Part shown: positions 1 to 64,000 of the stretch, piece after piece
How the letters are laid out: the number at the start of each line of letters is the position of its first letter
How positions within the stretch are numbered: position 1 is the first letter of the stretch
Virus record (IMG/VR): IMGVR_UViG_3300024500_000029
Length of the DNA: 64,000 bases
Direction: 5' to 3' (one strand)
Origin: an uncultured virus (IMG/VR IMGVR_UViG_3300024500_000029)
Lineage: Duplodnaviria > Heunggongvirae > Uroviricota > Caudoviricetes
Translations under genes and position numbers: made by a program
The notes under the pieces: generated by a model
What the model was told of the DNA's origin: nothing
Databases searched by the model: none
What the model saw: the letters and a program-made list of their open reading frames with translations, nothing else

Positions 1-1
1 T

Positions 2-1756
2 ACTACTGCCTATGTAGTTACACCTGGTGTAGAATCGGGCGGCGTAGTTACAACTCCTGCTAATATTACTTTTGATACTGGCGATCTTCCAGCTAACAGT
101 GACGTAATTAGTATTAGAATCTTTACAACAACTATTCGTAGAGAAATAACTAACCTAGGACCTACCCCAGGATATAGTGCAGAAGTAGCTCTACTGCAAA
201 GTAATAATGTAGCAATAACTGGTAATCTACTACCAAGTGCAAATGTAACCTACGATCTAGGTAGCAATACTGCACGTTGGAACGATTTGTATATGTCTGG
301 TACTACGATTTATCTAGGCAACATACAGTTGTCCAGCGCAGGTGGCGTATTAACTGTAACAGATAGTGCTAATAGCCCAGTTGCATCTAATGTATCCGCT
401 CTAAATGCTACTGGCAATATTACTACATCAGGCGGTTGGTTTATAGGTAACGGTGCTTTCCTAACAGGGCTACCAGCTGGATATACTAACTCCAATGTAG
501 CTGCCTACTTACCAACCTACACAGGCAACATTGCCGCTGGGAATGTAATAGTAACATCGGCAGTAATAGCGTCCACGGTTAATGCAGCCACAATTGGTAA
601 TACTGGTGCTATTATTACTGGTACTAATGTCACTGCTACCAGTACAATGACAGCAGCAACAGTTAATGCTAATACGATTGGTAACACAGGCGCCACAATC
701 ATTGCTGGTACTGTTAGCGCAGGTACAGTGGGTAACACAGGAACAACCTTGGTTGGTACCTTGACAACTGCTGCACAGCCCAATATTACAAGTGTGGGTA
801 ACCTAACTTCACTAGTTGTTAATGGACCAACAACACACGTTGGTAATATTGATATTACTGGTAACATTAATGTTTACAGTGGTAACCTAAATTATTCCAA
901 CGTTTCAAGCTTTGTGGTAGGTGATCCACTAGTTTACTTCGGAGACAATAATAACTCTAACAGTGTAGACCTAGGTTTTGTAGTTGGATACAATCCTGGA
1001 GTTTACCAACACGGTGGTTTTGTACGCGACGCAACTGATGGCGTTTGGAAGTTGTTTGGTAATGTCGTAGCAGAACCTACTACCACTGTAGACTTCACCA
1101 ATGCAATCTATCAACCCATACAGACTGGTGCGATTACTGCCAACGGTAATATCACTACAACAAGCAATGTTAGTGTTGGTAATCTATTATTAAGCGGTAA
1201 CATTATAGATACCGGCGCTCTAGGTATCAATTCTGGTGCAAATGGTAATATAACACTAAATGCAGGTACTGGAAGTGTCATCCTCAACAGCGGCGTGCTT
1301 AATGGCCAAGCTAATGGCGTTGGCAACATTGGTAGCAGTACTACATACTTCAACACAGTGTTTGCCAAGGCAACATCAGCACAATATGCTGACTTAGCAG
1401 AACATTATACAACCGATGCTGAGTACGAACCTGGCACAGTTGTTATGTTTGGTGGCGATAAGGAAGTTACAATTTGTGGCGAAGAAATGAGCCGTAGAAT
1501 TGCTGGTGTCGTATCCACCAATCCTGCTTACATTATGAATGCCGGCATCCTAGAAACTAGCGTGGCTGTGGCACTCCAAGGTCGAGTACCAACCAAGGTC
1601 AAAGGTCCAGTGCGCAAAGGTGATATGATGGTCAGTGCAGGGGATGGTTATGCAAGAGCCGAAGACGCTCCTGTACTTGGTAGCGTTATAGGTAAAGCAC
1701 TTGAAAACTTTGACGGAGACCTAGGCGTAATAGAAGTAGTAGTAGGTAGAATTTAA
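2..1756 (+). CDS. Tail fibre/spike-like virion protein, 5'-partial, with C-terminal intramolecular-chaperone (peptidase G2-like) domain
   Basis: Frame is open from base 2 through the listed ORF 287..1756. G/N/T-rich low-complexity repeats; C-terminal AQYADLAE...GVVSTNPAY...VALQGRVP...IGKALE pattern typical of fibre chaperone domains. Confidence 0.75.
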   Translation, partial: TTAYVVTPGVESGGVVTTPANITFDTGDLPANSDVISIRIFTTTIRREITNLGPTPGYSAEVALLQSNNVAITGNLLPSANVTYDLGSNTARWNDLYMSGTTIYLGNIQLSSAGGVLTVTDSANSPVASNVSALNATGNITTSGGWFIGNGAFLTGLPAGYTNSNVAAYLPTYTGNIAAGNVIVTSAVIASTVNAATIGNTGAIITGTNVTATSTMTAATVNANTIGNTGATIIAGTVSAGTVGNTGTTLVGTLTTAAQPNITSVGNLTSLVVNGPTTHVGNIDITGNINVYSGNLNYSNVSSFVVGDPLVYFGDNNNSNSVDLGFVVGYNPGVYQHGGFVRDATDGVWKLFGNVVAEPTTTVDFTNAIYQPIQTGAITANGNITTTSNVSVGNLLLSGNIIDTGALGINSGANGNITLNAGTGSVILNSGVLNGQANGVGNIGSSTTYFNTVFAKATSAQYADLAEHYTTDAEYEPGTVVMFGGDKEVTICGEEMSRRIAGVVSTNPAYIMNAGILETSVAVALQGRVPTKVKGPVRKGDMMVSAGDGYARAEDAPVLGSVIGKALENFDGDLGVIEVVVGRI

Positions 1757-1815
1757 ACTTCTAGAACTTTGTATTATTAGTAGGGGCTAGGCCCCTGCTA
1801 AATTAAGGCTATTAA

Positions 1816-2565
1816 ATGCAAAAATTATATAGAAAAGATTATCTAGGTGAGTATTTAATTACTGGCTCGGATCGTGTGAGAGGTAAAGCCATCTATGAGC
1901 GAGTATGGATGCCCAACACAATTAACAATTACAATACTGGCTATGCGGTTGTATTAGGTAATGGACCAAGTAGACGTGATCTCAATCCCTATACTGAAAT
2001 GTATTATCAGCATATGGGCGGAATGAACGCTAGTAAAAAATTAACAGTATATGGTTGTAATTCAGTTTTTAAGGAAGCTAAAGTTCACTTTCTAGTAGTC
2101 AACAATCCTGAAATCGCAAGACAGACTGTAAATTCTGGATATGCTGACAATAATGTAGTACTAACCGGTCGAGCAAATATTGAACTTTTTCCTAATAAAT
2201 TTCATTTAGTGCCCTATAATGTTAGAATGAATGCCGGCGCTATAGCTACATATCTAGCAGCATTTGATGGACATAAAACTGTTTATCTAGTAGGAGTAGA
2301 TCTAGATAATTATCCTCGGGGACAAAATTCAATCTATTACGATACACCAGGTTACCCAAACGGTCATAAACCCATTAATTACAGACGTTGGGTTCAAGAA
2401 TACAAAGAAATTTTTGAAACTTATAATGATGTAAACTTTGTAAGAGTGTCGCGTGGTGTTAACAGTCCTATTCCCGAAGAATGGGCTAGATTGCCTAACG
2501 TAGAACAAATGCCCTACGATAGATGGAAAAAGATAATTGATCTTGGAGCACAGGGAGCAGGCTAA
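1816..2565 (+). CDS. Hypothetical protein, possible glycosyltransferase-like (MAF/DUF115-type) fold
   Basis: VVLGNGPS, YGCN and VYLVGVD motifs; lies next to the tail-fibre gene. Confidence 0.45.
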   Translation: MQKLYRKDYLGEYLITGSDRVRGKAIYERVWMPNTINNYNTGYAVVLGNGPSRRDLNPYTEMYYQHMGGMNASKKLTVYGCNSVFKEAKVHFLVVNNPEIARQTVNSGYADNNVVLTGRANIELFPNKFHLVPYNVRMNAGAIATYLAAFDGHKTVYLVGVDLDNYPRGQNSIYYDTPGYPNGHKPINYRRWVQEYKEIFETYNDVNFVRVSRGVNSPIPEEWARLPNVEQMPYDRWKKIIDLGAQGAG

Positions 2566-3008
2566 TTCTGTTCTTGTTCTCGAATTTTATCTCTGTTTGC
2601 TTTTACATTAAAGGTTCGCCAAACTCCTGGGTGCAAAGGTTTAGGATAATCGTCTAATTTAACCCAGCAGTATCCCTTGTGCTCTTGATTTAGTTCAGGA
2701 ACAAACTCTTCATCTACTTTAATTAAAAAAGTATGATAGGTAAAATTATTTTTTGTATTATGGTAAGTTTCTATTGGTACAAAGATAGCATCACTAATAC
2801 TGCCGCCAAGCTCCTCGCCAATTTCTCTACGTAATCCGTCAAGCACAGTTTCATTAGCTTCTATTTTTCCACCAACAATACCCCATTTGTTAGCTTGACG
2901 CCCATTGTTGCGCAACAAAAACAAATATCTCATAGTTTTTGTGCATAGGATAAGGGAACCACAATTAATACTGGGCTGTTGATCTGATTTTAAATTATTA
3001 ACTGCCAT
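2562..3008 (-). CDS. NUDIX hydrolase
   Basis: Nudix box GGKIEANETVLDGLRREIGEELG (GX5EX7REUXEEXG). Confidence 0.9.
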   Translation of the reverse strand: MAVNNLKSDQQPSINCGSLILCTKTMRYLFLLRNNGRQANKWGIVGGKIEANETVLDGLRREIGEELGGSISDAIFVPIETYHNTKNNFTYHTFLIKVDEEFVPELNQEHKGYCWVKLDDYPKPLHPGVWRTFNVKANRDKIREQEQN

Positions 3009-4603
3009 TGGCCACCTTTGTAGATTCCTTCGTAGGTCTTAGACCAATTGCCATTGAAGAATCTATAATGCATATTGGTGTTAAGATTTACGACATATTC
3101 TACACTATCTGCCAGGGTACTGTCAAAACTTACTACCCAGTGTGTGCCTGTATATTGAATAATATCATTTGCGTGAGCAGTTATTCTTGTACCATCCACT
3201 CCTAACCAATTATAACTGTAATCATCTACATCGTAGCCTTCAGCATCAACATTGTAGTCATAGGCTAACAAATAACGTGTGCCCTGAACGGGCTCAGGAA
3301 GTTCTTTGCTGGGTCTATTTTTCCTAGGATCAATTATAGCGTTTACTGGATTTAAGGTGGTCTGGGGTACACTGTCTATATCAGCAGTCCATAGTAAAAC
3401 ATTGTTATTGTTGGGGTGGTAGGCTACAGTGCCTACTAGTGTATTTTCACTGTCTATTTCATATTTAATTCTAGTACTACCGCTTACTAGATTACCATAT
3501 AACACTACCAGATCTCGCCAATTGTGACTTTGCCCTATTTTTTCTGGCATTGCAGTAAAGCTAAGTCTATCATCCACGCTTACATTAACAAATTTATTAA
3601 CAGTAACCACGTTTTCGTCCACACTGACTACTGTTGTTAATACTCCACCTATATTGCTTACCATTCCGGGATTTATATCAAAACCGGAACTTAAGGTAAT
3701 ACTAGTATTACTAGACGTATTTGCGGTTGCCCTTTTCCATATATTAACACCCAGGGGGTCTACCGTGGGACTAGAATATTTTACCAGTTGGATTTCCGCA
3801 GTGGGATTAGCGTAATCGGAACTGTTTACTTTAGTTACTAATATACTATAATCTAAAGGTGTATAGTAATTTCTAGTAAACAAATTACTGTCATCCAAGA
3901 TAGCGTCTGATATTTCACCATTAACGTCATAGATACTTGAAATAATTTTATGTATTACTCCCTGGCGTTTCACAATAGCAGGTGGGCTAATCCAAATTGG
4001 AACTTCAAATGTCAAAGTACTAACATCAATATTGTCTCCAGTTCCAACTGGTACCGTTCTGTTAGTAAATCCTGTATCAGTTAACAGTACATAACTAAGG
4101 CTACTCCAGTCTATATAATTATCAGTGCTTTGCACCTCAATCGCTGGATTAAAGATACTACATATCTGTTCTAAAAGCTGAAGTTTTTGCTCAGTATTAC
4201 TAGTCCAAATATCTAATTTTATTGTCAGTGTGTAGGGCACTGGCATCATTCTTTCTACTGTGACTGCGTCCCCCTGTTGCGTAGTGTAGGCGCCGGTCAA
4301 AGGATCAATAGCACGTTGTGTTAGGTGTAATTTGCTTACAAAACTAGGATTCTGTACTCGGTTACGATCGTAACGCATAGCAGCAATATAAGCTGACATA
4401 GCTGGAACACTGTTTAAATAGTTTTCACTATTATTTTTAAGAATAGCTAATGCCTGTTTAGTGCCGTCACCATAAATTACAGGAACTCTTTTTAAAGACT
4501 TTACATTATCTGTATTAAACTCAACATAAAAATTACTTAAAAGCCTTATAAACTGTGTTAAAAAACGTCTTACCTGACCGTCGTAAAAATAACCGCTGTG
4601 CAT
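2990..4603 (-). CDS. T4 gp15-like tail terminator/sheath stabiliser with C-terminal extension
   Basis: N-terminal YFYDGQVRRF, VPVIYG and VPYTLTIKLDIWTSNTEQKLQLLEQI...FNP resemble gp15-family proteins; neck-gene context. Confidence 0.7.
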   Translation of the reverse strand: MHSGYFYDGQVRRFLTQFIRLLSNFYVEFNTDNVKSLKRVPVIYGDGTKQALAILKNNSENYLNSVPAMSAYIAAMRYDRNRVQNPSFVSKLHLTQRAIDPLTGAYTTQQGDAVTVERMMPVPYTLTIKLDIWTSNTEQKLQLLEQICSIFNPAIEVQSTDNYIDWSSLSYVLLTDTGFTNRTVPVGTGDNIDVSTLTFEVPIWISPPAIVKRQGVIHKIISSIYDVNGEISDAILDDSNLFTRNYYTPLDYSILVTKVNSSDYANPTAEIQLVKYSSPTVDPLGVNIWKRATANTSSNTSITLSSGFDINPGMVSNIGGVLTTVVSVDENVVTVNKFVNVSVDDRLSFTAMPEKIGQSHNWRDLVVLYGNLVSGSTRIKYEIDSENTLVGTVAYHPNNNNVLLWTADIDSVPQTTLNPVNAIIDPRKNRPSKELPEPVQGTRYLLAYDYNVDAEGYDVDDYSYNWLGVDGTRITAHANDIIQYTGTHWVVSFDSTLADSVEYVVNLNTNMHYRFFNGNWSKTYEGIYKGGQWQLII

Positions 4604-4616
4604 TATCTATCCTTGA

Positions 4617-5996
4617 TTAATTATCTGCTTCGGGTGTTAGGCCCTTGCTCAATGACACCTGTGTGGGATGTTGACGGCCATCATAACCAGTATAGGTGCC
4701 TGCTGTAGTTCTAAAATATTCTCTTTGTGTTTTATTTTCGTGACTATTTGGCGTTAGATCTGTTCTACGGAAATCTTCTACTTTGGTCCAGCGACGCCCA
4801 TCATATCTAAATAATCGGTTAGGCACGTAGTCAGTACGTAAAACGTAATCTCCTATGTTAGCACTAGCAGGAAAACTTGTTCTTGCAGCAACATCCAGGC
4901 CATTGGGAGTAGAACTTCCACTTATATAGGCGTCTAGTGCCTTTTGGGGAGTGAGCAAACCAGCATCAGATTGTGTGACCCTACTATCTGTGTGCAGTGT
5001 AGTGCTGTCAGTTCTAGTACCTAAAGTGTCACCACTACCCTCATCTATCCGTTTACTTCCAATAAAAAATGGAGTCGTATCATAACCTGAAGCAGGTACG
5101 TCAATATCTGCTTGATTTATTATTGCATCATTGATGTTTAGTAACTTGTCGTAGTTACTTAAATAGTTACCCACTGGTGTGGTTTCATCAGTGCCAGTAA
5201 TCTTGTTAATAATATCCTTGTATTCCTGACTATCCACCAGGGGTGTCATTTTTACACGTACAAGGTGAGGCCACCAGGTTTGGCTAAAGCCCTCGGCTGC
5301 AAATATTACCTCTTGAACTACGTAAAATCTTTTTAGGGCCAGTGGTATATCATTGTCTAGGGGATAATAGTCTGTGAGGTGTGGTAGTTCTATAACATCT
5401 CCACTAAGTATTTTTCTACCTAGTGCAGCCACAGTGTCATTTAAATGAAAAGTCATTAGCACTGTATCAGCACTTAAAAATAGACCAAATTGTGACAGGT
5501 CGTAATCGTGGTCACTTACCTGATAAATTCCTCTTAGGCTATAGATACTGCTATCATATTTTCTATCACGATTTTCTAAGAATAATAAATCCTGGATGTT
5601 CTGTTCTGTTTGATTAGTGTACACTGGGCGATCAGCACTACGCCAAAAAATACTAATGGGCTGCGTTGTACTGATAGTTTCTGTTGTATTAATACTTAAA
5701 TTCACTGTGTTCGCCACAGTGTTTACAGCAGTAATTGTGGTATTCGCTGCTAGCCCTGGGCCCTGTACTACTTGCCCTATAGATAAATTCACCACCGTGT
5801 TATGGCTAAAACTTAAACTTGACACATTGGCATTTGCGGTGCTGGTCAGGGTATAACTATTGGCATAGTTGTTGCTACCAAGATATTTGTGTAAATATAC
5901 TCCAGTACCACCAATTGTAAATATTTCGCTCACACGGCGATCTATAAACTTATAATCGTTACTATGAGCATTTTTCCATAATGATAAGCGTGGCAC
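4617..5996 (-). CDS. T4 gp14-like neck/head-closure protein with insertions
   Basis: LFLENRDRKY, DLSQFGLF and GDVIELP motifs; adjacent to the gp15-like gene; GTG start. Confidence 0.6.
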   Translation of the reverse strand: MPRLSLWKNAHSNDYKFIDRRVSEIFTIGGTGVYLHKYLGSNNYANSYTLTSTANANVSSLSFSHNTVVNLSIGQVVQGPGLAANTTITAVNTVANTVNLSINTTETISTTQPISIFWRSADRPVYTNQTEQNIQDLLFLENRDRKYDSSIYSLRGIYQVSDHDYDLSQFGLFLSADTVLMTFHLNDTVAALGRKILSGDVIELPHLTDYYPLDNDIPLALKRFYVVQEVIFAAEGFSQTWWPHLVRVKMTPLVDSQEYKDIINKITGTDETTPVGNYLSNYDKLLNINDAIINQADIDVPASGYDTTPFFIGSKRIDEGSGDTLGTRTDSTTLHTDSRVTQSDAGLLTPQKALDAYISGSSTPNGLDVAARTSFPASANIGDYVLRTDYVPNRLFRYDGRRWTKVEDFRRTDLTPNSHENKTQREYFRTTAGTYTGYDGRQHPTQVSLSKGLTPEADN

Positions 5997-6052
5997 TTTG
6001 TAGAATCCTTGGGTTATTATATATTTACTTATATTTACCCTATTTGAAAGCT

Positions 6053-6081
6053 TTGACTTTTACGCTGAGTCAGTGTATAAT
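6053..6081 (+). promoter_or_regulatory. Sigma70-type promoter
   Basis: TTGACT-17 bp-TATAAT. Confidence 0.7.
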
Positions 6082-6093
6082 GGATCTAGAAAA

Positions 6094-6354
6094 ATGAATT
6101 CCTACGCAGAATATCGGGAAAAATTAGAAAATTTAACCAAATTGGCAAAGTCTATTGCCAATGGTGAAGCTAGCAGTCAGCTGCTGAAAATGTTAAATTC
6201 TAGTTATTCTATACTCAACGATATCAATCAGGAATCAGTTACTTGTCGTAGACTGAGGCGAGAAACACCGGATTTTATTAATTTGAAAAACAAGTTGGAC
6301 CAATATATAAAAGATGTAGAATATTGGTTGACTATTGCTCAACTTACTTACTAG
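6094..6354 (+). CDS. Hypothetical protein
   Basis: ORF 6073..6354; the ATG at 6094 is preferred because the listed GTG overlaps the -10 box. Confidence 0.6.
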   Translation: MNSYAEYREKLENLTKLAKSIANGEASSQLLKMLNSSYSILNDINQESVTCRRLRRETPDFINLKNKLDQYIKDVEYWLTIAQLTY

Positions 6355-6362
6355 GAGTTATT

Positions 6363-7493
6363 ATGGTTAAAGTTGCCCGAGTTAAAAATGATCTTAGATC
6401 AAGCCATCTGGGAGACGAAAAATATACAGGTTCCGAGCCACATTGGGATACTGAACTAGCTTTAGAAATGTCTCAATCTGAGTTTGATGGCCATCTTAGG
6501 AAAAGTTTTTTCTATTATAACTACCATTTTACACAAAAAGACCTTAAAAAATATGTTGTAGAATGGATGCAACAAAATAACTATTCTAAGTCTGATCTAT
6601 CTGCTTTTATTAGGAGTCCTGATCGCAGCATACCTATAACAGCCTGTAGTATTGCTAGAGCTCATAAACGAGGTATGCCATTGCGGAAGCGTGAGATAGA
6701 TTTTCTTAAAACCAGTATTATAAACGCTATTGAACAAGCTGAGCCTGTTGTTGTAGAGGAAATTAAAACTCCCAATCAGGTAGTAACGATCCAGGATAGG
6801 CTTAATGAAAAAACAAGTTTGACTATTGGGGAACTGGAAGGCTACTATGATGACCTGGAATCTATTAAGTTTTATGATTTTCTAACTACGCAGAACGTTG
6901 CACAGGCACAATTGGGCAAAATTGAAAAAGTTTATCTAGATAGGCGTGCGGAATTAGAGACTGCTCAGACCAAGAAAGATGCACAGTTAGCAGAAGCCTA
7001 TGGTCATTTTAAAGCAGCCGACTTTAAAAAACGCTATGCCTGGATAGATGGTTTATTGGAAGCAATAGATCAGTATAGGAATGTTAAACGTGCAACCAAG
7101 AAAACAAGAGTTAAACGAGCGCCCAACAAAGAGAAACTTGTTGCCAAATTAAAATATCTTAAAGAAGAAAAAACACTTAAACTAGTAAGCATTGACCCTA
7201 CTAGTATACTAGGGGCACAGCAACTTTGGGTCTACGATAGCAAGACCCGAAAGCTTATACAGTATATTGCTGACGCAGTAACGGGGCCGTTGGGAGTCAA
7301 AGGAACTAGTTTAACTGGTTATGATGCTGCAAAGAGTGTGTGTAAAACACTGCGCAAGCCTGAAGAACAACTAAAGTTGTTTGCTAAAGCTGGTAAGGTA
7401 GAACTACGGAAGTTTTTGGCAGGAATTAAGGCTGTGGAAACACAGGCTTCTGGACGTATTAACGAGAATCAAATATTACTTAAAGTTGTATAA
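6363..7493 (+). CDS. Hypothetical phage protein
   Basis: Long ORF; AGGAG RBS precedes the ATG at 6363. Confidence 0.75.
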   Translation: MVKVARVKNDLRSSHLGDEKYTGSEPHWDTELALEMSQSEFDGHLRKSFFYYNYHFTQKDLKKYVVEWMQQNNYSKSDLSAFIRSPDRSIPITACSIARAHKRGMPLRKREIDFLKTSIINAIEQAEPVVVEEIKTPNQVVTIQDRLNEKTSLTIGELEGYYDDLESIKFYDFLTTQNVAQAQLGKIEKVYLDRRAELETAQTKKDAQLAEAYGHFKAADFKKRYAWIDGLLEAIDQYRNVKRATKKTRVKRAPNKEKLVAKLKYLKEEKTLKLVSIDPTSILGAQQLWVYDSKTRKLIQYIADAVTGPLGVKGTSLTGYDAAKSVCKTLRKPEEQLKLFAKAGKVELRKFLAGIKAVETQASGRINENQILLKVV

Positions 7494-7495
7494 TA

Positions 7496-8182
7496 ATGGA
7501 TATTGCAGCAGATTTAAAAAATAAAAGAGTGCTAGTAACCCAGGCCAACGATATGATGGGCCCTGCCATTGTGCAGGTGTTTCAAGAGCTGGGAGCAAGA
7601 GTTACTGCGGACATCAATACCCTTGAAGATCCTGACTATCCCCAAACTCTTATTAGCAAAGTAGGAATAGTTGACGTCCTAATAATTGGGGCAGGAATAC
7701 CTGGAGATAGCAATAAAGCTGAAAATGTAACCGATGAAATTTGGCGTAAAACTTTTGCCTATACGGTTGATCCCTTGCCTAGACTGGTAAAAGCAGTTCT
7801 TCCACAAATGTTGTTACGTAAATCAGGAAAAATTATTGTAATAGGAAGTGCCGCAGCTCTAAAAGGTCAAGATAGATCTACAGTATATAGTGCAGCTAGG
7901 GGAGCTCAATTATCCTATATACAGGCACTTGGGGTAGAATTAGCCGAGCACAATATACAGGCAAATGCTATAGCACAAAATTTTGTAGAAACTGAAATGT
8001 ATTATCCTAAAGAAACGATATCTACAGAAGCACTACAACAAACAATAAAACACACTGTACCCCTTGGGCGTATGATGTCACCCTTCGAAAGTGCCCATTT
8101 TGTTGCCTACCTAGCTAGCTCATACGCAGACTGTTTTGTGGGGCAAATATTTCCAATATCAGGAGGTTGGGTCACACGCTAG
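7496..8182 (+). CDS. SDR-family protein, halohydrin dehalogenase (HheD-type)-like
   Basis: Catalytic S-x12-Y-x3-R (GSAAALKGQDRSTVYSAAR) instead of SDR Y-x3-K; N-terminal TQANDMMG replaces TGxxxGIG; VDPLPRL, AIAQNFV and DCFVGQIFPISGGW segments. Confidence 0.75.
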   Translation: MDIAADLKNKRVLVTQANDMMGPAIVQVFQELGARVTADINTLEDPDYPQTLISKVGIVDVLIIGAGIPGDSNKAENVTDEIWRKTFAYTVDPLPRLVKAVLPQMLLRKSGKIIVIGSAAALKGQDRSTVYSAARGAQLSYIQALGVELAEHNIQANAIAQNFVETEMYYPKETISTEALQQTIKHTVPLGRMMSPFESAHFVAYLASSYADCFVGQIFPISGGWVTR

Positions 8183-8213
8183 GTCAAAATAAATAAAGTC
8201 AAGGACAACCAAT

Positions 8214-9401
8214 ATGCCACAAACACTTAATTTATCTACTGCCTATAACAGATCCAATCTGGACAATCAAACTCTTAACCAACAAGACAATCTTAGTGTT
8301 TATGCCCTAAGCTTAGACGGCCCCGGGGTCATTAGCCAAGATCAAGCTATAGCAGTTAACGAACAAATCCAGACGCTGAATCAACTAAGAAATGATATCA
8401 TTGATTATGTTAGATTGAGATTGGGTGATCAAATAGTAGACGTAGAATTGGATAAAGAGCACTACGATATAGCCATTAAACAAGCACTTACTAGATATCG
8501 TCAACGTGCTGGCAATGCAGTAGAAGAAAGCTTTGTGTTTCTAGACTTACTGCCTGAAACTCAGGAATATATACTACCTAACTATATAGACACAGTCAAG
8601 GCTATCTACAGACGAGGCATAGGAAGTGTGACAGGCACTACAGCTAGCCAATTTGAACCGTTTGCGTCAGGATATCTTAACACCTATATGCTAGTAGCTG
8701 GAAGAGTGGGCGGATTAGTTAACTATGAACTGTTTAGTCAGTACCAGGAACTTGCAATGACTATGTTTGGTGGCTATATTAATTTTACCTGGAACAAAGT
8801 TACTAAAAAACTATCGCTTGTAAGAAAACTGCCCTCTCAGAGCATAACCTATTTCAGGATCGCAAATGTTAATATAACTGGCACAGCGGTGGGTTCGGAT
8901 ATTACATTTGTTCTTTCTCAAGCACAACCTGTTATAGCTGGGGATACTTTATTTGTTAAAAATTGCCAACTAGAAGGATACAATGCTCAGTATAGAGTAA
9001 AAAGCGTAGCTAACAATAATACAGAAATCACAGTGGAAGCCCTGCAAGAGCTAGGATCAAGTCTTACTAGTGGCCAAATAGCCGAGCTAAAAGTACATAG
9101 CCCACAGATTGATGGTTTTACGGAAAGTGTAATTTTGCACGTTTACAATACTAAACCCGACAGTATGTTAATAAGTGATCCACAGATCCTACCCTGGATT
9201 CAGGATTATACTCTTGCATTCTGTAAAAGTATTCTGGGGCAAGCTCGTAGTAAATTTACTAGTGTAGCAGGTCCTCAAGGAGCAGGGCAATTAAATGGAA
9301 CTGCACTTCTTGCTGAATCACAGCAAGAAATGGATCGCCTAGACGAAGAACTAAAGCGATATATTGACGGTTCTCAGCCACTTACTTGGGTAGTTGGTTA
9401 A
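8214..9401 (+). CDS. T4 gp13-like neck protein (head-tail adaptor)
   Basis: YVRLRLGDQIVDVEL...AIKQAL N-terminal motif and WIQDYTLA...LGQARSKF...GPQG...LNG C-terminal motif. Confidence 0.75.
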   Translation: MPQTLNLSTAYNRSNLDNQTLNQQDNLSVYALSLDGPGVISQDQAIAVNEQIQTLNQLRNDIIDYVRLRLGDQIVDVELDKEHYDIAIKQALTRYRQRAGNAVEESFVFLDLLPETQEYILPNYIDTVKAIYRRGIGSVTGTTASQFEPFASGYLNTYMLVAGRVGGLVNYELFSQYQELAMTMFGGYINFTWNKVTKKLSLVRKLPSQSITYFRIANVNITGTAVGSDITFVLSQAQPVIAGDTLFVKNCQLEGYNAQYRVKSVANNNTEITVEALQELGSSLTSGQIAELKVHSPQIDGFTESVILHVYNTKPDSMLISDPQILPWIQDYTLAFCKSILGQARSKFTSVAGPQGAGQLNGTALLAESQQEMDRLDEELKRYIDGSQPLTWVVG

Positions 9402-9468
9402 CATCGTCTAATAGATTGACTAGTGATCCTGTATAGTATATCCTATACAGGATTTTTCTTGGATTGTT

Positions 9469-10119
9469 ATGAATAAAAAAATTATAGGACTAGCTGGCTG
9501 GATAGGAGCAGGTAAGGACACCGTTGCGGATTATTTGGCAACACATCATCATTTTAGAAGGGAAAGCTGGGCAGGATCTCTTAAAGATGCTGTGGCTACT
9601 ATTTTTGGCTGGGATAGGGAAATGCTGGAAGGACTAACTTCTGAACACCGAGCCCAAAGGGAGATCGTAGACGATTGGTGGGCTACGAGACTAAAAATAC
9701 CAAATCTGACTCCTCGCTGGGTATTACAAAAATGGGGCACTGAAGTTGCAAGAACAGCTTTTCACAATGATATCTGGATAGCCAGTTTAGAAAATAAGCT
9801 AAGAAATACCCAACAAAATATAGTTATTAGCGACTGTCGCTTCCCCAATGAAATTAAAACAATACAAAAACTAGGTGGAGAAGTCTGGTGGGTATCCCGA
9901 GGTGAATTGCCTGAATGGTATAATGTAGCCTATAGACAAAATACCACAAGCTACGATGCTCATTGGATACTACAGGATCAGACTCAATTGATGGAACAGT
10001 TATATCCCGATGTACATCTAAGTGAATGGGCCTGGGTGGGCTCGGAATTCGATGTTATTATAGAAAACAATGGTTCAATCCAGGATCTTTGCCTAAGCAT
10101 TGATCAAAAAATAAACTAA
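9469..10119 (+). CDS. Deoxynucleoside monophosphate kinase (T4 gp1-like)
   Basis: P-loop GWIGAGKDT, plus LKD, TPRWVLQKWGTE, SDCRFPNE and HLSE motifs. Confidence 0.88.
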   Translation: MNKKIIGLAGWIGAGKDTVADYLATHHHFRRESWAGSLKDAVATIFGWDREMLEGLTSEHRAQREIVDDWWATRLKIPNLTPRWVLQKWGTEVARTAFHNDIWIASLENKLRNTQQNIVISDCRFPNEIKTIQKLGGEVWWVSRGELPEWYNVAYRQNTTSYDAHWILQDQTQLMEQLYPDVHLSEWAWVGSEFDVIIENNGSIQDLCLSIDQKIN

Positions 10120-10472
10120 TCAGATCTAACATTACTTTCTCGCCAGTGTAATTTACTATATTGAAGTTCCACTCTACAATTTAGACACACAGTTTTTAAG
10201 TTGTTGTGATCACAGTTTCTAAGATCTCCATCTAGATGAAATACACTGGACTGTTCGGGGTATTTTACTTTAAATCCGCACCTTTCACATAGGTTCTTTT
10301 TCCTGTAACCAGCCTTGATCCAGCCCTGAAGTTGTGGTGGGACTTTTTTACCTATTCGTATACACGCATCACATAATTTTCTATAGTAGATTCTGCCTGT
10401 ATTATGATTATGTTTGTTGACTGCTACTGGGCGTAGGTGACAAGTTGGGCAAATTTTACGTCGTTCTATCAT
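10116..10472 (-). CDS. Zn-binding HNH-like protein
   Basis: CxxC pairs plus HLDGDLRNCDHNNLKTVCLNC; start placed at MIERRK after a TAAATA motif. Confidence 0.55.
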   Translation of the reverse strand: MIERRKICPTCHLRPVAVNKHNHNTGRIYYRKLCDACIRIGKKVPPQLQGWIKAGYRKKNLCERCGFKVKYPEQSSVFHLDGDLRNCDHNNLKTVCLNCRVELQYSKLHWRESNVRSD

Positions 10473-10533
10473 ACATTTATTTAACGAAACCGTAAGTAAG
10501 GGCATTTTAGTACCATTTTTTCTAGCCAAGTGC

Positions 10534-10539
10534 TAAATA
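10534..10539 (+). promoter_or_regulatory. T4-like late-promoter core TAAATA (representative copy)
   Basis: TAAATA (often GCTAAATA) recurs shortly upstream of many starts: 10534, 14671, 17684, 26599, 29725, 47590; full TATAAATA at 37305 and 44016. Confidence 0.6.
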
Positions 10540-10576
10540 ACTATAACGACTATTAAGTTAGTATTAGGAGAACAAA

Positions 10577-13500
10577 ATGGCATTAGTGAGCCCTGGCGTA
10601 CAAGTACAAATTATTGATGAGAGCATTTATGCGCCCACAGCAGTTGGTACTGTACCTTACATACTTATCGCTACAGCAGAAAATAAAACACAACCTGGAA
10701 GTTCAGCACTAGCTGTTGGAACATTAGCAGAAAATGCAGACAAAGTTTATAATATAACCAGCCAAAGAGATCTAGTTACAACATTTGGTGCACCAAACTT
10801 TGAAAACATTGACAATGTTCCTGTCAACGGTAGCGAACTAAACGAATACGGCCTAATGGCTGCCTACAGCGCACTAGCAGTTTGCAACAGTGCCTACGTA
10901 CAAAGAGCAAATGTTGACCTAGCTAAGTTAGCAGGCAGCACTGCTAGACCCACAGACAATCCTGTCACAGGAACCTATTGGTTAGATACAGACGCTAGCA
11001 ATTATGGTATCTTTGAATGGAACGCAACTACACAGCGTTTTACAGAAAAACAAGTCCTTCGTATTTTTAGTGCTGTTGATACAACTACTAGTCCAGAGGA
11101 CGAGACAGTAAGTTTTTTAAGTGCTGATGTAATTGGTACAGTTCCAGCGTCTACTACTGGAGAAGTAGGTGATTATGCTGTAATGGAACTAGAAGAATAT
11201 CATCCTATTTTTTATAAAGCGTATGATGGCACGTGGGTATTAGTAGGAAGTCAAGGCTGGCAACAAAAAGTACCAACTGCGGCATTTACTTTTACTACAC
11301 CTGCATCTAGCGGCAATTTATTCATAAACGGTGATAGCGTAAGCATCACAGCCAACTCTAACATTAGTGTAGTTAATTCTGCAATTAATAGTGCAAGCAT
11401 AACTGGTGTTACTTCTAGAGTAAGCGGTTCTACTTTAATAGTTACAGCAACACAGGAAGCAGGATTTGGTGGCAATAGTGGAGTTTTAGTAATTAATCGC
11501 ACAGGTGGTTCAGTTACTAGCAACGCTATAATGACAATGTTAGGTTTACCTTTAAGTGCAACTAATATTACTTACCAAGCAGCAGTTACAGCCCAGGCTC
11601 CTTTCAATCAGGTCCCAAGATGGCAAACCACAGCTAATAACAAGCCCACTGGTAGTGTTTGGCAAAAAACAAGCACAAGTGGTGGTGGAGTAAGTATTAG
11701 TGTTAAAAGATATAACGAGCTTACCGAACAATGGCAAGCTCAAAATGTTACAAGTTGGATAGGCGTATTTGACGCTACTTACAATTTAGACAAAACAGGT
11801 GGTGGAAAAAATATCCCACAAGGAACTATATTTAATGCTTACAGTGCTTTAGATTCTAATGCAACAGAAGGCAACTTACCACGTCTAGGTGGTCAGCTTT
11901 TCCGCAGACGCCTAGCAGCTGGTGCTGCATTGACAGTTGCAAGCACAAATACCTATGCTAACACATCTGTTAACATTAGAACGGGCTTAGTTGCTACTAG
12001 CACATTTAGCCTAACATTTAGAGCATCACCTAGTGATACTAGTACTACTACTGTAAGTGGTAGTATAACTGGCAGTTCATTCACTGTTGCAGATTTTATC
12101 AATGCTGTTAATGCAGTTGGTAGTCAGGTGGTTTACGCTAGTTTCAACAGCGATGGAAAAATTGTAATTACACACAAAGATGGCGGCGATGTTCAGGTTG
12201 AAGATGGCACAAATCTTCCATTTACCTATGCAGGTTTTGGAACTGCTGCGGACGATACTTATCCATCTCTAGAGCTAGGAGACACATTTGCACTTACTGG
12301 ATGGACAGACCTTGCTTCTTACAATAATGGTGAAGGCTACAGTTCACAGGACACAGCACCCACAGTAGAACCAGCAAATAACACGCTTTGGTATAACGAC
12401 AGTGCAACTAGGGTGGACATCCTTGTCAAGGACGGTGCAGGTAACTGGAGAAATTATAGAGCCCTAGACGCAGATTATCGCGGTTACGATCTAACTGCTA
12501 CTGATCCAGAAGGACCAATTATAAGTGCAAGTGAGCCTAGCACACAAAGTGATGGTGAAACAGCACTTGCCTACGGTGATCTTTGGGTTGATACTGGTGA
12601 CCTCGACAACTTCCCAATGATTTATCGTTGGCAGATACAGGATGGCGCAGATCAGTGGGTACTAATAGACAAAACTGATAGCACAAGTCCAGCCGGTATT
12701 ATTTTTGCAGATGCACGTTGGGCAAGATATGGAAACGTTAACCCTGCAACTGGTGCCCTACCAACAATCGCAGATTTAAGCAGCGCAGCCTGGGAAACAA
12801 CTAATAGTAGCGGAGAAGACACTGCCTACCTAGATCTAGATGCACCTGATCCTGCACTCTATCCTGAAGGTATGCTACTGTTTAACACAAGAGCAAGTAG
12901 CTACGGTGTAAAACAATATCGTTCAAATTACTTTAGCCCAGCTAATTGGCCAGAAACGGCAGCAGATGCTGGAAGTGATATGAACACAGATCCAAATTGG
13001 CAGACTGGCGCCTGGGTAAATGTAAGTGGTGTGGATAGCCGTGGATTGCCTAATTTTGGTAGAAAAGCTCAACGTGGATTTGTAGTTGCTAAACTACAGG
13101 CAGCAATTGATGCAAGTGATGGACTACGTGAAGAATCAAATATCTTTAATATTATCTGCTGCCCAGGTTATCCTGAGCTATTAGATAATATGGTAGCTCT
13201 TAATACAGACAGAGAAGAAACAGCTTTTGTTATTGGTGACGTTCCATTACGTTTACCAGCAACTGGAACAGCTATCCAGGCCTGGGCCACAAACACCAAT
13301 AGTTATGATGTTGTTGGTGAAGCAGGACTTACAGTAGCAAGTCCCTACGCTGCTGTCTATTTCCCACACGCTCAGACTAATGACTTATCTGGAAATGAAA
13401 TCGTTGTACCAGCAAGTCACGTAGCTCTACGTAATATGATCAAGAGTGATAATCAGAGCTATCCTTGGTTCGCTCCAGCAGGTACACGTCGTGGACTAGT

Positions 13501-13996
13501 AGACAATGCTAGTGCAATTGGTTACATTGACAGTGTGACAGGAAGATTTGTAAGTGTTGGTGTAACGCAGGGACTAAGAGATGTTATGTACAATAACAAA
13601 GTTAATCCATTGTCTGTATTACCAGGCGCTGGTTTGATGGTTTATGGACAAAAAACTCTCAACCCAAATGCAAGTTCACTGGATCGTATCAATGTTGCAC
13701 GTCTAGTTAACTATGTTCGCAGACAATTAACTATTGCTACAAGACCGTTCATTTTTGAACCAAACGACACTATTACACGTAATAGTGTACAAACAGTTGT
13801 TAGTGGATTCCTAGTTGATCTAGTAGCTAAACGAGGCATTTATGATTTCCTAGTAGTTTGTGACGATAGTAACAATACTGCTAGCAGAATAGCAAACAAT
13901 GAACTATGGGTAGATGTAGCTATACAGCCTATTAAAGCTGTTGAGTTTATCTACATTCCAATTAGATTAAAGAACCCAGGAGACCTAGAGGTATAA
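10577..13996 (+). CDS. Contractile tail sheath protein (T4 gp18-like) with large internal insertion
   Basis: N-terminal MALVSPGVQVQIIDES; C-terminal PWFAPAGTRRG, YGQKTL, LDRINVARL, FEPND and FLVVCDDSNNT motifs. Confidence 0.95.
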   Translation: MALVSPGVQVQIIDESIYAPTAVGTVPYILIATAENKTQPGSSALAVGTLAENADKVYNITSQRDLVTTFGAPNFENIDNVPVNGSELNEYGLMAAYSALAVCNSAYVQRANVDLAKLAGSTARPTDNPVTGTYWLDTDASNYGIFEWNATTQRFTEKQVLRIFSAVDTTTSPEDETVSFLSADVIGTVPASTTGEVGDYAVMELEEYHPIFYKAYDGTWVLVGSQGWQQKVPTAAFTFTTPASSGNLFINGDSVSITANSNISVVNSAINSASITGVTSRVSGSTLIVTATQEAGFGGNSGVLVINRTGGSVTSNAIMTMLGLPLSATNITYQAAVTAQAPFNQVPRWQTTANNKPTGSVWQKTSTSGGGVSISVKRYNELTEQWQAQNVTSWIGVFDATYNLDKTGGGKNIPQGTIFNAYSALDSNATEGNLPRLGGQLFRRRLAAGAALTVASTNTYANTSVNIRTGLVATSTFSLTFRASPSDTSTTTVSGSITGSSFTVADFINAVNAVGSQVVYASFNSDGKIVITHKDGGDVQVEDGTNLPFTYAGFGTAADDTYPSLELGDTFALTGWTDLASYNNGEGYSSQDTAPTVEPANNTLWYNDSATRVDILVKDGAGNWRNYRALDADYRGYDLTATDPEGPIISASEPSTQSDGETALAYGDLWVDTGDLDNFPMIYRWQIQDGADQWVLIDKTDSTSPAGIIFADARWARYGNVNPATGALPTIADLSSAAWETTNSSGEDTAYLDLDAPDPALYPEGMLLFNTRASSYGVKQYRSNYFSPANWPETAADAGSDMNTDPNWQTGAWVNVSGVDSRGLPNFGRKAQRGFVVAKLQAAIDASDGLREESNIFNIICCPGYPELLDNMVALNTDREETAFVIGDVPLRLPATGTAIQAWATNTNSYDVVGEAGLTVASPYAAVYFPHAQTNDLSGNEIVVPASHVALRNMIKSDNQSYPWFAPAGTRRGLVDNASAIGYIDSVTGRFVSVGVTQGLRDVMYNNKVNPLSVLPGAGLMVYGQKTLNPNASSLDRINVARLVNYVRRQLTIATRPFIFEPNDTITRNSVQTVVSGFLVDLVAKRGIYDFLVVCDDSNNTASRIANNELWVDVAIQPIKAVEFIYIPIRLKNPGDLEV

Positions 13997-13997
13997 T

Positions 13998-14615
13998 ATG
14001 GCAAATTTAAATAATTTTACAGTACCCATTAAAGGGGAAACAGCAACACAGGGCCTATTGATGCCTAAATTAAAGTTCCGCTTTAGAGGATACTTTTACG
14101 GGTTCGGATCAGATGGCACAAATAGTAACACACTGGAAATTAGCAAACAAATTGTAACATTTGCTAGACCACAAATTACTTTTGATCCAATCGAACTACC
14201 TGTGTATAACAGCAAGGCTTACATTGCAGGTCGTCCAACTTGGAACCCAGTGAGCGTAACACTAAGAGATGATGCTGCTGGTGGTGTAGCCAAGGCGATT
14301 GCCGAGCAACTACAAAAGCAATATGATTTCTATGAGCAAGCTAGTGCCGCTAGCGGTGTAGACTACAAGTTCCGTACAGTGCTTGAAGTACTAGACGGTG
14401 GCAATGGTGTAGTAGAACCAGAAGTTCTAGAAAGCTGGGAACTATTTGGTTGCTTCCTAACAGACGTAAACTACAATGATATGGATTACGGTAGTAATGA
14501 TCCAGTGACAATTACATTAAGTATTCGTTACGATAACGCTCTACAAGATGTAACACCTAGAGCGCCAGTTAAGACCAGAACAACAAGAGGTTCTGTAACC
14601 GGTGGTGCAGTGTAA
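13998..14615 (+). CDS. Tail tube protein (T4 gp19-like)
   Basis: Directly follows the sheath gene; YIAGRPTWNPVSVTLRDD, WELFGCF and ITLSIRYD motifs. Confidence 0.9.
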   Translation: MANLNNFTVPIKGETATQGLLMPKLKFRFRGYFYGFGSDGTNSNTLEISKQIVTFARPQITFDPIELPVYNSKAYIAGRPTWNPVSVTLRDDAAGGVAKAIAEQLQKQYDFYEQASAASGVDYKFRTVLEVLDGGNGVVEPEVLESWELFGCFLTDVNYNDMDYGSNDPVTITLSIRYDNALQDVTPRAPVKTRTTRGSVTGGAV

Positions 14616-14642
14616 AAACAATAACAGTAGCAGTAAACAAAC

Positions 14643-14664
14643 AACCCGCGGAAGCGGGTTTTTT
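14643..14664 (+). terminator. Intrinsic terminator
   Basis: AACCCGC-GGAA-GCGGGTT hairpin followed by a T-run. Confidence 0.85.
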
Positions 14665-14681
14665 GTTGGCTAAATATCATT

Positions 14682-16340
14682 ATGGGACTAGACATTGGAA
14701 GTATAACAAAAGCAGCAAGTAATCCTGCATCTTTGTTCAAGAGTGGTAATAAACCACTCAAGGGTAAAACACACCCCTACGATCACGCGACAAAGTTATA
14801 TATTGCAGATGGACTAAAACTTGCTCCTAAAAACAGATATCTCTACTATGTAAGTATTAACATAGGAGTAGGAGCTCAAACAGCATCTGGTATTTTAGAT
14901 AGTGTACTAGGCGGTGGCGGTGGTGTATCCAGTCTAAGCTTAATACAACAGTACGAAGCAGGAATGCTGGTAAAAAGTGTGGACCTACCTAAGTTTTCAA
15001 TGGACGTTAAAACAATTAATTCTTATAATAAAAAGAATATTGTACAAACTGCCATTAAGTATGAACCAATTAGTATAACATTTCACGATGACAGTGCAGA
15101 TATAGTTACTAGACTCTGGAATGATTATTATACCTATTATTACCGCGATAGCGACTACAGTAGGGAAAGCTACCAACAACATCATATCAATACTGGCATC
15201 TATGCAGGTAGAACTGACGATCGCTGGGGTTACACGATACGCAATGCAGGCTTAGAGCCTTTTTTACGTAATATTCAAATATTCAGTTTGCATAATAAAA
15301 GGTTCACTGAATACACTCTTATTAATCCCTACATCACAAGCTGGCGCCACGGCACACATAGCGCCGAGGCTGGCAATGACATAATGGAAAATCAAATGAC
15401 CATTATGTATGAAACTGTAAAATATAAAACAGGTTCAGTTAATGCTATAGATGTGAACGGCTTTGGAACATTACACTATGACAACACTGCTAGTCCTATC
15501 TCCGGTGGTGGTATGTTCGGACAGATAGTGGGTGGTATAGCGGAAAGTGTGCTTGGCGGTGGTGGCGATCTAGCAAGACCGGATGGAAGTGAAAATAAAG
15601 GTAGTATATTTTCTCAAATTGCTGGTGCTGCTGGTGCCATTAATGCACTTGGTGGAGTAAATCTGGCTCAAGTAGGCGCAGGGGTACTGGGAAAAATAGG
15701 TGGAGATGCACTCAAAGGTGCAACAAACGGAATAAGTATACCTAGTTTAAGTGATGTGTTAAAAGGCGCCGGAGAAAAAATAAGTCAGTCTCCCACATTA
15801 AGTAAATTGTCTAATAAAATTAGCGGAGCTTTGCAGGGAGGATTAAACGGAGCCAATGTGCCTACTAATGGCGTTCCGACAGGTGGACTTGGTCTCACTG
15901 GTGGGCTTGGTTTAAACGCAGTTCCTGGAGTAAGTAACGCAGCCTTTACTGGCGGCCTAAATGATAAATTACAAAACTCTTTAAACAATGGTAATCTTGC
16001 AAGCATAAAAAACAATTTCAGCGGCAGTATACCAGGTGTCCAAAATATGAGTCAATTGGGTTTTAACAATCTAGTGCAACCAACGTCTAATAATTTAATT
16101 GCTAGGGGTACAAATAGTACAGGCGGTGGATTTATTAACGGTGGATATGGTAGTGTGGGCACAGCAAGCCCCTCAGTATTTGCAGGCGGTAGTGGAGTTA
16201 CCCCTAACCCATCATCTTCACAATTAGCTGGTGTAGCTGGTATTGTAAACAGCGGATCAGTAAGTGCTTTTAGTGCAGCAGGTGGAGCACCTCCCTCGTT
16301 AGCATCACCAAATATCCCCACTGATGAATTCTTTATATAA
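14682..16340 (+). CDS. Tail-tube-fold baseplate protein (gp48/gp54-like) with Gly-rich C-terminus
   Basis: VKSVDLPKF, YEPISITFHDD and YTLINPYITSW tube-like motifs; follows the tube gene. Confidence 0.55.
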   Translation: MGLDIGSITKAASNPASLFKSGNKPLKGKTHPYDHATKLYIADGLKLAPKNRYLYYVSINIGVGAQTASGILDSVLGGGGGVSSLSLIQQYEAGMLVKSVDLPKFSMDVKTINSYNKKNIVQTAIKYEPISITFHDDSADIVTRLWNDYYTYYYRDSDYSRESYQQHHINTGIYAGRTDDRWGYTIRNAGLEPFLRNIQIFSLHNKRFTEYTLINPYITSWRHGTHSAEAGNDIMENQMTIMYETVKYKTGSVNAIDVNGFGTLHYDNTASPISGGGMFGQIVGGIAESVLGGGGDLARPDGSENKGSIFSQIAGAAGAINALGGVNLAQVGAGVLGKIGGDALKGATNGISIPSLSDVLKGAGEKISQSPTLSKLSNKISGALQGGLNGANVPTNGVPTGGLGLTGGLGLNAVPGVSNAAFTGGLNDKLQNSLNNGNLASIKNNFSGSIPGVQNMSQLGFNNLVQPTSNNLIARGTNSTGGGFINGGYGSVGTASPSVFAGGSGVTPNPSSSQLAGVAGIVNSGSVSAFSAAGGAPPSLASPNIPTDEFFI

Positions 16341-16699
16341 TGCAAAATCCTAATATTGTAGACACTCCGGAATCTAGCACTGGTAGATATTTTAACAATG
16401 TCTATAAAAATAGAAGTGCTATTAGCCCTGCTATTAGTAGCAGTATAATTAGTTGGTTTCAGGAGCAAACAGGTAGTAGAGAAACTGCTACTCTACTAGC
16501 CAGAACTTTAATTAACACAGCAGAATCAATAGGAGAAGATCCTAGAAAAATATTACAAGAGTTTACTAAACTCCCCTCAGGTGAACTTAATTCTTATCTG
16601 GCCTTGTTTCTTAATTCAGGCAGGGTTCCCACTAGCCTACTAGGGATCAAAAATCAACCTACACCTACAGATCTAGTGTCTCGAACTTTGATATTTTAA
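16340..16699 (+). CDS. Hypothetical virion-region protein
   Basis: ORF translationally coupled (TAATG) at both ends. Confidence 0.65.
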   Translation: MQNPNIVDTPESSTGRYFNNVYKNRSAISPAISSSIISWFQEQTGSRETATLLARTLINTAESIGEDPRKILQEFTKLPSGELNSYLALFLNSGRVPTSLLGIKNQPTPTDLVSRTLIF

Positions 16700-17130
16700 T
16701 GTCTAAATTTGCTCAGGGAAAATTTGAAATTCAGAATCCCGCAAAGTATGTGGGAAAGAAAACTCCCACCTACAGAAGTAGTTGGGAGTATGCATTTATG
16801 AGATTTTGCGATAACAACCCTGCTGTATTACAATGGGCTAGTGAAGCTATACATATTAATTACAGAAATCCCTTTACAAATAAAAATACAATTTATGTGC
16901 CTGACTTTTTAATAATTTATCAGGACAAAAATGGTAAACGTCACGGTGAAGTTATAGAAGTTAAGCCTAGTAAGGAAACTAGTCTTACAGAAGCTAAATC
17001 TATGAGGGATAAAGCTGCTGTAGCTCTTAATTTACATAAATGGCAAGCAGCTAAAAAATTTTGTGACGCACAGGGGTTAAAATTTAGAGTGGTCACTGAA
17101 CACGATATATTTGTAAATACCAAAAAATAA
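16699..17130 (+). CDS. Head completion nuclease (T4 gp4-like, TnsA-type)
   Basis: YRSSWE, FCD, WASE, YVPDF, EVKP and KWQAAK motifs. Confidence 0.88.
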   Translation: MSKFAQGKFEIQNPAKYVGKKTPTYRSSWEYAFMRFCDNNPAVLQWASEAIHINYRNPFTNKNTIYVPDFLIIYQDKNGKRHGEVIEVKPSKETSLTEAKSMRDKAAVALNLHKWQAAKKFCDAQGLKFRVVTEHDIFVNTKK

Positions 17131-17160
17131 AAAACTCCGGATCTACCAATAAATATTCCT

Positions 17161-17664
17161 ATGACTAAAAAGTTATCGGAATTATTCAATTTACCCAATC
17201 AAGAGGCTATTCCCGAGACAACTGTGGATGCCCAGGCCGCCCTAGAGCTCACTGAACAACAGCGAGAAACAATCAGTCTAGTAGACGAGGCTATAGACAA
17301 AATAGATGCTGCTCTTCCTGGGGTTCGTGGCCTAGACACAAGTGACAGTGAGCTTGACGACCTAGCTGAACTAGCAAAAAAGTCAGCTCAGGATCTTATG
17401 GATCTGGGATTGGCAATGGAAGCTAGATTTAGTGGCGCAGTACTTCAGACTGCTGGCACAATGTTAGGACACGCCATAGCAGCCAAACAAGCTAAAATTG
17501 ACAAAAAACTTCGCACTGTGGATTTACAGTTAAAGAAAATGAGGCTAGACCATCAAATAGCCAAAGATTCCAAGGGAGAAATTACTGACGATCCTATAGA
17601 AACACAGGGACAATTAGTGGACAGGAACACTCTACTAGCAGAGATTCTCAAGAGTTCCAAGTAA
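17161..17664 (+). CDS. Probable terminase small subunit-like protein
   Basis: Helical protein of typical size in the head-assembly region; assignment from general resemblance only. Confidence 0.4.
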   Translation: MTKKLSELFNLPNQEAIPETTVDAQAALELTEQQRETISLVDEAIDKIDAALPGVRGLDTSDSELDDLAELAKKSAQDLMDLGLAMEARFSGAVLQTAGTMLGHAIAAKQAKIDKKLRTVDLQLKKMRLDHQIAKDSKGEITDDPIETQGQLVDRNTLLAEILKSSK

Positions 17665-17710
17665 CTAATTGGCAAAAAAACGCTAAATAACATAATAACG
17701 GATATTGTTT

Positions 17711-18325
17711 ATGAAGACCTTTAAATCTTACCTTACGGAATCTATCGGCACTTACGATTTCAAAGTAAAAATCGCTTGTGATGTTACCGATAAAGATATT
17801 ACTAAAATTAAGTCTGCTCTAGAAGAATTTAAAGTGAATAACTTTAAAAAATCTCGCAGCCTACCTATACAAGAAACTCCAGAATTTCCACAGCTAGGAC
17901 CAGTAGAGGTTAGAATTTATGATCTAAGCCTTGAATACCCGGCTAATAATGATCAGGTGTTTTCCACTATTATGAATACTGGATGCTGTCAGCCTGGGGC
18001 ACTTAAAGTGATCCCCCTAAACAGTCCCTACAACGCTATACTAGATGGACTAGAAGTAAGTAATGTGGGCGGTAAAGAGGGTGAAGCAGTACTAGATCAA
18101 CAAGAGATGAAAACGGAAAAACCCAAGGCAATATCTGGACAAGAATATTTAGACAATATGCCTAGTCTAATTAAAGAATTACAGGCAGCTAGGAAATATG
18201 AATATCCTGATGCCGCCGGCGGCAAAACTGCCATTGCCAAGACATCGGGACTTACTCCTGAACAAAACAAGAGCCCTGTGGGCTCACAACAAAACAAAAT
18301 CCCTAGCCCAAGAAAAGGAAAATAA
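17711..18325 (+). CDS. Putative internal head protein
   Basis: N-terminus MKTFKSYLTE resembles the T4 capsid-targeting sequence; TAAATA upstream. Confidence 0.55.
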   Translation: MKTFKSYLTESIGTYDFKVKIACDVTDKDITKIKSALEEFKVNNFKKSRSLPIQETPEFPQLGPVEVRIYDLSLEYPANNDQVFSTIMNTGCCQPGALKVIPLNSPYNAILDGLEVSNVGGKEGEAVLDQQEMKTEKPKAISGQEYLDNMPSLIKELQAARKYEYPDAAGGKTAIAKTSGLTPEQNKSPVGSQQNKIPSPRKGK

Positions 18326-18327
18326 TT

Positions 18328-19605
18328 ATGAGCAATATGTCAGATATATTAAAAAAATTAAATGCGATTGAACAGACCGCTGAGAGCGCAGTTAAACCAA
18401 ACTTAAAAGAAGGTATTGAAGCTGTTGCCGAAGTAACTCCTCCTGGAAGAGAGAAACAAGTTAAAGCTCTTAAAAAAGTTCCTGGCATTGACAATCCTTA
18501 CGCAGTATCTTGGGCTTCCTATAACAAGAGCCATAAAAAAGAAGAAAGCATTGAGGAAAGCAATCTAGAAGAAGGCTTTGCAGATTTAGACAAGTATATG
18601 CAAGACAAAGAAAAAGCCAAGGGTACAGGTAAATTTGATAAAACTGTTACCGCCACCGGCACAAAGTATACTAAAAAGCTAGATCCAGAAAATAACGATG
18701 CTGAGGACGATGATGAAGGCGAGAAAAAAGATAAAAAAGATAAAGAACCGAATAAAGGCGGCCGCAAGGTTGGCAGCAAGAGCGGTGCAAGGCACAGCTA
18801 CAAAAAAATAGACGAGTATATTGCTGAAGCCTACGGTGATTTCTTTGAAGGTGATCTTGAAGAAGAAGAATTAGAAGAAGACGATATGGAAGAAGGTAAT
18901 AGGTTTACCCATAATCTTATGAAGGCTCGAGAGGCCGGTAAAAAAGAAGCTGATCTAGACGGCGATGGTGATATGGAGCCAGTAAAAGAAAATGAATCAG
19001 TGGAAGAGGAAGCTGTAGAGGAGGCCAAGTCCTGTAACCAGACTATGGAAGGCGAGGAGTGTCCAGTACACGGCGAAAGCAAATGTCCAATGGCAGAAGC
19101 TCAAGATAACAGTCTGGAAGAAGTCAAGGCACTAGCTGGTCTTAAAGAGTGCGGTGATATGTCTCCTATGGGCAGCATAGACGCTGATCAAGGTAAAATG
19201 AATATAAGTACCAACGCTAGTAGCGATGGAACAAAGACAGTTACAATTACTGCTGATGGCGACACTGCTGTAGCTCTAATGCAGATGCTTAAACTAGCTG
19301 GTATGAAAGGTGCTATGGCAGCTCCAGAGCAGTCCACGGACGGCGATACCTACGATGTGGCTGTAGCAGAAAAAGAAATGGAAGAAGACCATATTCCTGG
19401 GCATCTAGTTGGTAATGGTACAGAACCTCAGGAAATGCCAGTGCAGGCATTGACCAAGGGTGGTACTGGTGAAGTCGCTGGTAAAGAAAAAACTATGCAT
19501 CCACACGGTTATAAATTTAGTGACAACCCCCTAGCAATGGAAAACAAACTAGGTGGCCGTTTTATGCAGGAATACGAGAGTATTAAACTAGCCCGAGGAA
19601 AATAA
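18328..19605 (+). CDS. Highly acidic putative prohead core/internal protein
   Basis: Glu-rich, with many [LIV]-x-E motifs. Confidence 0.55.
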   Translation: MSNMSDILKKLNAIEQTAESAVKPNLKEGIEAVAEVTPPGREKQVKALKKVPGIDNPYAVSWASYNKSHKKEESIEESNLEEGFADLDKYMQDKEKAKGTGKFDKTVTATGTKYTKKLDPENNDAEDDDEGEKKDKKDKEPNKGGRKVGSKSGARHSYKKIDEYIAEAYGDFFEGDLEEEELEEDDMEEGNRFTHNLMKAREAGKKEADLDGDGDMEPVKENESVEEEAVEEAKSCNQTMEGEECPVHGESKCPMAEAQDNSLEEVKALAGLKECGDMSPMGSIDADQGKMNISTNASSDGTKTVTITADGDTAVALMQMLKLAGMKGAMAAPEQSTDGDTYDVAVAEKEMEEDHIPGHLVGNGTEPQEMPVQALTKGGTGEVAGKEKTMHPHGYKFSDNPLAMENKLGGRFMQEYESIKLARGK

Positions 19606-20027
19606 TGAAACTGGACGAGGTTATTATTGATCTAGAGCCTAGCCAAGGTGATAGAATTTTTTTGGAACTGGGTGACACACTGCTAGAAACTAACATACTG
19701 GAAGTTGATAACGATAATATTATCTTAGAAGCTGATGAAAAAATGTTAGTTTTACTTAATCTAGCTGGCGCATTTAATAATCTCACAGAAGCAGAATATC
19801 GTGGTCGTAAAGTCCCCCTTGGTAAAAGAATGCAGGGTGACGTGAAAAAATTTAAAGTCTATGTTAAAGGTCCCAAGGGCAACGTAGTAAAAGTAAACTT
19901 TGGTGATCCAAATATGCGGATTAAAAAATCCAACCCTGCACGTCGTAAAAGCTTTCGTGCAAGACATCGTTGTGATAACCCTGGACCACGCTGGAAAGCA
20001 AGGTACTGGAGTTGCAGAGCTTGGTAA
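19605..20027 (+). CDS. Hypothetical protein with basic C-terminal domain
   Basis: VNFGDPNMRIKKSNPARRKSFRARHRC...ARYWSC module after an LTE linker. Confidence 0.65.
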   Translation: MKLDEVIIDLEPSQGDRIFLELGDTLLETNILEVDNDNIILEADEKMLVLLNLAGAFNNLTEAEYRGRKVPLGKRMQGDVKKFKVYVKGPKGNVVKVNFGDPNMRIKKSNPARRKSFRARHRCDNPGPRWKARYWSCRAW

Positions 20028-20039
20028 TCAAGGTATACA

Positions 20040-20390
20040 ATGAAAATTAACGAAATTATCACTGAAGCAACAAATAAAGGACTGCCTAAAGTTTCTCAGG
20101 CAGGTGCGGTTCACGCCAAGCGTTTTGATGAGCTTGATACCTACTATCATATGTACAGATTTGGCATTGCCCTAGCCAATCACAATGCAGATAATCCACC
20201 AGTGGGTCCTGCTCGTGATAAATTTACAGTCTGGGCCTATACTGATGGTGACGAGCAAATTATCAAAGCAGCAGAAAAAAATATGGGCACCAAGGGCACT
20301 GAAATATCAAAATCTCCCTCTACAGAAACTGAAAATATATACACCACAAGCCCAGTTGCCAAAGTTAACCGCAACAAATACGGCGTATGA
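20040..20390 (+). CDS. Putative internal head protein
   Basis: MKINEIITE N-terminus; C-terminus SPVAKVNRNKYGV shared with the next ORF. Confidence 0.6.
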   Translation: MKINEIITEATNKGLPKVSQAGAVHAKRFDELDTYYHMYRFGIALANHNADNPPVGPARDKFTVWAYTDGDEQIIKAAEKNMGTKGTEISKSPSTETENIYTTSPVAKVNRNKYGV

Positions 20391-20785
20391 AAATTAGAGA
20401 AATTGTTCGTGAGTCTAGAAGTCTTGTAAAAACTGGTATAAAACCTATTACCAAGGATCACGAATATGCTATGCCCAATGCACATCGTGTTGCGGGCACT
20501 GCTGATAGAATTTACGACCTTAATAGATTAATGATGTTAGTAGCAGCAGCAGATGGGCGTACAATGCCAGTAGTTCCTGAGGAAAGTTGGGCTGGTAGAA
20601 ATAATATGGCCTTTCCTTTTACTCCACAAGAAGCCCAAATGCTAAAACATTGTTATCAAGTTTTAGGTCAAGAATGGGATGATGTGTTATTTCCTAACAC
20701 GCACGATCGCAGCGAAGAGTTCAAAAAAGATATCAATATCAACAGCCCTGTGGCTAAAATCAAGAAAAATAAGTACGGAGTATAA
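20387..20785 (+). CDS. Putative internal head protein, paralogue of the preceding ORF
   Basis: MKIREIVRE N-terminus; C-terminus SPVAKIKKNKYGV. Confidence 0.6.
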   Translation: MKIREIVRESRSLVKTGIKPITKDHEYAMPNAHRVAGTADRIYDLNRLMMLVAAADGRTMPVVPEESWAGRNNMAFPFTPQEAQMLKHCYQVLGQEWDDVLFPNTHDRSEEFKKDININSPVAKIKKNKYGV

Positions 20786-21988
20786 ATGTTTTCAAAAACT
20801 ATTCCTAGTGCAAGCTTTTGTAGTTTGCCGTTCACGCACCAGTACAGAAATACTAACGGAGAAATAGCTCTATGCTGTGATAACGCTTTTAATGTACTGG
20901 AAAAAACTCCACAGGAATCTATGCTGGATGTTTTTAATTCTCATCGTATGAACAGTCTTAGGAATATGATGTTGAATGGGGAAAGATCTAGTGACTGTGC
21001 TGTTTGTTATAAAATGGAAGATAAGGGTCTATATAGTCCACGACAACGAGCTAACGAATGGTGGTGCAATAGAGAACCATCTGCACTGGATGACCAAATT
21101 ACAAAATTTAAAAATGATGAAACATTAACACCGGTTAGTCTTGATATAAGATTTAGTAGTAAATGCGCACTAAAATGTAGAACCTGTAATCCACATAATA
21201 GCAGCACAATAGCTGCTGAGGTAAACACATTTAGAGAAAATAAACTAAACATACCTGTAAGTATAGATCAAGAATATTTTCTAGAACATACCACACGCCC
21301 TGCTCCCTGGACTGCTCAGGAAGTCCCACTTAGTCCCAACCTAAAAGTACTTAATATAGTTGGTGGCGAACCTTTAATAGAAGAAGAAAATAATAATCTA
21401 CTAGAACGAGTAGCAGAATTGAACGCAGACCCTGAAATAAGAATAAACACAAGCTTTGCGAGAAAAAATAATAAACTTAAAGAAATAATTAAAAATTTTA
21501 ATCACGTATTGTTTATTGTAAGTCTAGACGGGATTGGTAGTTTAAATGATTATATAAGACACGGCAGCAATTTTCTGGAAGTCTTGGAAAATATAGAACT
21601 TAATAGAAAAAACCTCTGCGCTTTTAATACTACAGTCAGTATCTATAATGTTCTGTATCTAGCTGATATAATAGAGTACATTTCGGAGAATTATCCGAAC
21701 ACTTACCATCTTATAAATCTTACAAGTAATCATAGTCCTACTGAATTACACAATACACCACCAGAATTCCGTAATATTATTATAGAAAAGCTTGAGCAAA
21801 TTAAAAGCAAAAAACTTAATACTATAATAGAACTTACAGAACTAGATAATGTAATTAATGTACTTAAACAAGACAACTTTAATACAGATAGTTTTCAGAA
21901 ATTTATAGATTTTACTAGATTTATTGACCAGCAGCGTGGAGAGTTGATAGGCAATATAGTACCAGATTATAATAAATACTTTGAATAA
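20786..21988 (+). CDS. Radical SAM protein with N-terminal SPASM/twitch-like Cys cluster
   Basis: CALKCRTC (CxxxCxxC), GGEP and SLDG motifs; N-terminal CSLPF...CC...CAVC. Confidence 0.85.
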   Translation: MFSKTIPSASFCSLPFTHQYRNTNGEIALCCDNAFNVLEKTPQESMLDVFNSHRMNSLRNMMLNGERSSDCAVCYKMEDKGLYSPRQRANEWWCNREPSALDDQITKFKNDETLTPVSLDIRFSSKCALKCRTCNPHNSSTIAAEVNTFRENKLNIPVSIDQEYFLEHTTRPAPWTAQEVPLSPNLKVLNIVGGEPLIEEENNNLLERVAELNADPEIRINTSFARKNNKLKEIIKNFNHVLFIVSLDGIGSLNDYIRHGSNFLEVLENIELNRKNLCAFNTTVSIYNVLYLADIIEYISENYPNTYHLINLTSNHSPTELHNTPPEFRNIIIEKLEQIKSKKLNTIIELTELDNVINVLKQDNFNTDSFQKFIDFTRFIDQQRGELIGNIVPDYNKYFE

Positions 21989-21998
21989 AGGATCTATT

Positions 21999-22808
21999 AT
22001 GAAAAAAATACTGTTGTTTCTATTATTAACTTTAAGTAATTTAGCTTATGCCTGGGACCAGACTCCGCCATTACCAGTGGAACGCTGTCAGGTACATAAT
22101 CCCTGGGGCTGGGCACAGACTACCAAACAAGTGACCGCTATATGCCGTCGAGCTTATTTTGTTGCCTACGATGCTGCTGCAAAAATACCTAATTATGTAA
22201 CATATACACTAACACCAGCTAACGCTCTTGGCTGCTGGCCACGGACTAATGCTTTTGTAGCAGATGAAAGTGTCCCCAATGGTCCAACTCCCAGCGACTA
22301 CGCTGGCACAGGCTACGACAAAGGACACGCAGTACCAGATGGTGATCTAAGCTGGGACCAACAAGTAGAGTACGAAAGCTTTTTGATGACAAATATGTAT
22401 CCACAACTAGGTGGACTCAATAGAGGCATTTGGAAACTATTAGAAACATCAGTGCGTGGCTGGGCAGTGCAGACCAATAATGTCTACACTATCTACGTTG
22501 GTGGTGTTTATGACACAGCTACCGATAAAAAAATTGGACGTGGCGTAGTAGTACCCACAGGATTTTATAAGATAGTTATAAATCAAAATACAGGAGCTAT
22601 GGCTGGTTGGTATTTTAAACACGAAGGCGGTCAGGGAAATGATCTAACTAAAGTTCGTGCAAGTATTGCAGCTATTCAACAAAAGGCTGGCGTTACTTTT
22701 TCTTTTCCAGCCAATGCCAGGGAATTACCAGTGGGCCAAGAATGGCCAGTTGACTACGGAGCTCTAACCAATGCAAAACGTCAAAAATGTAAAGGATCCG
22801 GGGAATAA
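21999..22808 (+). CDS. DNA/RNA non-specific endonuclease (NucA/EndoG family) with signal peptide
   Basis: YDKGH active-site motif, TNMYPQ...LNRGIW and VPTGFYKIV; N-terminus MKKILLFLLLTLSNLAYA. Confidence 0.88.
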   Translation: MKKILLFLLLTLSNLAYAWDQTPPLPVERCQVHNPWGWAQTTKQVTAICRRAYFVAYDAAAKIPNYVTYTLTPANALGCWPRTNAFVADESVPNGPTPSDYAGTGYDKGHAVPDGDLSWDQQVEYESFLMTNMYPQLGGLNRGIWKLLETSVRGWAVQTNNVYTIYVGGVYDTATDKKIGRGVVVPTGFYKIVINQNTGAMAGWYFKHEGGQGNDLTKVRASIAAIQQKAGVTFSFPANARELPVGQEWPVDYGALTNAKRQKCKGSGE

Positions 22809-22850
22809 TCCAGACGACGATCGTCCAGTTATTCCCTACGGAGAACATTA

Positions 22851-23129
22851 ATGCGAGAAATAAAATTTACTACACAGGATTTCGTTAAAAACGAAACTGA
22901 CGATGCAGTGCTAGATCCCAACGATCCCATTTATGAAATGATGCATCTAGCTGGAATAAAGCCAGTGGACCAAACTCCTAAGTTTAGTGAAGGTAGTAAC
23001 ATTAGTAAAACAGCAGCAGAAAAAGCAGCATTAATGAAAAAACACAAAATTAAACCAGGTACTGATGCCTGGTTTAAGCTTTGGTTTAGTTTACCTTATC
23101 TCACAGGAGAAAAGCCCCTAGATAAATAA
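22851..23129 (+). CDS. Hypothetical protein
   Basis: GGAG RBS; IKPGTDAWFKLWF motif. Confidence 0.65.
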   Translation: MREIKFTTQDFVKNETDDAVLDPNDPIYEMMHLAGIKPVDQTPKFSEGSNISKTAAEKAALMKKHKIKPGTDAWFKLWFSLPYLTGEKPLDK

Positions 23130-23149
23130 TATGCTAACTTAATTTATCT

Positions 23150-23644
23150 ATGAGTTCTGAAACTATCAAATTCCGTTTTACTTTTTTAGCAGAATACTGG
23201 GACAAACCGCCAGCAATTATTCTTAGGCTAGACGACAAAGAACTTTTTAATGGTGTTATTACTCAAGAACAAAGTATCCTGGAATTCAAAGAAACAATCA
23301 CCTTCGGCAGACACAAACTTAGTATAGATCGACAGGGAAAAGATAATAGTCAAACCAAATTATTACCTGATGGTGGTTACCAAGATCAATTGTTAACTCT
23401 AGATAAACTTGTTATAGATGATGTAGACATTAGAGACATAGTAAATCATTACAGTTATACGAAACCTATCTATCCAGAGCCCTGGGCAAGTTTAGAAAGA
23501 AGAAAGGGTAATGATCTTCCGGAATATGTGAGAGGACAAACCTGTTGGGGACACAACTTAACCTGGACTTTAAAGTTTACTAGCCCGTTTTATCTTCACG
23601 TAATGAACTGGATGCGAGGAAATTTAAATGAACAGTTCCATTGA
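23150..23644 (+). CDS. Hypothetical protein (paralogue of 32694..33221)
   Basis: Shared pattern P-x-x-I/K...DD...H-x-L-x-I-[DE]...GK...DQ-x-x-TL...DD. Confidence 0.6.
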   Translation: MSSETIKFRFTFLAEYWDKPPAIILRLDDKELFNGVITQEQSILEFKETITFGRHKLSIDRQGKDNSQTKLLPDGGYQDQLLTLDKLVIDDVDIRDIVNHYSYTKPIYPEPWASLERRKGNDLPEYVRGQTCWGHNLTWTLKFTSPFYLHVMNWMRGNLNEQFH

Positions 23645-24446
23645 ACTCTCCAATAAATTATATACTATAGAAGATAACTTTCTTCGTAAATTAAAAAATG
23701 AATGGTTTACTGGCAGCCAAAAGCTTGTTACCAACGCACAGTTTATTCCCTTGGCTAATGAATGGTTTCAATCTACTAAAATTAATGATATTAGAGGCTG
23801 GGAAAAATTTCCCTATAAAGATGTCATAATGGGTTGTACTCAATACATTGAAAGTTTTTTTATTAAGTACGGTCTGGATGGTTTTCAAATACTGGAAGAT
23901 GAATATGCCTATTACAGATTAATGGGGAAACACGGTGTAAAATTAGGCAGTCTAGAGCCAAATAAACCACTGGTAGTAAGCTTCCCTAACTTTAAATATA
24001 TTGATGATAGGCCCGGCTGGCAGGACTTGTTTTCCGAATGTGAGCAAAAAGATATTGATATACATCTAGATATGGCCTGGATCACCACCGCCCGAGACGT
24101 CGCCATAGATCTAGATCACCCCAATATAAAATCTCTGGCAATGAGCCTGAGTAAATATTCTCTACACTGGAATAGGGTGGGATTACGTTGGACAAAACAA
24201 CGTACTATGGATAGTATAACAATTTTTAATCATTACTACGGTGACGTAAACAGTGGCATAACCAGTTGTGGTAATTTTATGATAGAAAACTTGCCTCGTG
24301 ATTACGGATGGAATACTTATCGCAACAAACACTTTCAAATTTGTAGAGATAACAATCTAGAAAGTACAAAAATGATACACGTGGTCAAGCGTCCAGGTGA
24401 CACTGAAAGTTATGGCATAGCCAAGTACTTAACTCAAGATGAATGA
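23628..24446 (+). CDS. Possible PLP-dependent enzyme
   Basis: IHLDMAW and MSLSKY...RVGLR pattern of fold-type I PLP enzymes. Confidence 0.5.
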   Translation: MNSSIELSNKLYTIEDNFLRKLKNEWFTGSQKLVTNAQFIPLANEWFQSTKINDIRGWEKFPYKDVIMGCTQYIESFFIKYGLDGFQILEDEYAYYRLMGKHGVKLGSLEPNKPLVVSFPNFKYIDDRPGWQDLFSECEQKDIDIHLDMAWITTARDVAIDLDHPNIKSLAMSLSKYSLHWNRVGLRWTKQRTMDSITIFNHYYGDVNSGITSCGNFMIENLPRDYGWNTYRNKHFQICRDNNLESTKMIHVVKRPGDTESYGIAKYLTQDE

Positions 24447-24999
24447 TAATCACATAAATCAACACCTAGCAAATTGTTTGAAAAACAGACAAACAGTAAC
24501 TCCAGGTCTATGTTTTGTAAAAGATTTTTTACCCCAAGAATTATTAGCAGAATTATTAAACTATATAAACACGACTAATGATTGGAAACCTTACAATGTT
24601 CCCAGCCAAAAAAATAGAAACGTAATACAAGGCTCAGAGCTTCTTGCTAGATTATACCCATATTTTGACCGAATTACGCCCCAAATAAAATATATATTTA
24701 GAAAACCTAAATTAATTTTAGAAGGAATCACACTGTGGCAGGACAAATACAAATATTATATAAGCAAACATACTGATAATCCCGAGATAGAAGTTGCTAT
24801 ACAAATTTATCTGAGTAATAATTCCTATCCTCTTGCAACTACATTTGTAATTGAAGGACAAGATGTGCAGCCAGAATATCAAGTAAACTCAGGGTATATT
24901 ATGGATAATGCGGCTAGTATTACACATTATCTTTGGCCCCCAGTTCCACAAGAAGAATTACGCCACAGTTTACATATAATTTGGAAACTAGACAACTAA
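24439..24999 (+). CDS. 2OG-Fe(II) oxygenase-like protein
   Basis: HTD...H...R metal/2OG ligand pattern. Confidence 0.6.
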   Translation: MNDNHINQHLANCLKNRQTVTPGLCFVKDFLPQELLAELLNYINTTNDWKPYNVPSQKNRNVIQGSELLARLYPYFDRITPQIKYIFRKPKLILEGITLWQDKYKYYISKHTDNPEIEVAIQIYLSNNSYPLATTFVIEGQDVQPEYQVNSGYIMDNAASITHYLWPPVPQEELRHSLHIIWKLDN

Positions 25000-25029
25000 T
25001 AAATAAAAAGATTTAGAATTTTATATAAA

Positions 25030-26595
25030 ATGGCCACACAGAATACTGTAAATCTAATTAAAACCCCACACCAGGCACAGCTCTGGAGTGCGGACCAGAT
25101 GCGAGAGATGGTAAAATGTGCTGATCCTATAAATGGGCCGCAGTATTTTCTCGAAACTTATTTTTATATACAACACCCTACCAAGGGAAGATTACTCTAT
25201 AAACCTTTCGAATATCAAAGAAGATTAGTAGACGTTTATCACAACTATAGGTTTAACATAAGCCTTATGCCCCGACAGACTGGTAAATCTACCACGGCTG
25301 CTGGTTATCTCTTGTGGTATGCTATGTTTGTTCCAGATAGCACCATATTAATTGCGGCACACAAATATTCCGGTGCGCAGGAAATTATGCAACGTATTAG
25401 GTATGCATATGAAAACGTTCCTGATCATATTCGTGCAGGTGTAGTTACTTACAATAAAGGCAGTATTGATTTTGATAACGGCAGTAGAATAGTTAGTGCT
25501 ACCACTACCGAAACAACTGGCCGAGGTATGTCTATATCATTACTTTATTGCGACGAGTTTGCGTTCGTCCGTCCAACTATTGCCAAAGAGTTTTGGACTT
25601 CTATCAGTCCTACGTTGGCAACGGGTGGTAAGTGTATGATTACCTCCACACCCAACAGTGATGAAGATCAATTCGCGCAAATTTGGAGATTGGCAAACAA
25701 AACTTTTGATGAATATGGTAATGAAGTAGAGCTTGGTGTTAACGGATTCAAGGCTTTTAAATCTAGTTGGCAAGAACATCCTGAACGTGATGAAGCCTGG
25801 GCTAGGCAGATGCGGGAGCAACTAGGCGAAGAAAGATTTAGAAGAGAGATGGATTGTGAATTTATTATCTTTGATGAAACTTTAATTAATCCTATTAAGC
25901 TAACGGAACTAGCTGGTATAGACCCATTACAAAAACAAGGACAAATACGTTGGTATAAACGTCCAGAAAAAGACTGTGTTTATATTGTAGCTCTTGATCC
26001 TAGCTTGGGCACAGGCGGAGATCCCAGTGCTATACAAGTATTAGAACTTCCCAGCCTCTGCCAAATAGCCGAATGGCAACATAATAAAACAACTGTGCAA
26101 GAACAAGTTAGATTATTAGCGAGTATCACAGAAACTTTAGCTGAAGCGAGTGGGAGCCCTAATAATGTCTATTACAGCCTAGAGAATAATACACTAGGCG
26201 AAGCTGCTCTTGTGGCTCTGGCTGAATATGGAGAAGAAAAGATATCAGGTATATTTTTAAGCGAACCAGCTAAGGCAGTTTCCGGGCGCAGATTCCGCAA
26301 GGGGTTTAACACTACGCACAAAAGTAAGTTAGCTGCCTGTAGCAAATTTAAAAATTTAGTGGAAACTGGTAAGCTGAAAATAGCTAGTAAAAGTTTAATA
26401 AGCGAGCTAAAAGTGTTTGTGGCTAGTGGTGGTAGTTTCAAGGCTAAAATTGGCGAGACTGACGATCTAGTAATGTCTATGCTTTTGGCAGTTAGGATAG
26501 CCACCTTTTTAAGAGAATTTGACCCAGCCCTAGACCAGCAGCTGAAAGATAGCACGGAAACTGAAGTTATGCCTCTACCGTTTATAATGAGCTAG
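25030..26595 (+). CDS. Terminase large subunit (T4 gp17-like)
   Basis: PRQTGKST Walker A, YCDEFAF Walker B, ITSTPN motif; nuclease domain ALDPS...DDLVM. Confidence 0.95.
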   Translation: MATQNTVNLIKTPHQAQLWSADQMREMVKCADPINGPQYFLETYFYIQHPTKGRLLYKPFEYQRRLVDVYHNYRFNISLMPRQTGKSTTAAGYLLWYAMFVPDSTILIAAHKYSGAQEIMQRIRYAYENVPDHIRAGVVTYNKGSIDFDNGSRIVSATTTETTGRGMSISLLYCDEFAFVRPTIAKEFWTSISPTLATGGKCMITSTPNSDEDQFAQIWRLANKTFDEYGNEVELGVNGFKAFKSSWQEHPERDEAWARQMREQLGEERFRREMDCEFIIFDETLINPIKLTELAGIDPLQKQGQIRWYKRPEKDCVYIVALDPSLGTGGDPSAIQVLELPSLCQIAEWQHNKTTVQEQVRLLASITETLAEASGSPNNVYYSLENNTLGEAALVALAEYGEEKISGIFLSEPAKAVSGRRFRKGFNTTHKSKLAACSKFKNLVETGKLKIASKSLISELKVFVASGGSFKAKIGETDDLVMSMLLAVRIATFLREFDPALDQQLKDSTETEVMPLPFIMS

Positions 26596-26628
26596 TGCTA
26601 AATACTGGGTATTCTTTAAATTTTAATT

Positions 26629-29600
26629 ATGATCAACCTAGAAAAAGTATCTGATAACCTTTTTAACAAAATTCGCAGCAGATTTGATGGGGTAACTCTT
26701 TACGACGCTGCCTTGAAAAAAACGGAAGATCAGGAGAAAGCTAGATATTTTGTCTTTAATTTCAAAGCTAGCGACAATGTAGAGTATGGTCAAATTACTA
26801 TGCATCTAGGAGAGGATAGAAATCTTTTAGTATTTTATGATATGACTCTGGATGATAAAATGCCAGATAATATCAAGGATGAATGGTATAACTTTGTAAG
26901 ATCGATGAGGCAATTCGCACGACGTAATCGTTGCAGTTATGATGTTCGCGACATAACCGTAGCTGGACTTGAACTAAGAGATTTAAAACACGTAAGCAAA
27001 GATCAGGACATCTTTAATACATCAGAAGTTGTAAATGAAGCCAAAATGTCGGGGACTTCACGAAGTAGTTACGAACATCTAGGGCCTACTAAAATAATTG
27101 TAAGACACAGTAAGAAGGTGGACGAGGAAATACTCGGCGCAAGAAGCAGAAATGTAGCGGCCATCTACGTCGAGAACCACCTTGGTGAACGTTTTAGATT
27201 ACCAGAAGGAACTTCGGTAAGTGAAGCAAGAGCCTATGCTAGACACGTAAAAAATGGCGGCAGGGTGGACGATGAGTTTGGCAAACACATCACTAATATT
27301 ATATCTGAGATGAAAAGTCTTAGAACTTTTGTGCGTAATATGCGTGGCCGTCAATTTGAAGATGCTGAAACACAAACTATGGTAGAAACAGCAATTGATT
27401 ATTACGGCGGATTGCATAGAGACCTACATAGTTTAAGAGGACAACGTGGCTACACCAAATACATAGAAAATTGGGAACCACCTCAGGAAGTTCTTGCAGA
27501 TGATGTCAATCTAGAAGAATTACGTGCAAGATTTGAACGAAGAATTTTTGATGAGCGTATGAGTTCAGCTCTGCCTATAGTTGCTAGAGCCTATAAACAA
27601 AGACGCAACTGGGCAGAATCAGAATTTAAAGAATGGGCTAGTGGCATAATTGGCCAATTTGATGAAGACCTAGAAGAAGAATCAGAAGCCTATAAAGATC
27701 ACCAGAAGATCCGTAAGCAGAGTGGATTACCTAATCCTGACTACTATGCAGCACTTAAAAAATTATATGATAGAAATTTAAATAACGAAATTAGCGACCA
27801 GGAATTAGACACACTGCGTAAACAATTGAAACAAAAGTATAATATTAAAGAAAATTTAGTTGTTGATGTTGTTGAAGAAACATTTGAGGCACAAACTACA
27901 GAGACTAAAAGTGTAGCCAATATTAAGACTAGGTTAGAACAAGCTCTTAGAGAAAGTTGGAAGTCTAAACTAGCAGGCGCAGCTCTTGCAGCTACTAATT
28001 TTGTAACACCAAGTGCTGATAGTGCAGAGTTAGAAACTAAACCCATTACTATTGCTGTTGTAACTATTGGTGACGAAGTCAGACGTTATAATCTAGGAGA
28101 TAAGTTTTCTAGTGCCAAGGAAGCTGAGCAATTTATTAGTAGCGTTCTAGATAAACAAGGACTGTCTGGATATACATTAGATATCAAACACGGGTATCCT
28201 AAAAAAGATCCAGAGTTAAAGGAAGATTTAAGAAAATGGTTCAAGGAAAAGTGGGTAAGATTTGGTCCTGACGGCAAAATCCGCGGGGATTGTGCTAGAG
28301 GAAGTGATAGTGAAGGTAAACCCAAGTGTCTGCCCCAGAGTAAAGCACACGCTCTTGGTAAAAAAGGTCGTGCAAGTGCCGCAGCAAAAAAACGCAGAGA
28401 AGATCCAAATCCCGAGAGAAGAGGAGCTGCCAAGAATGTTGCTACTAAAACTAACGAACAAGAACTAGAAGAAAAGTGGTCAGAAAAATATAAACGCAGT
28501 ATTAACTGCAATAATCCCAAGGGATTTAGTCAACGTGCTCATTGTCAGGGCAAGAAAAAACAAGAAGAATCTACTAAAAAGAAATCCAAAACACCTGCCT
28601 ACTACGGCTATTGGTATCCAGGATTTGGATATTATGCTACCAATGACCAAGGCGGTGAAGGGGGCGGTGATGCTGGTGGAGAAAGTGTAAAAGAAAATAC
28701 CTGCCCTGCTTGTGGTGGACTTATGCTAGAGCATACAGCCCTCAACGAAAAGAAAGACGCCTGCTATTACAAAGTTAAAAGCAGATACAAAGTTTGGCCC
28801 AGTGCCTATGCTAGTGGTGCTCTAGTTAAGTGCCGTAAAAAAGGCGCAAAAAATTGGGGGAGCAAAAAAGAATCCATACAGGAAGCTAACCTAATTAATA
28901 TGCTACCCTGGCCAGAATTGTTAGACAAAATAAGTAGACAATTAAAAGCAATGGGATGGAACGGTCCTAGTCGCAGAAATGACGACACATATTTGTTCAG
29001 TATGGAAGGACGACTGGACGATGAATGGTATATGATAATACTTAACAACGAGGGAAATGGTTGGTTCGAGTATGCCCTTGGCACTGTGGAAGAAGGTGAC
29101 CCCTATATAGGATTCAAGCAACAGTTACCTACCACAGAACCCAGTGTTAGTATGGTAATTGAAGAGGTAAAAGAAGGATTTGATCTTAAAGAGTCCTTAG
29201 ACCCTGAACAAATACGGGTGGGACAACTAGCCCAAGACGCTAAAATTAAAACAGGTAGAGTGATAGGTAACCCACCACAAAAGCAACACGGTTTAACAGG
29301 GAAGTTAGTGGGTGAGCTAGATAGTAGTATTCAAGCTCCAGGCCCTCTGTTATATGAACTCTTTAAAACACCTAAAAAATTAACAGAACAGGATCTGGAT
29401 CTAGCCAATGAAGGTACCTTTGATAAATTATTCCAAGATAATGAAATTAACTTTACCTATCTAGATAGCAAGTACATATTGGACAGTGCAGCAGAAGTTG
29501 CTAGAGCTAAAGACCTAATTGCTCATTATGCTCTTAACAATAATAAAAAAATCAAATATCCTAAATTTGATATCAAAAAGGACAATGAGCTTACTGGAGC

Positions 29601-29640
29601 AAGTACCTGGGAACGAAGTCCCGTAAGCGGCGCCAAATAA
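26629..29640 (+). CDS. Large mosaic virion/internal protein (possible polyprotein)
   Basis: 1003 aa; short basic/Cys modules separated by [LIV]-x-E linkers; TAAATA upstream. Confidence 0.7.
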   Translation: MINLEKVSDNLFNKIRSRFDGVTLYDAALKKTEDQEKARYFVFNFKASDNVEYGQITMHLGEDRNLLVFYDMTLDDKMPDNIKDEWYNFVRSMRQFARRNRCSYDVRDITVAGLELRDLKHVSKDQDIFNTSEVVNEAKMSGTSRSSYEHLGPTKIIVRHSKKVDEEILGARSRNVAAIYVENHLGERFRLPEGTSVSEARAYARHVKNGGRVDDEFGKHITNIISEMKSLRTFVRNMRGRQFEDAETQTMVETAIDYYGGLHRDLHSLRGQRGYTKYIENWEPPQEVLADDVNLEELRARFERRIFDERMSSALPIVARAYKQRRNWAESEFKEWASGIIGQFDEDLEEESEAYKDHQKIRKQSGLPNPDYYAALKKLYDRNLNNEISDQELDTLRKQLKQKYNIKENLVVDVVEETFEAQTTETKSVANIKTRLEQALRESWKSKLAGAALAATNFVTPSADSAELETKPITIAVVTIGDEVRRYNLGDKFSSAKEAEQFISSVLDKQGLSGYTLDIKHGYPKKDPELKEDLRKWFKEKWVRFGPDGKIRGDCARGSDSEGKPKCLPQSKAHALGKKGRASAAAKKRREDPNPERRGAAKNVATKTNEQELEEKWSEKYKRSINCNNPKGFSQRAHCQGKKKQEESTKKKSKTPAYYGYWYPGFGYYATNDQGGEGGGDAGGESVKENTCPACGGLMLEHTALNEKKDACYYKVKSRYKVWPSAYASGALVKCRKKGAKNWGSKKESIQEANLINMLPWPELLDKISRQLKAMGWNGPSRRNDDTYLFSMEGRLDDEWYMIILNNEGNGWFEYALGTVEEGDPYIGFKQQLPTTEPSVSMVIEEVKEGFDLKESLDPEQIRVGQLAQDAKIKTGRVIGNPPQKQHGLTGKLVGELDSSIQAPGPLLYELFKTPKKLTEQDLDLANEGTFDKLFQDNEINFTYLDSKYILDSAAEVARAKDLIAHYALNNNKKIKYPKFDIKKDNELTGASTWERSPVSGAK

Positions 29641-29643
29641 GTT

Positions 29644-29667
29644 AAACCGGGCAATGCCCGGTTTTTT
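29644..29667 (+). terminator. Intrinsic terminator
   Basis: AAACCGGGCA-A-TGCCCGGTTT inverted repeat followed by a T-run. Confidence 0.85.
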
Positions 29668-29802
29668 ATTGGTAAAAATTGCCTTGACTTTACCAAATAA
29701 AATCTATATTCTGTCTATCTATGCTAAATAGTTATGTTACATCTTGCAAGGGGCTTGATGTATCAAGGAAACTAACTAAGACCATCTTAAGGAGAATATA
29801 TA

Positions 29803-30807
29803 ATGGCAACATCACTAGCAGAAATTCGTGCCAAACTACAGGCACAAGAATCAAAAAAATCCGGCAACAAAGAATCACAAACTTCCGATAACACAATTTT
29901 CCCACACTGGAATATTCCCGAGAATAGCACAGCTCGTGTGAGATTTCTTCCCGACGCTGACCCCAAGAACAGCTTTTTCTGGTTAGAGCGTCTAACTATT
30001 AAATTACCTTTCAGTGGAATCAAAGGCCAGGCTGATAGTAAGCCTGTTATTGTTCAAGTACCCTGTGTGGAAATGTATGGCGACGCTTGTCCTATTCTGG
30101 CAGAAGTTCGCAACTGGTATAAAGACGACAGTCTTAAAGAAACAGCCAATAAGTACTGGAAAAAACGTAGTTATCTTTTCCAGGGTTTTGTTCGTGATAA
30201 TCCACTGGGCGAAGAAAAGGCTCCAGAAAATCCAATTCGACGTTTTGTCATTAGTCCGCAAATTTTCAAGACCATCAAGGACAGCCTTATGGATCCTGAA
30301 TTAGAAAGTATTCCCACTGACTATGCCAGCGGCCTTGATTTCAATATTAAAAAATCTAAAAAGGGTGAATACGCTGATTACAGTACTAGCGGTTGGGCAC
30401 GTAAGGAGTCTGCACTAACACAGGACGAGGCCAATGCCATTGAACAATTTGGTTTGTTTAATCTGTCTGATTTCCTACCCAAACGTCCTAATGAGGAAGA
30501 ACTCCGCATTATCAAGGAAATGTTTGAAGCAAGTGTAGATGGTGAGGCCTATGATCCTGAACGTTGGGGCAATTATTACAAACCCTATGGCCTTAGCACT
30601 GGTGGTGACGATTCTGGCACTGCGACAACTAGTGCAGCGGCAAAGCCAACGACTAGTCGTCCAGTAGAAGTAGCTGATGAGGATACTGACCCTCCTTTTG
30701 AACCTACTAAACCAGTGGCCACAGTTACAGCACAGCCTGCTACGAAACCTGCTGCACAAAAGGCTGAAGACATCCTAGCGATGATCCGCAACAGAAAAAC
30801 TCAGTAA
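29803..30807 (+). CDS. Single-stranded DNA-binding protein (T4 gp32-like)
   Basis: VRFLPD, CPI, YWKKRSY and YADYSTS motifs; precedes the UvsX/UvsY genes. Confidence 0.85.
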   Translation: MATSLAEIRAKLQAQESKKSGNKESQTSDNTIFPHWNIPENSTARVRFLPDADPKNSFFWLERLTIKLPFSGIKGQADSKPVIVQVPCVEMYGDACPILAEVRNWYKDDSLKETANKYWKKRSYLFQGFVRDNPLGEEKAPENPIRRFVISPQIFKTIKDSLMDPELESIPTDYASGLDFNIKKSKKGEYADYSTSGWARKESALTQDEANAIEQFGLFNLSDFLPKRPNEEELRIIKEMFEASVDGEAYDPERWGNYYKPYGLSTGGDDSGTATTSAAAKPTTSRPVEVADEDTDPPFEPTKPVATVTAQPATKPAAQKAEDILAMIRNRKTQ

Positions 30808-31625
30808 TGAAACTTACTGTGTTACTGGGCTCTTCAGGAGAAGAGTCTTTTGACATCAATCTGTACGATAATTCCTTTGCTCGAAAATGGGCAAAGGAAT
30901 TTCAATGGTGTCTGGAAAACTGTGAAATCAATCAAGATGAAGCTTTTAGTGGATTATTATCTCTGGAAGAATCTTGTAAAATTTTGATGGATAGTTGTCT
31001 AATAATAAACAAGTATCTTAAAAATTTTATAGAAGTTAGAGATAATATTCTAGATCAGCCTCAGGATTATTTCAATTATCTACACAGTAAGTTTGAAAAA
31101 CTAAGCGGGGGATTTGGTAGCCCAACCAGAATCTTTAGCTTGGCCAACAAGGAACTTAAAGATGCTATTAGAAATTTAAACTTTTATCTGCACAGAGTAG
31201 AAACTAAAATACCTGAAGTACCGTATCTCTATTTTAGTTTTAATAAAGATCAATATAGAAGAATAAGTTTAGATCCACAAGACTATGATTTTTTTGAATT
31301 TGATCTGCCTGCTGGTACATTATACCTGCATTATGCAGAGTTAGGCAAAGAGTTCCTAGATCTATATCAAGACAACCTCCCCATCGATTACCCTGGACTT
31401 CAAAATCTCCATTATTACAGTGGCGAGGCCAGTTTGATATTTTTTCCGTATAGTTTGCTTTCTGACGAGAATTATGTACAATGGATGAAAGATAATAGCA
31501 TAGATCCCTGTGATAAAAAACTAGGGCACGGAAGAATACCATTGGGGTTAGTAGAAGATCTGGAACACTCTTTACAAAAAATAAAAAATCAAAAAAATAT
31601 ATTTAAAATTTTAATCAAGGAATAA
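30807..31625 (+). CDS. Hypothetical protein
   Basis: 272-aa ORF coupled to the SSB gene. Confidence 0.65.
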   Translation: MKLTVLLGSSGEESFDINLYDNSFARKWAKEFQWCLENCEINQDEAFSGLLSLEESCKILMDSCLIINKYLKNFIEVRDNILDQPQDYFNYLHSKFEKLSGGFGSPTRIFSLANKELKDAIRNLNFYLHRVETKIPEVPYLYFSFNKDQYRRISLDPQDYDFFEFDLPAGTLYLHYAELGKEFLDLYQDNLPIDYPGLQNLHYYSGEASLIFFPYSLLSDENYVQWMKDNSIDPCDKKLGHGRIPLGLVEDLEHSLQKIKNQKNIFKILIKE

Positions 31626-31627
31626 TT

Positions 31628-32692
31628 ATGGCAACCAAACCTTTTGATGTAAGTAAATTTAGGAAAAACATTACTAAGAGCATAGACGGCATATCTGTGG
31701 GATTTCAAGATCCAACAGATTGGATTAGCACAAACAACTATGCTTTAAACTATCTCATTAGTGGAGATTTTAACCGTGGGGTTCCGCTAGGCAAAGTGAC
31801 TGTATTCGCAGGAGAATCTGGAGCAGGTAAAAGTTTTATCTGTTCGGGAAATCTTGTCAAGAACGCTCAACAACAGGGCATTTATGTTATTCTCATTGAT
31901 ACTGAGAACGCACTTGATGAAGCCTGGTTACACGCACTGGGTGTAGACACTAGTGAAGATAAACTATTAAAACTGAATATGGCGATGATCGACGACGTGG
32001 CCAAGGTTATAAATGATTTTGTCAAAGAATACAAAACGCTTCCGGAAAATGATCGACCCAAAGTGTTGTTTATTATTGACAGTTTAGGTATGTTATTAAC
32101 TCCCACTGATGTTAATCAGTTTGAAGCAGGTGATTTGAAGGGTGATATGGGCCGTAAGCCCAAGGCTTTAACAGCACTAGTTCGTAACTGTGTAAATATG
32201 TTCGGCAGTTTGAATATAGGACTAATTGCAACTAACCACACTTACGCATCACAGGATATGTTTGATCCTGACGATAAAATTTCAGGTGGTCAGGGCTTTA
32301 TCTATGCAAGCTCAATCGTTGTCGCTATGCGTAAACTCAAACTTAAAGAGGATGAGGACGGCAACAAAGTCAGTGACGTCAAAGGTATTCGAGCTGCCTG
32401 TAAGATTATGAAAACTCGTTATGCTAAACCTTTTGAAAGTGTTCAAGTAAAGATTCCCTATGAAACAGGTATGAATCCCTATAGCGGGTTGGTAGATCTT
32501 TTTGAAGAAAAGGGGTTACTGGCCAAGGAAGGCAACAGTCTTAAATACACCCTAGCAGATGGTACTGTGATCAAACAGTTCCGTAAGGCGTGGGAACGTA
32601 ACGAGGATGGTAGCCTAGACCAAGTAATGGCTGACTTCACAGCAAATCCACATAAAAAAGCTAAACTGGAAGAACTAGCGACAGAAGAATAA
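31628..32692 (+). CDS. uvsX: RecA-like recombinase UvsX
   Basis: GESGAGKS P-loop, IDTENA, IIDSLG, TNHTY and SGGQGFIYASS motifs. Confidence 0.92.
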   Translation: MATKPFDVSKFRKNITKSIDGISVGFQDPTDWISTNNYALNYLISGDFNRGVPLGKVTVFAGESGAGKSFICSGNLVKNAQQQGIYVILIDTENALDEAWLHALGVDTSEDKLLKLNMAMIDDVAKVINDFVKEYKTLPENDRPKVLFIIDSLGMLLTPTDVNQFEAGDLKGDMGRKPKALTALVRNCVNMFGSLNIGLIATNHTYASQDMFDPDDKISGGQGFIYASSIVVAMRKLKLKEDEDGNKVSDVKGIRAACKIMKTRYAKPFESVQVKIPYETGMNPYSGLVDLFEEKGLLAKEGNSLKYTLADGTVIKQFRKAWERNEDGSLDQVMADFTANPHKKAKLEELATEE

Positions 32693-32693
32693 A

Positions 32694-33221
32694 ATGGATA
32701 TTTTAACCCTGGAGTTTACAGCAACTGAATCTCTGGGTTGGCCCAAGATTAAACTCTACGTTAATGACGATCTTTATGAGGACTTTAGTTTTGAATCGGA
32801 CTATGCCAGGGTAAATATACCTCTTGATTTAATGGAGGGAGACCACGTATTACGAATAGAATTATACGGAAAACATCCCAATAGTACAGTCCTAGTTGAC
32901 AATACTATTGTTAAAGATCAATCTGTAACATTGATAAATCTTTATCTTGATGACATTTTGGTCCCAGATCTAATTAAATATCAGGGAGTATATTTTACTC
33001 CCAATGGTCCTTATCCACAGGCGCTAACCTGGGCGTTAAATAATGCTTACTGGGAATTAAAATTTAAGTTTCCTGTCAAAACCTGGGTATTAGACGAAAA
33101 ATTAAATCATAGTTTAAAATTCAATGAATTATATTCTGAAAACTATTCGGAAGAACGACAGAAAGTTATACTAGAAAAAATAGAAAAAATAGAAGCACTA
33201 TTGCAAAATGTCAAAGTTTAA
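32694..33221 (+). CDS. Hypothetical protein (paralogue of 23150..23644)
   Basis: Similar motif spacing; overlaps the start of the radical SAM gene. Confidence 0.6.
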   Translation: MDILTLEFTATESLGWPKIKLYVNDDLYEDFSFESDYARVNIPLDLMEGDHVLRIELYGKHPNSTVLVDNTIVKDQSVTLINLYLDDILVPDLIKYQGVYFTPNGPYPQALTWALNNAYWELKFKFPVKTWVLDEKLNHSLKFNELYSENYSEERQKVILEKIEKIEALLQNVKV

Positions 33222-34746
33222 CAATGTCTTGATTATAACGTCAGGATTAATTTCTGTGGACAGGCCACCACCAGGCGCTGCATTTGTAGCTGGCGTCTGC
33301 GAGAATAACAATATAAATTACAATTTTTTTGACTTTAATATATTTTTTAGAAATAATGTAAATGCAGATATCACAGAAAAAATATATGTAGCTAGATCAG
33401 AAAAGGATTTAGAAAATCTAGAACTAGCAAACCCTGGCTCCTTGAGTGTTCTTGAGAATGTTCTAGATCTAGCAGTGGAAAAAATAAAGTCATACCAAGC
33501 AGATCTTATTGCTGCAACAGTTTTTAGTGTGATGCAACACTTACTAGCTAAAAGGCTATTAGAACGTATCAAACATAATTTAGACATAAAAATAATAGCA
33601 GGTGGCCCTGGTGTGTCAGCGGGCTATGGGAATAAATCGCTAGTTGGCCAAGAAAAAAACGGTAGATCTTTTGGTAAGTTTCTTTTAGAAAATAATCTAG
33701 TTGATTATTATGTTATGGGCGAAGGTGATGTCGTCTTAGATGAATTTTTTAAAGGCAACAATGTTCTGGGATTAAATGATAAGTCAACAGAATATGAAAC
33801 TTGGGCTCCTCAAATAGATAATTTAGATGCACTGGCATTGCCTTCCTATAATAAAATAAATTTTCAGGATTATGTAAATCCTGGCAACCCTACTAGAACA
33901 GTGACAATCACTGCTAGCCGTGGCTGTGTGCGTAGATGCACTTTTTGTGACGTGGGAGCTATTTGGAAAAAGTTCAGATTCAGATCAGGTCAAAATGTAG
34001 TACGGGAAATAACACAAAATTATCTAAAACACGGAGTAACTGATTATTTTTTCTCTGATAGTTTACTAAATGGATCTCTTAAACAACTTAATGATCTCAC
34101 AACAGGATTAATAGATCTACATAAAACACATCCTGGTCTTAAAAATATAAAATATAGCGGTCAGTTTATTATTAGACCTAGATCACAGCATCCGGAAAAA
34201 ATGTTTGCATTGTTAAAAGAGTCAGGGTGTAAACAAATACAGATAGGAGTAGAATCTGGTAGTGAACGTGTACGCGAACATCTTGGGAAAAAATTTAGTA
34301 ACCAAGATATAGACTGGCATCTGGAAATGTGCAGTAAGTATAAAATAGAAAACTTTTTATTAATGTTTACTGGTTATCCTACAGAAACTTTAGAAGATCA
34401 CAATGACACCCTTAACTTGTTAAAAAAATATCAAAAATATCTAATAGACGATACCATAATAGGTATAAGTCTAGATAGTCCACTTGTAATACTACCTGAT
34501 ACTCCTCTGTCTAATATGTCGACAGAACTAGGCATTCACTTGTATAATAATGAATACGGTAATCTTTGGACTGCTGACTCTAATCCCGAGCTAACTATTA
34601 AAGAAAGATTTTTGAGATATGCTGAGACAACTAAATTAGTTATGAAGCTAAGATATAATAGATTTCCCACAACATTGACCACTATGGAATACCAAATACA
34701 CGATTTACTTAAACTTAATAAAAAGGAATTTGAAAATGAGTATTGA
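33208..34746 (+). CDS. Radical SAM protein with N-terminal B12-binding-like domain
   Basis: SRGCVRRCTFC, IIAGGPG, GEGD, GVESGS and GYPTET motifs. Confidence 0.88.
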   Translation: MSKFNNVLIITSGLISVDRPPPGAAFVAGVCENNNINYNFFDFNIFFRNNVNADITEKIYVARSEKDLENLELANPGSLSVLENVLDLAVEKIKSYQADLIAATVFSVMQHLLAKRLLERIKHNLDIKIIAGGPGVSAGYGNKSLVGQEKNGRSFGKFLLENNLVDYYVMGEGDVVLDEFFKGNNVLGLNDKSTEYETWAPQIDNLDALALPSYNKINFQDYVNPGNPTRTVTITASRGCVRRCTFCDVGAIWKKFRFRSGQNVVREITQNYLKHGVTDYFFSDSLLNGSLKQLNDLTTGLIDLHKTHPGLKNIKYSGQFIIRPRSQHPEKMFALLKESGCKQIQIGVESGSERVREHLGKKFSNQDIDWHLEMCSKYKIENFLLMFTGYPTETLEDHNDTLNLLKKYQKYLIDDTIIGISLDSPLVILPDTPLSNMSTELGIHLYNNEYGNLWTADSNPELTIKERFLRYAETTKLVMKLRYNRFPTTLTTMEYQIHDLLKLNKKEFENEY

Positions 34747-34966
34747 AATTGATACACTTACAGAAACATATAGTATACTCAAACAGTATATTCCTGCCAA
34801 GGATAGGCAAGAGGCTAGCGACAACTTAATGAGTGTACTAGTTGATTTGCTGGGTGATCTAGATCTAAATGAATTCGCAATGACAGATCAATATACTAAA
34901 CGCAGTTATCAACAATATGCATCAGAATCTGAAGATGATGATGAAAATTACGATTATGAAGATTAA
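34736..34966 (+). CDS. Small acidic hypothetical protein
   Basis: AAGGA RBS; lies directly before uvsY. Confidence 0.6.
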   Translation: MSIEIDTLTETYSILKQYIPAKDRQEASDNLMSVLVDLLGDLDLNEFAMTDQYTKRSYQQYASESEDDDENYDYED

Positions 34967-34970
34967 TTAA

Positions 34971-35423
34971 ATGTGGTATAATCAAATAGTTTCCGATCTA
35001 GGTAAAATACCAGACTTTATAAGTTACTATGAATCTGAATTAATTCAGGCCAAACAGGACTGTACGGTCAAAGGAAACTTAGAAAAAAATGTTGCGAATC
35101 TTCCTGGAATAACTGAACACAGATTTAATCAACTTCAAGAAATAGAAGCAGTATTAAATTACCTAAATATACAACTTAAAAAAATACGACGTAGGCATTT
35201 TCAAAAATATCTAGAAAATTATAACAGATCTTTGACTAGTAGAGATGCAGAAAAATATACTGACGGAGAAGACGAAGTAATTGACTATGAGACTATTATT
35301 AATGAAGTAGCTCTGATTAGAAATAAATGGCTAGGTCTTATGAAGGGATTAGAAAGTAAAAACTTTATGCTTGGTCACGTAGCTAGATTACGCACTGCTG
35401 GTATGGAAGATATTGTTATATGA
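34971..35423 (+). CDS. uvsY: Recombination mediator UvsY-like protein
   Basis: Helical 150-aa protein with DAEKY.DGEDEVI motif; near uvsX. Confidence 0.65.
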   Translation: MWYNQIVSDLGKIPDFISYYESELIQAKQDCTVKGNLEKNVANLPGITEHRFNQLQEIEAVLNYLNIQLKKIRRRHFQKYLENYNRSLTSRDAEKYTDGEDEVIDYETIINEVALIRNKWLGLMKGLESKNFMLGHVARLRTAGMEDIVI

Positions 35424-36187
35424 ATGCTAGATCTAGGAATAGACTATTTGCTAGCGATGAAGAAAGTCATCAACACAGTCTGGAAACATTACAGCTTCTT
35501 GAAAAATACGAAGATTTTATGCAGAGTGTAAGTGTAGTCTATGATATGGGCTGCGGTGCTGGTTTTGATACACAATGGTGGGCCACACAAATTAATCCTA
35601 GAACAGAAAGACCCTACAATATACAATGTTATGCGCTGGACATAGATAAAAGATTGAAAATACATTTAAGAGATAATCTTAAGTTTGTACAAGGAGATTT
35701 TGAACAATATGATCCAGGAATCAAGGCAGATTTAATTTGGAGTCACGATAGTTTTAGATTCAGCGTTAATCCACTTACCACTTTAAAAACTTGGAATAAA
35801 CAACTTAACCCTGGCGGTGCTATAATATTGATTACTCCACAATCATCTATTAAAGATGATCAAGGTGTACAGCATCCCAGGACACTTAGCTATAGTTACT
35901 TTAACTATAATATTACAAATCTGATGTATATGTTAGCAGTTGCGGGTTTCGATTGTAGGACAGGGCATTTTTATAAAAAACCCAATGATCCCTGGATTTA
36001 TAGTATGGTATATAAGACAAACAATCCCGAGCTTGATCCCAAAAATACTAGCTTAGGAGATTTGGTAGATTTAAATGTATTACCAGACAGTGCAGTGGTG
36101 GGAATAAAAACCACTGGAGAAATAAGACAGGAAGATATTTTTACACATTGGATATCAGGACATTATTGCCGTTGGAGTCAAGTATGA
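35420..36187 (+). CDS. Class I SAM-dependent methyltransferase
   Basis: VYDMGCGAG motif I, DLIWSHD and LNPGG. Confidence 0.8.
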   Translation: MNARSRNRLFASDEESHQHSLETLQLLEKYEDFMQSVSVVYDMGCGAGFDTQWWATQINPRTERPYNIQCYALDIDKRLKIHLRDNLKFVQGDFEQYDPGIKADLIWSHDSFRFSVNPLTTLKTWNKQLNPGGAIILITPQSSIKDDQGVQHPRTLSYSYFNYNITNLMYMLAVAGFDCRTGHFYKKPNDPWIYSMVYKTNNPELDPKNTSLGDLVDLNVLPDSAVVGIKTTGEIRQEDIFTHWISGHYCRWSQV

Positions 36188-36993
36188 AAAATCAAAATGA
36201 AATAGAAGATAAAGATATTATAGTTTTAGTTACAGGTGGTTTCGATCCAGTACATTCTGGGCATATTGCCTATTTTAAAGAAGCAAAAAAACTAGGGCAC
36301 TATTTGATAGTGGGGCTTAACAGTGATGAATGGCTGGAACGTAAAAAAGGCCGTGCGTTTATGCCCTGGAACGAAAGATTGTGTATAGTAAACAATCTAG
36401 CTATGGTTGATGAAGTATATACATTCGATGATGATGATGGGTCTGCTAAAGAATTTATACGTCAAGTAAGGGCACATTATCCAAATAATAAATTAATTTT
36501 TGCCAACGGTGGAGATCGTACTGCAAAAAACATTCCCGAAATGGATGTAAATGATCCTAATTGTGAGTTTGTATTTGGGGTAGGTGGTGAAGATAAAAAG
36601 AATTCAAGTAGCTGGATACTAGAAGAATGGAAAGCACCTAAAACAGATCGTAATTGGGGCTATTACAGAGTATTACACACTGTGGGTGATCATACAAAAG
36701 TTAAAGAATTGACCGTAGAACCTGGTTGTAGTTTAAGTATGCAACGTCACCAGGATCGTGCTGAGCATTGGTTCGTTGTAGAAGGCACTGCTGAAGTTTA
36801 TACAATTAATGACAGAAGCACAGATTATGAGTTACGTGGTATCTACGGAAAACATCAAAGTCTACATATAGCAAAAAATCAATGGCACCAATTATGTAAT
36901 CCCAAGAATCAGCCATTAAAATTAGTGGAAATTCAATATGGTGCCCGTTGCGACGAAGATGACATTGAGCGTAAAACTAGGACTAGCGTATAA
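36184..36993 (+). CDS. Cytidylyltransferase-like domain fused to a mannose-6-phosphate isomerase-type cupin
   Basis: GGFDPVHSGH, GLNSD, ANGGDR; then WGYY, SLSMQRHQDRAEHW and EIQYG...EDDIER. Confidence 0.85.
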   Translation: MKNQNEIEDKDIIVLVTGGFDPVHSGHIAYFKEAKKLGHYLIVGLNSDEWLERKKGRAFMPWNERLCIVNNLAMVDEVYTFDDDDGSAKEFIRQVRAHYPNNKLIFANGGDRTAKNIPEMDVNDPNCEFVFGVGGEDKKNSSSWILEEWKAPKTDRNWGYYRVLHTVGDHTKVKELTVEPGCSLSMQRHQDRAEHWFVVEGTAEVYTINDRSTDYELRGIYGKHQSLHIAKNQWHQLCNPKNQPLKLVEIQYGARCDEDDIERKTRTSV

Positions 36994-37065
36994 CTAGATG
37001 GTCTAGGTACTCAGCAGCCTTTTTACAACGATACTCAATGATGTAATCTAATAATTTTCTAAACA

Positions 37066-37227
37066 TTATAGCCAGCATCTTTCCTGGCTATAATTCCATT
37101 GTTTAATTAAATGTTCTACATCAGCCGCATTTTTAGGATTATTGCGAGCTATAAAAGCCTCGATTTCTGTGTGCGGCCCGGATCTCAGCCATTTCGTTAA
37201 ATTATCTAGTGTATTTTTGATTGACAT
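37066..37227 (-). CDS. Small hypothetical protein (53 aa)
   Basis: Read manually: MSIKNTLDNLTKWLRSGPHTEIEAFIARNNPKNAADVEHLIKQWNYSQERCWL; TAAATA upstream on the minus strand. Confidence 0.45.
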   Translation of the reverse strand: MSIKNTLDNLTKWLRSGPHTEIEAFIARNNPKNAADVEHLIKQWNYSQERCWL

Positions 37228-37316
37228 ATTGGTTTTTATTGTATAAAGTTAGGTTGTAATAATATTTATTGCGCTGCAACATACATAATATTTTACTTTT
37301 AAACTATAAATACAGG

Positions 37317-38843
37317 ATGAATCTTATGGAACTTTTTAACTTGCAGGAACTAGCTGTGGATGCAAGATATGCTACCCGGGCAGAACTTGGTATTCTTGCT
37401 GCTAACCTAGGCTCAGTGATGCCGGGGATTCGTTTTGAAGTAGAAAAGAAAGCAGAGAGTCCTGTGATCTATATAAGGATTAAAGGTGCTCAGCGCGAGG
37501 ATATAACCAACTACTTCGCCAGTCTGGGACTGGACGAGCTACCACCTGATCCTGATCAACTTAGAATTAGCGGTCAATATCGTGCCAACATCCTAAGCTA
37601 CAGCACAACTAGTAACGTTATTGATCAAATTAAACCAGGCAAGGCACATCAACTACCCAGCGACGATCAAGATATAAAGAACATAATCTACACCCTAGTA
37701 GTAGCCGGAGTTGGTGATCAAGGAAGTATTAGTGTAGGTAAAAAAGAATTAACACCAGTTAGTCTGGGACTAGCTGTTAGAACTTATAACAAGGACGAAT
37801 TAGTAGGCGCCACAAAACAAGCCCTAGCAGATAAAATTAAAACACGACCTGAATTAATTGAAATTTGTTCACAACTATTAGACATAGCCGCGGCTGGAGG
37901 GCAAGGAACTATATCCCCTGAGTTAAATAAAAAACTAGGTAGTAAAGCACGTAATCAACTCAGTGTTGATTTCGGAGAGATACTTGCACCCATAATGTTT
38001 TCCCAGGGAGGAGAACTTATAGAGTTTCCTGCAGAAGGAAACTTCCCTTTAATTGATGTAATAGTGGGGAAAAATAATTATAGCGTAAAAAGTCTTACTG
38101 GGTCTGGGACAAGCTTTGCTAGCATTGCTGATCTAATGGATAGCTATGAAGACAAACTTAAAAAATCCGGAAGTAAAGACAGTAAAAAAGTAGAAAAACT
38201 ATTTCAACTTTTTAAAGGTTATCACCCCAGTGCTGGTGGCAAAAACGTTGACAAGATTATCCGCGGTGCAGCCTTTGTAAAAACAGCAGAGTATGTCAAA
38301 CTAACGGAAATTTTAGGTGGAAGTTTTAACGACTATGATGGCCTACAAGCTCTAGTTAATGAATTAATTAAAAAAATTTATAGTAAGGACAAAGTTCAAA
38401 ATCCTACCGAATACTATTCAGATTTTTTAAATACTGTTTATCCAGCAATGACAGCTGGTGGTTGGGAAAAGCCCGCAGGATTACCAGCTGATGGTGCTTA
38501 CTATATGGGCAAAGCCAAGGAGCTTAAAGCAGAAAAAACTGCGGGATACCCTAGCTTTAGAACCAACACAGTCAAAGCAGCAACAGATATTTTAACTTAT
38601 GTATTAGGCGTTGGTACGCTTAATTTAGTCACACGTGGCAGTGATGCAGAACAATATGCTGAAATGATGACAAACATTGTAAATCAAAGCCCAGCTTATC
38701 TAGGTCGATTGGACATCACTGGTAATGGTGGTTTGGTTGCCGTCAAAACAGCATTTACTGATCTAAAATTTAAATTCCAGTATCACGCTCCAAGTCATAT
38801 ACCTGGTAATAACTTACCTGGGTTTATGATTGTGATGGATTAA
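37317..38843 (+). CDS. Hypothetical protein, possibly PD-(D/E)xK-like, late expressed
   Basis: TATAAATA at 37305; DFGEILAP...NFPLIDV...YSVKS motif. Confidence 0.6.
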   Translation: MNLMELFNLQELAVDARYATRAELGILAANLGSVMPGIRFEVEKKAESPVIYIRIKGAQREDITNYFASLGLDELPPDPDQLRISGQYRANILSYSTTSNVIDQIKPGKAHQLPSDDQDIKNIIYTLVVAGVGDQGSISVGKKELTPVSLGLAVRTYNKDELVGATKQALADKIKTRPELIEICSQLLDIAAAGGQGTISPELNKKLGSKARNQLSVDFGEILAPIMFSQGGELIEFPAEGNFPLIDVIVGKNNYSVKSLTGSGTSFASIADLMDSYEDKLKKSGSKDSKKVEKLFQLFKGYHPSAGGKNVDKIIRGAAFVKTAEYVKLTEILGGSFNDYDGLQALVNELIKKIYSKDKVQNPTEYYSDFLNTVYPAMTAGGWEKPAGLPADGAYYMGKAKELKAEKTAGYPSFRTNTVKAATDILTYVLGVGTLNLVTRGSDAEQYAEMMTNIVNQSPAYLGRLDITGNGGLVAVKTAFTDLKFKFQYHAPSHIPGNNLPGFMIVMD

Positions 38844-39522
38844 TCTGTTTTTTTAACGCTGCGCGGTAACTACTACGTACTACTTTCTGCCAATCACTAG
38901 CAAATGTGCCGTGAACTATAATATGAAATCTATCCTGATGACTGTTATTATAAACGGCGTGTGTATAATTTGTGTTAAACAAAAACGCTGATCCAGAATC
39001 TTTAAAGGGCACTTCACCGCTAGTGGTAACCAATCTACAATTCTCGGGATTGTTAAGACTTATATTAACTGCACTTCCTAAAAAACTCTCAGGGTTATCA
39101 AAATGTGGAGAGATATATCCATCGGGCTCCAGTAACATATACCTTATTCTATCGTAATTTTGATAGGGAAATTTATTTTTAAAATAGTCCACTGTCACAG
39201 GACACAACGGTGCTATATCTGTCCAAGAATAAGGAACTTGATCTGAAGTATAGCCATATTCTTCTGGAACTCCGGTCTTTTCTGCACTGATTCCGTGTAC
39301 ACAAAGACTTCGCCAACCCTCGCCGTCCTGTGGCCTGTGTGTTACAAATCTATCTTTTAATGCACGAGCTTCCTGTAACATTCCTGCATAGGGTGCATCT
39401 AGTAATAATTCCAAATAGGGAGCTTTACTCTGGAATAGAGGATCAGAGATATCTGTTTCATAGACAAACGTATTACTTTTGTTTGCTTCTATAAATTTTA
39501 TAGTTTGATCAAGTGCTGACAT
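38824..39522 (-). CDS. Aspartyl/asparaginyl beta-hydroxylase-like 2OG-Fe(II) oxygenase
   Basis: LEPDGYISPHFD...HAVYNNSHQDRFHIIVH. Confidence 0.75.
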   Translation of the reverse strand: MSALDQTIKFIEANKSNTFVYETDISDPLFQSKAPYLELLLDAPYAGMLQEARALKDRFVTHRPQDGEGWRSLCVHGISAEKTGVPEEYGYTSDQVPYSWTDIAPLCPVTVDYFKNKFPYQNYDRIRYMLLEPDGYISPHFDNPESFLGSAVNISLNNPENCRLVTTSGEVPFKDSGSAFLFNTNYTHAVYNNSHQDRFHIIVHGTFASDWQKVVRSSYRAALKKQINPSQS

Positions 39523-39598
39523 TTATCCAAATTGGTAAGAAAGAGCTAGACATTAAAATATTTATCGTGCATAATGTGGTTGTTGCTTGTGCAGCACT

Positions 39599-39676
39599 GG
39601 GCCTTTAGCTCACGGTGGTTAGAGCATCCGACTCATAATCGGGTGGTAGTTGGTTCGACTCCAACAAGGCCCACCA
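39599..39676 (+). tRNA. tRNA-Ile2(CAT), lysidine type
   Basis: Cloverleaf with CTCATAA loop, Ile2-like body, encoded CCA. Confidence 0.8.
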
Positions 39677-39722
39677 AAGAATTCTTGACACTAAATAAAC
39701 TACGCTGTAATATAATGAATAT

Positions 39723-39807
39723 GCGACTGTGGTGAAATCGGTATACACAGCAGACTTAAAATCTGCCGCCGCAAGGCGTGCCGGTTCGATTCCGGCCAGT
39801 CGCACCA
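39723..39807 (+). tRNA. tRNA-Leu(TAA)
   Basis: Cloverleaf with long variable arm and CCA. Confidence 0.93.
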
Positions 39808-39843
39808 AAATATAGTTCTGCTAACTTTTTATAAATTTACAAA

Positions 39844-40419
39844 ATGACAATCGAAAATTGGTTTAGTGTACCTGTTCTGTATTACGATTTGTCAGAGGAA
39901 GAATTTGAAAAAGTTCAGGATTCAATACAACTAGCTATGCCCAAGATTCTCGAATTAGATCTTGGAAATCCCTGGGGTGATTCAGTAGAAACTTCATTTA
40001 AGTACAAAACTGATTGTAACTTAATAGAAGATTTGGGGCTAGAAGTTTTGAAAACAGTTATAATGGATCAGGCAACTTTATTTTGCCAGTCCTATGATTT
40101 AAATTACACATTAAGGCTTAAAGAAAGCTGGGTGAATATTTCTAAAAAACAAGGGTTCCAATACCCTCATAATCACCTTCCTTTTTTGTTTTCTGGTGTA
40201 TATTTTTATCAGACTAATGGAGAAGATGGCTCATTGCAGTTTAAGAGCCCCAATCCCTGGTTAAATGCAATGACATATCCTTTTGGCTACGATAAAGTAA
40301 CCTATCGTCCTATTGAGGGTAGATTGATAATGTTTCCAGCATATTTGGAGCATCTAGTTAATCTAAATAATACTGCATCTACTAGGATATCTTTATCCTT
40401 TAATATAGAATGTAATTAA
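39844..40419 (+). CDS. 2OG-Fe(II) oxygenase (TIGR02466-like)
   Basis: SWVN, HNH, SGVYF, FPAYLEH and RISLSFN motifs. Confidence 0.8.
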   Translation: MTIENWFSVPVLYYDLSEEEFEKVQDSIQLAMPKILELDLGNPWGDSVETSFKYKTDCNLIEDLGLEVLKTVIMDQATLFCQSYDLNYTLRLKESWVNISKKQGFQYPHNHLPFLFSGVYFYQTNGEDGSLQFKSPNPWLNAMTYPFGYDKVTYRPIEGRLIMFPAYLEHLVNLNNTASTRISLSFNIECN

Positions 40420-40424
40420 ATTAT

Positions 40425-40499
40425 CTGGCGTTCGTTCAACGGATAGGACAACAGTCTTCTAAACTGTGAATGGGGGTTCGATTCCCTCACGCCGGACCA
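40425..40499 (+). tRNA. tRNA-Arg(TCT)
   Basis: Cloverleaf with CTTCTAA loop and CCA. Confidence 0.9.
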
Positions 40500-40505
40500 T
40501 ACACA

Positions 40506-41051
40506 ATGTTACTAACTAATTTGCTGGATTTACCCACTGCAATTTATATAGAAAATAAACTAGGGGATGATTATTTTCCTTGGTATTGGAACGAAAATAC
40601 ACTCACAGATCAAGAAGTGAGCAGTTTAAAAAATTTTCAGTTTACACATAATTTTTATATCAACGGAGCAATTAATTCAACCTATGCACGTATGCTAGAT
40701 CCCATACTTGCAAGTATTGAAAGCAAAGCAGATATAAAAATAAAAAATATTTTCAGGGCAAAAGCTAATTTGTTAACTAATATGCAAATGTCCGAGCAGG
40801 AGCTAGCTAACGAAATACATACTGATCACGATTCTACTGACTATAGAAGTTTTGTTTATTATGTTTCCACTAGCGATGGCGACACTATAATATATGATGA
40901 GAATGAAACAATTTTAGAACAGGCAAGTCCTGTGTTTAATAGTGGTATATTGTTTCCCTCTAGGTTACAGCACAGAGGAACACCACCCCTGCTGCACAAA
41001 AGACGCATAGTAATAAATTTTATATTGGAAATACAAAATGAACGAAACTGA
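40506..41051 (+). CDS. 2OG-Fe(II) oxygenase-like protein
   Basis: HTD, YYV..SDGDT and H...RIVINF motifs; start moved past the tRNA to the ATG at 40506. Confidence 0.75.
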   Translation: MLLTNLLDLPTAIYIENKLGDDYFPWYWNENTLTDQEVSSLKNFQFTHNFYINGAINSTYARMLDPILASIESKADIKIKNIFRAKANLLTNMQMSEQELANEIHTDHDSTDYRSFVYYVSTSDGDTIIYDENETILEQASPVFNSGILFPSRLQHRGTPPLLHKRRIVINFILEIQNERN

Positions 41052-41310
41052 TAGAGAAATACTTGTAATCACCCAGGAAGAATGCGCTGAAGTCATACAG
41101 GAAATCAGCAAGTGTTTTCGTTTTGGTATAGATAAATTACACAAAAGTGGGCTTCCGCACAGACAGGTTTTAACCCAGGAAGTGGGAGATCTAATGTGTA
41201 TGCTACAGTTAATGATGGAGCATAATATTGTAGACTCCCAGGAAGTAGAAGTTGCTAGACTAGCAAAATTGCAAAAATTGCAAGTTTTTTCAAATATTTT
41301 TAAAAAGTAG
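41038..41310 (+). CDS. MazG-like NTP pyrophosphohydrolase
   Basis: EECAEV...EVGD motif. Confidence 0.75.
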   Translation: MNETDREILVITQEECAEVIQEISKCFRFGIDKLHKSGLPHRQVLTQEVGDLMCMLQLMMEHNIVDSQEVEVARLAKLQKLQVFSNIFKK

Positions 41311-41339
41311 TTGACAAAAAGACTAAATAAATTTACAAT
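41311..41339 (+). promoter_or_regulatory. Sigma70-type promoter of the attenuator leader
   Basis: TTGACA-17 bp-TACAAT, with a TAAATA inside the spacer. Confidence 0.8.
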
Positions 41340-41348
41340 ACGACAATT

Positions 41349-41471
41349 ATGAAAACTAACCTACAACACTTGTTTATATCAAAACCCTGCTCAGTGCAGC
41401 CAGCTGGCTATTGGGTTGCGATTACACGCGAGATTAGTAATCTAGACCAGGGGCTTTGTAGAGTCTTATAA
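41349..41471 (+). CDS. Putative attenuator leader peptide (40 aa, contains all 20 amino acids)
   Basis: MKTNLQHLFISKPCSVQPAGYWVAITREISNLDQGLCRVL; ATG 9 nt after the -10 box (near-leaderless); last codons overlap the antiterminator arm. Confidence 0.7.
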   Translation: MKTNLQHLFISKPCSVQPAGYWVAITREISNLDQGLCRVL

Positions 41472-41529
41472 TTGTAATTAAATAGAATTCTACAAAACCC
41501 CAGGACTCGAAACCCTGGGGTTTTTGTTT
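41447..41529 (+). terminator. Attenuator: mutually exclusive antiterminator and intrinsic terminator
   Basis: 41450-41462 GGGGCTTTGTAGA pairs with 41489-41501 TCTACAAAACCCC (12/13). Terminator AAAACCCCAGG(41494-41504)/CCTGGGGTTTT(41514-41524) shares that arm. Confidence 0.8.
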
Positions 41530-41543
41530 ATATAAAGGGAGAA

Positions 41544-41708
41544 ATGACAACTGAACAGGAAATTCTGTCGTTTCAAAAAAAGTTAGAAGAACGTAATTTT
41601 GTTTTTAACGATCGATTGCTTGAACAATTGTTTAAAGAAAAAATGGAACGTTTGCGCAGGCAAACAGAACTTAATCAAGAATTACGTCGGCTAATAAAGA
41701 GGCGATAA
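41544..41708 (+). CDS. Small basic helical protein (54 aa), Arg-rich C-terminus
   Basis: AAGGGAG RBS; MTTEQEILSFQKKLEERNFVFNDRLLEQLFKEKMERLRRQTELNQELRRLIKRR. Confidence 0.6.
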   Translation: MTTEQEILSFQKKLEERNFVFNDRLLEQLFKEKMERLRRQTELNQELRRLIKRR

Positions 41709-41714
41709 AGCAGT

Positions 41715-41858
41715 AAAGTGCAATGTGGAACGAGGCCACTGCTCACTATAAAAAGCTAAACGGGCGGACAGTATATATGAAATCACGGCGAGAACGTTGA
41801 GAGTAAGACTACTGGTTGGGGTGTCGACCCCAACATAATGCGAGGTAACTCGCATTAT
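41715..41858 (+). ncRNA. Putative structured RNA downstream of the attenuator
   Basis: Successive stems GTGG/CCAC, CAGTA/TACTG, GTTGGGG/CCCCAAC and ATAATGCGAG/CTCGCATTAT; no convincing ORF. Confidence 0.5.
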
Positions 41859-41966
41859 TCTAAAGCACACTGGGCTAAGTACACGCCTATGCTCTGGACG
41901 CAGCCGGGCCGCCGTAAGGGGGCCTTTAAGGTGGACGGTTCGAATCCGTTAGTGTGTTTTAGAATA
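41856..41966 (+). ncRNA. Long-stem RNA cassette 1, contains a T-arm
   Basis: 17-bp closing stem TATTCTAAAGCACACTG/TAGTGTGTTTTAGAATA; internal GACGGTTCGAATCCGTT. Confidence 0.6.
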
Positions 41967-42020
41967 GTTCACCAAATATACTTTACAATTAGTGAGTTTG
42001 GCTATATACTAGAAAAATAC

Positions 42021-42115
42021 GGAGCGTTGGCCGAGTTGGTCGAAGGCACTTTCCTGCTAAGAAAGCATCTGGACAAAAATCTGGATCGTTGGTTCGAATC
42101 CAACACGCTCCGCCA
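42021..42115 (+). tRNA. tRNA-Ser(GCT)
   Basis: Cloverleaf with long variable arm, G73 and CCA. Confidence 0.92.
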
Positions 42116-42134
42116 AATTATTAAGTGATGATAT

Positions 42135-42755
42135 ATGGTAAATAAAAGTTTCTTATATAAGAATATATTTTCTCAAGAAGAAGTTAATCAAATTTTAAAT
42201 TTTTTTAAAAATCAGCCAATAGCTACAAAAAATTATTTAAATTTTGATAAAAACCTTGATTACCATATTGAAGATAGTTTTGCCCATACTTTTATTAAAC
42301 CAAAGATACAAGCTCTAATAGGTGATCATCATTTTGAAAACGGTAGCTACAAAGAATGTATCCAACCCTATACTATACATATAGACAATTATGCTTGGTG
42401 GGACGATACCTATACTTTTAAAGCAGAAGAAAACCATCAATGTTTTTTGTTGATACCTCTCGTTACTAGTCCTAAATTACGTACTGTAACATTTGATATA
42501 TTTTACGAAAAACGTTATGAAATGGGAGAACCAATGCCCAGTGAATGGTTAGGTGTTAAAAATACACTAGATCTAGAAGACTTTTCGCATTGTAAGCCTG
42601 AAACCCGAGAGCAAATACAGTATCTTCCAGTTGATAGAGATTTAGAATGGCAAGCAGGCGATGTTATTAGATGGCATAAAAACCAATTACATTGCAGCAC
42701 TGATTTTGCCAAATACGATTTAGTTAAAAAATTTGTATTATTGGGTCTAGCATAA
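42135..42755 (+). CDS. Hypothetical 2OG-Fe(II) oxygenase-like protein
   Basis: HID...QLHCS pattern. Confidence 0.5.
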   Translation: MVNKSFLYKNIFSQEEVNQILNFFKNQPIATKNYLNFDKNLDYHIEDSFAHTFIKPKIQALIGDHHFENGSYKECIQPYTIHIDNYAWWDDTYTFKAEENHQCFLLIPLVTSPKLRTVTFDIFYEKRYEMGEPMPSEWLGVKNTLDLEDFSHCKPETREQIQYLPVDRDLEWQAGDVIRWHKNQLHCSTDFAKYDLVKKFVLLGLA

Positions 42756-42764
42756 CAAAATAAA

Positions 42765-42854
42765 GGAAGTGTGGCAGAGTCCGGTTTAATGCACCTGTCT
42801 TGAAAACAGACGATCAGAAATGGTCCGTGGGTTCGAATCCTACCACTTCCGCCA
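42765..42854 (+). tRNA. tRNA-Ser(TGA)
   Basis: Cloverleaf with long variable arm and CCA. Confidence 0.92.
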
Positions 42855-42940
42855 GAATGTTCAAAAACTATCAATACCTATTGACTTAAATTAGAACTTA
42901 AAGTAATATGTGAACTTCATTAACTAAGTAGGAGTTCATA

Positions 42941-43198
42941 ATGAACATTAAACTTCGAGCAGCAGGTCGCACAGTGGGTATGATTGCCATAGCTACACTG
43001 GCTCCTCTGTTTGTAATGCTCTTGTTTAGGCTAGATAGTGATACACTTTTTGGTCTATTTACAATTTCCTTTTTCGCCTGGATGATCTGGGTAGTCTATT
43101 CAATTAATTTAACGCAGTTGGAATCGGAAGAAAAAATTAAAGAGATTCAGGAACGTCGTAGTACAATGATTTCTGGTATGATTAAAGATCCGGAGTAG
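42941..43198 (+). CDS. Two-TM membrane protein; stop codon lies inside tRNA-Trp
   Basis: TTGACT-17-TAATAT promoter at 42881, AGGAG RBS, two hydrophobic segments. Confidence 0.7.
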   Translation: MNIKLRAAGRTVGMIAIATLAPLFVMLLFRLDSDTLFGLFTISFFAWMIWVVYSINLTQLESEEKIKEIQERRSTMISGMIKDPE

Positions 43199-43262
43199 TA
43201 TAGTGGCAGTGCGGCGGTCTCCAAAACCGTTAGTGGGGGTTCGATTCCCTCCTCCGGAGCCA
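43189..43262 (+). tRNA. tRNA-Trp(CCA)
   Basis: Cloverleaf with CTCCAAA loop, G73 and CCA. Confidence 0.9.
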
Positions 43263-43285
43263 ACAATTTTTCTAGGAGTATAATT

Positions 43286-43465
43286 ATGAAGTATCTAAGA
43301 CTTGCAGTTCCTACTAGCATTTTTATTTTGTGTTTTCTTAATCTTGCCTTGGCTGTACATCAACACAATGATATGGCGATATGGGCTAATGTAACAGCCC
43401 TGTTTGGTTGGTTAATTGTCAGCGCAGACGAATACACCTATTTTAAGACTAGAGGGACATTGTGA
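43286..43465 (+). CDS. Small two-TM membrane protein (59 aa)
   Basis: AGGAG RBS; MKYLRLAVPTSIFILCFLNLALAVHQHNDMAIWANVTALFGWLIVSADEYTYFKTRGTL; shares GWLIV with the next ORF. Confidence 0.6.
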   Translation: MKYLRLAVPTSIFILCFLNLALAVHQHNDMAIWANVTALFGWLIVSADEYTYFKTRGTL

Positions 43466-43653
43466 AAGGCAGTATATTAAAAATAATTGTACCCGTGCTT
43501 TTAGTAATAATGGGGGCGATTGGTATAGGCACGTATTATGTGCAGGGGAATATGCCAGCAGTGTCTGGATATTTTAGTGCAACACTGGGTTGGCTTATTG
43601 TAGCTGGTTTCAATACAGTCAATTATATTAAAGAGAAAGAATATCTTGTTTAA
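43462..43653 (+). CDS. Small two-TM membrane protein, tandem paralogue
   Basis: GTGA overlap with the previous ORF; GWLIV motif. Confidence 0.6.
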   Translation: MKGSILKIIVPVLLVIMGAIGIGTYYVQGNMPAVSGYFSATLGWLIVAGFNTVNYIKEKEYLV

Positions 43654-43834
43654 ATTTCCTCTACGTGAATGGCCACATTATATTAAATGGAAATGGCAAC
43701 AGTTGTTTAGACGTAAAAATTTTATGTAATAAAGATAGTCCGGCCTGTAGTTGGGGTATAGCTAGAATTTACTAGTGAACGTATAGGACGCTATGCGCTA
43801 CGGACATCTAGGAGGTAATAAGCCTCCAACCTAT

Positions 43835-43912
43835 GCATCGGTACCAGAGAGGCCTAATGGCGGGGTCTGCAAAACCTTCGATTCGCTGGTTCGAATCCAG
43901 CCCGATGCTCCA
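43835..43912 (+). tRNA. tRNA-Cys(GCA)
   Basis: Cloverleaf with U73 and CCA. Confidence 0.9.
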
Positions 43913-43923
43913 GGATACTTTGA

Positions 43924-43996
43924 TGCGGGTTAGGGAAGAGGTCATCCCGTTAGGCTCATAACCTGAAGATCGTTGGTTCGAATCCAGCACCCGCTT
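43924..43996 (+). tRNA. tRNA-Met(CAT), initiator-like
   Basis: Unpaired 1:72 (T.T), GGCTCATAACC anticodon arm; no encoded CCA. Confidence 0.78.
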
Positions 43997-44028
43997 CAAA
44001 GTATCTTGCCAATCTTATAAATATTTTT

Positions 44029-44265
44029 ATGTTATGGGATTGGCATATCTTCCAGTACCGAGCGGAAATACCCTGGCCACAGATGCCCGATGCGCAACTG
44101 GACTGGGTCTGGGGGTTATACTCCGTGGAAAACTGGTTGACCTCTAATGTGGGCCCTAGATATTCTAACTGGGCTTTTGAACCCACTGATCAAATTTACA
44201 ATATAGGTGTCGCTTTCCGCTGGGAGCGAGATCAAGTTCTTTTCGTCCTTAAATGGACTCAGTAA
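44029..44265 (+). CDS. Hypothetical Trp-rich protein
   Basis: TATAAATA at 44016 directly upstream. Confidence 0.55.
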   Translation: MLWDWHIFQYRAEIPWPQMPDAQLDWVWGLYSVENWLTSNVGPRYSNWAFEPTDQIYNIGVAFRWERDQVLFVLKWTQ

Positions 44266-44275
44266 AATAATTTAT

Positions 44276-44368
44276 ACTTGGGTAGTGTAACGGTAGCACG
44301 ACGAGATTTATAACCTCGATACGCTAGATGGGCGGTTAGAGAGGGTTCGAATCCCTCCCCAAGTACCA
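44276..44368 (+). tRNA. Atypical tRNA-Ile(TAT) with long variable region
   Basis: Acceptor ACTTGGG/CCCAAGT-A-CCA, TTTATAA loop, ~22-nt variable region. Confidence 0.7.
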
Positions 44369-44375
44369 AAACAAT

Positions 44376-44451
44376 GCGGGCGTAGCTCAGTTGGTAGAGC
44401 GTTACCTTGCCAAGGTAAATGTCGTCAGTTCGAACCTGATCGCCCGCTCCA
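44376..44451 (+). tRNA. tRNA-Gly(GCC)
   Basis: Canonical cloverleaf with U73 and CCA. Confidence 0.95.
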
Positions 44452-44548
44452 GTTACTTTAAGGGGAAACAAAATGGGGCAATCGCAGTTTTTATTCTTGT
44501 AGTGTACTTACTGGTCCTAATCGATAATAATGTAAAATAAATATTTGG

Positions 44549-44770
44549 ATGATTTATGTTGACTATGATAACACTGGACTAGAGATTTATATGGTCACTA
44601 ATGATTACAACGAATGTTTAATTAGGACTACCAATCGCGGCCTAGCCTATTTTGTAGATAAACACAGTCGCGGTCTTAAACAGGGGATGTTTCTTGTAGT
44701 TGGAGGAGACCCTGGATCAAGAAAAGCTAGGCGCCCAATATTTCATCATATAAGGCGTTATTCCAGGTAG
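44549..44770 (+). CDS. Hypothetical protein
   Basis: ORF with TAAATA upstream. Confidence 0.5.
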   Translation: MIYVDYDNTGLEIYMVTNDYNECLIRTTNRGLAYFVDKHSRGLKQGMFLVVGGDPGSRKARRPIFHHIRRYSR

Positions 44771-44833
44771 TTGTTCAAAAAACTTGTGTTAAATGTATTT
44801 TCAAGTATAATGTAAGGCAGTTAGGAAAAAATT

Positions 44834-45103
44834 ATGGATATTACAGTAGCAACAAATTTTGTAACAAGTACTTTATTGATTAGCGTGGCCTGTATGATAG
44901 TAGCAGGTTGTGCAATTTTAATTAACAATATGATTCACAGATGGTGGAAGCCTTTAAGCTGGAGTATTGTGCCGCAGAGTATAAAGGATGTTATATCAGG
45001 AAACTTTGAACAACCTGCCAAGGAAGTTAAAGAACCTGTAAAACAAGAACCACACATTGAACATCAGGAAAATACAGTAACACAAGTACGAGTTAAAGAT
45101 TAA
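44834..45103 (+). CDS. Single-TM hypothetical protein
   Basis: AGGA RBS; hydrophobic N-terminal segment. Confidence 0.6.
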   Translation: MDITVATNFVTSTLLISVACMIVAGCAILINNMIHRWWKPLSWSIVPQSIKDVISGNFEQPAKEVKEPVKQEPHIEHQENTVTQVRVKD

Positions 45104-45109
45104 TTTCTA

Positions 45110-45185
45110 GCCGCTGTAGCTCAGTTGGTAGAGCGCCTGATTTGTAATCAGGATGTCGAGGGTTCGATTCCTTTCGGCGGCACCA
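45110..45185 (+). tRNA. tRNA-Thr(TGT)
   Basis: Cloverleaf with CCA. Confidence 0.94.
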
Positions 45186-45189
45186 AGAA

Positions 45190-45390
45190 CCTCGTAGTCC
45201 CATCTACGTTATTAACTGGGGGTAAATTGGCTTCACCATAATGCCAGGGCTCATACGATGATAGCCTCAAGGCCCGCTATATGGGCGACTTGAAAAATCG
45301 TAGGTGGGTACTACGCCTTGCCAGAAGTAAATGTAGAGGACGGAGTAACAGCCCAGTCTGGGGCTGATGAGGATCAGTAGCCAGACAACT
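45190..45390 (+). ncRNA. Putative ~200-nt structured RNA (family copy A)
   Basis: Long stem 45193-45208 with 45299-45315; motifs shared with 54350-54541; followed by a terminator-like hairpin at 45400-45434. Confidence 0.55.
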
Positions 45391-45461
45391 TATTTTTTTA
45401 ACCTAGGTACTATTGTAGTATGCTAGGTTTTTTTATGCGTTGACAACAAGGAGATCCTGTT

Positions 45462-45569
45462 ATGGATAGTGACAAGAAGGGTCTATTAAGATATGGTTGG
45501 ACATATCGCGATAGGCTTAAACGAGCAGCAATAATGTTCCAACTATATGGTATTACAATGGGTGCGTAA
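45462..45569 (+). CDS. Small ORF (35 aa) ending inside tRNA-Lys
   Basis: AAGGAG RBS; MDSDKKGLLRYGWTYRDRLKRAAIMFQLYGITMGA; TAA is tRNA nt 8-10. Confidence 0.45.
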   Translation: MDSDKKGLLRYGWTYRDRLKRAAIMFQLYGITMGA

Positions 45570-45636
45570 CTCAACTGGTTAGAGTAATCGGCTTTTAACC
45601 GATAAGTTGTGAGTTCGAGTCTCACCGCACCTACCA
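45560..45636 (+). tRNA. tRNA-Lys(TTT)
   Basis: Cloverleaf with CCA. Confidence 0.94.
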
Positions 45637-45722
45637 TATAAAAACACATTCGAATATAATAATAATAGCGCCCGGGGCTATGGAGAGTATACGACTGTCC
45701 AGGAATGTGTTTTTATATGGTA
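45632..45722 (+). ncRNA. Long-stem RNA cassette 2
   Basis: Perfect 20-bp inverted repeat TACCATATAAAAACACATTC/GAATGTGTTTTTATATGGTA. Confidence 0.65.
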
Positions 45723-46088
45723 CTAGTAAAAACTTATCTAGGGCCTAGCCCTATACACGGACTGGGAGTATTTGCAGATGAATTTGTCCCACAAGGAACT
45801 AAAATCTGGCAGCTAACACCAGGTCTAGATCTAGAGTGGTGTTATTTGGATTTTATTTCTCTACCACTCGCCGCACGAGAGTACATATTACATTGGGGAT
45901 ACAAAGATCCTGAATCTCAAATGTACAGATTAAGTTTTGACAATGACAGATTTATGAATTGGAGTCGAACTCCAAATGTCGTAGGTAATAGCAATGAAAC
46001 ATTTGCGGCTAGAGATATTGACAAAGGTGAAGAATTAACTTATCCATATTCCGAAGATTTATTAGGAGATCAAGATGCCAATGTATGA
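45717..46088 (+). CDS. SET-domain protein
   Basis: SPIHGLGVFA, RFMN.S..PN and AARDIDKGEELT.PY motifs; the usual His of NHS is Trp here. Confidence 0.8.
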   Translation: MVLVKTYLGPSPIHGLGVFADEFVPQGTKIWQLTPGLDLEWCYLDFISLPLAAREYILHWGYKDPESQMYRLSFDNDRFMNWSRTPNVVGNSNETFAARDIDKGEELTYPYSEDLLGDQDANV

Positions 46089-46224
46089 AACTACTGTGCG
46101 TACTCCTCAGGGAGAGACTAAAGATAGGGTGTATGCCAAGGATCTTCAAGAAGCTCGTCAACTATTTGAGCAGCGACACGGTCCTAGGAATGTACCTTAT
46201 ATTCCCAAAGTTATACCTAGTTAA
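46075..46224 (+). CDS. Small hypothetical protein (49 aa)
   Basis: AGGAG RBS; MPMYETTVRTPQGETKDRVYAKDLQEARQLFEQRHGPRNVPYIPKVIPS. Confidence 0.55.
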   Translation: MPMYETTVRTPQGETKDRVYAKDLQEARQLFEQRHGPRNVPYIPKVIPS

Positions 46225-46228
46225 TAAA

Positions 46229-46303
46229 GGAAGCGTAGCATAATGGTAGTGCAACACCTTCATACGGTGCGCTGTGGGGGTTCGACTCCCTCCGCTTCTA
46301 CCA
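46229..46303 (+). tRNA. tRNA-Met(CAT), elongator-like
   Basis: Cloverleaf with TTCATAC loop and CCA. Confidence 0.8.
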
Positions 46304-46322
46304 ATTTAACTAAAATAAATTT

Positions 46323-46640
46323 ATGAAAAAATGTCTTCATTGTGGTATTAAACATTCTCAAAAAATATCCACCTGCACAGTATGTAGAAACGGCCTACGC
46401 AGATATGGGATGACTAGATTGGATATGTTAGCTCTGCACAAAAAACAAAAAGAAAAATGTTATTTGTGTGGGGTAAAATTAGAAATGTTTGTGGGTGCCC
46501 GCGGCGGTATGATAGATCACTGCCACAAGACTGGGCAAGTAAGAAGTATCCTGTGCTGTAAATGCAACACCGCAGTGGGTGGAATAGAAACTCACAAAAA
46601 TGTCAAAAAGTTATTAGAATATGTAAAACTCGGGGAGTAG
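46323..46640 (+). CDS. Endonuclease VII-family protein; stop codon lies inside tRNA-Pro
   Basis: CYLC...IDHCHKTGQVRSILCCKCN motif. Confidence 0.8.
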   Translation: MKKCLHCGIKHSQKISTCTVCRNGLRRYGMTRLDMLALHKKQKEKCYLCGVKLEMFVGARGGMIDHCHKTGQVRSILCCKCNTAVGGIETHKNVKKLLEYVKLGE

Positions 46641-46708
46641 CTTAGTCTGGTTAAAGCGCCTGCTTTGGGAGCAGGAGATCGAGAGTTCGAATCCCTCTTC
46701 CCCGACCA
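46631..46708 (+). tRNA. tRNA-Pro(TGG)
   Basis: C1-G72, A73, CCA. Confidence 0.93.
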
Positions 46709-46709
46709 A

Positions 46710-47141
46710 TTATTTAGGTGCCCAGGCGTTACAGCAAGCTCTGGGTTTCACCTTAGTATCTAGATTGAAAAAATCAGGAATTTTTTGGTTTAAAGTTTCA
46801 AAAAACGTACAAGTAGTTCCTTCTAGTGCCACACAGTTTTCACATCTAACCTTGGCAACTACGTAGCCTGCATCCTTGGGTGTAATAGAGTCCATTATAA
46901 CCTGATTATCTGCAGGTACACCCTGTACGTAGAGACTACAACTGCCTTCAGCAACCACCTTGTAGTTTTTGCTAAACAGTGTGCATCTTTCACTGTCCGG
47001 CATAAAATGAGAACAGCTACTACACTGAGCAAAGTCCTTGATGTTATTCCTGGGTTCTAGGTAGATAAATGCGTCCCTACGAACTTTGTCAGAACTTTTT
47101 GTTGCTTCGGTAATTATGTTTATGTAGGATCTTAAATTCAT
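46710..47141 (-). CDS. Cys-rich protein with two HiPIP-like Cys clusters
   Basis: True start at MNLRSYINIITE; the upstream part of the listed ORF is antisense to tRNAs. CSSCSHF..C..CSLY and CENC..C..CCNAW. Confidence 0.55.
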   Translation of the reverse strand: MNLRSYINIITEATKSSDKVRRDAFIYLEPRNNIKDFAQCSSCSHFMPDSERCTLFSKNYKVVAEGSCSLYVQGVPADNQVIMDSITPKDAGYVVAKVRCENCVALEGTTCTFFETLNQKIPDFFNLDTKVKPRACCNAWAPK

Positions 47142-47158
47142 AGTAATATTTATTTTAT

Positions 47159-47233
47159 GCCTTCGTAGCTCAGTGGTAGAGCATCGTCTTGATAAGGCGA
47201 GGGTCGGTGGATCGTTCCCACCCGGAGGTACCA
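47159..47233 (+). tRNA. tRNA-Ile(GAT)
   Basis: Cloverleaf with atypical T-loop ATCGTTC; CCA. Confidence 0.87.
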
Positions 47234-47240
47234 GAACAAT

Positions 47241-47317
47241 TGGGGATTCGCCAAGTTGGTCAAGGCATCGGATTTTGATTCCGACATTCATAGGTTCGAA
47301 TCCTATATCCCCTACCA
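47241..47317 (+). tRNA. tRNA-Gln(TTG)
   Basis: Cloverleaf with CCA. Confidence 0.9.
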
Positions 47318-47324
47318 TAACAAT

Positions 47325-47400
47325 GGTGACTGTAGCATAACGGTAGTGCCACGGATTGTGATTCCGTACAGTGTGAGTTCGACTCTCATCAGTCACCCCA
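47325..47400 (+). tRNA. tRNA-His(GTG)
   Basis: G-1:C73 pair; CCA. Confidence 0.92.
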
Positions 47401-47406
47401 ATTTAA

Positions 47407-47482
47407 GCCGTCCAAGCTAACCTAGTGGAAGCGTCTGTCTGAAGAACAGAATGGCCTGGAGCGTAACCAGGGGTCGGCACCA
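47407..47482 (+). tRNA. tRNA-Phe(GAA)
   Basis: Cloverleaf with atypical T-loop AGCGTAA and A at position 8; CCA. Confidence 0.8.
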
Positions 47483-47486
47483 ATTA

Positions 47487-47561
47487 CGGTCCGTAGCTCA
47501 GCGGAAGAGTTCTGGTCTTCGAAACCAGCTGTCGGGAGTTCGAATCTCTCCGGACCGGCCA
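47487..47561 (+). tRNA. tRNA-Arg(TCG)
   Basis: Cloverleaf with CTTCGAA loop and CCA. Confidence 0.88.
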
Positions 47562-47597
47562 GCAAAATAAAATTAGTCTTGCTAGGTGATAAATACA

Positions 47598-47703
47598 AGT
47601 GCAACGCCAAGTTAATTGACGTCGGCAATTCAAACGACGCTTGACATATTGATGTCTTTACTGTATTGTTAATACAGAACGCCAGCCGTGAGCAGGATGC
47701 ACT
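47598..47703 (+). ncRNA. Putative structured 5' leader of the TauD/ACP/radical SAM operon
   Basis: Closing AGTGCA/TGCACT with inner hairpins CGTCG/CGACG, GACAT/ATGTC and CTGTATT/AATACAG; follows TAAATA. Confidence 0.5.
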
Positions 47704-47733
47704 GCGAGCACTACACCAACACAAGGACAAATA

Positions 47734-48777
47734 ATGAAAACTAGACCATTGAAAAATTATGGTGCTAGTGTTGGACTTGAAGCTTATGATATTGATTGGA
47801 ACTCTCAAGAAGAAATTCTTGAACTAGGTCGTCTAGCAGCCAGTCAGTGTGTAGTAGTTGTCAATGAACACATTAGCACCGAGCAACTTTATAAAACTAT
47901 GATTAACTGGGGCGATGTAAGTCATCCCATTATAACTGACTATGTAAGTCGTAAACTATTAACAGGCAGTCACTGGCGCGAGCTAACACTTAATCTGCGC
48001 TATATAACAAGTGAAGTTCCTGAACTTAAATCCGTAGCACTAGTAAGTTACCTTAAAAAAGAAAAAGATAGACCACGCGGTTTATTTTCCAATGGAGAAC
48101 TTGACTGGCACAGTGATCAATGCGCTATAGACGACGGACAACGAGTTATTGGTCTTCAAAGTATAAGTGATACAGCAAACAGCCAGACACAATTTTTATG
48201 CACACACGATGCCTACGAGTCATTAAGCTCGGATATGCGTAGTATGATCAAGGAATTGGTCTGTAAGCACCGTTGGTATGAGGGACTTATGGCACCTGGC
48301 TTAAACAGGGCTCAGTCAATGATGCTTAGATATAATATGGTACCCATTGACGGACTTGAAACAAACTTATATTCAGAAACTGCCAGCGGCTTAACTGGAA
48401 TAAAAATTCCTAGTCATACCTTTGATGGATTTGTGGGTATGAGCCGTGAAGAAAGTATTAAATTACTAGATGAAATTAAATCAGTAGTCTACAACGATCG
48501 TTACGTGCATACACAAGACTGGCAGGATGGGCAGATTGTGTTTATGGACCAAGAGATTACTCTACACAAACGACCAACTAATGTAAAAGACGGTGATCGT
48601 CGTACAATGGCACGTAGTATTACCTATGTTAACTATTTGTACCCTGACAGCGCATACGCCATAAGAAGATCAACTTACAAATATCAAGGTTCAGTTTATA
48701 CTGAAGAAGATTTTGTAAAATTAGTTGATCAAGACCGTCGCACACAATATGAACAAGAATTGGAGTTTGCAGAATGA
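47734..48777 (+). CDS. TauD/TfdA-family 2OG dioxygenase
   Basis: WHSD and WQDGQIVFMDQ...LHKR motifs. Confidence 0.85.
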   Translation: MKTRPLKNYGASVGLEAYDIDWNSQEEILELGRLAASQCVVVVNEHISTEQLYKTMINWGDVSHPIITDYVSRKLLTGSHWRELTLNLRYITSEVPELKSVALVSYLKKEKDRPRGLFSNGELDWHSDQCAIDDGQRVIGLQSISDTANSQTQFLCTHDAYESLSSDMRSMIKELVCKHRWYEGLMAPGLNRAQSMMLRYNMVPIDGLETNLYSETASGLTGIKIPSHTFDGFVGMSREESIKLLDEIKSVVYNDRYVHTQDWQDGQIVFMDQEITLHKRPTNVKDGDRRTMARSITYVNYLYPDSAYAIRRSTYKYQGSVYTEEDFVKLVDQDRRTQYEQELEFAE

Positions 48778-49832
48778 AAATAAGACCATTAAAAAATTAC
48801 CAGGGTAGCATAGGTGTAGAAGTCTATGACATAGACCTCACACAGGACGATGAAATATTTGAGCTTGGTAAGCTAGTAGCAGATCAATGTGTGGTATTCA
48901 TTGATCAGGGAGTACCAACACAACGGTTATACGATGTAATGACTCAGTGGGGAAGTCCTAGTCGAGCTCTAATCCATAACTACATAGTAAGTCAGAGACT
49001 AAGTGGACGCCATTGGCGTGATTTATTCCTACAATTAGGTTACATCAATAATGGTATGGGTGAACTTGCTGGCGCAGTTAGTCGTGTTAGCTACCTAAAA
49101 GATGATCGAGGCCGGCCTAAAGGAATTTTTAGTAACGGAGAATTAGATTGGCACAGTGATCAGTGTGCATTTGATGATGCACCTCGTATGATTGGCCTAA
49201 TGAGTGTGAGCGACAGTGCAGGTAGTCAGACACAGTTTATGCCCACACACGATCAATTTATGTCCTTGAGTTCAGATATGCAAAGTATGGTAAAAGAACT
49301 TGTAGTGCGTCATAAATGGCGTGAAGGGGAAGAAGGATGTGCCCCGGGACTAAATCGTGAACAGACTATGATTATTCATTATAACGGTGTGCCACTAGAC
49401 GGAATGGAAACAAAGTTATACAGCGAAACAGTCACTGGACGCCCGGGGGTAAAATTCCCTCACTTTGATTTTGATGGGTTTGTGGGAATGAGCCAGGAAG
49501 AAAGCTGGCGCCTTTACCGTGAATTAAAGAAACATTTTTATGATGATCGTTATGTCTACACGCAGGATTGGCAGGATGGACAGATTGTGTTTATGGATCA
49601 AGAGATCACTCTACACAAGCGACCAACAAATATTCTAGATGGCGACAAAAGGATGATGCATAGGGTAATAACTTATCTTAATAAAATTAATCCCAACATT
49701 CAACCAGCGCAGACTGTCCGATATCGTGGTGAGATTTACACTCACGATGAATTTGCAAAATTAGTTGATGCAGACCGTCGCAGACAATATGAACAGGAAC
49801 TTGATGAACAAGCAAGACTCCAACCATATTAA
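48774..49832 (+). CDS. TauD/TfdA-family 2OG dioxygenase, tandem paralogue
   Basis: Same motifs; long identical stretches with the previous ORF (FSNGELDWHSDQCA, TQDWQDGQIVFMDQEITLHKRPTN). Confidence 0.85.
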   Translation: MKIRPLKNYQGSIGVEVYDIDLTQDDEIFELGKLVADQCVVFIDQGVPTQRLYDVMTQWGSPSRALIHNYIVSQRLSGRHWRDLFLQLGYINNGMGELAGAVSRVSYLKDDRGRPKGIFSNGELDWHSDQCAFDDAPRMIGLMSVSDSAGSQTQFMPTHDQFMSLSSDMQSMVKELVVRHKWREGEEGCAPGLNREQTMIIHYNGVPLDGMETKLYSETVTGRPGVKFPHFDFDGFVGMSQEESWRLYRELKKHFYDDRYVYTQDWQDGQIVFMDQEITLHKRPTNILDGDKRMMHRVITYLNKINPNIQPAQTVRYRGEIYTHDEFAKLVDADRRRQYEQELDEQARLQPY

Positions 49833-50526
49833 TAACACAGATAGGCCCTTGATATTTCTTGGGTCTAACAGTGTTATGGAAAAATATACCGAGCTCTGCG
49901 AAGAGCTTGGTATTGTAGTAGCTGGTCTGTTAGATAATGATTACTGGGGTAATACCGCCGAGCTTGGTGGAGTCAAGGTCCTTGACACAGAAAAAAACAT
50001 TGATCAGTACTTAAATAATTATAATTTTTTCTGTGCCACTAACTGGAACCCTATTGATGATCCCATAATGGTGAGAAACAGACAAAAAAGACAGTATCTA
50101 ATAGATTTGGTAAGACAAAAAAACATACAATGTATAAGCCTAGTAGATCCCACTGCTAGAATTTCCAAATATAGTAGACTGGGCAATGGGTGTTTCATTG
50201 ATTGTCACGTTATGGTTGAAAGTGGCAGTATAGTGGGCGACTTTACTAATATCTATGGACAGGTACAAGTGGGCCATAATACCACCATTGGTGAAAACTG
50301 TGTGCTGCAACGAGCAGTAGGACTAGCCTCAGCTCAGATCTTAGAAAATGATGTCTATCTAAGTTCCGGAGTTAAAGCCCTTAAGCCTGGTGTCAAGATC
50401 AGTCAGGGAACTTTTGTACACGAACTCGTCTACTTAGCTCGAGGCACAGTGTCCAATGAAGTAGTACAGTTTGGCACCAACAATACCAAAAGAGTTGAAC
50501 GACCTTACAATAGTGTATTAGGATAA
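49804..50526 (+). CDS. Hexapeptide-repeat acyltransferase (NeuD/PglD-like)
   Basis: VDPTARIS...LGNGCFI...VGDFTNI...VGHNTTIGENCVL left-handed beta-helix repeats. Confidence 0.75.
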   Translation: MNKQDSNHINNTDRPLIFLGSNSVMEKYTELCEELGIVVAGLLDNDYWGNTAELGGVKVLDTEKNIDQYLNNYNFFCATNWNPIDDPIMVRNRQKRQYLIDLVRQKNIQCISLVDPTARISKYSRLGNGCFIDCHVMVESGSIVGDFTNIYGQVQVGHNTTIGENCVLQRAVGLASAQILENDVYLSSGVKALKPGVKISQGTFVHELVYLARGTVSNEVVQFGTNNTKRVERPYNSVLG

Positions 50527-50547
50527 TGTTATAAACAAGAGGAAATT

Positions 50548-50793
50548 ATGAAAGAACAAATTAAGCAAGAAGTCAAACAAATCTTGGCCAAGCAGTTTGG
50601 TAAAACACTAGATGAAATTTCCGATGATCTGGATCTAGAAACTCTAGGCGCAGACAGTCTAGACACAGTGGAAATTGTAATGGAACTAGAACATCATTTT
50701 CAAATCGTTATTGAAGAAGATGAATACGAAGGCAAGTCTTCACTGACCAGCATTGTAGACCTTGTCTGCAAAAAGAAAAATCTTGAGTCCTAA
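50548..50793 (+). CDS. Acyl carrier protein
   Basis: LGADSLDTVEIVMELE phosphopantetheine attachment motif. Confidence 0.92.
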   Translation: MKEQIKQEVKQILAKQFGKTLDEISDDLDLETLGADSLDTVEIVMELEHHFQIVIEEDEYEGKSSLTSIVDLVCKKKNLES

Positions 50794-52303
50794 AAAGTAT
50801 CAGGTCGTTCTGTTTACAGATTTTACTGACGAGGTTTTAACTGTTAAAGCTCTAGGTGCCTATAAAATAGCCAGCGCACTACGCGAACAGGGGTATAGTT
50901 GTCTAGTAGTTGATAAACTTAGTCAGTGGACTCTTGAAGAGATTACTTCACTTGTCAACCTTGCAGTGGGACAAGAAACACTGTTTGTGGGCTTTAGCAC
51001 GACTTTTCTAAAAAATTTAGACAGGATAGACAACCTATTTTTTGGTTATGCGCCTAATCTCAGTATTTTCCCACAGGGTAAGGATTTTGAAAATAGCGTA
51101 ATTAAAGAAATACACAAGCTTAGTCCTGATTGTAAAATTTTACTGGGTGGCCACAAAATTAATCAGGACTGCGCCAACAAGAATGTCAACATAGTGGTAA
51201 GAGGTCTAGCTGAACAGGCCATTATGGATGTTGCTAACAGCCTTAGTAACAAAACTGAGATTCCCAATAGTTATAGGAATATTCACGGTGTAACGGTGGT
51301 ACATCGCGATCAGGAAAAAACCTATGATTTTGCCAACAGTGCAATGCACTGGCAGGCTAGTGATATTTTAAACTATCGTGTACTGCCTTTTGAGCCAGCT
51401 CGTGGTTGTATTTTTAATTGCAGATTTTGTAGTTTCCCACAACGTGGCAAAAAAACTCTAGACTACGTACTAACAGAAGAAATAATCTATAATGAGTTAC
51501 AGAGCAATTATGACAGATTTGGTATTACTACCTATCAGTTACTAGATGATACGTTTAATGACAGCGATCACAAACTTGATAGAATGTTATCAGTGGTTAA
51601 GCAGTTAAGCTTTCAGCCAGTATTCTGGTCCTACAACAGACTGGATCTGCTAGCTACCAAGCCCGAGCGCATTAAAAAATTATTTGATATTGGCCTAAGG
51701 GCCACTAGCTTTGGTATAGAAACTCTGAAAAAAGAGACTGGACTGGTAGTAGGTAAAGGCTTTGATGCTGCTAGACAGATACAGACTGTCAAGGATATTA
51801 AAAAAACCTACGGCAATAATCTCTTGATGCACGGACTGTTTATAATAGGTCTACCACACGAAACTCTAGAAGAAGTGCAGCATACATTTGACTTAATAGA
51901 TAGTGGTGAGTTTCCCTTACACTCGGCTTATTTCGAAGCATTGATGATAGCCAAGCCTAACCAGTATTTTTTACAGAGCGATTTTGACAAAAAATGGCCT
52001 GAGTATGGATACAGAGATCTAGGTAGTGAGGGTCAGGGCATACTCAACTGGGCTAACGATCATATGAACTTTGACCAGGCTAGAGAAAAGAAAACAGAAC
52101 TAGTGACTAGGTTGCAGCAAAGCAGTCGTTACCATATCCCTGGGCAAACCGCCTGGGCTCTAATGAACTATAATAATTTTACGCTGGACAGAGTGCAAAA
52201 TTTAAAAAACATAGAAATAGACTGGCAGGAAGTCAAGGACAGCAAACAGGCTTTTGTAACAGAATACAAGCAGAAAATGCTTGCTTTTTTAGCAACTAAT
52301 TAG
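50762..52303 (+). CDS. Radical SAM protein with B12-binding-like N-terminal domain
   Basis: ARGCIFNCRFC, LDDTFN, FGIET and IIGLPHET motifs. Confidence 0.85.
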   Translation: MSAKRKILSPKKYQVVLFTDFTDEVLTVKALGAYKIASALREQGYSCLVVDKLSQWTLEEITSLVNLAVGQETLFVGFSTTFLKNLDRIDNLFFGYAPNLSIFPQGKDFENSVIKEIHKLSPDCKILLGGHKINQDCANKNVNIVVRGLAEQAIMDVANSLSNKTEIPNSYRNIHGVTVVHRDQEKTYDFANSAMHWQASDILNYRVLPFEPARGCIFNCRFCSFPQRGKKTLDYVLTEEIIYNELQSNYDRFGITTYQLLDDTFNDSDHKLDRMLSVVKQLSFQPVFWSYNRLDLLATKPERIKKLFDIGLRATSFGIETLKKETGLVVGKGFDAARQIQTVKDIKKTYGNNLLMHGLFIIGLPHETLEEVQHTFDLIDSGEFPLHSAYFEALMIAKPNQYFLQSDFDKKWPEYGYRDLGSEGQGILNWANDHMNFDQAREKKTELVTRLQQSSRYHIPGQTAWALMNYNNFTLDRVQNLKNIEIDWQEVKDSKQAFVTEYKQKMLAFLATN

Positions 52304-52317
52304 CAAAATTACAACAG

Positions 52318-52346
52318 TTGACATTAATGCACCAAATCGTTAAAAT
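52318..52346 (+). promoter_or_regulatory. Sigma70-type promoter
   Basis: TTGACA-17-TAAAAT followed by the leader AGCGGTATAGTAA...AAGGAGC. Confidence 0.75.
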
Positions 52347-52376
52347 AGCGGTATAGTAAACGATAAGGAGCAAGCA

Positions 52377-52619
52377 ATGTTAACAACTAAACAAGCACGT
52401 GAAATTGTTAATAAACAAATTAAATATTTTCAGAGCTGGACGGATAAAAGTCGCGCTAGTGATGGTGAAGCGATGCGTAATGTTTGTTTTCACGTGGGCT
52501 ACCTTACTAAAGAAAGTGATATTGCTAAAATTAAAAATAGTCTAGAGCTTGCTGGGCATACTGGCAAGACTAGGTTGATGGGTGGTTATCTGCGTTTAAC
52601 CAACTTGGAAATAAATTAA
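52377..52619 (+). CDS. Hypothetical early protein
   Basis: Promoter plus AAGGAG RBS. Confidence 0.65.
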   Translation: MLTTKQAREIVNKQIKYFQSWTDKSRASDGEAMRNVCFHVGYLTKESDIAKIKNSLELAGHTGKTRLMGGYLRLTNLEIN

Positions 52620-52631
52620 TTAAAAAAGTAG

Positions 52632-52660
52632 TTGACAGTAATTGCACTAGATGATATAAT
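52632..52660 (+). promoter_or_regulatory. Consensus sigma70 promoter for the ncRNA island
   Basis: TTGACA-17-TATAAT. Confidence 0.85.
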
Positions 52661-52727
52661 ATAAGACTGCACTAAACGATGCAGCCCAAGTAGTAGAAAA
52701 AAGTTCTATAACAATTAGTAAAACAAT

Positions 52728-52811
52728 GCCCTGGTGGTGGAATGGTAGACACGCTAGTCTTAGGAACTAGTATCGCAAGGTGTGGGAGTTCGAGTCTCCC
52801 CTGGGGCACCA
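52728..52811 (+). tRNA. tRNA-Leu(TAG)
   Basis: Cloverleaf with variable arm and CCA. Confidence 0.93.
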
Positions 52812-53036
52812 TATTAAAATATATTAGGTTACCTAGCCAGTAGGGGGCCTAGAAGAGGATAACCACTTGACGGAGTGGCTCTTGCTAGGTCTCACGAAAC
52901 CTTGAGATAATATCAGGAGGACGCTGGAACAACTAGGAACGTAATGTGTGACACAGACAAATCCGTGGACGGCACGGTTGGGCAGAGTTCAAAGGCTGCG
53001 ATCTCTGTGAAGCATCCTAATATATTTTAATATGGT
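52808..53036 (+). ncRNA. Long-stem RNA cassette 3 (~190-nt cargo)
   Basis: Perfect 21-bp inverted repeat ACCATATTAAAATATATTAGG/CCTAATATATTTTAATATGGT. Confidence 0.65.
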
Positions 53037-53197
53037 ACAAGACTGTTCATATAACACTGCAATGGGATATGACAGGCTGCGTAAGTGTATTGGCTGGCAC
53101 AGAAGCCCCAGTAGCGGAGAGTTGAAGCACTTGCAGGTGTGGATGAGTTCCGTGACCGGGCGTCTAGGTTGGGTTCGAATCCCATCGCATTTGTTTG

Positions 53198-53337
53198 CAC
53201 CATATTGAAGCACATTTCTGTCATTGCCGTGCCAGCTTCACGGTGAGTACAAGAGTACGGAAGTAGCTACCCGACAGGTTGTACAAAGTTACAAGTGGGT
53301 TAATGACAGCCCCTTGGGAGTGTGTTTCAATATGGTG
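53198..53337 (+). ncRNA. Long-stem RNA cassette 4
   Basis: 21-bp stem with 3 G.U pairs, CACCATATTGAAGCACATTTC/GGAGTGTGTTTCAATATGGTG; inner CTGTCATT/AATGACAG stem. Confidence 0.65.
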
Positions 53338-53374
53338 GTTGACATTAAAAGAATTTAGCTGTAATATAGATACT

Positions 53375-54258
53375 TAGGGAGTTTAATCTCTTGTTAGGCG
53401 GTTCGCCGTCTAACTAAGGATAAGTGGCGTGAGTCACCCAAAGCAGAATCCTCCTACAGGACTGCGCCAGAGATGGTCCAGTTAAACAAGCCTGCTCACT
53501 ACCGCGAGGTAGCGATCACTGATAAGACCGGTGGTTGTAACAATGAAGCTGGTGTAGTGGAAAGAACTTGTATCGACTAGCCCGCAAGGGAACTAGGGTG
53601 CAAGGAAAGTAACAGGTGGTGCTGACTTCACTACAAAACCAACCAGTTAGTTGGTATGAGAAAGGGTAGTGCATTTGTCCAAGGTTTCGCAGCCAAGGGC
53701 TTGTGTGCAGTATGAATGGTACTTGGGGCTGCTGTGAGGCGTCACAAGAATCGTGAAATACTACTGAGTAGCCGGCAGGCGAAAGGTACGTGGTGTGTTG
53801 TATCGTGTATTCCAAAAGAGTATGCGGCAACTGGAGCAGCACATCATAGTAGGTTGATATAGCTCATTGGTAGAGCAACAGTCCTTTTAAACTGTAGGCA
53901 GTTGGTTCAAATCCAACTATCATTAAACAAAAACGCAAAGACTGCTCCGGTTGTATGTGAAAAGCATCTAACACTTAGGGCGTAAGCTAACTAAGTTCAG
54001 TCTAACCCGCAAGGTGAAACTGATTTGTACTAGAAGATTCGTAGCTCGCAAGGCTTAATGGACCGCAAGTTCAACGGGTAATAAGGTACAGAGTAGCATA
54101 CAATGACAAGACTACTGCCTGTCTTTAAACGGCGATGCTGCAAGCAGACTGGATCACATAGCGATATGGATCTTGTGGATGTCGTGGAGAAGATTGGCTC
54201 GCAAGGCTGACTATAATACCCGAGGTGCTTGTAGTTAAGATGTAATCTCAGTCTTAAC
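53375..54258 (+). ncRNA. Giant structured RNA, GOLLD-like (~885 nt), with embedded tRNA-like module
   Basis: Own promoter TTGACA(53339)-17-TAATAT; no credible ORF; many GNRA (GCAA/GCGA/GTAA) hairpins; long-range GGAGCAG/CTGCTCC pairing; terminal GTTAAGA...TCTTAAC hairpin; tRNA-array context. Family name from recall, not a model hit. Confidence 0.7.
53853..53925 (+). other. tRNA-Lys-like module inside the giant RNA
   Basis: Canonical D and T arms; 8-nt anticodon loop CCTTTTAA; weak acceptor stem; no CCA. Confidence 0.7.
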
Positions 54259-54349
54259 ACTTTCTAAAACACATTGTAGTGGATTTCACAAGTATGAGTC
54301 GCATTCTAAAGAGTGCCCTTGAGATTGGATATAGTGTGTTTCAGAAAGT
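54259..54349 (+). ncRNA. Long-stem RNA cassette 5
   Basis: ACTTTCTAAAACACATTGTA/TATAGTGTGTTTCAGAAAGT, 20 bp with one mismatch. Confidence 0.6.
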
Positions 54350-54541
54350 CAAGAATCCGGTTACTACTTTCCTAAAAGTAGCGTATGGCACACGACAAGG
54401 CCCGGTGGCTAGGGCACCGTTAGCGTTACTAGAGACAGACGACCTAGCAGCGTGGACACTTCGTCGGCCGTCTGCCAAACAGTGTTCGGACAGGGTAACA
54501 ACTCCAGGATAGGGGCGACCGTGGAAAAGCGTGGCCTAACC
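54350..54541 (+). ncRNA. Putative ~190-nt structured RNA (family copy B)
   Basis: Shares CAAGGCCCG, TGCCA and GGACRGRGTAACARC...GGGGC...GTRGCC with 45190-45390. Confidence 0.55.
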
Positions 54542-54543
54542 AA

Positions 54544-54702
54544 TATATTAGCAAGTGTTATCGATGAAACATTGGGTATCGTAAACTGATCATTTACTAT
54601 GCGGGCCTAACTGGCGTGGAACAGGTCCTGACATAACCAGCCATACGCTCTGGAACGGAAGCACCGGACTCCTAAATTGGCACGATAGCACTTACTAATA
54701 TA
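54544..54702 (+). ncRNA. Long-stem RNA cassette 6 (stem motif in inverted polarity)
   Basis: TATATTAGCAAGTGTTATCG/CGATAGCACTTACTAATATA, 20 bp with one mismatch. Confidence 0.55.
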
Positions 54703-54714
54703 ATACTAATATAA

Positions 54715-54789
54715 GGTTCCATAGTATATCGGTTAGTACACCGCCCTGTCACGGCAGAAGGAGGGGTTCGACTCCCCTTGGGACCGCCA
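54715..54789 (+). tRNA. tRNA-Asp(GTC)
   Basis: Cloverleaf with G73 and CCA. Confidence 0.92.
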
Positions 54790-54864
54790 AGTTTCTCTAC
54801 ACTACATCTAAGCCTTGATAGGTAGGGGAAGGCAGGTGGCTTAGGCTTGCCGAGAGTTTTTATT

Positions 54865-54941
54865 GCACCGTTAGACATCTGGTTGAGGTCACCACCCTTT
54901 CAAGGTGGCTAGAGCGGGTTCGAATCCCCTACGGTGTACCA
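54865..54941 (+). tRNA. tRNA-Glu(TTC)
   Basis: Cloverleaf with CCA. Confidence 0.88.
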
Positions 54942-55052
54942 AGATGCACAGTGTCGCTTTACGCTGTGGCAGGACGGCCTCTGTATCCTAGGACTCAAGC
55001 CTCTCAGACTGCAACTAGAGTTCTCGCAAAAGAACATAGCAAGATTTAGATT

Positions 55053-55139
55053 GGGTGCTTAGTCCCGTAATGGTATCGGGGGCAGACTGTAAATCTGTTG
55101 TCTTTGGCCTTCTCTGTTCGAATCGGAGAGCACCCACCA
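55053..55139 (+). tRNA. tRNA-Tyr(GTA)
   Basis: Cloverleaf with variable arm, A73 and CCA. Confidence 0.88.
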
Positions 55140-55155
55140 AGTTAAGAAAGTAGAT

Positions 55156-55359
55156 ATGTATAAAGTATATTGGACCTACGGTGATGAAACCTACGGTCAA
55201 GAATTTGAAGATATGACAGAAGCACTTAATTATTGTCAGCATCTTAGAAGTACTGGTAGAAAGTATGTTACTATGTGCAGCGAGCTTGCTGATATGGTTG
55301 GCGAGTTTGGTGTAACGGAAACTGGACCTGGTTATGATTGGAAAAAACGTAGAGATTAA
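55156..55359 (+). CDS. Hypothetical protein
   Basis: ORF fills the gap between two tRNAs; YDWKKRR C-terminus. Confidence 0.65.
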   Translation: MYKVYWTYGDETYGQEFEDMTEALNYCQHLRSTGRKYVTMCSELADMVGEFGVTETGPGYDWKKRRD

Positions 55360-55360
55360 T

Positions 55361-55438
55361 CCGTCCTTAGCTCAGTAGGATTAGAGCATCAGGCTACGAA
55401 CTTGAAGGTCGGGGGTTCGACTCCCTCAGGACGGTCCA
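55361..55438 (+). tRNA. tRNA-Arg(ACG)
   Basis: Cloverleaf with CTACGAA loop and CCA. Confidence 0.92.
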
Positions 55439-55449
55439 AAAATAATTAA

Positions 55450-55695
55450 ATGGATTTAATAAAAAACATTTCAGAGAAAGCCAAGGAGTCAGTGCCCAAG
55501 GGAGTACTGGCTCCTGACCTTTGGATAGAACATTATAATAAAATATTTGCTAGGTTAGTTGTACAGGAATGTCTAGACATTTTAAATGAACACATTCGGG
55601 AAGACAGTAAAGAAGAGAGGGATATATACTTAAAAAGTTTTAGACAGGATCTAAAACAACATTTTGGTCTAGGGAGAAATCAAGACAATGAATAG
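55450..55695 (+). CDS. Hypothetical protein
   Basis: FARLVVQEC motif, shared with the next ORF. Confidence 0.6.
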   Translation: MDLIKNISEKAKESVPKGVLAPDLWIEHYNKIFARLVVQECLDILNEHIREDSKEERDIYLKSFRQDLKQHFGLGRNQDNE

Positions 55696-55984
55696 CAATC
55701 TATTGGACGACCTTATGTATCAAGCAGGTATGACTGCTCAGGGTTGCTGGGACAATCTTGACGATTATGATAAAGAGGCCATACTGAGATTGGCTAAATT
55801 AATAGTGCAAGAGTGTGTAAAATCTTGCGGTAGCCAGGCAGACAAGGCTAACATCTTAAAAACTTTTGGCCTGCCTGTGGAATCCAATGTTAAATATATT
55901 AGTCCTGAAGCATCAGGTAGTGTGGACTCTCAATATAGAAGAAGATATAACCTAGCACCCACTCAGGGAGTAAATAATGACTAA
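55688..55984 (+). CDS. Hypothetical protein, paralogous motif
   Basis: LAKLIVQEC motif; GGAG RBS. Confidence 0.6.
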   Translation: MNSNLLDDLMYQAGMTAQGCWDNLDDYDKEAILRLAKLIVQECVKSCGSQADKANILKTFGLPVESNVKYISPEASGSVDSQYRRRYNLAPTQGVNND

Positions 55985-56125
55985 GAAAAAAGTCAAAACT
56001 GATACTGAACTAGATAAAAAATGTAATGCAGCAATAAAAAGAGTTAATAAACATATAGATACACTTGTTGCACGACATTTAAAAGAGATGGGACTTGTCG
56101 TAACTGATACTAAAAAAATAATTTA

Positions 56126-57178
56126 ATGAAACCCAGTCATTTTTATTTCGACGATAAAATATTAGAACGCGAACAATTACTTTTTAAACAGGCAAGATAT
56201 CTAGGACACGAACTATCTGTCAATAACTATCGCACACTTCCACAGGACAATAGTGGTAGAGTGTTAGTTAAAAACAACAACGGTATAGAGTGTATAGAAA
56301 ATGTCTGCCGCCACCGCCAAGCAGTAATGCTAACAGGCAGTGGAGAAACATCAAACATTATTTGTCCATTACACGGCTGGACCTACAATCTAGAAGGCGA
56401 ACTTGTTGGCGCCCCACATTTTGATCCTTGCCCTAATAGACCACTAAGAAAATTTAGCACACAGAGCTGGAACGGTCTATTTTTTGAATCAGGTAAGTTT
56501 AACATTGTTCGAGATCTTATTGGTATGAGAGCTGGTAAGTATTTTGATTTTAACAATTACCAGTACCATAGCACTCAGGAACATCATTGTGATTACAACT
56601 GGAAGACCTTTATAGAAGTCTACCTAGACGATTATCACGTGGTACCTTTCCATCCTGGCCTTGGTAATTTTGTAGATTGTAATAAACTAGACTGGCAGTT
56701 TGGTGACTGGTATAGTGTGCAGACTGTGGGAGTTCATAATGAATTGCGCACTCCCGGTACACCAGTTTATCGTCGCTGGCACGATGTATTAATGAATTAT
56801 CGTAAGGGACAAATACCTGAATTTGGGGCAATATGGCTGACCATCTATCCTAATGTAATGGTGGAATGGTATCCTGAAGTTTTAGTAATTTCTAGTCTGT
56901 GGCCGGAAACACCACAGCGCACAAAAAATATTGTTGAATTTTATTATCCCGAGGATATAGCTTTATTTGAACCTGAGTTTGTTCAAGCTCATCAGGCTGC
57001 CTATATGGAAACCTGTTATGAAGATGATGAAATAGCAAGGCGTATGGATCAGGGTAGATGTCATCTTAATAACAATAATTATAGTGATTACGGACCTGTA
57101 CACAATCCTATGGAACTAGGTCTAGAATATTTTTACAAGTATTACAACAATTATGTTTTTGGTTTATTTGGCGAATAA
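56126..57178 (+). CDS. Rieske non-haem iron oxygenase alpha subunit
   Basis: CRH...CPLHGW Rieske ligands; NWKTFIEVYLDDYH...H mononuclear Fe site; C-terminal EDD. Confidence 0.9.
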   Translation: MKPSHFYFDDKILEREQLLFKQARYLGHELSVNNYRTLPQDNSGRVLVKNNNGIECIENVCRHRQAVMLTGSGETSNIICPLHGWTYNLEGELVGAPHFDPCPNRPLRKFSTQSWNGLFFESGKFNIVRDLIGMRAGKYFDFNNYQYHSTQEHHCDYNWKTFIEVYLDDYHVVPFHPGLGNFVDCNKLDWQFGDWYSVQTVGVHNELRTPGTPVYRRWHDVLMNYRKGQIPEFGAIWLTIYPNVMVEWYPEVLVISSLWPETPQRTKNIVEFYYPEDIALFEPEFVQAHQAAYMETCYEDDEIARRMDQGRCHLNNNNYSDYGPVHNPMELGLEYFYKYYNNYVFGLFGE

Positions 57179-57218
57179 CAATTCGACTTAATAAACTTTT
57201 AGTAGTAAAATGTTATAT

Positions 57219-57294
57219 GGGAAGTTAGCTCAGTTGGTAGAGCGTCTGCTTTACACGCAGAATGTCGGCGGTTCGATCCCGTCACTTCCTACCA
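57219..57294 (+). tRNA. tRNA-Val(TAC)
   Basis: Cloverleaf with CCA. Confidence 0.95.
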
Positions 57295-57301
57295 ATTTTA
57301 T

Positions 57302-57377
57302 TCCAGCGTAGCTCAGTGGTAGTAGCAGTTGACTGTTAATCAATTGGTCGTTGGTTCGATCCCAACCGCTGGAGCCA
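57302..57377 (+). tRNA. tRNA-Asn(GTT)
   Basis: Cloverleaf with G73 and CCA. Confidence 0.94.
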
Positions 57378-57396
57378 ATTTTATAAGGGGAAAGTA

Positions 57397-57606
57397 ATGC
57401 TAATAACGGAAGCTCAGGGTTATAAACTCTATTGTGAAGTCACGCCAGTGGATTTTCCCCCGGCACTTTTTAGAGTGCATATTTTTACTAAGTTCGACTG
57501 GGCCAAGGACCCCGAGGCCATACAGACCAAGATGGAACTGTTTTTTGATGAGGCTGAACTGGAAGCTTTTAGAACCGCTTTGAGCGTACCACGCCTAGAT
57601 CAGTAA
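57397..57606 (+). CDS. Hypothetical protein
   Basis: AAGGGG RBS. Confidence 0.55.
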   Translation: MLITEAQGYKLYCEVTPVDFPPALFRVHIFTKFDWAKDPEAIQTKMELFFDEAELEAFRTALSVPRLDQ

Positions 57607-57625
57607 TTCCCTGTTAAATACAGGT

Positions 57626-57874
57626 ATGAAAGACCTGTTAAAGAATTTACCTCAAATATTAAGTGCTCTTCCCGAAATAGTTAAGTATTTAAAATATATA
57701 CCTATTTTAATGTTACTAGCGGGCATAGGCTATGGGGTATTGTATTATATGGACAATCACAAAGATCCCTACAAATGTGTCAATAACCACGTTTTTGAAC
57801 AGTTAAGAATAGACAGTGATGTCTATGTGTTCAAGGGCGGTACTTGCATTGATGCCAAGGACCTAGAACAATGA
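57626..57874 (+). CDS. Single-TM hypothetical protein
   Basis: TAAATA upstream; hydrophobic segment then a Cys pair. Confidence 0.6.
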   Translation: MKDLLKNLPQILSALPEIVKYLKYIPILMLLAGIGYGVLYYMDNHKDPYKCVNNHVFEQLRIDSDVYVFKGGTCIDAKDLEQ

Positions 57875-58155
57875 TAGTTTACCGTGTGCCTAGTTCTTTA
57901 CTAACTGACTATGCTCAAGTTGGCCAACATCAACAAGTGTTAGCCAAGTATAAAAGACAAGATGCTGAATTACAAAATTACAACGAACTTGTCAAGCTTA
58001 TTTCTATGCAGGAAGGTCTTAGGTTATTAAGAAATTACAATTATATGAAGGACACTGAATTTTTAACTCAGTATGCCTATGCCGAAAGCATCAAGGAACA
58101 ACGACTAGTACAAAGAGCTGCTAGTGTTGGTCTCTATATAGACAGATACATATAA
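57871..58155 (+). CDS. Hypothetical protein
   Basis: ATGA overlap with the previous ORF. Confidence 0.55.
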   Translation: MIVYRVPSSLLTDYAQVGQHQQVLAKYKRQDAELQNYNELVKLISMQEGLRLLRNYNYMKDTEFLTQYAYAESIKEQRLVQRAASVGLYIDRYI

Positions 58156-58262
58156 TATTATCGCGTGTGAGGAAGTCGCCTTTACTGACGGCGTACAGTA
58201 GGATAAATTGTCAGTAGTCTACAGACCCCGTCTTAGCAGTCTCGGACGATAAACGAGACTGC

Positions 58263-58328
58263 ATATTGAAGCACATTGCGATGCCGTTCCGCGGCGGCGA
58301 CCACAACGAGAGTAGTGTGTTTCAATAT
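58263..58328 (+). ncRNA. Long-stem RNA cassette 7
   Basis: ATATTGAAGCACATTGC/GTAGTGTGTTTCAATAT (17 bp, 3 G.U); arms nearly identical to cassette 4. Confidence 0.6.
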
Positions 58329-58864
58329 TAATACCAAAGATGGTAAGGTTCAGGTTTAAATCTCATTGAGAATATAGCTCTAAGTTTATCCTGGTTATTT
58401 TCCACACTGTGTGGTATATCTACTCTAACTAGATGTGGTGTGGTAAGAGCAAGGCCAGCTAATTTAATTTTATTCTCACCGTCCATTTTGGCAATATTGT
58501 TACCGTAGGATTGATGACTACGATATTCCACAATATCTACATTATCCCACCAGATCATTTCCGACTGATCGCAGTTTAGTAGTGGTAAGTTAAGACTAAA
58601 AATTCTGGAAACTTCCGAATTTCCGTCTACGTGGATGTATAACCCATCTCTAGGTGGAGTTACAAAAAATCTTCCTACATCTAGTACAAGATTGTTTGCG
58701 TTAAAAAACTTTACTAGTTCTGGGCAATATTGTTCTATAAGATCGTGACTGGTAGCCTTGGTGTTTGTAGAATCGAAGTCTGTGATAGTCTTGTACATAA
58801 GATCTATCAGCTTAGGTTTAATAATTTGAAAGTCAGGAAGGTCTATGGCTTTGTAGGGAAGCAT
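58328..58864 (-). CDS. Cupin/2OG oxygenase-like protein
   Basis: IHVD...LNLP...IPHSV...R..FSMRF; paralogue of 60111..60743. Confidence 0.6.
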   Translation of the reverse strand: MLPYKAIDLPDFQIIKPKLIDLMYKTITDFDSTNTKATSHDLIEQYCPELVKFFNANNLVLDVGRFFVTPPRDGLYIHVDGNSEVSRIFSLNLPLLNCDQSEMIWWDNVDIVEYRSHQSYGNNIAKMDGENKIKLAGLALTTPHLVRVDIPHSVENNQDKLRAIFSMRFKPEPYHLWY

Positions 58865-58902
58865 AAAAATATTTATAGTGAGTTGTTATAGTAAAAGAAA
58901 AT

Positions 58903-58978
58903 GGGGGTGTAGCTCAGCTGGGAGAGCAGGACCTTTGCAAGGTCAAGGTAGCGGGTTCGAGTCCTGTCACCTCCACCA
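58903..58978 (+). tRNA. tRNA-Ala(TGC)
   Basis: G3.U70 pair; CCA. Confidence 0.94.
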
Positions 58979-58994
58979 TTTTAAGGAGTGTATT

Positions 58995-59390
58995 ATGTGG
59001 ATAGAAAATGTAGCCGCCATTGATGTCAAAAACGGGCATCATTTCGATGCTGGCCCCAATAGTATGTTGATACAAATAGCCGATCCTGCAGGCTGGTTTC
59101 CTACCCCCAAACACTCTTTTAAAGAAGTCCATAGGTTTGAATTTCTAGATGCCGACGATCAAGATGGCTTCCCTGAAGAAACCAAGATATCTAGAACACA
59201 GGCACAGGATATCACTTTGTTACTTAAACGTGCAGTGTCTGACAGAATGAATGTAGTAGTACATTGCACAGCAGGTCTCTGTCGTAGTGGTGCAGTTTGT
59301 GAAGTAGGTATTGTTCTAGGACTAGCTGATACTGGAAAGTTTAGACTACCCAATGTGCGTGTCAAAAAGTTTTTGTTGGATGCCATTTAA
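58995..59390 (+). CDS. Protein-tyrosine/dual-specificity phosphatase-like protein
   Basis: VHCTAGLCRS (CX5R) motif; start after AAGGAG at 58995, past the tRNA. Confidence 0.82.
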   Translation: MWIENVAAIDVKNGHHFDAGPNSMLIQIADPAGWFPTPKHSFKEVHRFEFLDADDQDGFPEETKISRTQAQDITLLLKRAVSDRMNVVVHCTAGLCRSGAVCEVGIVLGLADTGKFRLPNVRVKKFLLDAI

Positions 59391-60065
59391 CCGTAGCCAA
59401 TCCTCATAAAACTTTATACTAGTATTGGTAAAGGGAAATCCTAAAGTTTCTAGCCAGTTGTTAAATTTTTGCGGGTTAATAAGGTCTAAATAATCTATAG
59501 TATAGTCTGAATCTAAATTAAAACAAGCAGGCAATAATTCTTGTTCATCAAAACTTTTAAGATAGTATTGTTTAAGTTCTTCTAGAGTTAGATTTTCTAG
59601 ATTAAATTTATCCTGTGGTGTTATTTCTATACCTGAAGTCTTTAAAAGATGTATGTGATGATCCACAAGGTGTTCTAATAAAGCGGGATAACTTCCTTGT
59701 GTGTAGGTTACTGCCAGAGTACAACATCTATCCTGGTACTTTGCTACTATAAAGTTATACTGTTCTAGAGAATTAGTTCCAAACATAAGATGTTTACCCT
59801 GCTTAAATGCAGTATTAATTATACTATCTAGATAATCTTGACTAGATTGCCAGTCAACATTACGGAAGTTTCTGTAATTGCCTTCAATTCTTGGTAAAAA
59901 GTTTGTAACGATTTCTCCCAGGGCACGTATTTTTAAAAATTTGTCCTCTAGAATATAATCACATATATTATAAAATTGATCCGGTGCATTTTTAATAATT
60001 TGAGCTCCAGCTATTTCAAACATATTAAGTCTTTGTGTTTTGAATAGATAGATAAAATTTGACAT
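59346..60065 (-). CDS. Hypothetical protein
   Basis: 239-aa ORF with TATAAATA upstream on the minus strand. Confidence 0.55.
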   Translation of the reverse strand: MSNFIYLFKTQRLNMFEIAGAQIIKNAPDQFYNICDYILEDKFLKIRALGEIVTNFLPRIEGNYRNFRNVDWQSSQDYLDSIINTAFKQGKHLMFGTNSLEQYNFIVAKYQDRCCTLAVTYTQGSYPALLEHLVDHHIHLLKTSGIEITPQDKFNLENLTLEELKQYYLKSFDEQELLPACFNLDSDYTIDYLDLINPQKFNNWLETLGFPFTNTSIKFYEDWLRLNGIQQKLFDTHIG

Positions 60066-60110
60066 CTTGATAGTTTAATAGTAAAATATTTATAATAAGA
60101 GACTTGTATA

Positions 60111-60743
60111 ATGAACAAAATACCAATCTGGCTGCATCAGCCCGCGAATATAGATCCTAATGCGTTAGCTGATATAAAACTAGAAATTTTAAATCTGTTC
60201 AATGAAACTAAGACAAGTAGGTTATTCAGCGAAAAAACAATGGGATACAGTACTAAAGATCTCTACAGTAAAGTAGAGCTACTGAAAAAATTGCCAAGTT
60301 TGACGAGAGAATTGAATAGGTTAAAAATTTTAAAATACTTTGACGTGCTGTGTTTATTCTGGCTGAGACCAGAATATTCCGAATTACCAATACATATAGA
60401 CGATCCTGAATTTAATGTTAATGTAGCTCTTAATATACCCGTGCAAGGTTGCACAGGCAGTTACACAGTGTGGTACGATGCTGAAATAGATTTTAATGCT
60501 AAAATACCCGACTATGCCACTGATGGTATCTATGATCCTGGCGGCAGAACAATCACAGGTACTGCAAAAGAAATAGCTAGAATTGACAGCGGAGTGCCCA
60601 GCTGGGTAAATATTGCTGTACCACACAGAGGTATGTATATAAGTGGTCAGGAAAGAATAAACGCTAGTTTAAGATTTACTTCTGAAATATATGATATTTT
60701 AGACAGTGAGTTTTTTAACCAGCAATTAGTTATGCGGGCGTAG
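60111..60743 (+). CDS. Cupin/2OG oxygenase-like protein; stop codon lies inside tRNA-Gly
   Basis: IHID...ALNIP...VPHRG...RINASLRF. Confidence 0.6.
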   Translation: MNKIPIWLHQPANIDPNALADIKLEILNLFNETKTSRLFSEKTMGYSTKDLYSKVELLKKLPSLTRELNRLKILKYFDVLCLFWLRPEYSELPIHIDDPEFNVNVALNIPVQGCTGSYTVWYDAEIDFNAKIPDYATDGIYDPGGRTITGTAKEIARIDSGVPSWVNIAVPHRGMYISGQERINASLRFTSEIYDILDSEFFNQQLVMRA

Positions 60744-60809
60744 CTCAGTTGGTAGAGCACTTGCCTTCCAAGCAAGACGTCGAGAGTTCGAACCTCTTCG
60801 CCCGCTCCA
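60734..60809 (+). tRNA. tRNA-Gly(TCC)
   Basis: Cloverleaf with U73 and CCA. Confidence 0.95.
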
Positions 60810-60828
60810 AGTTTCAAGGAGATAGTAA

Positions 60829-61011
60829 ATGAAACCTATTACATTTATTGTAGAACGTAGTAAAGAACGTGTGATATGTGAGAACACTCGCGATGTTCGT
60901 GTGATAGATGGCGTAGAATATCTCACTGTTCACAAAGAAAACAATCCTAGACCTTTCCTAATGCGGCGTGACAGTCTTAAAAAACTTGAACGCAAGTCAA
61001 TCAATTTTTAA
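60829..61011 (+). CDS. Hypothetical protein
   Basis: AAGGAG RBS. Confidence 0.65.
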   Translation: MKPITFIVERSKERVICENTRDVRVIDGVEYLTVHKENNPRPFLMRRDSLKKLERKSINF

Positions 61012-61067
61012 TCAATGTTGCTAATATTGTAACTTTTTTATTGTTAAAAAAGCAACAAAAATTCTGG

Positions 61068-61096
61068 TTGACATTATCCCCCAAATAGGTTATAAT
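61068..61096 (+). promoter_or_regulatory. Consensus sigma70 promoter
   Basis: TTGACA-17-TATAAT, with the same downstream leader as the 52318 promoter. Confidence 0.85.
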
Positions 61097-61126
61097 AGCG
61101 GTATAGTAATTAACAAGGAGCGGGCG

Positions 61127-61408
61127 ATGGAAATCTTCGCATATATCGGAATGGTAGCAGTGGGTATGGGAATATTTGGTATTGCCTGCGTGTTATATAG
61201 TTTGATCCGCGCCCTGTTTCTAGCACACGATTTTATTATGTGGCAGTATGCTATGAGCAAAGAGAGCAATCCTGACCTTAAGTTTGAATTTAAACTGTAC
61301 TTCCGTGGCATTGCCAAGAACTGGATTGATATGATAGGATACACATCTGACAGCTTTACCTGCCGCATTGGGTCTAGCGAGTGGTCAGGTTGGAGATCCT
61401 GGCGATAA
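61127..61408 (+). CDS. Membrane-anchored hypothetical protein
   Basis: AAGGAG RBS; N-terminal hydrophobic segment. Confidence 0.6.
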   Translation: MEIFAYIGMVAVGMGIFGIACVLYSLIRALFLAHDFIMWQYAMSKESNPDLKFEFKLYFRGIAKNWIDMIGYTSDSFTCRIGSSEWSGWRSWR

Positions 61409-61575
61409 TGTGGATCTTACTTAATATTTTACTAATTGCTGGACAGCCCGACATCACAGTAGTTGCCAAAACTACCACAATGACGGAATGCATTAACCTA
61501 CTGAAACAGCAGCCCAGAAACTCTGGCCATTATTGTGTCTATGCAAAGACAGGTGACAAAACAAATGAGAAGTAA
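61408..61575 (+). CDS. Small hypothetical protein
   Basis: TAATG coupling; hydrophobic N-terminus and a Cys pair. Confidence 0.5.
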   Translation: MWILLNILLIAGQPDITVVAKTTTMTECINLLKQQPRNSGHYCVYAKTGDKTNEK

Positions 61576-61843
61576 ATTTTCAATATACGACATTGATAGA
61601 GACCGTAAAATTATTTTTATTGAAGATGACAACGGCCCTGTCTCAGTTACAAATGATGCAGAAAATGTTCTTCGATCTGTGCGCAATGCAACAGGAGATA
61701 GCTATCGTGTAGTGTATAAAGACAGCACGGGTGAGTGGTGGGAAATTGTTGAGAATCGCACCACTTGGATGGGCACAGGCATTGGATTCGAACCTTGGAA
61801 TGGGTTAGCCTGGGACATACTAAACACCGAGGAGCCGCAATGA
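61565..61843 (+). CDS. Hypothetical protein
   Basis: SVTNDAENV...YKDSTGEW motif. Confidence 0.6.
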   Translation: MRSKFSIYDIDRDRKIIFIEDDNGPVSVTNDAENVLRSVRNATGDSYRVVYKDSTGEWWEIVENRTTWMGTGIGFEPWNGLAWDILNTEEPQ

Positions 61844-62037
61844 ACAAATTTGAACAATGGATGCTAAAGCGTATTATCAGACAAGAAGTGCGCCAGGGAG
61901 GCCATCCCGAACGAATAGTTAAACTCTACGCAATGATACGTGAAGCCTGTGAGCAAGAGTTTTATGAAGACAATATACCAACATTAAATTATTCCCTCTG
62001 TGGATGGTTTGAAGATAGTTTAAGAAAATTAAAATAA
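61840..62037 (+). CDS. Hypothetical protein
   Basis: GAGGAG RBS before the ATG at 61840. Confidence 0.55.
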   Translation: MNKFEQWMLKRIIRQEVRQGGHPERIVKLYAMIREACEQEFYEDNIPTLNYSLCGWFEDSLRKLK

Positions 62038-62047
62038 GGAGAGCAAA

Positions 62048-62611
62048 ATGCCAGCAGTGTTTTTAGTAAGTGACACGCATTTTGGTCACGCTGGCGTTTG
62101 CCGCTTTATGCGGAACGATGGAGTAACCAAACTGCGCCCCTGGGACAACCCCGAGGAAATGGATGAGTTTATGGTCAAAGCCTGGAACGAACGAGTTAGG
62201 CCCAACGACAAAGTCTATCATCTTGGTGACGTTGTTATTAACCGTCGAGCACTTGCTACACTTGCACGCCTAAACGGTGACAAAGTCTTGATACGTGGTA
62301 ACCACGATATCTTCCGTGATGACGAATATAGAAAGTACTTCCGTGAACTACGTGCGTACCACGTTATGAACGGAATGATACTGAGCCATATTCCCATCCA
62401 CGAGGAAAGCCTGGGTCGTTTTGGTACCAACATACACGGTCATCTTCACGCAAACCGCGTAATGAAAGATGGTGTAGTTGATACTCGCTATCACTGTGTG
62501 TGCGTAGAACAAACAGACTTTCGTCCCATACTGTTTGAAGATGTCATCAAGCGTATCGAGGCTGAGGGTGGTTCAGTGGGTTTTAAAAATGGGAACGGTC
62601 CTATTATGTAA
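62048..62611 (+). CDS. Calcineurin-like metallophosphoesterase
   Basis: SDTHFGH, HLGD, GNHD, SHIP and HGHLH motifs. Confidence 0.9.
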   Translation: MPAVFLVSDTHFGHAGVCRFMRNDGVTKLRPWDNPEEMDEFMVKAWNERVRPNDKVYHLGDVVINRRALATLARLNGDKVLIRGNHDIFRDDEYRKYFRELRAYHVMNGMILSHIPIHEESLGRFGTNIHGHLHANRVMKDGVVDTRYHCVCVEQTDFRPILFEDVIKRIEAEGGSVGFKNGNGPIM

Positions 62612-62638
62612 ATACTAGGACTGTTTTCCAGGATTTTT

Positions 62639-63199
62639 ATGAAAAAAGACGAAAATTTTGATGCTAGGCAACGTATTGAATTAAAGTTACTGGAAAATTC
62701 CACACATTATATCTACGGTGAAATTAACTCAGAAAACATAGCTGAAGCAATAAAATGGATTCTTTATGAAAATTTGCAAGCCAAAGAACAAAAAACACTG
62801 ACGTTATATATTAACAGTATAGGGGGAGATCTTTATGATGCCTTCGCTCTAATAGATGTTATGAAGAACAGCCCACATACTATCAGGACCGTGGGCATTG
62901 GGTCAGTGATGTCATCAGCATTTCTAATTTTTTCTGCAGGAACAAAGGGGGAACGCTGGGCCAGTGCCAATGCAAGTTTTATGAGTCATCAGTATTCTGA
63001 CAATCTCAGTGGCAAGCATCACGATCTCAAGGCCACGATGAAAGACGGAGAACTTATGAATCAGCGTATGATTGATCTGCTTAAAACAGTCACCGGGCTA
63101 CCCGCAAGCAAGGTTAAATCTAAATTATTACCACCCACGGATGTTTATCTGACTGCACAGGAGATCATTGACCTTGGTGTAGCGGATCATTTAATATAA
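62639..63199 (+). CDS. ClpP-like protease subunit
   Basis: LYINSIGG; catalytic Ser (VMSS), His (MSHQ) and Asp (TDVYL); GVADH. Confidence 0.85.
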   Translation: MKKDENFDARQRIELKLLENSTHYIYGEINSENIAEAIKWILYENLQAKEQKTLTLYINSIGGDLYDAFALIDVMKNSPHTIRTVGIGSVMSSAFLIFSAGTKGERWASANASFMSHQYSDNLSGKHHDLKATMKDGELMNQRMIDLLKTVTGLPASKVKSKLLPPTDVYLTAQEIIDLGVADHLI

Positions 63200-63200
63200 T

Positions 63201-63276
63201 GCTGCTATAGCTCTAGTGGTAGAGCGCCGCCTTGGTAAGGCGGAGGTCACTGGTTCGAATCCAGTTAGCAGCACCA
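63201..63276 (+). tRNA. tRNA-Thr(GGT)
   Basis: Cloverleaf with CCA. Confidence 0.94.
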
Positions 63277-63295
63277 AATAATTCAAGAGGCGTAA

Positions 63296-63769
63296 ATGGA
63301 AAGAAAACTTGATATCGATGCAGTAAAAAAATTTATAGACCAACAAAGTGATAGTACCAAAATTTATATCGGTGCAGACAGTGCCAGATATAAAGTTGGT
63401 AATAAGTGGTATGCTGATTATACACTGGCTGTGGTAGTGCATATTGATGGTTGTCACGGTTGTAAGATTTTTGGTGAAGTACAGACAGAAGTTGATTATG
63501 ATCACAAAGCCAGCCGTCCCAGTATGCGTCTTATGAACGAAGTCTACAAGGTGGCAGAACTCTATCAGAAGTTGGTAGACGTAATTGGTGATCGTGAGGT
63601 ACAAATACATCTTGACATTAATCCTGATGAGCGCCATAATAGCAGCATTGTGATACAACAGGCTGTGGGTTATATTCGTGGTGTGTGCAATGTGATACCA
63701 ATGGTGAAGCCTCGTGCCTTCGCTGCTAGTTATGCAGCAGATAGGTTAAAAGAAGTCCTAGCAGCCTAG
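63296..63769 (+). CDS. RNase H-like YkuK (DUF458) family protein
   Basis: IYIGADS, RLMNEV, IHLDIN and KP.AFAASYAAD motifs. Confidence 0.8.
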   Translation: MERKLDIDAVKKFIDQQSDSTKIYIGADSARYKVGNKWYADYTLAVVVHIDGCHGCKIFGEVQTEVDYDHKASRPSMRLMNEVYKVAELYQKLVDVIGDREVQIHLDINPDERHNSSIVIQQAVGYIRGVCNVIPMVKPRAFAASYAADRLKEVLAA

Positions 63770-63775
63770 AAATAA

Positions 63776-63850
63776 ACTTCGGTGGCAGAATGGTTGATGC
63801 TCCCATCTCTAAAATGGGCTAAATGGGTTCGAATCCCATCCGAAGTACCA
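63776..63850 (+). tRNA. Amber suppressor-type tRNA (anticodon CTA)
   Basis: ACTTCGG/CCGAAGT acceptor, CCCAT-CTCTAAA-ATGGG anticodon arm, canonical T arm, A73, CCA. Confidence 0.85.
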
Positions 63851-63856
63851 TAATTT

Positions 63857-63879
63857 AACCGCCCCTAGGGGCGGTTTTT
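63857..63879 (+). terminator. Intrinsic terminator closing the tRNA region
   Basis: AACCGCCCC-TA-GGGGCGGTT followed by a T-run. Confidence 0.85.
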
Positions 63880-64000
63880 CTTTGACTATTTTTTTAATAA
63901 CCTGTAAACTAAACGTTAAATACACTATATTTTCAACTACCCTATGTTAAAAAATCAAATATTAAAATATAGTAGGCAAACTACTATGGCTCCACTGGGA

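Follow-up and report, generated by a model that had tools for sequence, protein, structure and literature searches.

Why does a jumbo phage carry, between a promoter and a terminator upstream of its tRNA genes, an open reading frame (ORF) of 40 codons that uses all 20 amino acids? A preliminary description of the locus, made from the sequence alone, proposed that the ORF is the leader peptide of an attenuator that senses the loss of almost any charged tRNA. We analysed the locus in its window, i.e., the whole stretch of 64,000 nucleotides of the uncultured virus IMGVR_UViG_3300024500_000029, and compared it with homologues from other uncultured jumbo phages. The phage of the window, which is present in river samples, carries 29 tRNA genes.

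Organisation of the locus

The features discussed below are all on the + strand.

41311..41339, +, sigma-70-type promoter TTGACA-17-TACAAT, with TAAATAAA in the spacer (11 of 12 consensus positions)
41349..41471, +, 40-codon leader ORF MKTNLQHLFISKPCSVQPAGYWVAITREISNLDQGLCRVL, leaderless type, stop codon TAA at 41469-41471
41362..41439, +, branched hairpin within the ORF (codons about 5-31), in the minimum free energy (MFE) fold of the truncated transcript
41441..41510, +, predicted antiterminator hairpin (-22.7 kcal/mol, z -4.6)
41492..41529, +, predicted intrinsic terminator with stem AAAACCCCAGG / CCTGGGGTTTT, a 9-nt loop and a U-run (-17.9 kcal/mol, z -4.3, the energy computed on 41492-41527 plus the U-run)
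41535..41708, +, Shine-Dalgarno sequence AAGGGAG and a 54-aa ORF (41544-41708), the first gene after read-through
41864..41957, +, tRNA-like cloverleaf between the small ORF and the first tRNA gene
42021..42115, +, tRNA-Ser(GCT), the first of 26 downstream tRNA genes (tRNA gene search)

The promoter is the top-scoring site of a consensus scan across 38-48 kb, and its TAAATAAA-TACAAT form occurs once in the window at 0 mismatches (motif scan). The ATG at 41349 lies 9 nt past the -10 box and has no Shine-Dalgarno sequence. This is the arrangement that had been described for 41311-41349, and the content claimed for the ORF is there as well: all 20 amino acids, 35 distinct codons, 19 amino acids in the first 28 codons (Asp being codon 33) and each of the nine isoacceptor codon pairs that had been listed. 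The leader covers 30 of the 32 decoding classes defined in this analysis, including 24 of the 25 for which the phage encodes a tRNA and, by hand count, 6 of the 7 for which it does not.

The small ORF behind the terminator is 65-82% identical in 8 relatives and has no match in Pfam or PHROGs. Among the terminator-motif matches listed (see below), an ORF of 45-70 aa begins at most 30 nt past the terminator in 51 of 86 loci. Profile-profile comparison links these small ORFs (probability 73%, E 3e-5), and the link is by profile only: BLASTP found no match between the 54-aa ORF of the window and the 60-aa ORF of a relative.

The cloverleaf further downstream has a 7-bp acceptor-like stem and a GGTTCGAATCC T-loop, lacks a canonical anticodon arm (fold of -35.5 kcal/mol), and is called neither by ARAGORN nor by Rfam. 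From its position it may be part of the regulated unit. Its reading as a degraded tRNA-Tyr is unsupported, as the T-loop alone aligns. The tRNA-Ser(GCT) gene is preceded by its own promoter-like site (41982-42010), one of the four consensus promoter matches (41982, 42881, 52632 and 53339) on which the preliminary description had cautioned. Since these strong promoter-like sites lie within the array, the switch would need to control only its proximal part.

A family of homologous leaders in uncultured jumbo phages

We collected homologues in three ways. A terminator-motif scan of IMG/VR gave at least 120 loci, and 91 analysable unique leaders were drawn from the matches listed; the family consists of contigs of uncultured jumbo phages. 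As a second set, a scan with a 16-nt coding motif contributed 56 further unique leaders (147 in combination). Thirdly, 1.84 billion cluster representatives were searched with a profile, which yielded 166 matches; 145 of the best 150 of these are at most 90 aa long. The sequences share ancestry, so counts of homologues are non-independent. In the source databases the members of the leader clusters are unnamed or labelled 'hypothetical protein', and the leader peptide has no match in Pfam or PHROGs.

Among the matches listed, the leader frame is open in all 91 leaders, compared with 0 and 1 of 91 for the other two frames, which carry 3.5-4.1 stops on average. The ATG is conserved; 33 of these 91 leaders have a leaderless promoter and 44 a Shine-Dalgarno-like site, and TTGACN-16..18-TANNNT is found at most 160 nt upstream of the leader in 82 of them. 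The -35 box, TAAATAAA and the -10 box are kept in 9/9 close homologues.

In cultured phages, a blastn search with 1.1 kb of the locus matched the tRNA-Ser gene alone, tblastn searches with a leader and with a downstream ORF gave no match, and the six-frame translations of Phosso, Atu_ph07, PAC2 and CBB, searched with a profile, contained one spurious match inside a 793-aa frame. Seven terminator-motif matches in bacterial and archaeal genomes (6 Nostocales and 1 Chthonomonas) were discarded as unrelated terminators because none has the ORF.

Downstream of the leaders, a tRNA gene on the same strand lies within 700 nt in 53 of 61 loci, and opposite-strand tRNA genes were found in none; in the remaining 8 loci there is no tRNA within 700 nt. 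RNA-library contigs from 3 of 4 runs cover the locus of the window and span the terminator, in data where carried-over DNA is possible and transcript ends are not resolvable; they start at 41184-41300, upstream of the predicted transcription start. The gaps at 41886-42017 and the contig ends near the terminator in one run do not lend themselves to interpretation.

Most leaders hold every amino acid and many decoding classes

How unusual is a leader with all 20 amino acids? The comparison with random windows suggested in the preliminary description shows that such content is rare in this genome: 63 of 11,717 windows of 40 residues from the long ORFs of the phage have it (0.54%), and values in phage gene windows range between 0.5% and 2.7%. 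It is also found in 3 of the 70 ATG-initiated ORFs of 35-55 aa within the window, so a single copy is not in itself beyond chance. As judged by these comparisons, the excess appears only in the homologues, where all 20 amino acids are present in 121 of 147 unique leaders, compared with about 0.5-3% under the nulls. Among the matches listed, 71 of 91 leaders are complete (own-composition null 2.9, sd 1.7, maximum 10) and at least one amino acid is absent from the other 20, while the other two reading frames are complete in 0 and 1 of 91. The set obtained with the 16-nt motif has 50 of 56 leaders with all 20 amino acids and 6 with 19. The independently found cluster representatives (best 150 of 166 profile matches) give 103 complete leaders out of 145. 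When each cluster is represented by a single leader, 16.3 of 29 are complete.

The way in which completeness is reached is also peculiar. Each of the 20 amino acids occurs about once per leader (variance-to-mean ratios of 0.1-0.6). Cys is absent from 7.7% of leaders where 32% would be expected, is present exactly once in 73%, and occupies 31 different alignment columns; His is absent from 3.3%, compared with 31% expected, and occupies 17 columns. This pattern of about one Cys and one His per leader at shifting positions is repeated in the independent set.

Synonymous codons are spread in a similar manner. Leaders cover on average 28.1 of 32 decoding classes, compared with 21.7 in gene windows (maximum 29) and 25.9-26.2 when the synonymous codons are redrawn, and they attain 94.6% of the classes possible for their peptide. 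Among representatives of clusters at 50% identity, 23-24 of 29 are above the mean of the redraw (t 5-6). When an amino acid is present exactly twice, the two codons belong to different classes in 220 of 264 pairs, compared with 133 expected. The rare codons GCG, TCG and ACG are enriched in leaders and the favoured NNT codons are avoided; the GC content of leaders is that of their flanks. A model in which leader codons match only the tRNAs encoded by the phage was rejected, since classes without a phage tRNA are covered too. The comparison shows, at the level of sequence, selection for complete coverage of amino acids and codon classes.

Under this coverage the peptide drifts. Its dN/dS is about 0.6, the share of synonymous changes among single-base changes is 0.34 (0.23 for random changes), and differences at codon positions 1, 2 and 3 amount to 0.33, 0.32 and 0.36, a weak coding signature. 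About 17 of the 20 amino acids come from a conserved core, AKQxGFMPxYWxxI..LSNDRTPE, which includes a stretch conserved at the nucleotide level, TGATCGYACACCAGAG. The core and this stretch imply that constraints other than coverage are likely to act on the leader.

Two mutually exclusive helices

The preliminary description had placed the end of the ORF in an antiterminator, and its pairing is confirmed: 41450-41462 (GGGGCTTTGTAGA) pairs with 41489-41501 at 12 of 13 positions, overlapping the terminator. The 5' arm of the antiterminator corresponds to codons 31-40 of the ORF, the stop codon is in its apical part, and its 3' arm takes in the CCCCAGG of the terminator. It forms in a transcript that lacks the 3' arm of the terminator, and 0 of 200 shuffled sequences fold as well. 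The MFE structure of the full-length transcript of the window contains the terminator, so the antiterminator would have to win kinetically. The terminator was missed by our consensus scan because its loop is of 9 nt and the limit of the scan is 8.

These pairings are maintained in the family. In truncated transcripts, the 5' arm of the terminator pairs with the arm inside the ORF in 85 of the 91 leaders from the matches listed (one fold per sequence). The leader stop codon lies within the antiterminator hairpin, mostly 8-9 codons after the start of the arm, and is separated from the terminator by 22-34 nt. A terminator is predicted in all members of the family, and its stem varies and co-varies in the set obtained with the coding motif. 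In elements that were not chosen by their terminator, a C in the shared strand is opposite a G in 36/36 cases; a T is opposite A in 46 cases and G in 4, and has no counterpart in 3, so that 82 of 89 elements have a G or A of the arm that matches the C or T. Native pairs of arms fold better than pairs exchanged between clusters in 83/83 cases, and 81% of the cells of the antiterminator pairing are paired on alignment A3, compared with 19-61% in slid controls. Comparison of the sequences shows two mutually exclusive, co-varying helices.

Within the ORF of the window, the branched hairpin at 41362-41439 could be a pause or synchronising structure. RNAalifold predicts a similar structure for the six sequences of the group of the window.

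A candidate attenuator that polls the whole tRNA pool

With moderate confidence, we propose that the element is a ribosome-mediated attenuator that samples the entire aminoacyl-tRNA pool and governs the conserved small ORF together with the beginning of the tRNA array. The promoter would drive an ORF of some 40-50 codons that serves as a panel of codons rather than as a run of a single codon, each amino acid and almost all tRNA decoding classes being represented about once. This ORF is leaderless in the window; in many relatives a Shine-Dalgarno sequence precedes it. The last 8-9 codons and the stop would form the 5' half of a hairpin, at the base of which GGGG(UCC) pairs with the (GGA)CCCC of the 5' arm of the terminator. 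A ribosome that completes the ORF in step with the RNA polymerase would occupy the arm, the terminator would form and transcription would stop. If the ribosome is held at any codon by a missing, uncharged or cleaved tRNA, or if no ribosome has loaded, the antiterminator would form first and the polymerase would read on into the small ORF and the beginning of the array. The translation of the ORF, the activity of the terminator, the direction of the switch and its physiological trigger are all inferred in this scheme. Sensitivity to partial starvation should be low, because each amino acid occurs about once, whereas classical leaders use runs of the sensed codon.

The position of the codons bears on what such a panel could report. 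In 54 of 85 leaders the codons ahead of the arm by themselves include every amino acid, compared with 0.28 leaders under the null. In the window, Asp falls on the antiterminator arm, in line with the earlier caution that it is probably too close to be sensed, and Glu is similarly placed in many relatives: in 44 of 85 leaders it occurs only within the last four codons before the arm, or later.

The attenuator geometry that had been read from the single locus is thus supported by an antiterminator/terminator pair kept in homologues. Its pan-tRNA reading is supported by the all-20 content and the diversity of codon classes kept in these homologues, together with the tRNA genes found downstream; open frame, coverage and hairpin pair persist while the peptide changes. 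In its fullest form, this reading makes of the leader a natural 'pangram': the jumbo phage would switch on its tRNA array and a small protein at any tRNA failure, be it caused by starvation, host shut-off or tRNA-cleaving defence systems, and would turn the array down once decoding is restored. We regard this fuller version as evenly poised between right and wrong.

Three other readings were weighed. The same RNA switch might read the general capacity for translation (ribosome availability, elongation speed or coupling) instead of individual tRNAs, in which case the complete codon content would merely make the ORF an unbiased sample of the average message. The geometry predicts read-through in the absence of a ribosome, as no upstream structure competes for the arm in those 85 of 91 folds (matches listed), one codon per amino acid suits an integrated measure of speed better than a threshold on a single tRNA, and classes with and without a phage tRNA are about equally covered. 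An unbiased sample, however, would track the codon usage of the phage, and the leaders instead enrich GCG, TCG and ACG and avoid NNT. Their near-maximal class coverage fits better a rule that no class be missing, and we consider the general-capacity reading rather improbable.

Or the ORF might be an ordinary small-protein gene with its own promoter and terminator, in which case the hairpin would simply belong to its 3' end and the composition would stem from the peptide itself. The peptide does have a conserved core, with a nearly invariant W and C-terminal G, public data list the 166 clusters as proteins, and synonymous changes are somewhat enriched. What such a gene leaves unexplained is the spread of synonymous codons over decoding classes, the single Cys and His at shifting positions and the co-variation of the arm inside the ORF with the strand shared with the terminator; the peptide also belongs to no Pfam or PHROG family and its dN/dS is about 0.6, which makes this reading distinctly unlikely. 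We find it highly unlikely that the ORF is incidental to a structured non-coding RNA, such as a small RNA or a riboswitch-like leader that binds a ligand, a protein or a tRNA. The structure is strong and conserved, some stretches keep their nucleotides even at third codon positions, and codon periodicity is weak. Yet the frame is open in every element from the matches listed and the alternative frames are littered with stops, the ATG is conserved together with a leaderless promoter or a Shine-Dalgarno sequence, the all-20 content is specific to the leader frame, and no Rfam family matches at threshold. The attenuator that polls the tRNA pool is the reading we retain in what follows.

Comparison with known systems

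Searches of Rfam at gathering cut-offs and at E up to 10 gave nothing above threshold in the element. The best sub-threshold match in 41311-41529 was the SpF11 sRNA (26.8 bits, cut-off 54); His_leader reached 18-19 bits, below its cut-off of 49, and the T-box model had no match in 41000-42100 at E up to 10. In our literature searches, neither such an element nor a cis-regulatory sensor for phage tRNA arrays turned up. These arrays are regarded as a supply of tRNAs or as a counter-defence against their loss, and the element would tie their expression to tRNA shortage. If this is correct, it would be the first cis-regulatory mechanism proposed for large phage tRNA arrays and would bear on the debate on why phages carry tRNAs, i.e., codon supply or escape from tRNA-targeting defence. 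It would also explain at least 166 clusters of unnamed 'hypothetical proteins' of roughly 45 aa in metagenomes, and provide a criterion to search for analogues, namely short ORFs whose codon coverage is complete and whose end lies within an antiterminator. As a compact natural part, the element might serve as a reporter of global decoding capacity.

Other systems share parts of this logic. T-box riboswitches are also terminator/antiterminator leaders with the state of a tRNA as signal. A T-box, however, binds one specific uncharged tRNA directly and without translation, whereas the phage element, which has a conserved ORF and no T-box match, would sample all classes by decoding. In ermCL, the catA86 leader and tnaC, as proposed here, the progress of a ribosome on a short ORF remodels the downstream RNA or termination; these leaders need a specific nascent peptide and a drug or free tryptophan, while the phage leader drifts and keeps its composition.

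The closest parallel is with the leader-peptide attenuators of the amino-acid operons of enterobacteria (trpL, hisL, leuL, pheL, thrL and ilvL). As in these, the promoter is followed by a short ORF and then by the terminator, one strand is common to antiterminator and terminator, and the ORF ends at or in the antiterminator, such that a finishing ribosome would lead to termination and an upstream stall to read-through. Unlike these, the phage element lacks an anti-antiterminator (1:2 hairpin), so its untranslated transcript should read through, and it precedes a small ORF and tRNA genes, whereas trpL-type attenuators control biosynthetic enzymes. In enterobacterial leaders, the codons of the amino acids made by the operon, one to three in number, are repeated in runs, and the phage leader has no run; the absence of a run is the respect in which the element departs from known leader-peptide attenuators. 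To our knowledge, each known attenuator or T-box responds to a single amino acid or tRNA, or to a few at most, and a single leader reporting on all of them would, if our reading is correct, be a new logic of sensing.

The leader and its surroundings in the window

The window derives from an uncultured jumbo myovirus that encodes a tail tube protein and a tail sheath with 35–47% identity to the sheaths of Phosso, Atu_ph07, PA5oct-like phages, CBB and GAP32. It contains 29 tRNA genes at 39.6–63.8 kb and a GOLLD RNA, and its DNA was found in river metagenomes as well as in river RNA libraries. The 88-kb IMG/VR record G001 is identical to the window over this region, and in it one can see that the end of the tRNA array coincides with the end of the window. 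Neither tRNA-Phe nor tRNA-Tyr was called among the 29 tRNAs (39599–63850).

10577–13996, tail sheath gene
39844–40419, 40470–41051, 41038–41310 and 47734–49832, jointly five genes interleaved with tRNA genes: three 2OG-Fe(II)/TauD-type dioxygenases, one endonuclease V-like and one MazG-like pyrophosphohydrolase
41349–41471, leader ORF
41544–41708, 54-aa ORF
41864–41957, tRNA-like cloverleaf RNA
44276–44368, tRNA-Ile(TAT)
53790–54254, GOLLD RNA (Rfam RF02032, 214 bits, full length)
53853–53925, tRNA-like gene embedded in the GOLLD RNA, given no assignment by ARAGORN
63776–63850, tRNA of the amber-suppressor type (anticodon CTA) at the end of the array, labelled Pyl by ARAGORN

The cloverleaf RNA combines an acceptor-like stem of 7 bp and a canonical T-loop with an extra arm capped by GNRA, is devoid of an anticodon arm and of an encoded CCA, and is called by neither ARAGORN nor Rfam. 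Its kinship with the tRNA-Tyr of related loci was not supported, the likeness being confined to the T-loop. The tRNA-Ile(TAT) genes of the window and of loci L028, L032, L065 and L079 are 93–95 nt long, far above the usual length, which points to an insert or an extended extra arm.

The preliminary description of the leader was confirmed in all its sequence statements. The promoter (TTGACA-17-TACAAT, 41311–41339) is the top sigma-70 match within 38–48 kb, and the near-leaderless start (ATG at 41349) lies 9 nt past the -10 box, with no Shine-Dalgarno sequence. The ORF ends at 41471, and its 40 codons, of 35 kinds, indeed encode 20 amino acids. The pairing between 41450–41462 and 41489–41501 involves 12 of 13 positions, and the hairpin and U-run at 41492–41529 correspond to the strong putative terminator that had been claimed (predicted -17.9 kcal/mol, z -4.3). 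A further promoter-like site (TAGACC-18-TATAAT, 10/12) occurs within the leader at 41443–41472, where its -10 box overlaps the stop codon.

How often would such an ORF arise by chance? The control that had been proposed, random windows, gave all 20 amino acids in 63 of 11,717 40-residue windows of the phage's proteins (0.54%), and within the window 3 of the 70 ATG ORFs of 35–55 aa are complete. The two others, at 37066–37227 and 54909–55037, are both on the minus strand, the latter antisense to tRNA-Glu. A lone complete ORF is thus too common to mean anything by itself: the window's single copy is not beyond chance, and the case depends on its relatives.

Homologous leaders keep the composition and change the peptide

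Eight related loci, reached via the downstream 54-aa ORF, all kept the promoter, ATG, ORF and terminator; with the window included, the amino-acid repertoire is complete in 6 of the 9 leaders and one short in the other 3. When IMG/VR was scanned for the terminator motif, at least 120 loci matched, which with the window amount to 99 unique DNAs. After excluding 8 of these (5 unrelated upstream genes with the same terminator and 3 cut by contig ends), the matches listed gave a first set of 91 unique leaders (mean 45 codons), in 29 clusters at 50% identity. A profile of 83 leaders was then compared with 1.84 billion cluster representatives, giving 166 hits (E ≤ 0.001). Among the best 150 of these, 145 are at most 90 aa long; 103 of them contain the full 20 amino acids and 34 lack one, and only 2 duplicate members of the first set. 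A third set, ascertained by a 16-nt coding motif, added 56 new unique leaders, 50 complete and 6 with 19 amino acids. None of the sources gives a name to the leader proteins. Because the sequences have common ancestors, independent events are fewer than all these counts imply.

In the first set, 71 of 91 leaders contain all 20 amino acids, against 2.9 expected from length-matched random peptides with the pooled composition of the leaders (sd 1.7, max 10; 2000 trials). Taking one random member per cluster leaves 16.3 of 29 complete. The frame is open in 91/91 leaders, and the other two frames of the same DNA are complete in 0/91 and 1/91, with a mean of 3.5–4.1 stops. Leaders end in TAA (76/91) or TAG (15/91). 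Among the rare residues, Cys is missing from 7.7% of the leaders (32% expected) and single in 73%, and its position varies over 31 alignment columns; His is missing from 3.3% (31% expected) and occupies 17 columns; Trp occurs a single time in 90%. Judged from the alignments, this is the pattern to be expected if the peptide needed exactly one of each, wherever it lies. The independent representatives from the profile search agree: 87% contain Cys (37% expected) and 80% contain Cys, His and Val together (20% expected).

Substitutions among related leaders are spread almost evenly over the three codon positions (0.33, 0.32 and 0.36), and synonymous changes make up 34% of the single-base codon changes versus 23% at random (dN/dS about 0.6). 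Frame and composition are therefore conserved far more than the peptide sequence. A core, AKQxGFMPxYWxxI..LSNDRTPE, which accounts for about 17 of the 20 residue types, is frequent in the largest groups. In the window's group and in several others, which are still complete, it is mostly replaced. In leaders of the main group (e.g., loci L022 and L053), a 16-nt stretch encoding DRTPE, TGATCGYACACCAGAG, shows conservation that extends to third codon positions; in the predicted fold it is unpaired and lies immediately upstream of the antiterminator arm. The conserved core and the third-position conservation point to additional constraints, which we counted against the attenuator reading given below.

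Codon choice spreads over decoding classes

We defined 32 decoding classes by halving the codon boxes into pyrimidine- and purine-ending codons, with ATA, ATG and TGG separate. The window's leader covers 30 of these: 24 of the 25 with a phage-encoded tRNA, for which gene windows reach a mean of 15.8 and a maximum of 22 (n = 3883), and 6 of the 7 without (hand count). Across leaders, coverage is 28.1 of 32 classes with 34.5 distinct codons, compared with 21.7 classes (maximum 29) and 28.0 codons in 46-codon windows of phage genes. When the peptides were fixed and synonymous codons redrawn, at the frequencies of either the phage's genes or the pooled leaders, coverage was 25.9–26.2 classes; with one leader per cluster, 23–24 of 29 exceed this expectation (t about 5–6). 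Leaders attain 94.6% of the classes possible for their own peptide. Where a multi-class amino acid occurs exactly twice, its two codons belong to separate classes in 220/264 cases (133 expected), including Ala (33/35), Pro (50/55) and Arg (46/50). Both boxes are present for serine in 96%, leucine in 86% and arginine in 77% of the leaders, and ATA occurs with ATY in 85%.

The GC content of the leaders equals that of their flanks, so base composition does not account for this spread. The composition might instead serve a function of the peptide, but this does not predict the spread over codon classes, which is predicted by a function exercised through decoding.

For such a function, stalling could be sensed at codons wholly 5' of the antiterminator arm (mean 36). 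Of the 85 leaders, 54 have the full 20 amino acids within this part and 73 have 19 or more, compared with 0.28 complete of 85 for gene windows of the same lengths. A 4-codon margin for the leading edge of the ribosome leaves out Glu in 44/85. The window's Asp (codon 33), which had been flagged as probably too close to the antiterminator, sits on the arm itself; sensing of this Asp, and of Glu in many leaders, is doubtful.

One strand has two alternative partners

When the terminator 3' arm is omitted, the window's transcript is predicted to fold as a hairpin at 41441–41510 (-22.7 kcal/mol, z -4.6) that takes in CCCCAGG; the minimum-energy structure of the full-length transcript includes the terminator. 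The two states are near-equal in energy, and in these folding models the antiterminator would have to form first to win. Equivalent truncated folds pair the terminator 5' arm with an in-ORF G-run in 85/91 leaders, closing a long hairpin that encloses the stop codon. The arm mostly starts 8–9 codons before the stop, which is followed by the terminator after 22–34 nt. Own arms pair better than arms swapped between clusters in 83/83 cases (-22.2 vs -16.3 kcal/mol). Alignment A3, from plain MAFFT, has 81% of its cells paired versus 19–61% with a slid partner, and 52 cells changed on both sides versus 25.5 in shuffles (observed value reached in 0/500).

Because members of the first set had been selected on the terminator motif, the shared strand was not free to vary in it. 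The third set lifts this limit, as only 34 of its 99 members have the original terminator motif. We set aside 10 of the 99 (9 matches within unrelated sequence with no switch, identified by eye, and locus L170) and analysed 89. C in the shared strand is opposite an in-ORF G in 36/36, and T is opposite A in 46 elements and opposite G in 4, with no partner in 3; the terminator 3' arm has A in 26 and the tolerated G in 27. Covariation of one strand with two alternative partners is the signature of a switch, not that of a hairpin preceding the terminator by chance. Contigs from the RNA libraries, which begin 5' of the predicted transcript start, may include DNA and do not reveal transcript ends, extend across the terminator in 3 of 4 runs; in one run a contig ends inside it.

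Most leaders precede tRNA genes

In 53 of the 61 loci with enough flank, a tRNA gene follows on the same strand at no more than 700 nt (median 408 nt), the first being most commonly tRNA-Tyr (16/53). No opposite-strand tRNA was found at these distances, and upstream tRNAs occur in 10/64 loci. An ORF of 45–70 aa begins no more than 30 nt past the terminator in 51/86. The window's 54-aa ORF gave no BLASTP match to the 60-aa ORF of a relative and is linked to the other small ORFs by profile only (probability 73%, E 3e-5). Starts in the first set are of the leaderless type (33/91) or have an SD-like site (44/91), and a promoter-like site lies within 160 nt in 82/91.

A putative attenuator and its relation to known systems

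Homologues had been expected to keep the codon diversity and the hairpin pair while the peptide drifts, and this is what we found (28.1/32 classes, 85/91 hairpins, dN/dS about 0.6). The comparative evidence supports the interpretation of the element as a leader-peptide attenuator that would sense tRNAs generally. Its steps lean on the established behaviour of trp/his-type attenuators and on the geometry. A ribosome at the stop codon would cover the 5' half of the antiterminator, letting the terminator form. If the ribosome were delayed at any earlier codon, or absent, the antiterminator would form first and the polymerase would continue through the small ORF to the tRNA genes. With only one codon per class, the leader would be better suited to outright tRNA loss or to overall decoding speed than to graded single-amino-acid starvation. 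The additional promoters proposed earlier have their counterparts in promoter-like sites at 41982, 42881, 52632 and 53339, which suggest that dependence on the switch may be limited to the proximal array.

At the sensitivity of these searches, none of 50,697 deposited phage genomes contained the element, and a scan of 185,579 prokaryote genomes for the terminator motif alone gave 7 matches, none with a leader ORF. Six filamentous cyanobacterial (Nostocales) genomes have a near-identical terminator hairpin, AAAACCCCAGGACTGGGAATCCCTGGGGTTT, with no leader ORF (loci L138–L141, L143 and L144), which could be a coincidence or a hint of the host. The window's element was not assigned to the T-box or any other Rfam family, nor the leader or the 54-aa ORF to a Pfam or PHROG family. 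Full-text literature searches gave no description of an all-amino-acid leader or of a regulator of phage tRNA arrays. Like known leader-peptide attenuators, the element has a translatable ORF, a predicted intrinsic terminator, a predicted antiterminator sharing the terminator 5' arm and an ORF end at which a ribosome would mask the antiterminator. No upstream structure competes for the arm, so untranslated transcripts should read through, unlike those of trp. Known leaders also have runs of regulatory codons, whereas this one has none, and this is exactly what makes the element new.

Follow-up and report, generated by a model that had tools for sequence, protein, structure and literature searches.

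Closing-stem RNA cassettes with unrelated inserts in the tRNA arrays of uncultured jumbo phages: a candidate RNA-processing signal

Arrays of tRNA genes in phage genomes are commonly interpreted in terms of codon usage or anti-defence, and we know of no explanation for the RNAs that lie between phage tRNAs, from the time T4 species 1 and 2 were found. Species 1 (rnaC) and species 2 (rnaD) are small non-tRNA RNAs among the tRNA genes, like the cassettes described here, and rnaC carries the T-arm-like GGUUCGAAUCC just 5' of the 3' strand of its closing stem, as does one of our cassettes. The predicted closing stem of rnaC is, however, short and interrupted, and T4 has neither a shared 17-20-bp helix nor a family of exchangeable inserts. 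No sequence or stem homology was found between the cassettes and species 1 or 2, so the likeness is one of kind only.

Other described systems share part of this architecture. The early RNA sites of phage T7 are RNase III processing stems, and in the rRNA stalks and the metY-nusA-infB transcript such stems form, as in the cassettes, an intramolecular helix of about two turns that brackets a stable RNA within a polycistronic precursor. There the neighbours are freed only by cutting the helix, and the cassette sequences suggest that the same would hold for them. In bacterial Y RNAs (YrlA), the 5' and 3' ends make a conserved stem below a variable, partly tRNA-like module, again as in the cassettes; membership in this class was rejected, the best matches to the YrlA model (RF02553) scoring 22.5-26.7 bits against a gathering threshold of 69, none of them on a cassette, and the TROVE domain being found in 0 of 24 contigs. 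Integron attC sites and MITE hairpins such as Correia elements likewise have conserved, imperfect inverted repeats around a variable centre and fold strand-specifically, and Neisseria Correia RNA hairpins have been reported as RNase III substrates. Unlike these, the cassettes share the orientation of the tRNA genes and are represented in RNA libraries, and no integrase was found among the scanned ORFs. The PeSLs of T4-like myoviruses, as described in the accessible text of PMC4122927, resemble the cassettes as short conserved stem-loop motifs that serve as exchange points, but consist of a terminator and an early promoter flanking ORFs, whereas a cassette consists of the two arms of one hairpin around a non-coding insert. 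Identity with PeSLs was rejected because what a cassette encloses is non-coding and because only 7 of 72 cassettes have a promoter-like site in the 70 nt that follow the right arm.

The window analysed here is a stretch of 64,000 nucleotides from an uncultured virus of the Caudoviricetes, a giant freshwater phage. An earlier note on this DNA had placed inverted repeats at seven sites, and all seven were recovered there. Two are perfect (52808-52828 with 53016-53036, 21 nt, 100%; 45632-45651 with 45703-45722, 20 nt, 100%) and two imperfect (53198-53214 with 53321-53337, 17 nt, 94%; 41856-41871 with 41951-41966, 16 nt, 94%). G.U-aware pairing gives 20 bp at 54259-54349 and 17 bp at 58263-58328, and a hand check of 54544-54702 found 20 positions, among them a C.A mismatch and a wobble. 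All seven stems are real and exceed chance by far. In the plus strand of 38000-64000, seven G.U-aware stems run for 16 bp or more without interruption around loops of 20-250 nt, compared with a mean of 0.78 and a maximum of 3 in 60 dinucleotide shuffles, and four reach at least 20 bp, compared with a shuffle mean of 0.05 (maximum 1). Five of the seven sites are represented in this count, 54259 and 54544 being left out by one mismatch each. The minus strand has two such stems and the plus strand of 1-38000 only one. There are 13 copies of the core AARCACAYT where 4.2 are expected, none of 100 shuffles reaches 13, and the fold z-scores of five cassettes range from -3.5 to -6.4. Two extra stems in the uninterrupted-stem count lie at 41120 and 55402.

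The tRNAs, cassettes and other RNA elements described next lie on the plus strand. Cassette 1 (41852..41970; 41856-41966 in the earlier note) has the family helix with a divergent outer part (z -4.3), and its 75-nt insert contains a GNRA-capped hairpin and, 7 nt before the 3' arm, the GGUUCGAAUCC motif. The discriminator and CCA of tRNA-Lys(UUU) (45560..45636) are the first bases of the left arm of cassette 2 (45632..45722), a member of the AUAUAAAAACACA subfamily with a perfect 20-bp helix and a 51-nt insert (z -6.4). In the minimum free energy fold of the two together the cloverleaf is kept and a 19-bp helix abuts it with zero unpaired bases between. This unit of tRNA-Lys and cassette was found again in 6 further contigs, with unrelated inserts. 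The ACCA of tRNA-Leu(UAG) (52728..52811) starts the perfect 21-bp stem of cassette 3 (52808..53036), the inner arm half of which is unlike the family; a BLAST search found no likeness to its 187-nt insert, and a look-alike of its stem encloses 192 nt in contig G005. Directly 5' of cassette 4 (53198..53337; canonical arms, 23 G.U-aware pairs, 94-nt insert, z -5.6) is a tRNA-like element (53037..53201) with a T-loop motif and a GCACCA end, which ARAGORN does not call. The claim that three stems start with ACCA and that two of them bury a tRNA 3' end is correct: tRNA-Lys and tRNA-Leu end inside left arms, and the third stem, at 53198, starts with CACCA without a called tRNA, 29 nt downstream of the T-loop motif.

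Between cassettes 4 and 5 lies the 3' domain of a GOLLD RNA (53790..54254; 214 bits to Rfam RF02032), in which a tRNA-like insert occupies 53853-53925. Cassette 5 (54259..54349), a family helix with a divergent outer part, one A.C and a 51-nt insert (z -4.0), starts 5 nt past the end of the GOLLD match. The near-complete contig G006 contains GOLLD without flanking cassettes. Cassette 6 (54544..54702) has its own 20-bp stem, and part of its insert is 84-89% identical to a hairpin insert in G005 and G009, where the stem is different but compensating. Cassette 7 (58263..58328) has canonical arms of 17 bp (z -3.5), and its 32-nt insert is kept in two further contigs with a compensatory change in the insert hairpin.

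Judged by their arms, five of the seven stems are members of a single family, the closing-stem cassettes. The earlier statement that most of the stems share their arms is accurate for 41856, 45632, 53198, 54259 and 58263, in which the core is present, but not for 52808, which has only the outer ACCAUAUUAAAA in common with the family, nor for 54544. We collected 72 distinct cassettes from a clade of uncultured freshwater jumbo myoviruses, whose terminases, where compared, are 59-67% identical. Their tRNA arrays contain 1-5 cassettes per 21-32 tRNAs, with the cassettes on the tRNA strand. To be collected, a cassette had to contain the core and to pair at 10 or more of 11 outer positions, a selection that inflates percent pairing and arm identity; 47 of the 72 carry the 14-mer scan query. 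The consensus helix of alignment A1 is about 17 bp, ACCAUAUUGAAGCACAUU paired with AGUGUGUUUCAAUAUGGU, and 2-5 more covarying pairs lengthen it. Eleven A1 columns are invariant and 13 nearly so, and CACA/UGUG is found in 72 of 72 cassettes, though the core was a collection requirement. The cargoes had been described as unrelated, and across the family (about 25-145 nt) they are: the 72 inserts form 60 BLAST groups, 52 of them singletons. The left arm begins NCCA, which in 20 of 72 cassettes is the 3' end of a called tRNA; a T-loop motif lies 5' of the cassette in 27, mostly at 23 nt, and a tRNA starts within 15 nt past the right arm in 17. The motif GTTCRA occurs in 12 of 75 inserts compared with 2.2 after shuffling, frequently 2-9 nt 5' of the right arm, which makes these inserts tRNA-like, as in YrlA and T4 rnaC. 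No similar element was found in Rfam 15, 50,697 isolated-phage records or the literature searched. The Rfam 15 covariance models gave zero matches at the window cassettes at E up to 5, and at 20 further loci (E up to 0.5) the sole overlap was a meaningless miRNA-precursor match (E = 0.18).

The proposal that selection acts on the structure of the plus-strand RNA gains from the family, in both its G.U/A.C asymmetry and its covariation. Among 64 cassettes oriented solely by adjacent tRNAs, the non-Watson-Crick positions are 104 G.U, 19 A.C and 28 other, and at the two wobble columns the tRNA-oriented cassettes have 80 G.U and 0 A.C. Paired cells make up 94.5% of 1439 compared with 86.6% after shuffling, a value that is inflated by collection and that 0 of 500 shuffles reach. 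Both sides change at 12 of 20 pairs, and slid controls are at most 50% paired. This pattern indicates that the helix forms in the transcript sense. Contigs from RNA libraries cover the cassette region, one of them (metatranscriptome, 52800-53512) running intact through the cassettes at 52808 and 53198, although an assembled contig cannot show ends.

These data bear directly on whether the arms could act only as DNA, either as terminal repeats of a miniature mobile element or as recombination sites like attC or PeSLs, with the RNA hairpin a by-product. Such a site would accommodate the 60 insert groups on one stem, the recurrence of one insert (L017:19832 and L264:6897) in cassettes that differ in arm subfamily and context, and the variable copy number among related contigs (three cassettes upstream of tRNA-Lys in G002, one in G003), and PeSLs are documented exchange points of unrelated sequences in T4-like phages, according to the accessible part of PMC4122927. 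We nevertheless consider it very unlikely: the strict tRNA-sense asymmetry is unexpected of a duplex-DNA site, pairing is preserved by covariation, and no integrase or transposase was found among the 38 window ORFs scanned. A MITE with terminal inverted repeats was rejected because the inserts fall into so many groups and are unconserved. Sequence alone cannot separate a folded single DNA strand from RNA, a point also made in the available text of PMC5737381.

Our preferred reading, held tentatively and with somewhat less than even confidence, is that the conserved helix may act in the RNA as a common signal that directs processing of the precursor, cutting included, and the formation of ends. 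A double-strand-specific endonuclease would cut both strands of the helix, parting the upstream tRNA or tRNA-like RNA, its CCA locked in the helix, from the downstream RNA; exonucleases would trim back to the CCA, and the insert would be freed as a small RNA capped by the remaining stem. Such an endonuclease is the logical route because the CCA end is paired in a 20-bp helix, which in the predicted fold stacks on the acceptor stem, so that single-strand nucleases could not reach it. The near-identical arms would also give the cassettes roughly 20 bp of homology by which they might exchange inserts.

The leading candidate for this cut is host RNase III, since the phages encode none: none of the 24 contigs, four of which reach 90% completeness or more, contains the RNase III domain (PF14622), with a control positive in 8 of 14 genomes, and no dsRBD was found in the same 24. 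Cleavage of the cassette helix by RNase III is plausible on this ground, on precedent and on length. Uninterrupted G.U-aware stems have a median of 19 bp and a maximum of 23; 16 bp or more are reached in 56 of 72 cassettes, and a mismatch interrupts the stem in the remaining 16. The ideal E. coli substrate, in the accessible text of PMC3867540, measures 22 bp, and about 11 bp counted from the site are required. As precedent, a tRNA is released by RNase III from the metY-nusA-infB transcript, to judge from an entry in the reference list of PMC5371410. The match to the E. coli consensus that had been put forward at the outset does not count as evidence, and the host may not be E. coli-like; in the parts of these two sources available, sequence conservation is lacking in the distal box, the proximal boxes are degenerate (PMC3867540), and newly mapped E. 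coli sites do not match the consensus (PMC5371410). In a post-hoc hand check, a cut centred on A1 columns 15/16 would fall on A-U and C-G, both in 72 of 72, with A-U at column 12 (72 of 72) and U-A at column 19 (66 of 72) three pairs out. This register would agree with the text of PMC6212723, which gives a preference for G-C/C-G between the cuts and A-U/U-A at D/D', and adjacent registers agree less well. Coupling to tRNA maturation, also proposed at the outset, would apply to the minority of cassettes that overlap a called tRNA 3' end (20 of 72) but does not generalise: with only 1-5 cassettes per 21-32 tRNAs, the helix does not serve tRNA maturation in general. Several cassettes lie about 12-15 nt downstream of promoter-like sites and so resemble stand-alone genes. 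These sites, the RNA-library contig that spans two cassettes uncut and the GOLLD of G006 without flanking cassettes all speak against the processing reading.

What generic RNase III recognition does not explain is the conservation of the arms beyond that of the neighbouring tRNA. Known RNase III sites, in the excerpts available, lack strongly conserved sequence, whereas 17 bp are conserved among phages with terminases this divergent. Mean pairwise identity of the arms is 0.83-0.86 (a selection-inflated value) compared with 0.71 for the adjoining tRNA-Lys in 7 contigs. Wobbles are fixed (G.U in 38 of 72, U.G in 56 of 72), and an A.C recurs in the second arm subfamily (10 cases at one column). 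Since RNase III is not described as needing such features in the sources as available, they would imply a sequence-specific partner. The helix could accordingly be a handle for a phage or host protein or RNP that presents, stabilises or localises the inserts as the working parts, with cleavage secondary, comparable to the Ro-binding stem of Y RNAs or the CRISPR repeat hairpin. The invariant columns, the single stem shared by 60 unrelated insert groups, the promoter-like sites of some cassettes and the tRNA-like GTTCRA would all suit this alternative, which we regard as doubtful though worth weighing. No candidate partner emerged among the 24 contigs (TROVE and dsRBD both 0), only 10 of the 24 have a PF04308 RNase H-like gene, which near-complete G006 and G008 lack, the YrlA model matches no cassette, and orthologous tRNA-Lys cassettes contain unrelated inserts, which would be surprising for working parts. 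The stronger version, a 17-bp docking handle in a natural small-RNA display-and-exchange system with at least 60 interchangeable structured inserts that move from slot to slot by way of the arms, seems improbable; if true, it would mean an integron-like or CRISPR-repeat-like organisation of non-coding RNA modules in giant phages, some of them tRNA mimics.

The promoter-like sites also raise the unlikely alternative that the hairpins are boundary or 3'-end elements (protective hairpins, unusual terminators or insulators before the next promoter or tRNA) and not internal cleavage sites. The window has one such site after cassette 1 (41982-42010), one after cassette 4 (53339-53367) and one, at 54677-54704, that overlaps cassette 6 in its right arm; a TTGACC box lies directly 3' of the right arm in L017 and L020, and cassette 7 is a meeting point of plus-strand transcription and a minus-strand ORF. 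Yet the 7 of 72 cassettes noted above are the only ones with a promoter-like site within 70 nt downstream, the stems lack a following U-tract, an RNA-library contig reads past cassette 4 into GOLLD, and where a tRNA CCA sits in the helix the hairpin would still have to be removed.

The cassette family is a defined and testable element, with dozens of unrelated inserts across many uncultured giant phages. If the helix is a processing signal, it would show how many small RNAs can be made from one precursor and provide a compact natural scaffold for the expression of structured RNAs; if it is a specific handle, its RNA-binding partner remains to be found. With GOLLD and several conserved uncatalogued RNAs in the same arrays, the locus has much new RNA biology to offer. 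A further helix, absent from the earlier note, joins the leader and trailer of tRNA-Met (43924-43997) at 43911..44008 on the plus strand, where a 20-nt repeat (90%) lengthens the acceptor stem by about 13 bp with a sequence unlike that of the family.

All seven inverted repeats of the earlier note, here cassettes 1 to 7, were recovered at their positions, starting at 41856, 45632, 52808, 53198, 54259, 54544 and 58263. In each, a left and a right arm form a closing helix around an insert, and all lie within an array of 29 tRNA genes on the + strand, from 39.6 kb to the window's end. Uninterrupted G.U-aware stems of 16 bp or more, with loops between 20 and 250 nt, came to 7 on the + strand of 38000-64000, while 60 dinucleotide shuffles gave a mean of 0.78 and a maximum of 3 by the same criteria; stems of at least 20 bp numbered 4, versus 0.05 in the shuffles. 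Only 2 such stems occurred on the minus strand, both perfectly complementary, and 1 in the structural-gene half of the window. These shuffle comparisons reject chance or AT-rich palindromes as the source of the stems, and five cassettes had fold z-scores of −3.5 to −6.4. The proposal that most stems share their arms holds for those at 41856, 45632, 53198, 54259 and 58263, with the common core AARCACAYT/AGUGUGUUU (shared core count in the window 13, versus 4.2 expected). It fails for 52808, which has only the outer ACCAUAUUAAAA in common with the family, and for 54544, which has a stem of its own. An eighth long helix, absent from the earlier list, extends the acceptor stem of tRNA-Met(CAU) at 43924-43997 by about 13 bp. 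In this tRNA, pair 1:72 is U-U and CCA seems not to be encoded; the leader-trailer helix around it is at 43911-44008.

Further cassettes were collected from IMG/VR neighbours of the window's Rieske gene, an IMG/VR scan for a left-arm 14-mer (at least 122 stretches), 16 stretches from 8 related contigs (10 to 40 kb per contig) and a few small MAG contigs. Four of 76 candidate hairpins were dropped because their arms were unlike the family, and loci repeating the window's own phage (L001-L003, L008 and L132) were excluded. The resulting alignment, A1, holds 72 distinct cassettes from 46 sources, 25 of which lack the 14-mer and are hence independent of that scan. The arrays of 21-32 tRNAs carry 1-5 cassettes each, and the stretch of contig G011 that was examined has 4 cassettes with 7 tRNAs. 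The window phage is a T4-like myovirus. Its Pfam matches comprise a gp15-like tail sheath stabiliser, tail sheath, large terminase, gp32-like and RecA/UvsX-like proteins and many 2OG/TauD/radical-SAM enzymes. Its closest isolated relatives by terminase are the Pseudomonas jumbo phage PA5oct and its kin (55.6% identity). In the contigs where a terminase was matched (G005, G006, G008, G010 and G011), its identity to that of the window is 59-67%, so the carriers of cassettes are a clade of jumbo phages. G001, an 88-kb contig of 25% CheckV completeness, is identical to the window over the 2.4 kb compared.

No cassette was found among 50,697 records of isolated phages, and BLAST of cassette 4 and of a four-cassette stretch against isolated phages returned only tRNA or chance matches; a match to Serratia phage WSPA was discounted as lying inside a CDS. 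No cassette matched any family in Rfam 15. In bacterial genomes, the right-arm 16-mer occurred in 118 stretches, not above a rough estimate of chance, and the search yielded hairpins in only 3 small MAG contigs and identified no host. The literature searched contained no description of the element. Phage tRNA clusters are known to contain small stable RNAs and processing stems; what is new, with respect to Rfam, the isolated phages and the literature searched, is one strongly conserved, CCA-anchored closing helix around dozens of unrelated inserts.

The helix is under selection in the tRNA-sense strand. In 64 cassettes oriented by the strand of nearby tRNAs alone, the helix positions that are not Watson-Crick comprise 104 G.U, 19 A.C and 28 other pairs, and A1 columns 13/166 and 18/161 together contain 80 G.U and 0 A.C. 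In A1, 94.5% of 1439 cells are paired versus 86.6% in shuffles (0 of 500 reach it), a percentage inflated by the choice of members for their pairing, and the double changes are the informative part. Changes on both sides occur in 12 of the 20 pairs, among them U-A/A-U at column 9, G-C/A-U/C-G/U-A at column 10 and A-U/C-G/G-C/U-A at columns 20 and 21. Covariation scores 0.249, versus 0.108, and sliding the partner by 1-3 columns leaves pairing at 50% at most. In the second subfamily (AUAUAAAAACACA) a recurrent A.C is kept, with 10 cases at one column. The earlier view of the arms as + strand RNA structure and not DNA palindromes is thus borne out by the 80 to 0 ratio and the two-sided changes. 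A purely DNA-level role of the arms is improbable, because an asymmetry of this kind is not expected of a duplex-DNA site.

Conservation is concentrated in the arms. The unit of tRNA-Lys and cassette is present in seven contigs, among which the left and right arms average 0.86 and 0.83 in pairwise identity, the tRNA 0.71 and the insert 0.43. Arm conservation exceeding that of a tRNA favours an added, sequence-specific partner of the helix, which we regard as somewhat doubtful. The cargoes are indeed unrelated, as had been proposed: BLAST sorts the 72 inserts into 60 groups, of which 52 have a single member. There are conserved inserts too, such as the 32-nt one of cassette 7, which is found again in two contigs and whose hairpin shows a compensatory change there. 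Inserts also move between slots, because one and the same insert occurs in L017:19832, a stand-alone cassette of the first subfamily, and in a tRNA-Lys cassette of the second subfamily on another contig (L264:6897). The PeSLs of T4-like phages mediate exchange of ORFs (portion of PMC4122927 consulted), and by analogy with these exchange points, insert exchange is very likely mediated by the identical arms as well. The motif GTTCRA occurs in 12 of 75 inserts versus 2.2 in shuffles (maximum 7 in 500), and in 7 of these 12 only 2-9 nt separate it from the 3′ arm downstream, which is the place of a T-arm adjoining an acceptor-like stem. Cassette 1 belongs to this group, and T4 rnaC has the same arrangement with a short stem. 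Antisense guidance against the phage's own genes was rejected as a role for the inserts, whose complementarity within the window is confined to the T-loop.

The left arm starts with NCCA, and in 20 of 72 cassettes this is the 3′ end of a tRNA called by ARAGORN (Lys 7, Leu 4, Tyr 3, Ile 2, Glu 2, Gly 1, Thr 1). A T-loop motif lies upstream in 27 of 72, mostly at exactly 23 nt, and in 17 of 72 the next tRNA begins within 15 nt of the right arm, such cassettes filling the inter-tRNA spacer exactly. The predicted fold of tRNA-Lys with cassette 2 keeps the cloverleaf and sets a 19-bp helix against it, with discriminator and CCA paired. With the CCA end locked in a helix of 17-23 bp, a double-strand-specific cut would be needed. 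The cutting enzyme would be the host's RNase III, since RNase III and dsRBD were found in none of the 24 related contigs searched; Ro was likewise found in 0 of 24. The section of the Nicholson review consulted (PMC3867540) gives 22 bp as an idealised RNase III substrate and describes proximal boxes that are degenerate and a distal box lacking any conserved sequence, so on its account the E. coli consensus given in the earlier note is no test. For E. coli in vivo, the part of PMC6212723 consulted stresses a G-C or C-G pair separating the two cuts, together with A-U at positions D/D′. In a post hoc hand check, made without the position-defining figure, these preferences agree with a register that has the invariant core at its centre, and the predicted cuts would fall within this core, CACA/UGUG. 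RNase III-type processing is, tentatively, the likeliest reading of these sequences.

The locus also contains promoter-like sites and a GOLLD RNA (53790-54254, + strand; Rfam RF02032, 214 bits) with a tRNA-like insert at 53853-53925 (ARAGORN, undetermined anticodon). Some cassettes of the family lie about 12-15 nt downstream of promoter-like sites and for this reason resemble independent small-RNA genes. Within the window, such sites come after cassette 1 and cassette 4 (53339-53367, before GOLLD), and one overlaps cassette 6 in its right arm. That cassettes act as boundary or 3′-end elements is unlikely, though we rate it above the DNA-level role. General GOLLD maturation signals they are not: GOLLD occurs in 2 of 24 contigs, and that of G006 has no flanking cassettes. 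Sinorhizobium phage Phosso has no tRNA array near its GOLLD locus. A perfect sigma-70 consensus promoter (12/12, extended −10) at 52632-52660, upstream of tRNA-Leu, suggests transcription of the array by the host's RNA polymerase, carrying a sigma factor like that of E. coli. A tRNA-like element at 53037-53201 has a T-loop motif and ends in GCACCA, with no call by ARAGORN or the Rfam tRNA model; L017 has a comparable T-arm-plus-NCCA piece (19897-19999) ahead of a cassette.

The region is present in RNA libraries. Seventeen runs contained 42-75% of the sampled words of 52600-55000, and contigs from four of them together cover all of 41000-60000. One contig (52800-53512) spans cassettes 3 and 4 intact, so some molecules are uncut; assembled contigs decide neither cleavage nor its absence. 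Word depth is hundreds to thousands over GOLLD versus about 3-17 over coding genes, contig depth not being a measure of level. Contigs of two runs (X3 and X5) end at 54531-54533, followed by apparent sequencing-adapter sequence, a hint that an abundant RNA ends 11-13 nt upstream of cassette 6. Assembled contigs show neither RNA ends nor levels, and their breaks near cassette 7 (58270/58296) and differences in depth are given no weight.

GC-rich non-coding stretches at 45186-45420, 54350-54543 and 54942-55360 have homologues 74-97% identical in related contigs and no Rfam match. A PF04308 RNase H-like gene lies within the array at 63296-63769. Homologues occur in 10 of 24 related contigs, and in G002, G003, G005 and G009, the four for which both positions are known, they are located in the array or no more than a few kb away; their absence from the near-complete G006 and G008 rejects this protein as an obligatory partner. 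The tRNA with anticodon CUA at 63776-63850 (ARAGORN label Pyl), with a like call in the G006 array, is possibly an amber suppressor. The likely start codon of a SET-domain gene (45705-46088), ATG 45717, lies within the right arm of cassette 2, whose helix would therefore mask it until opened or cut.
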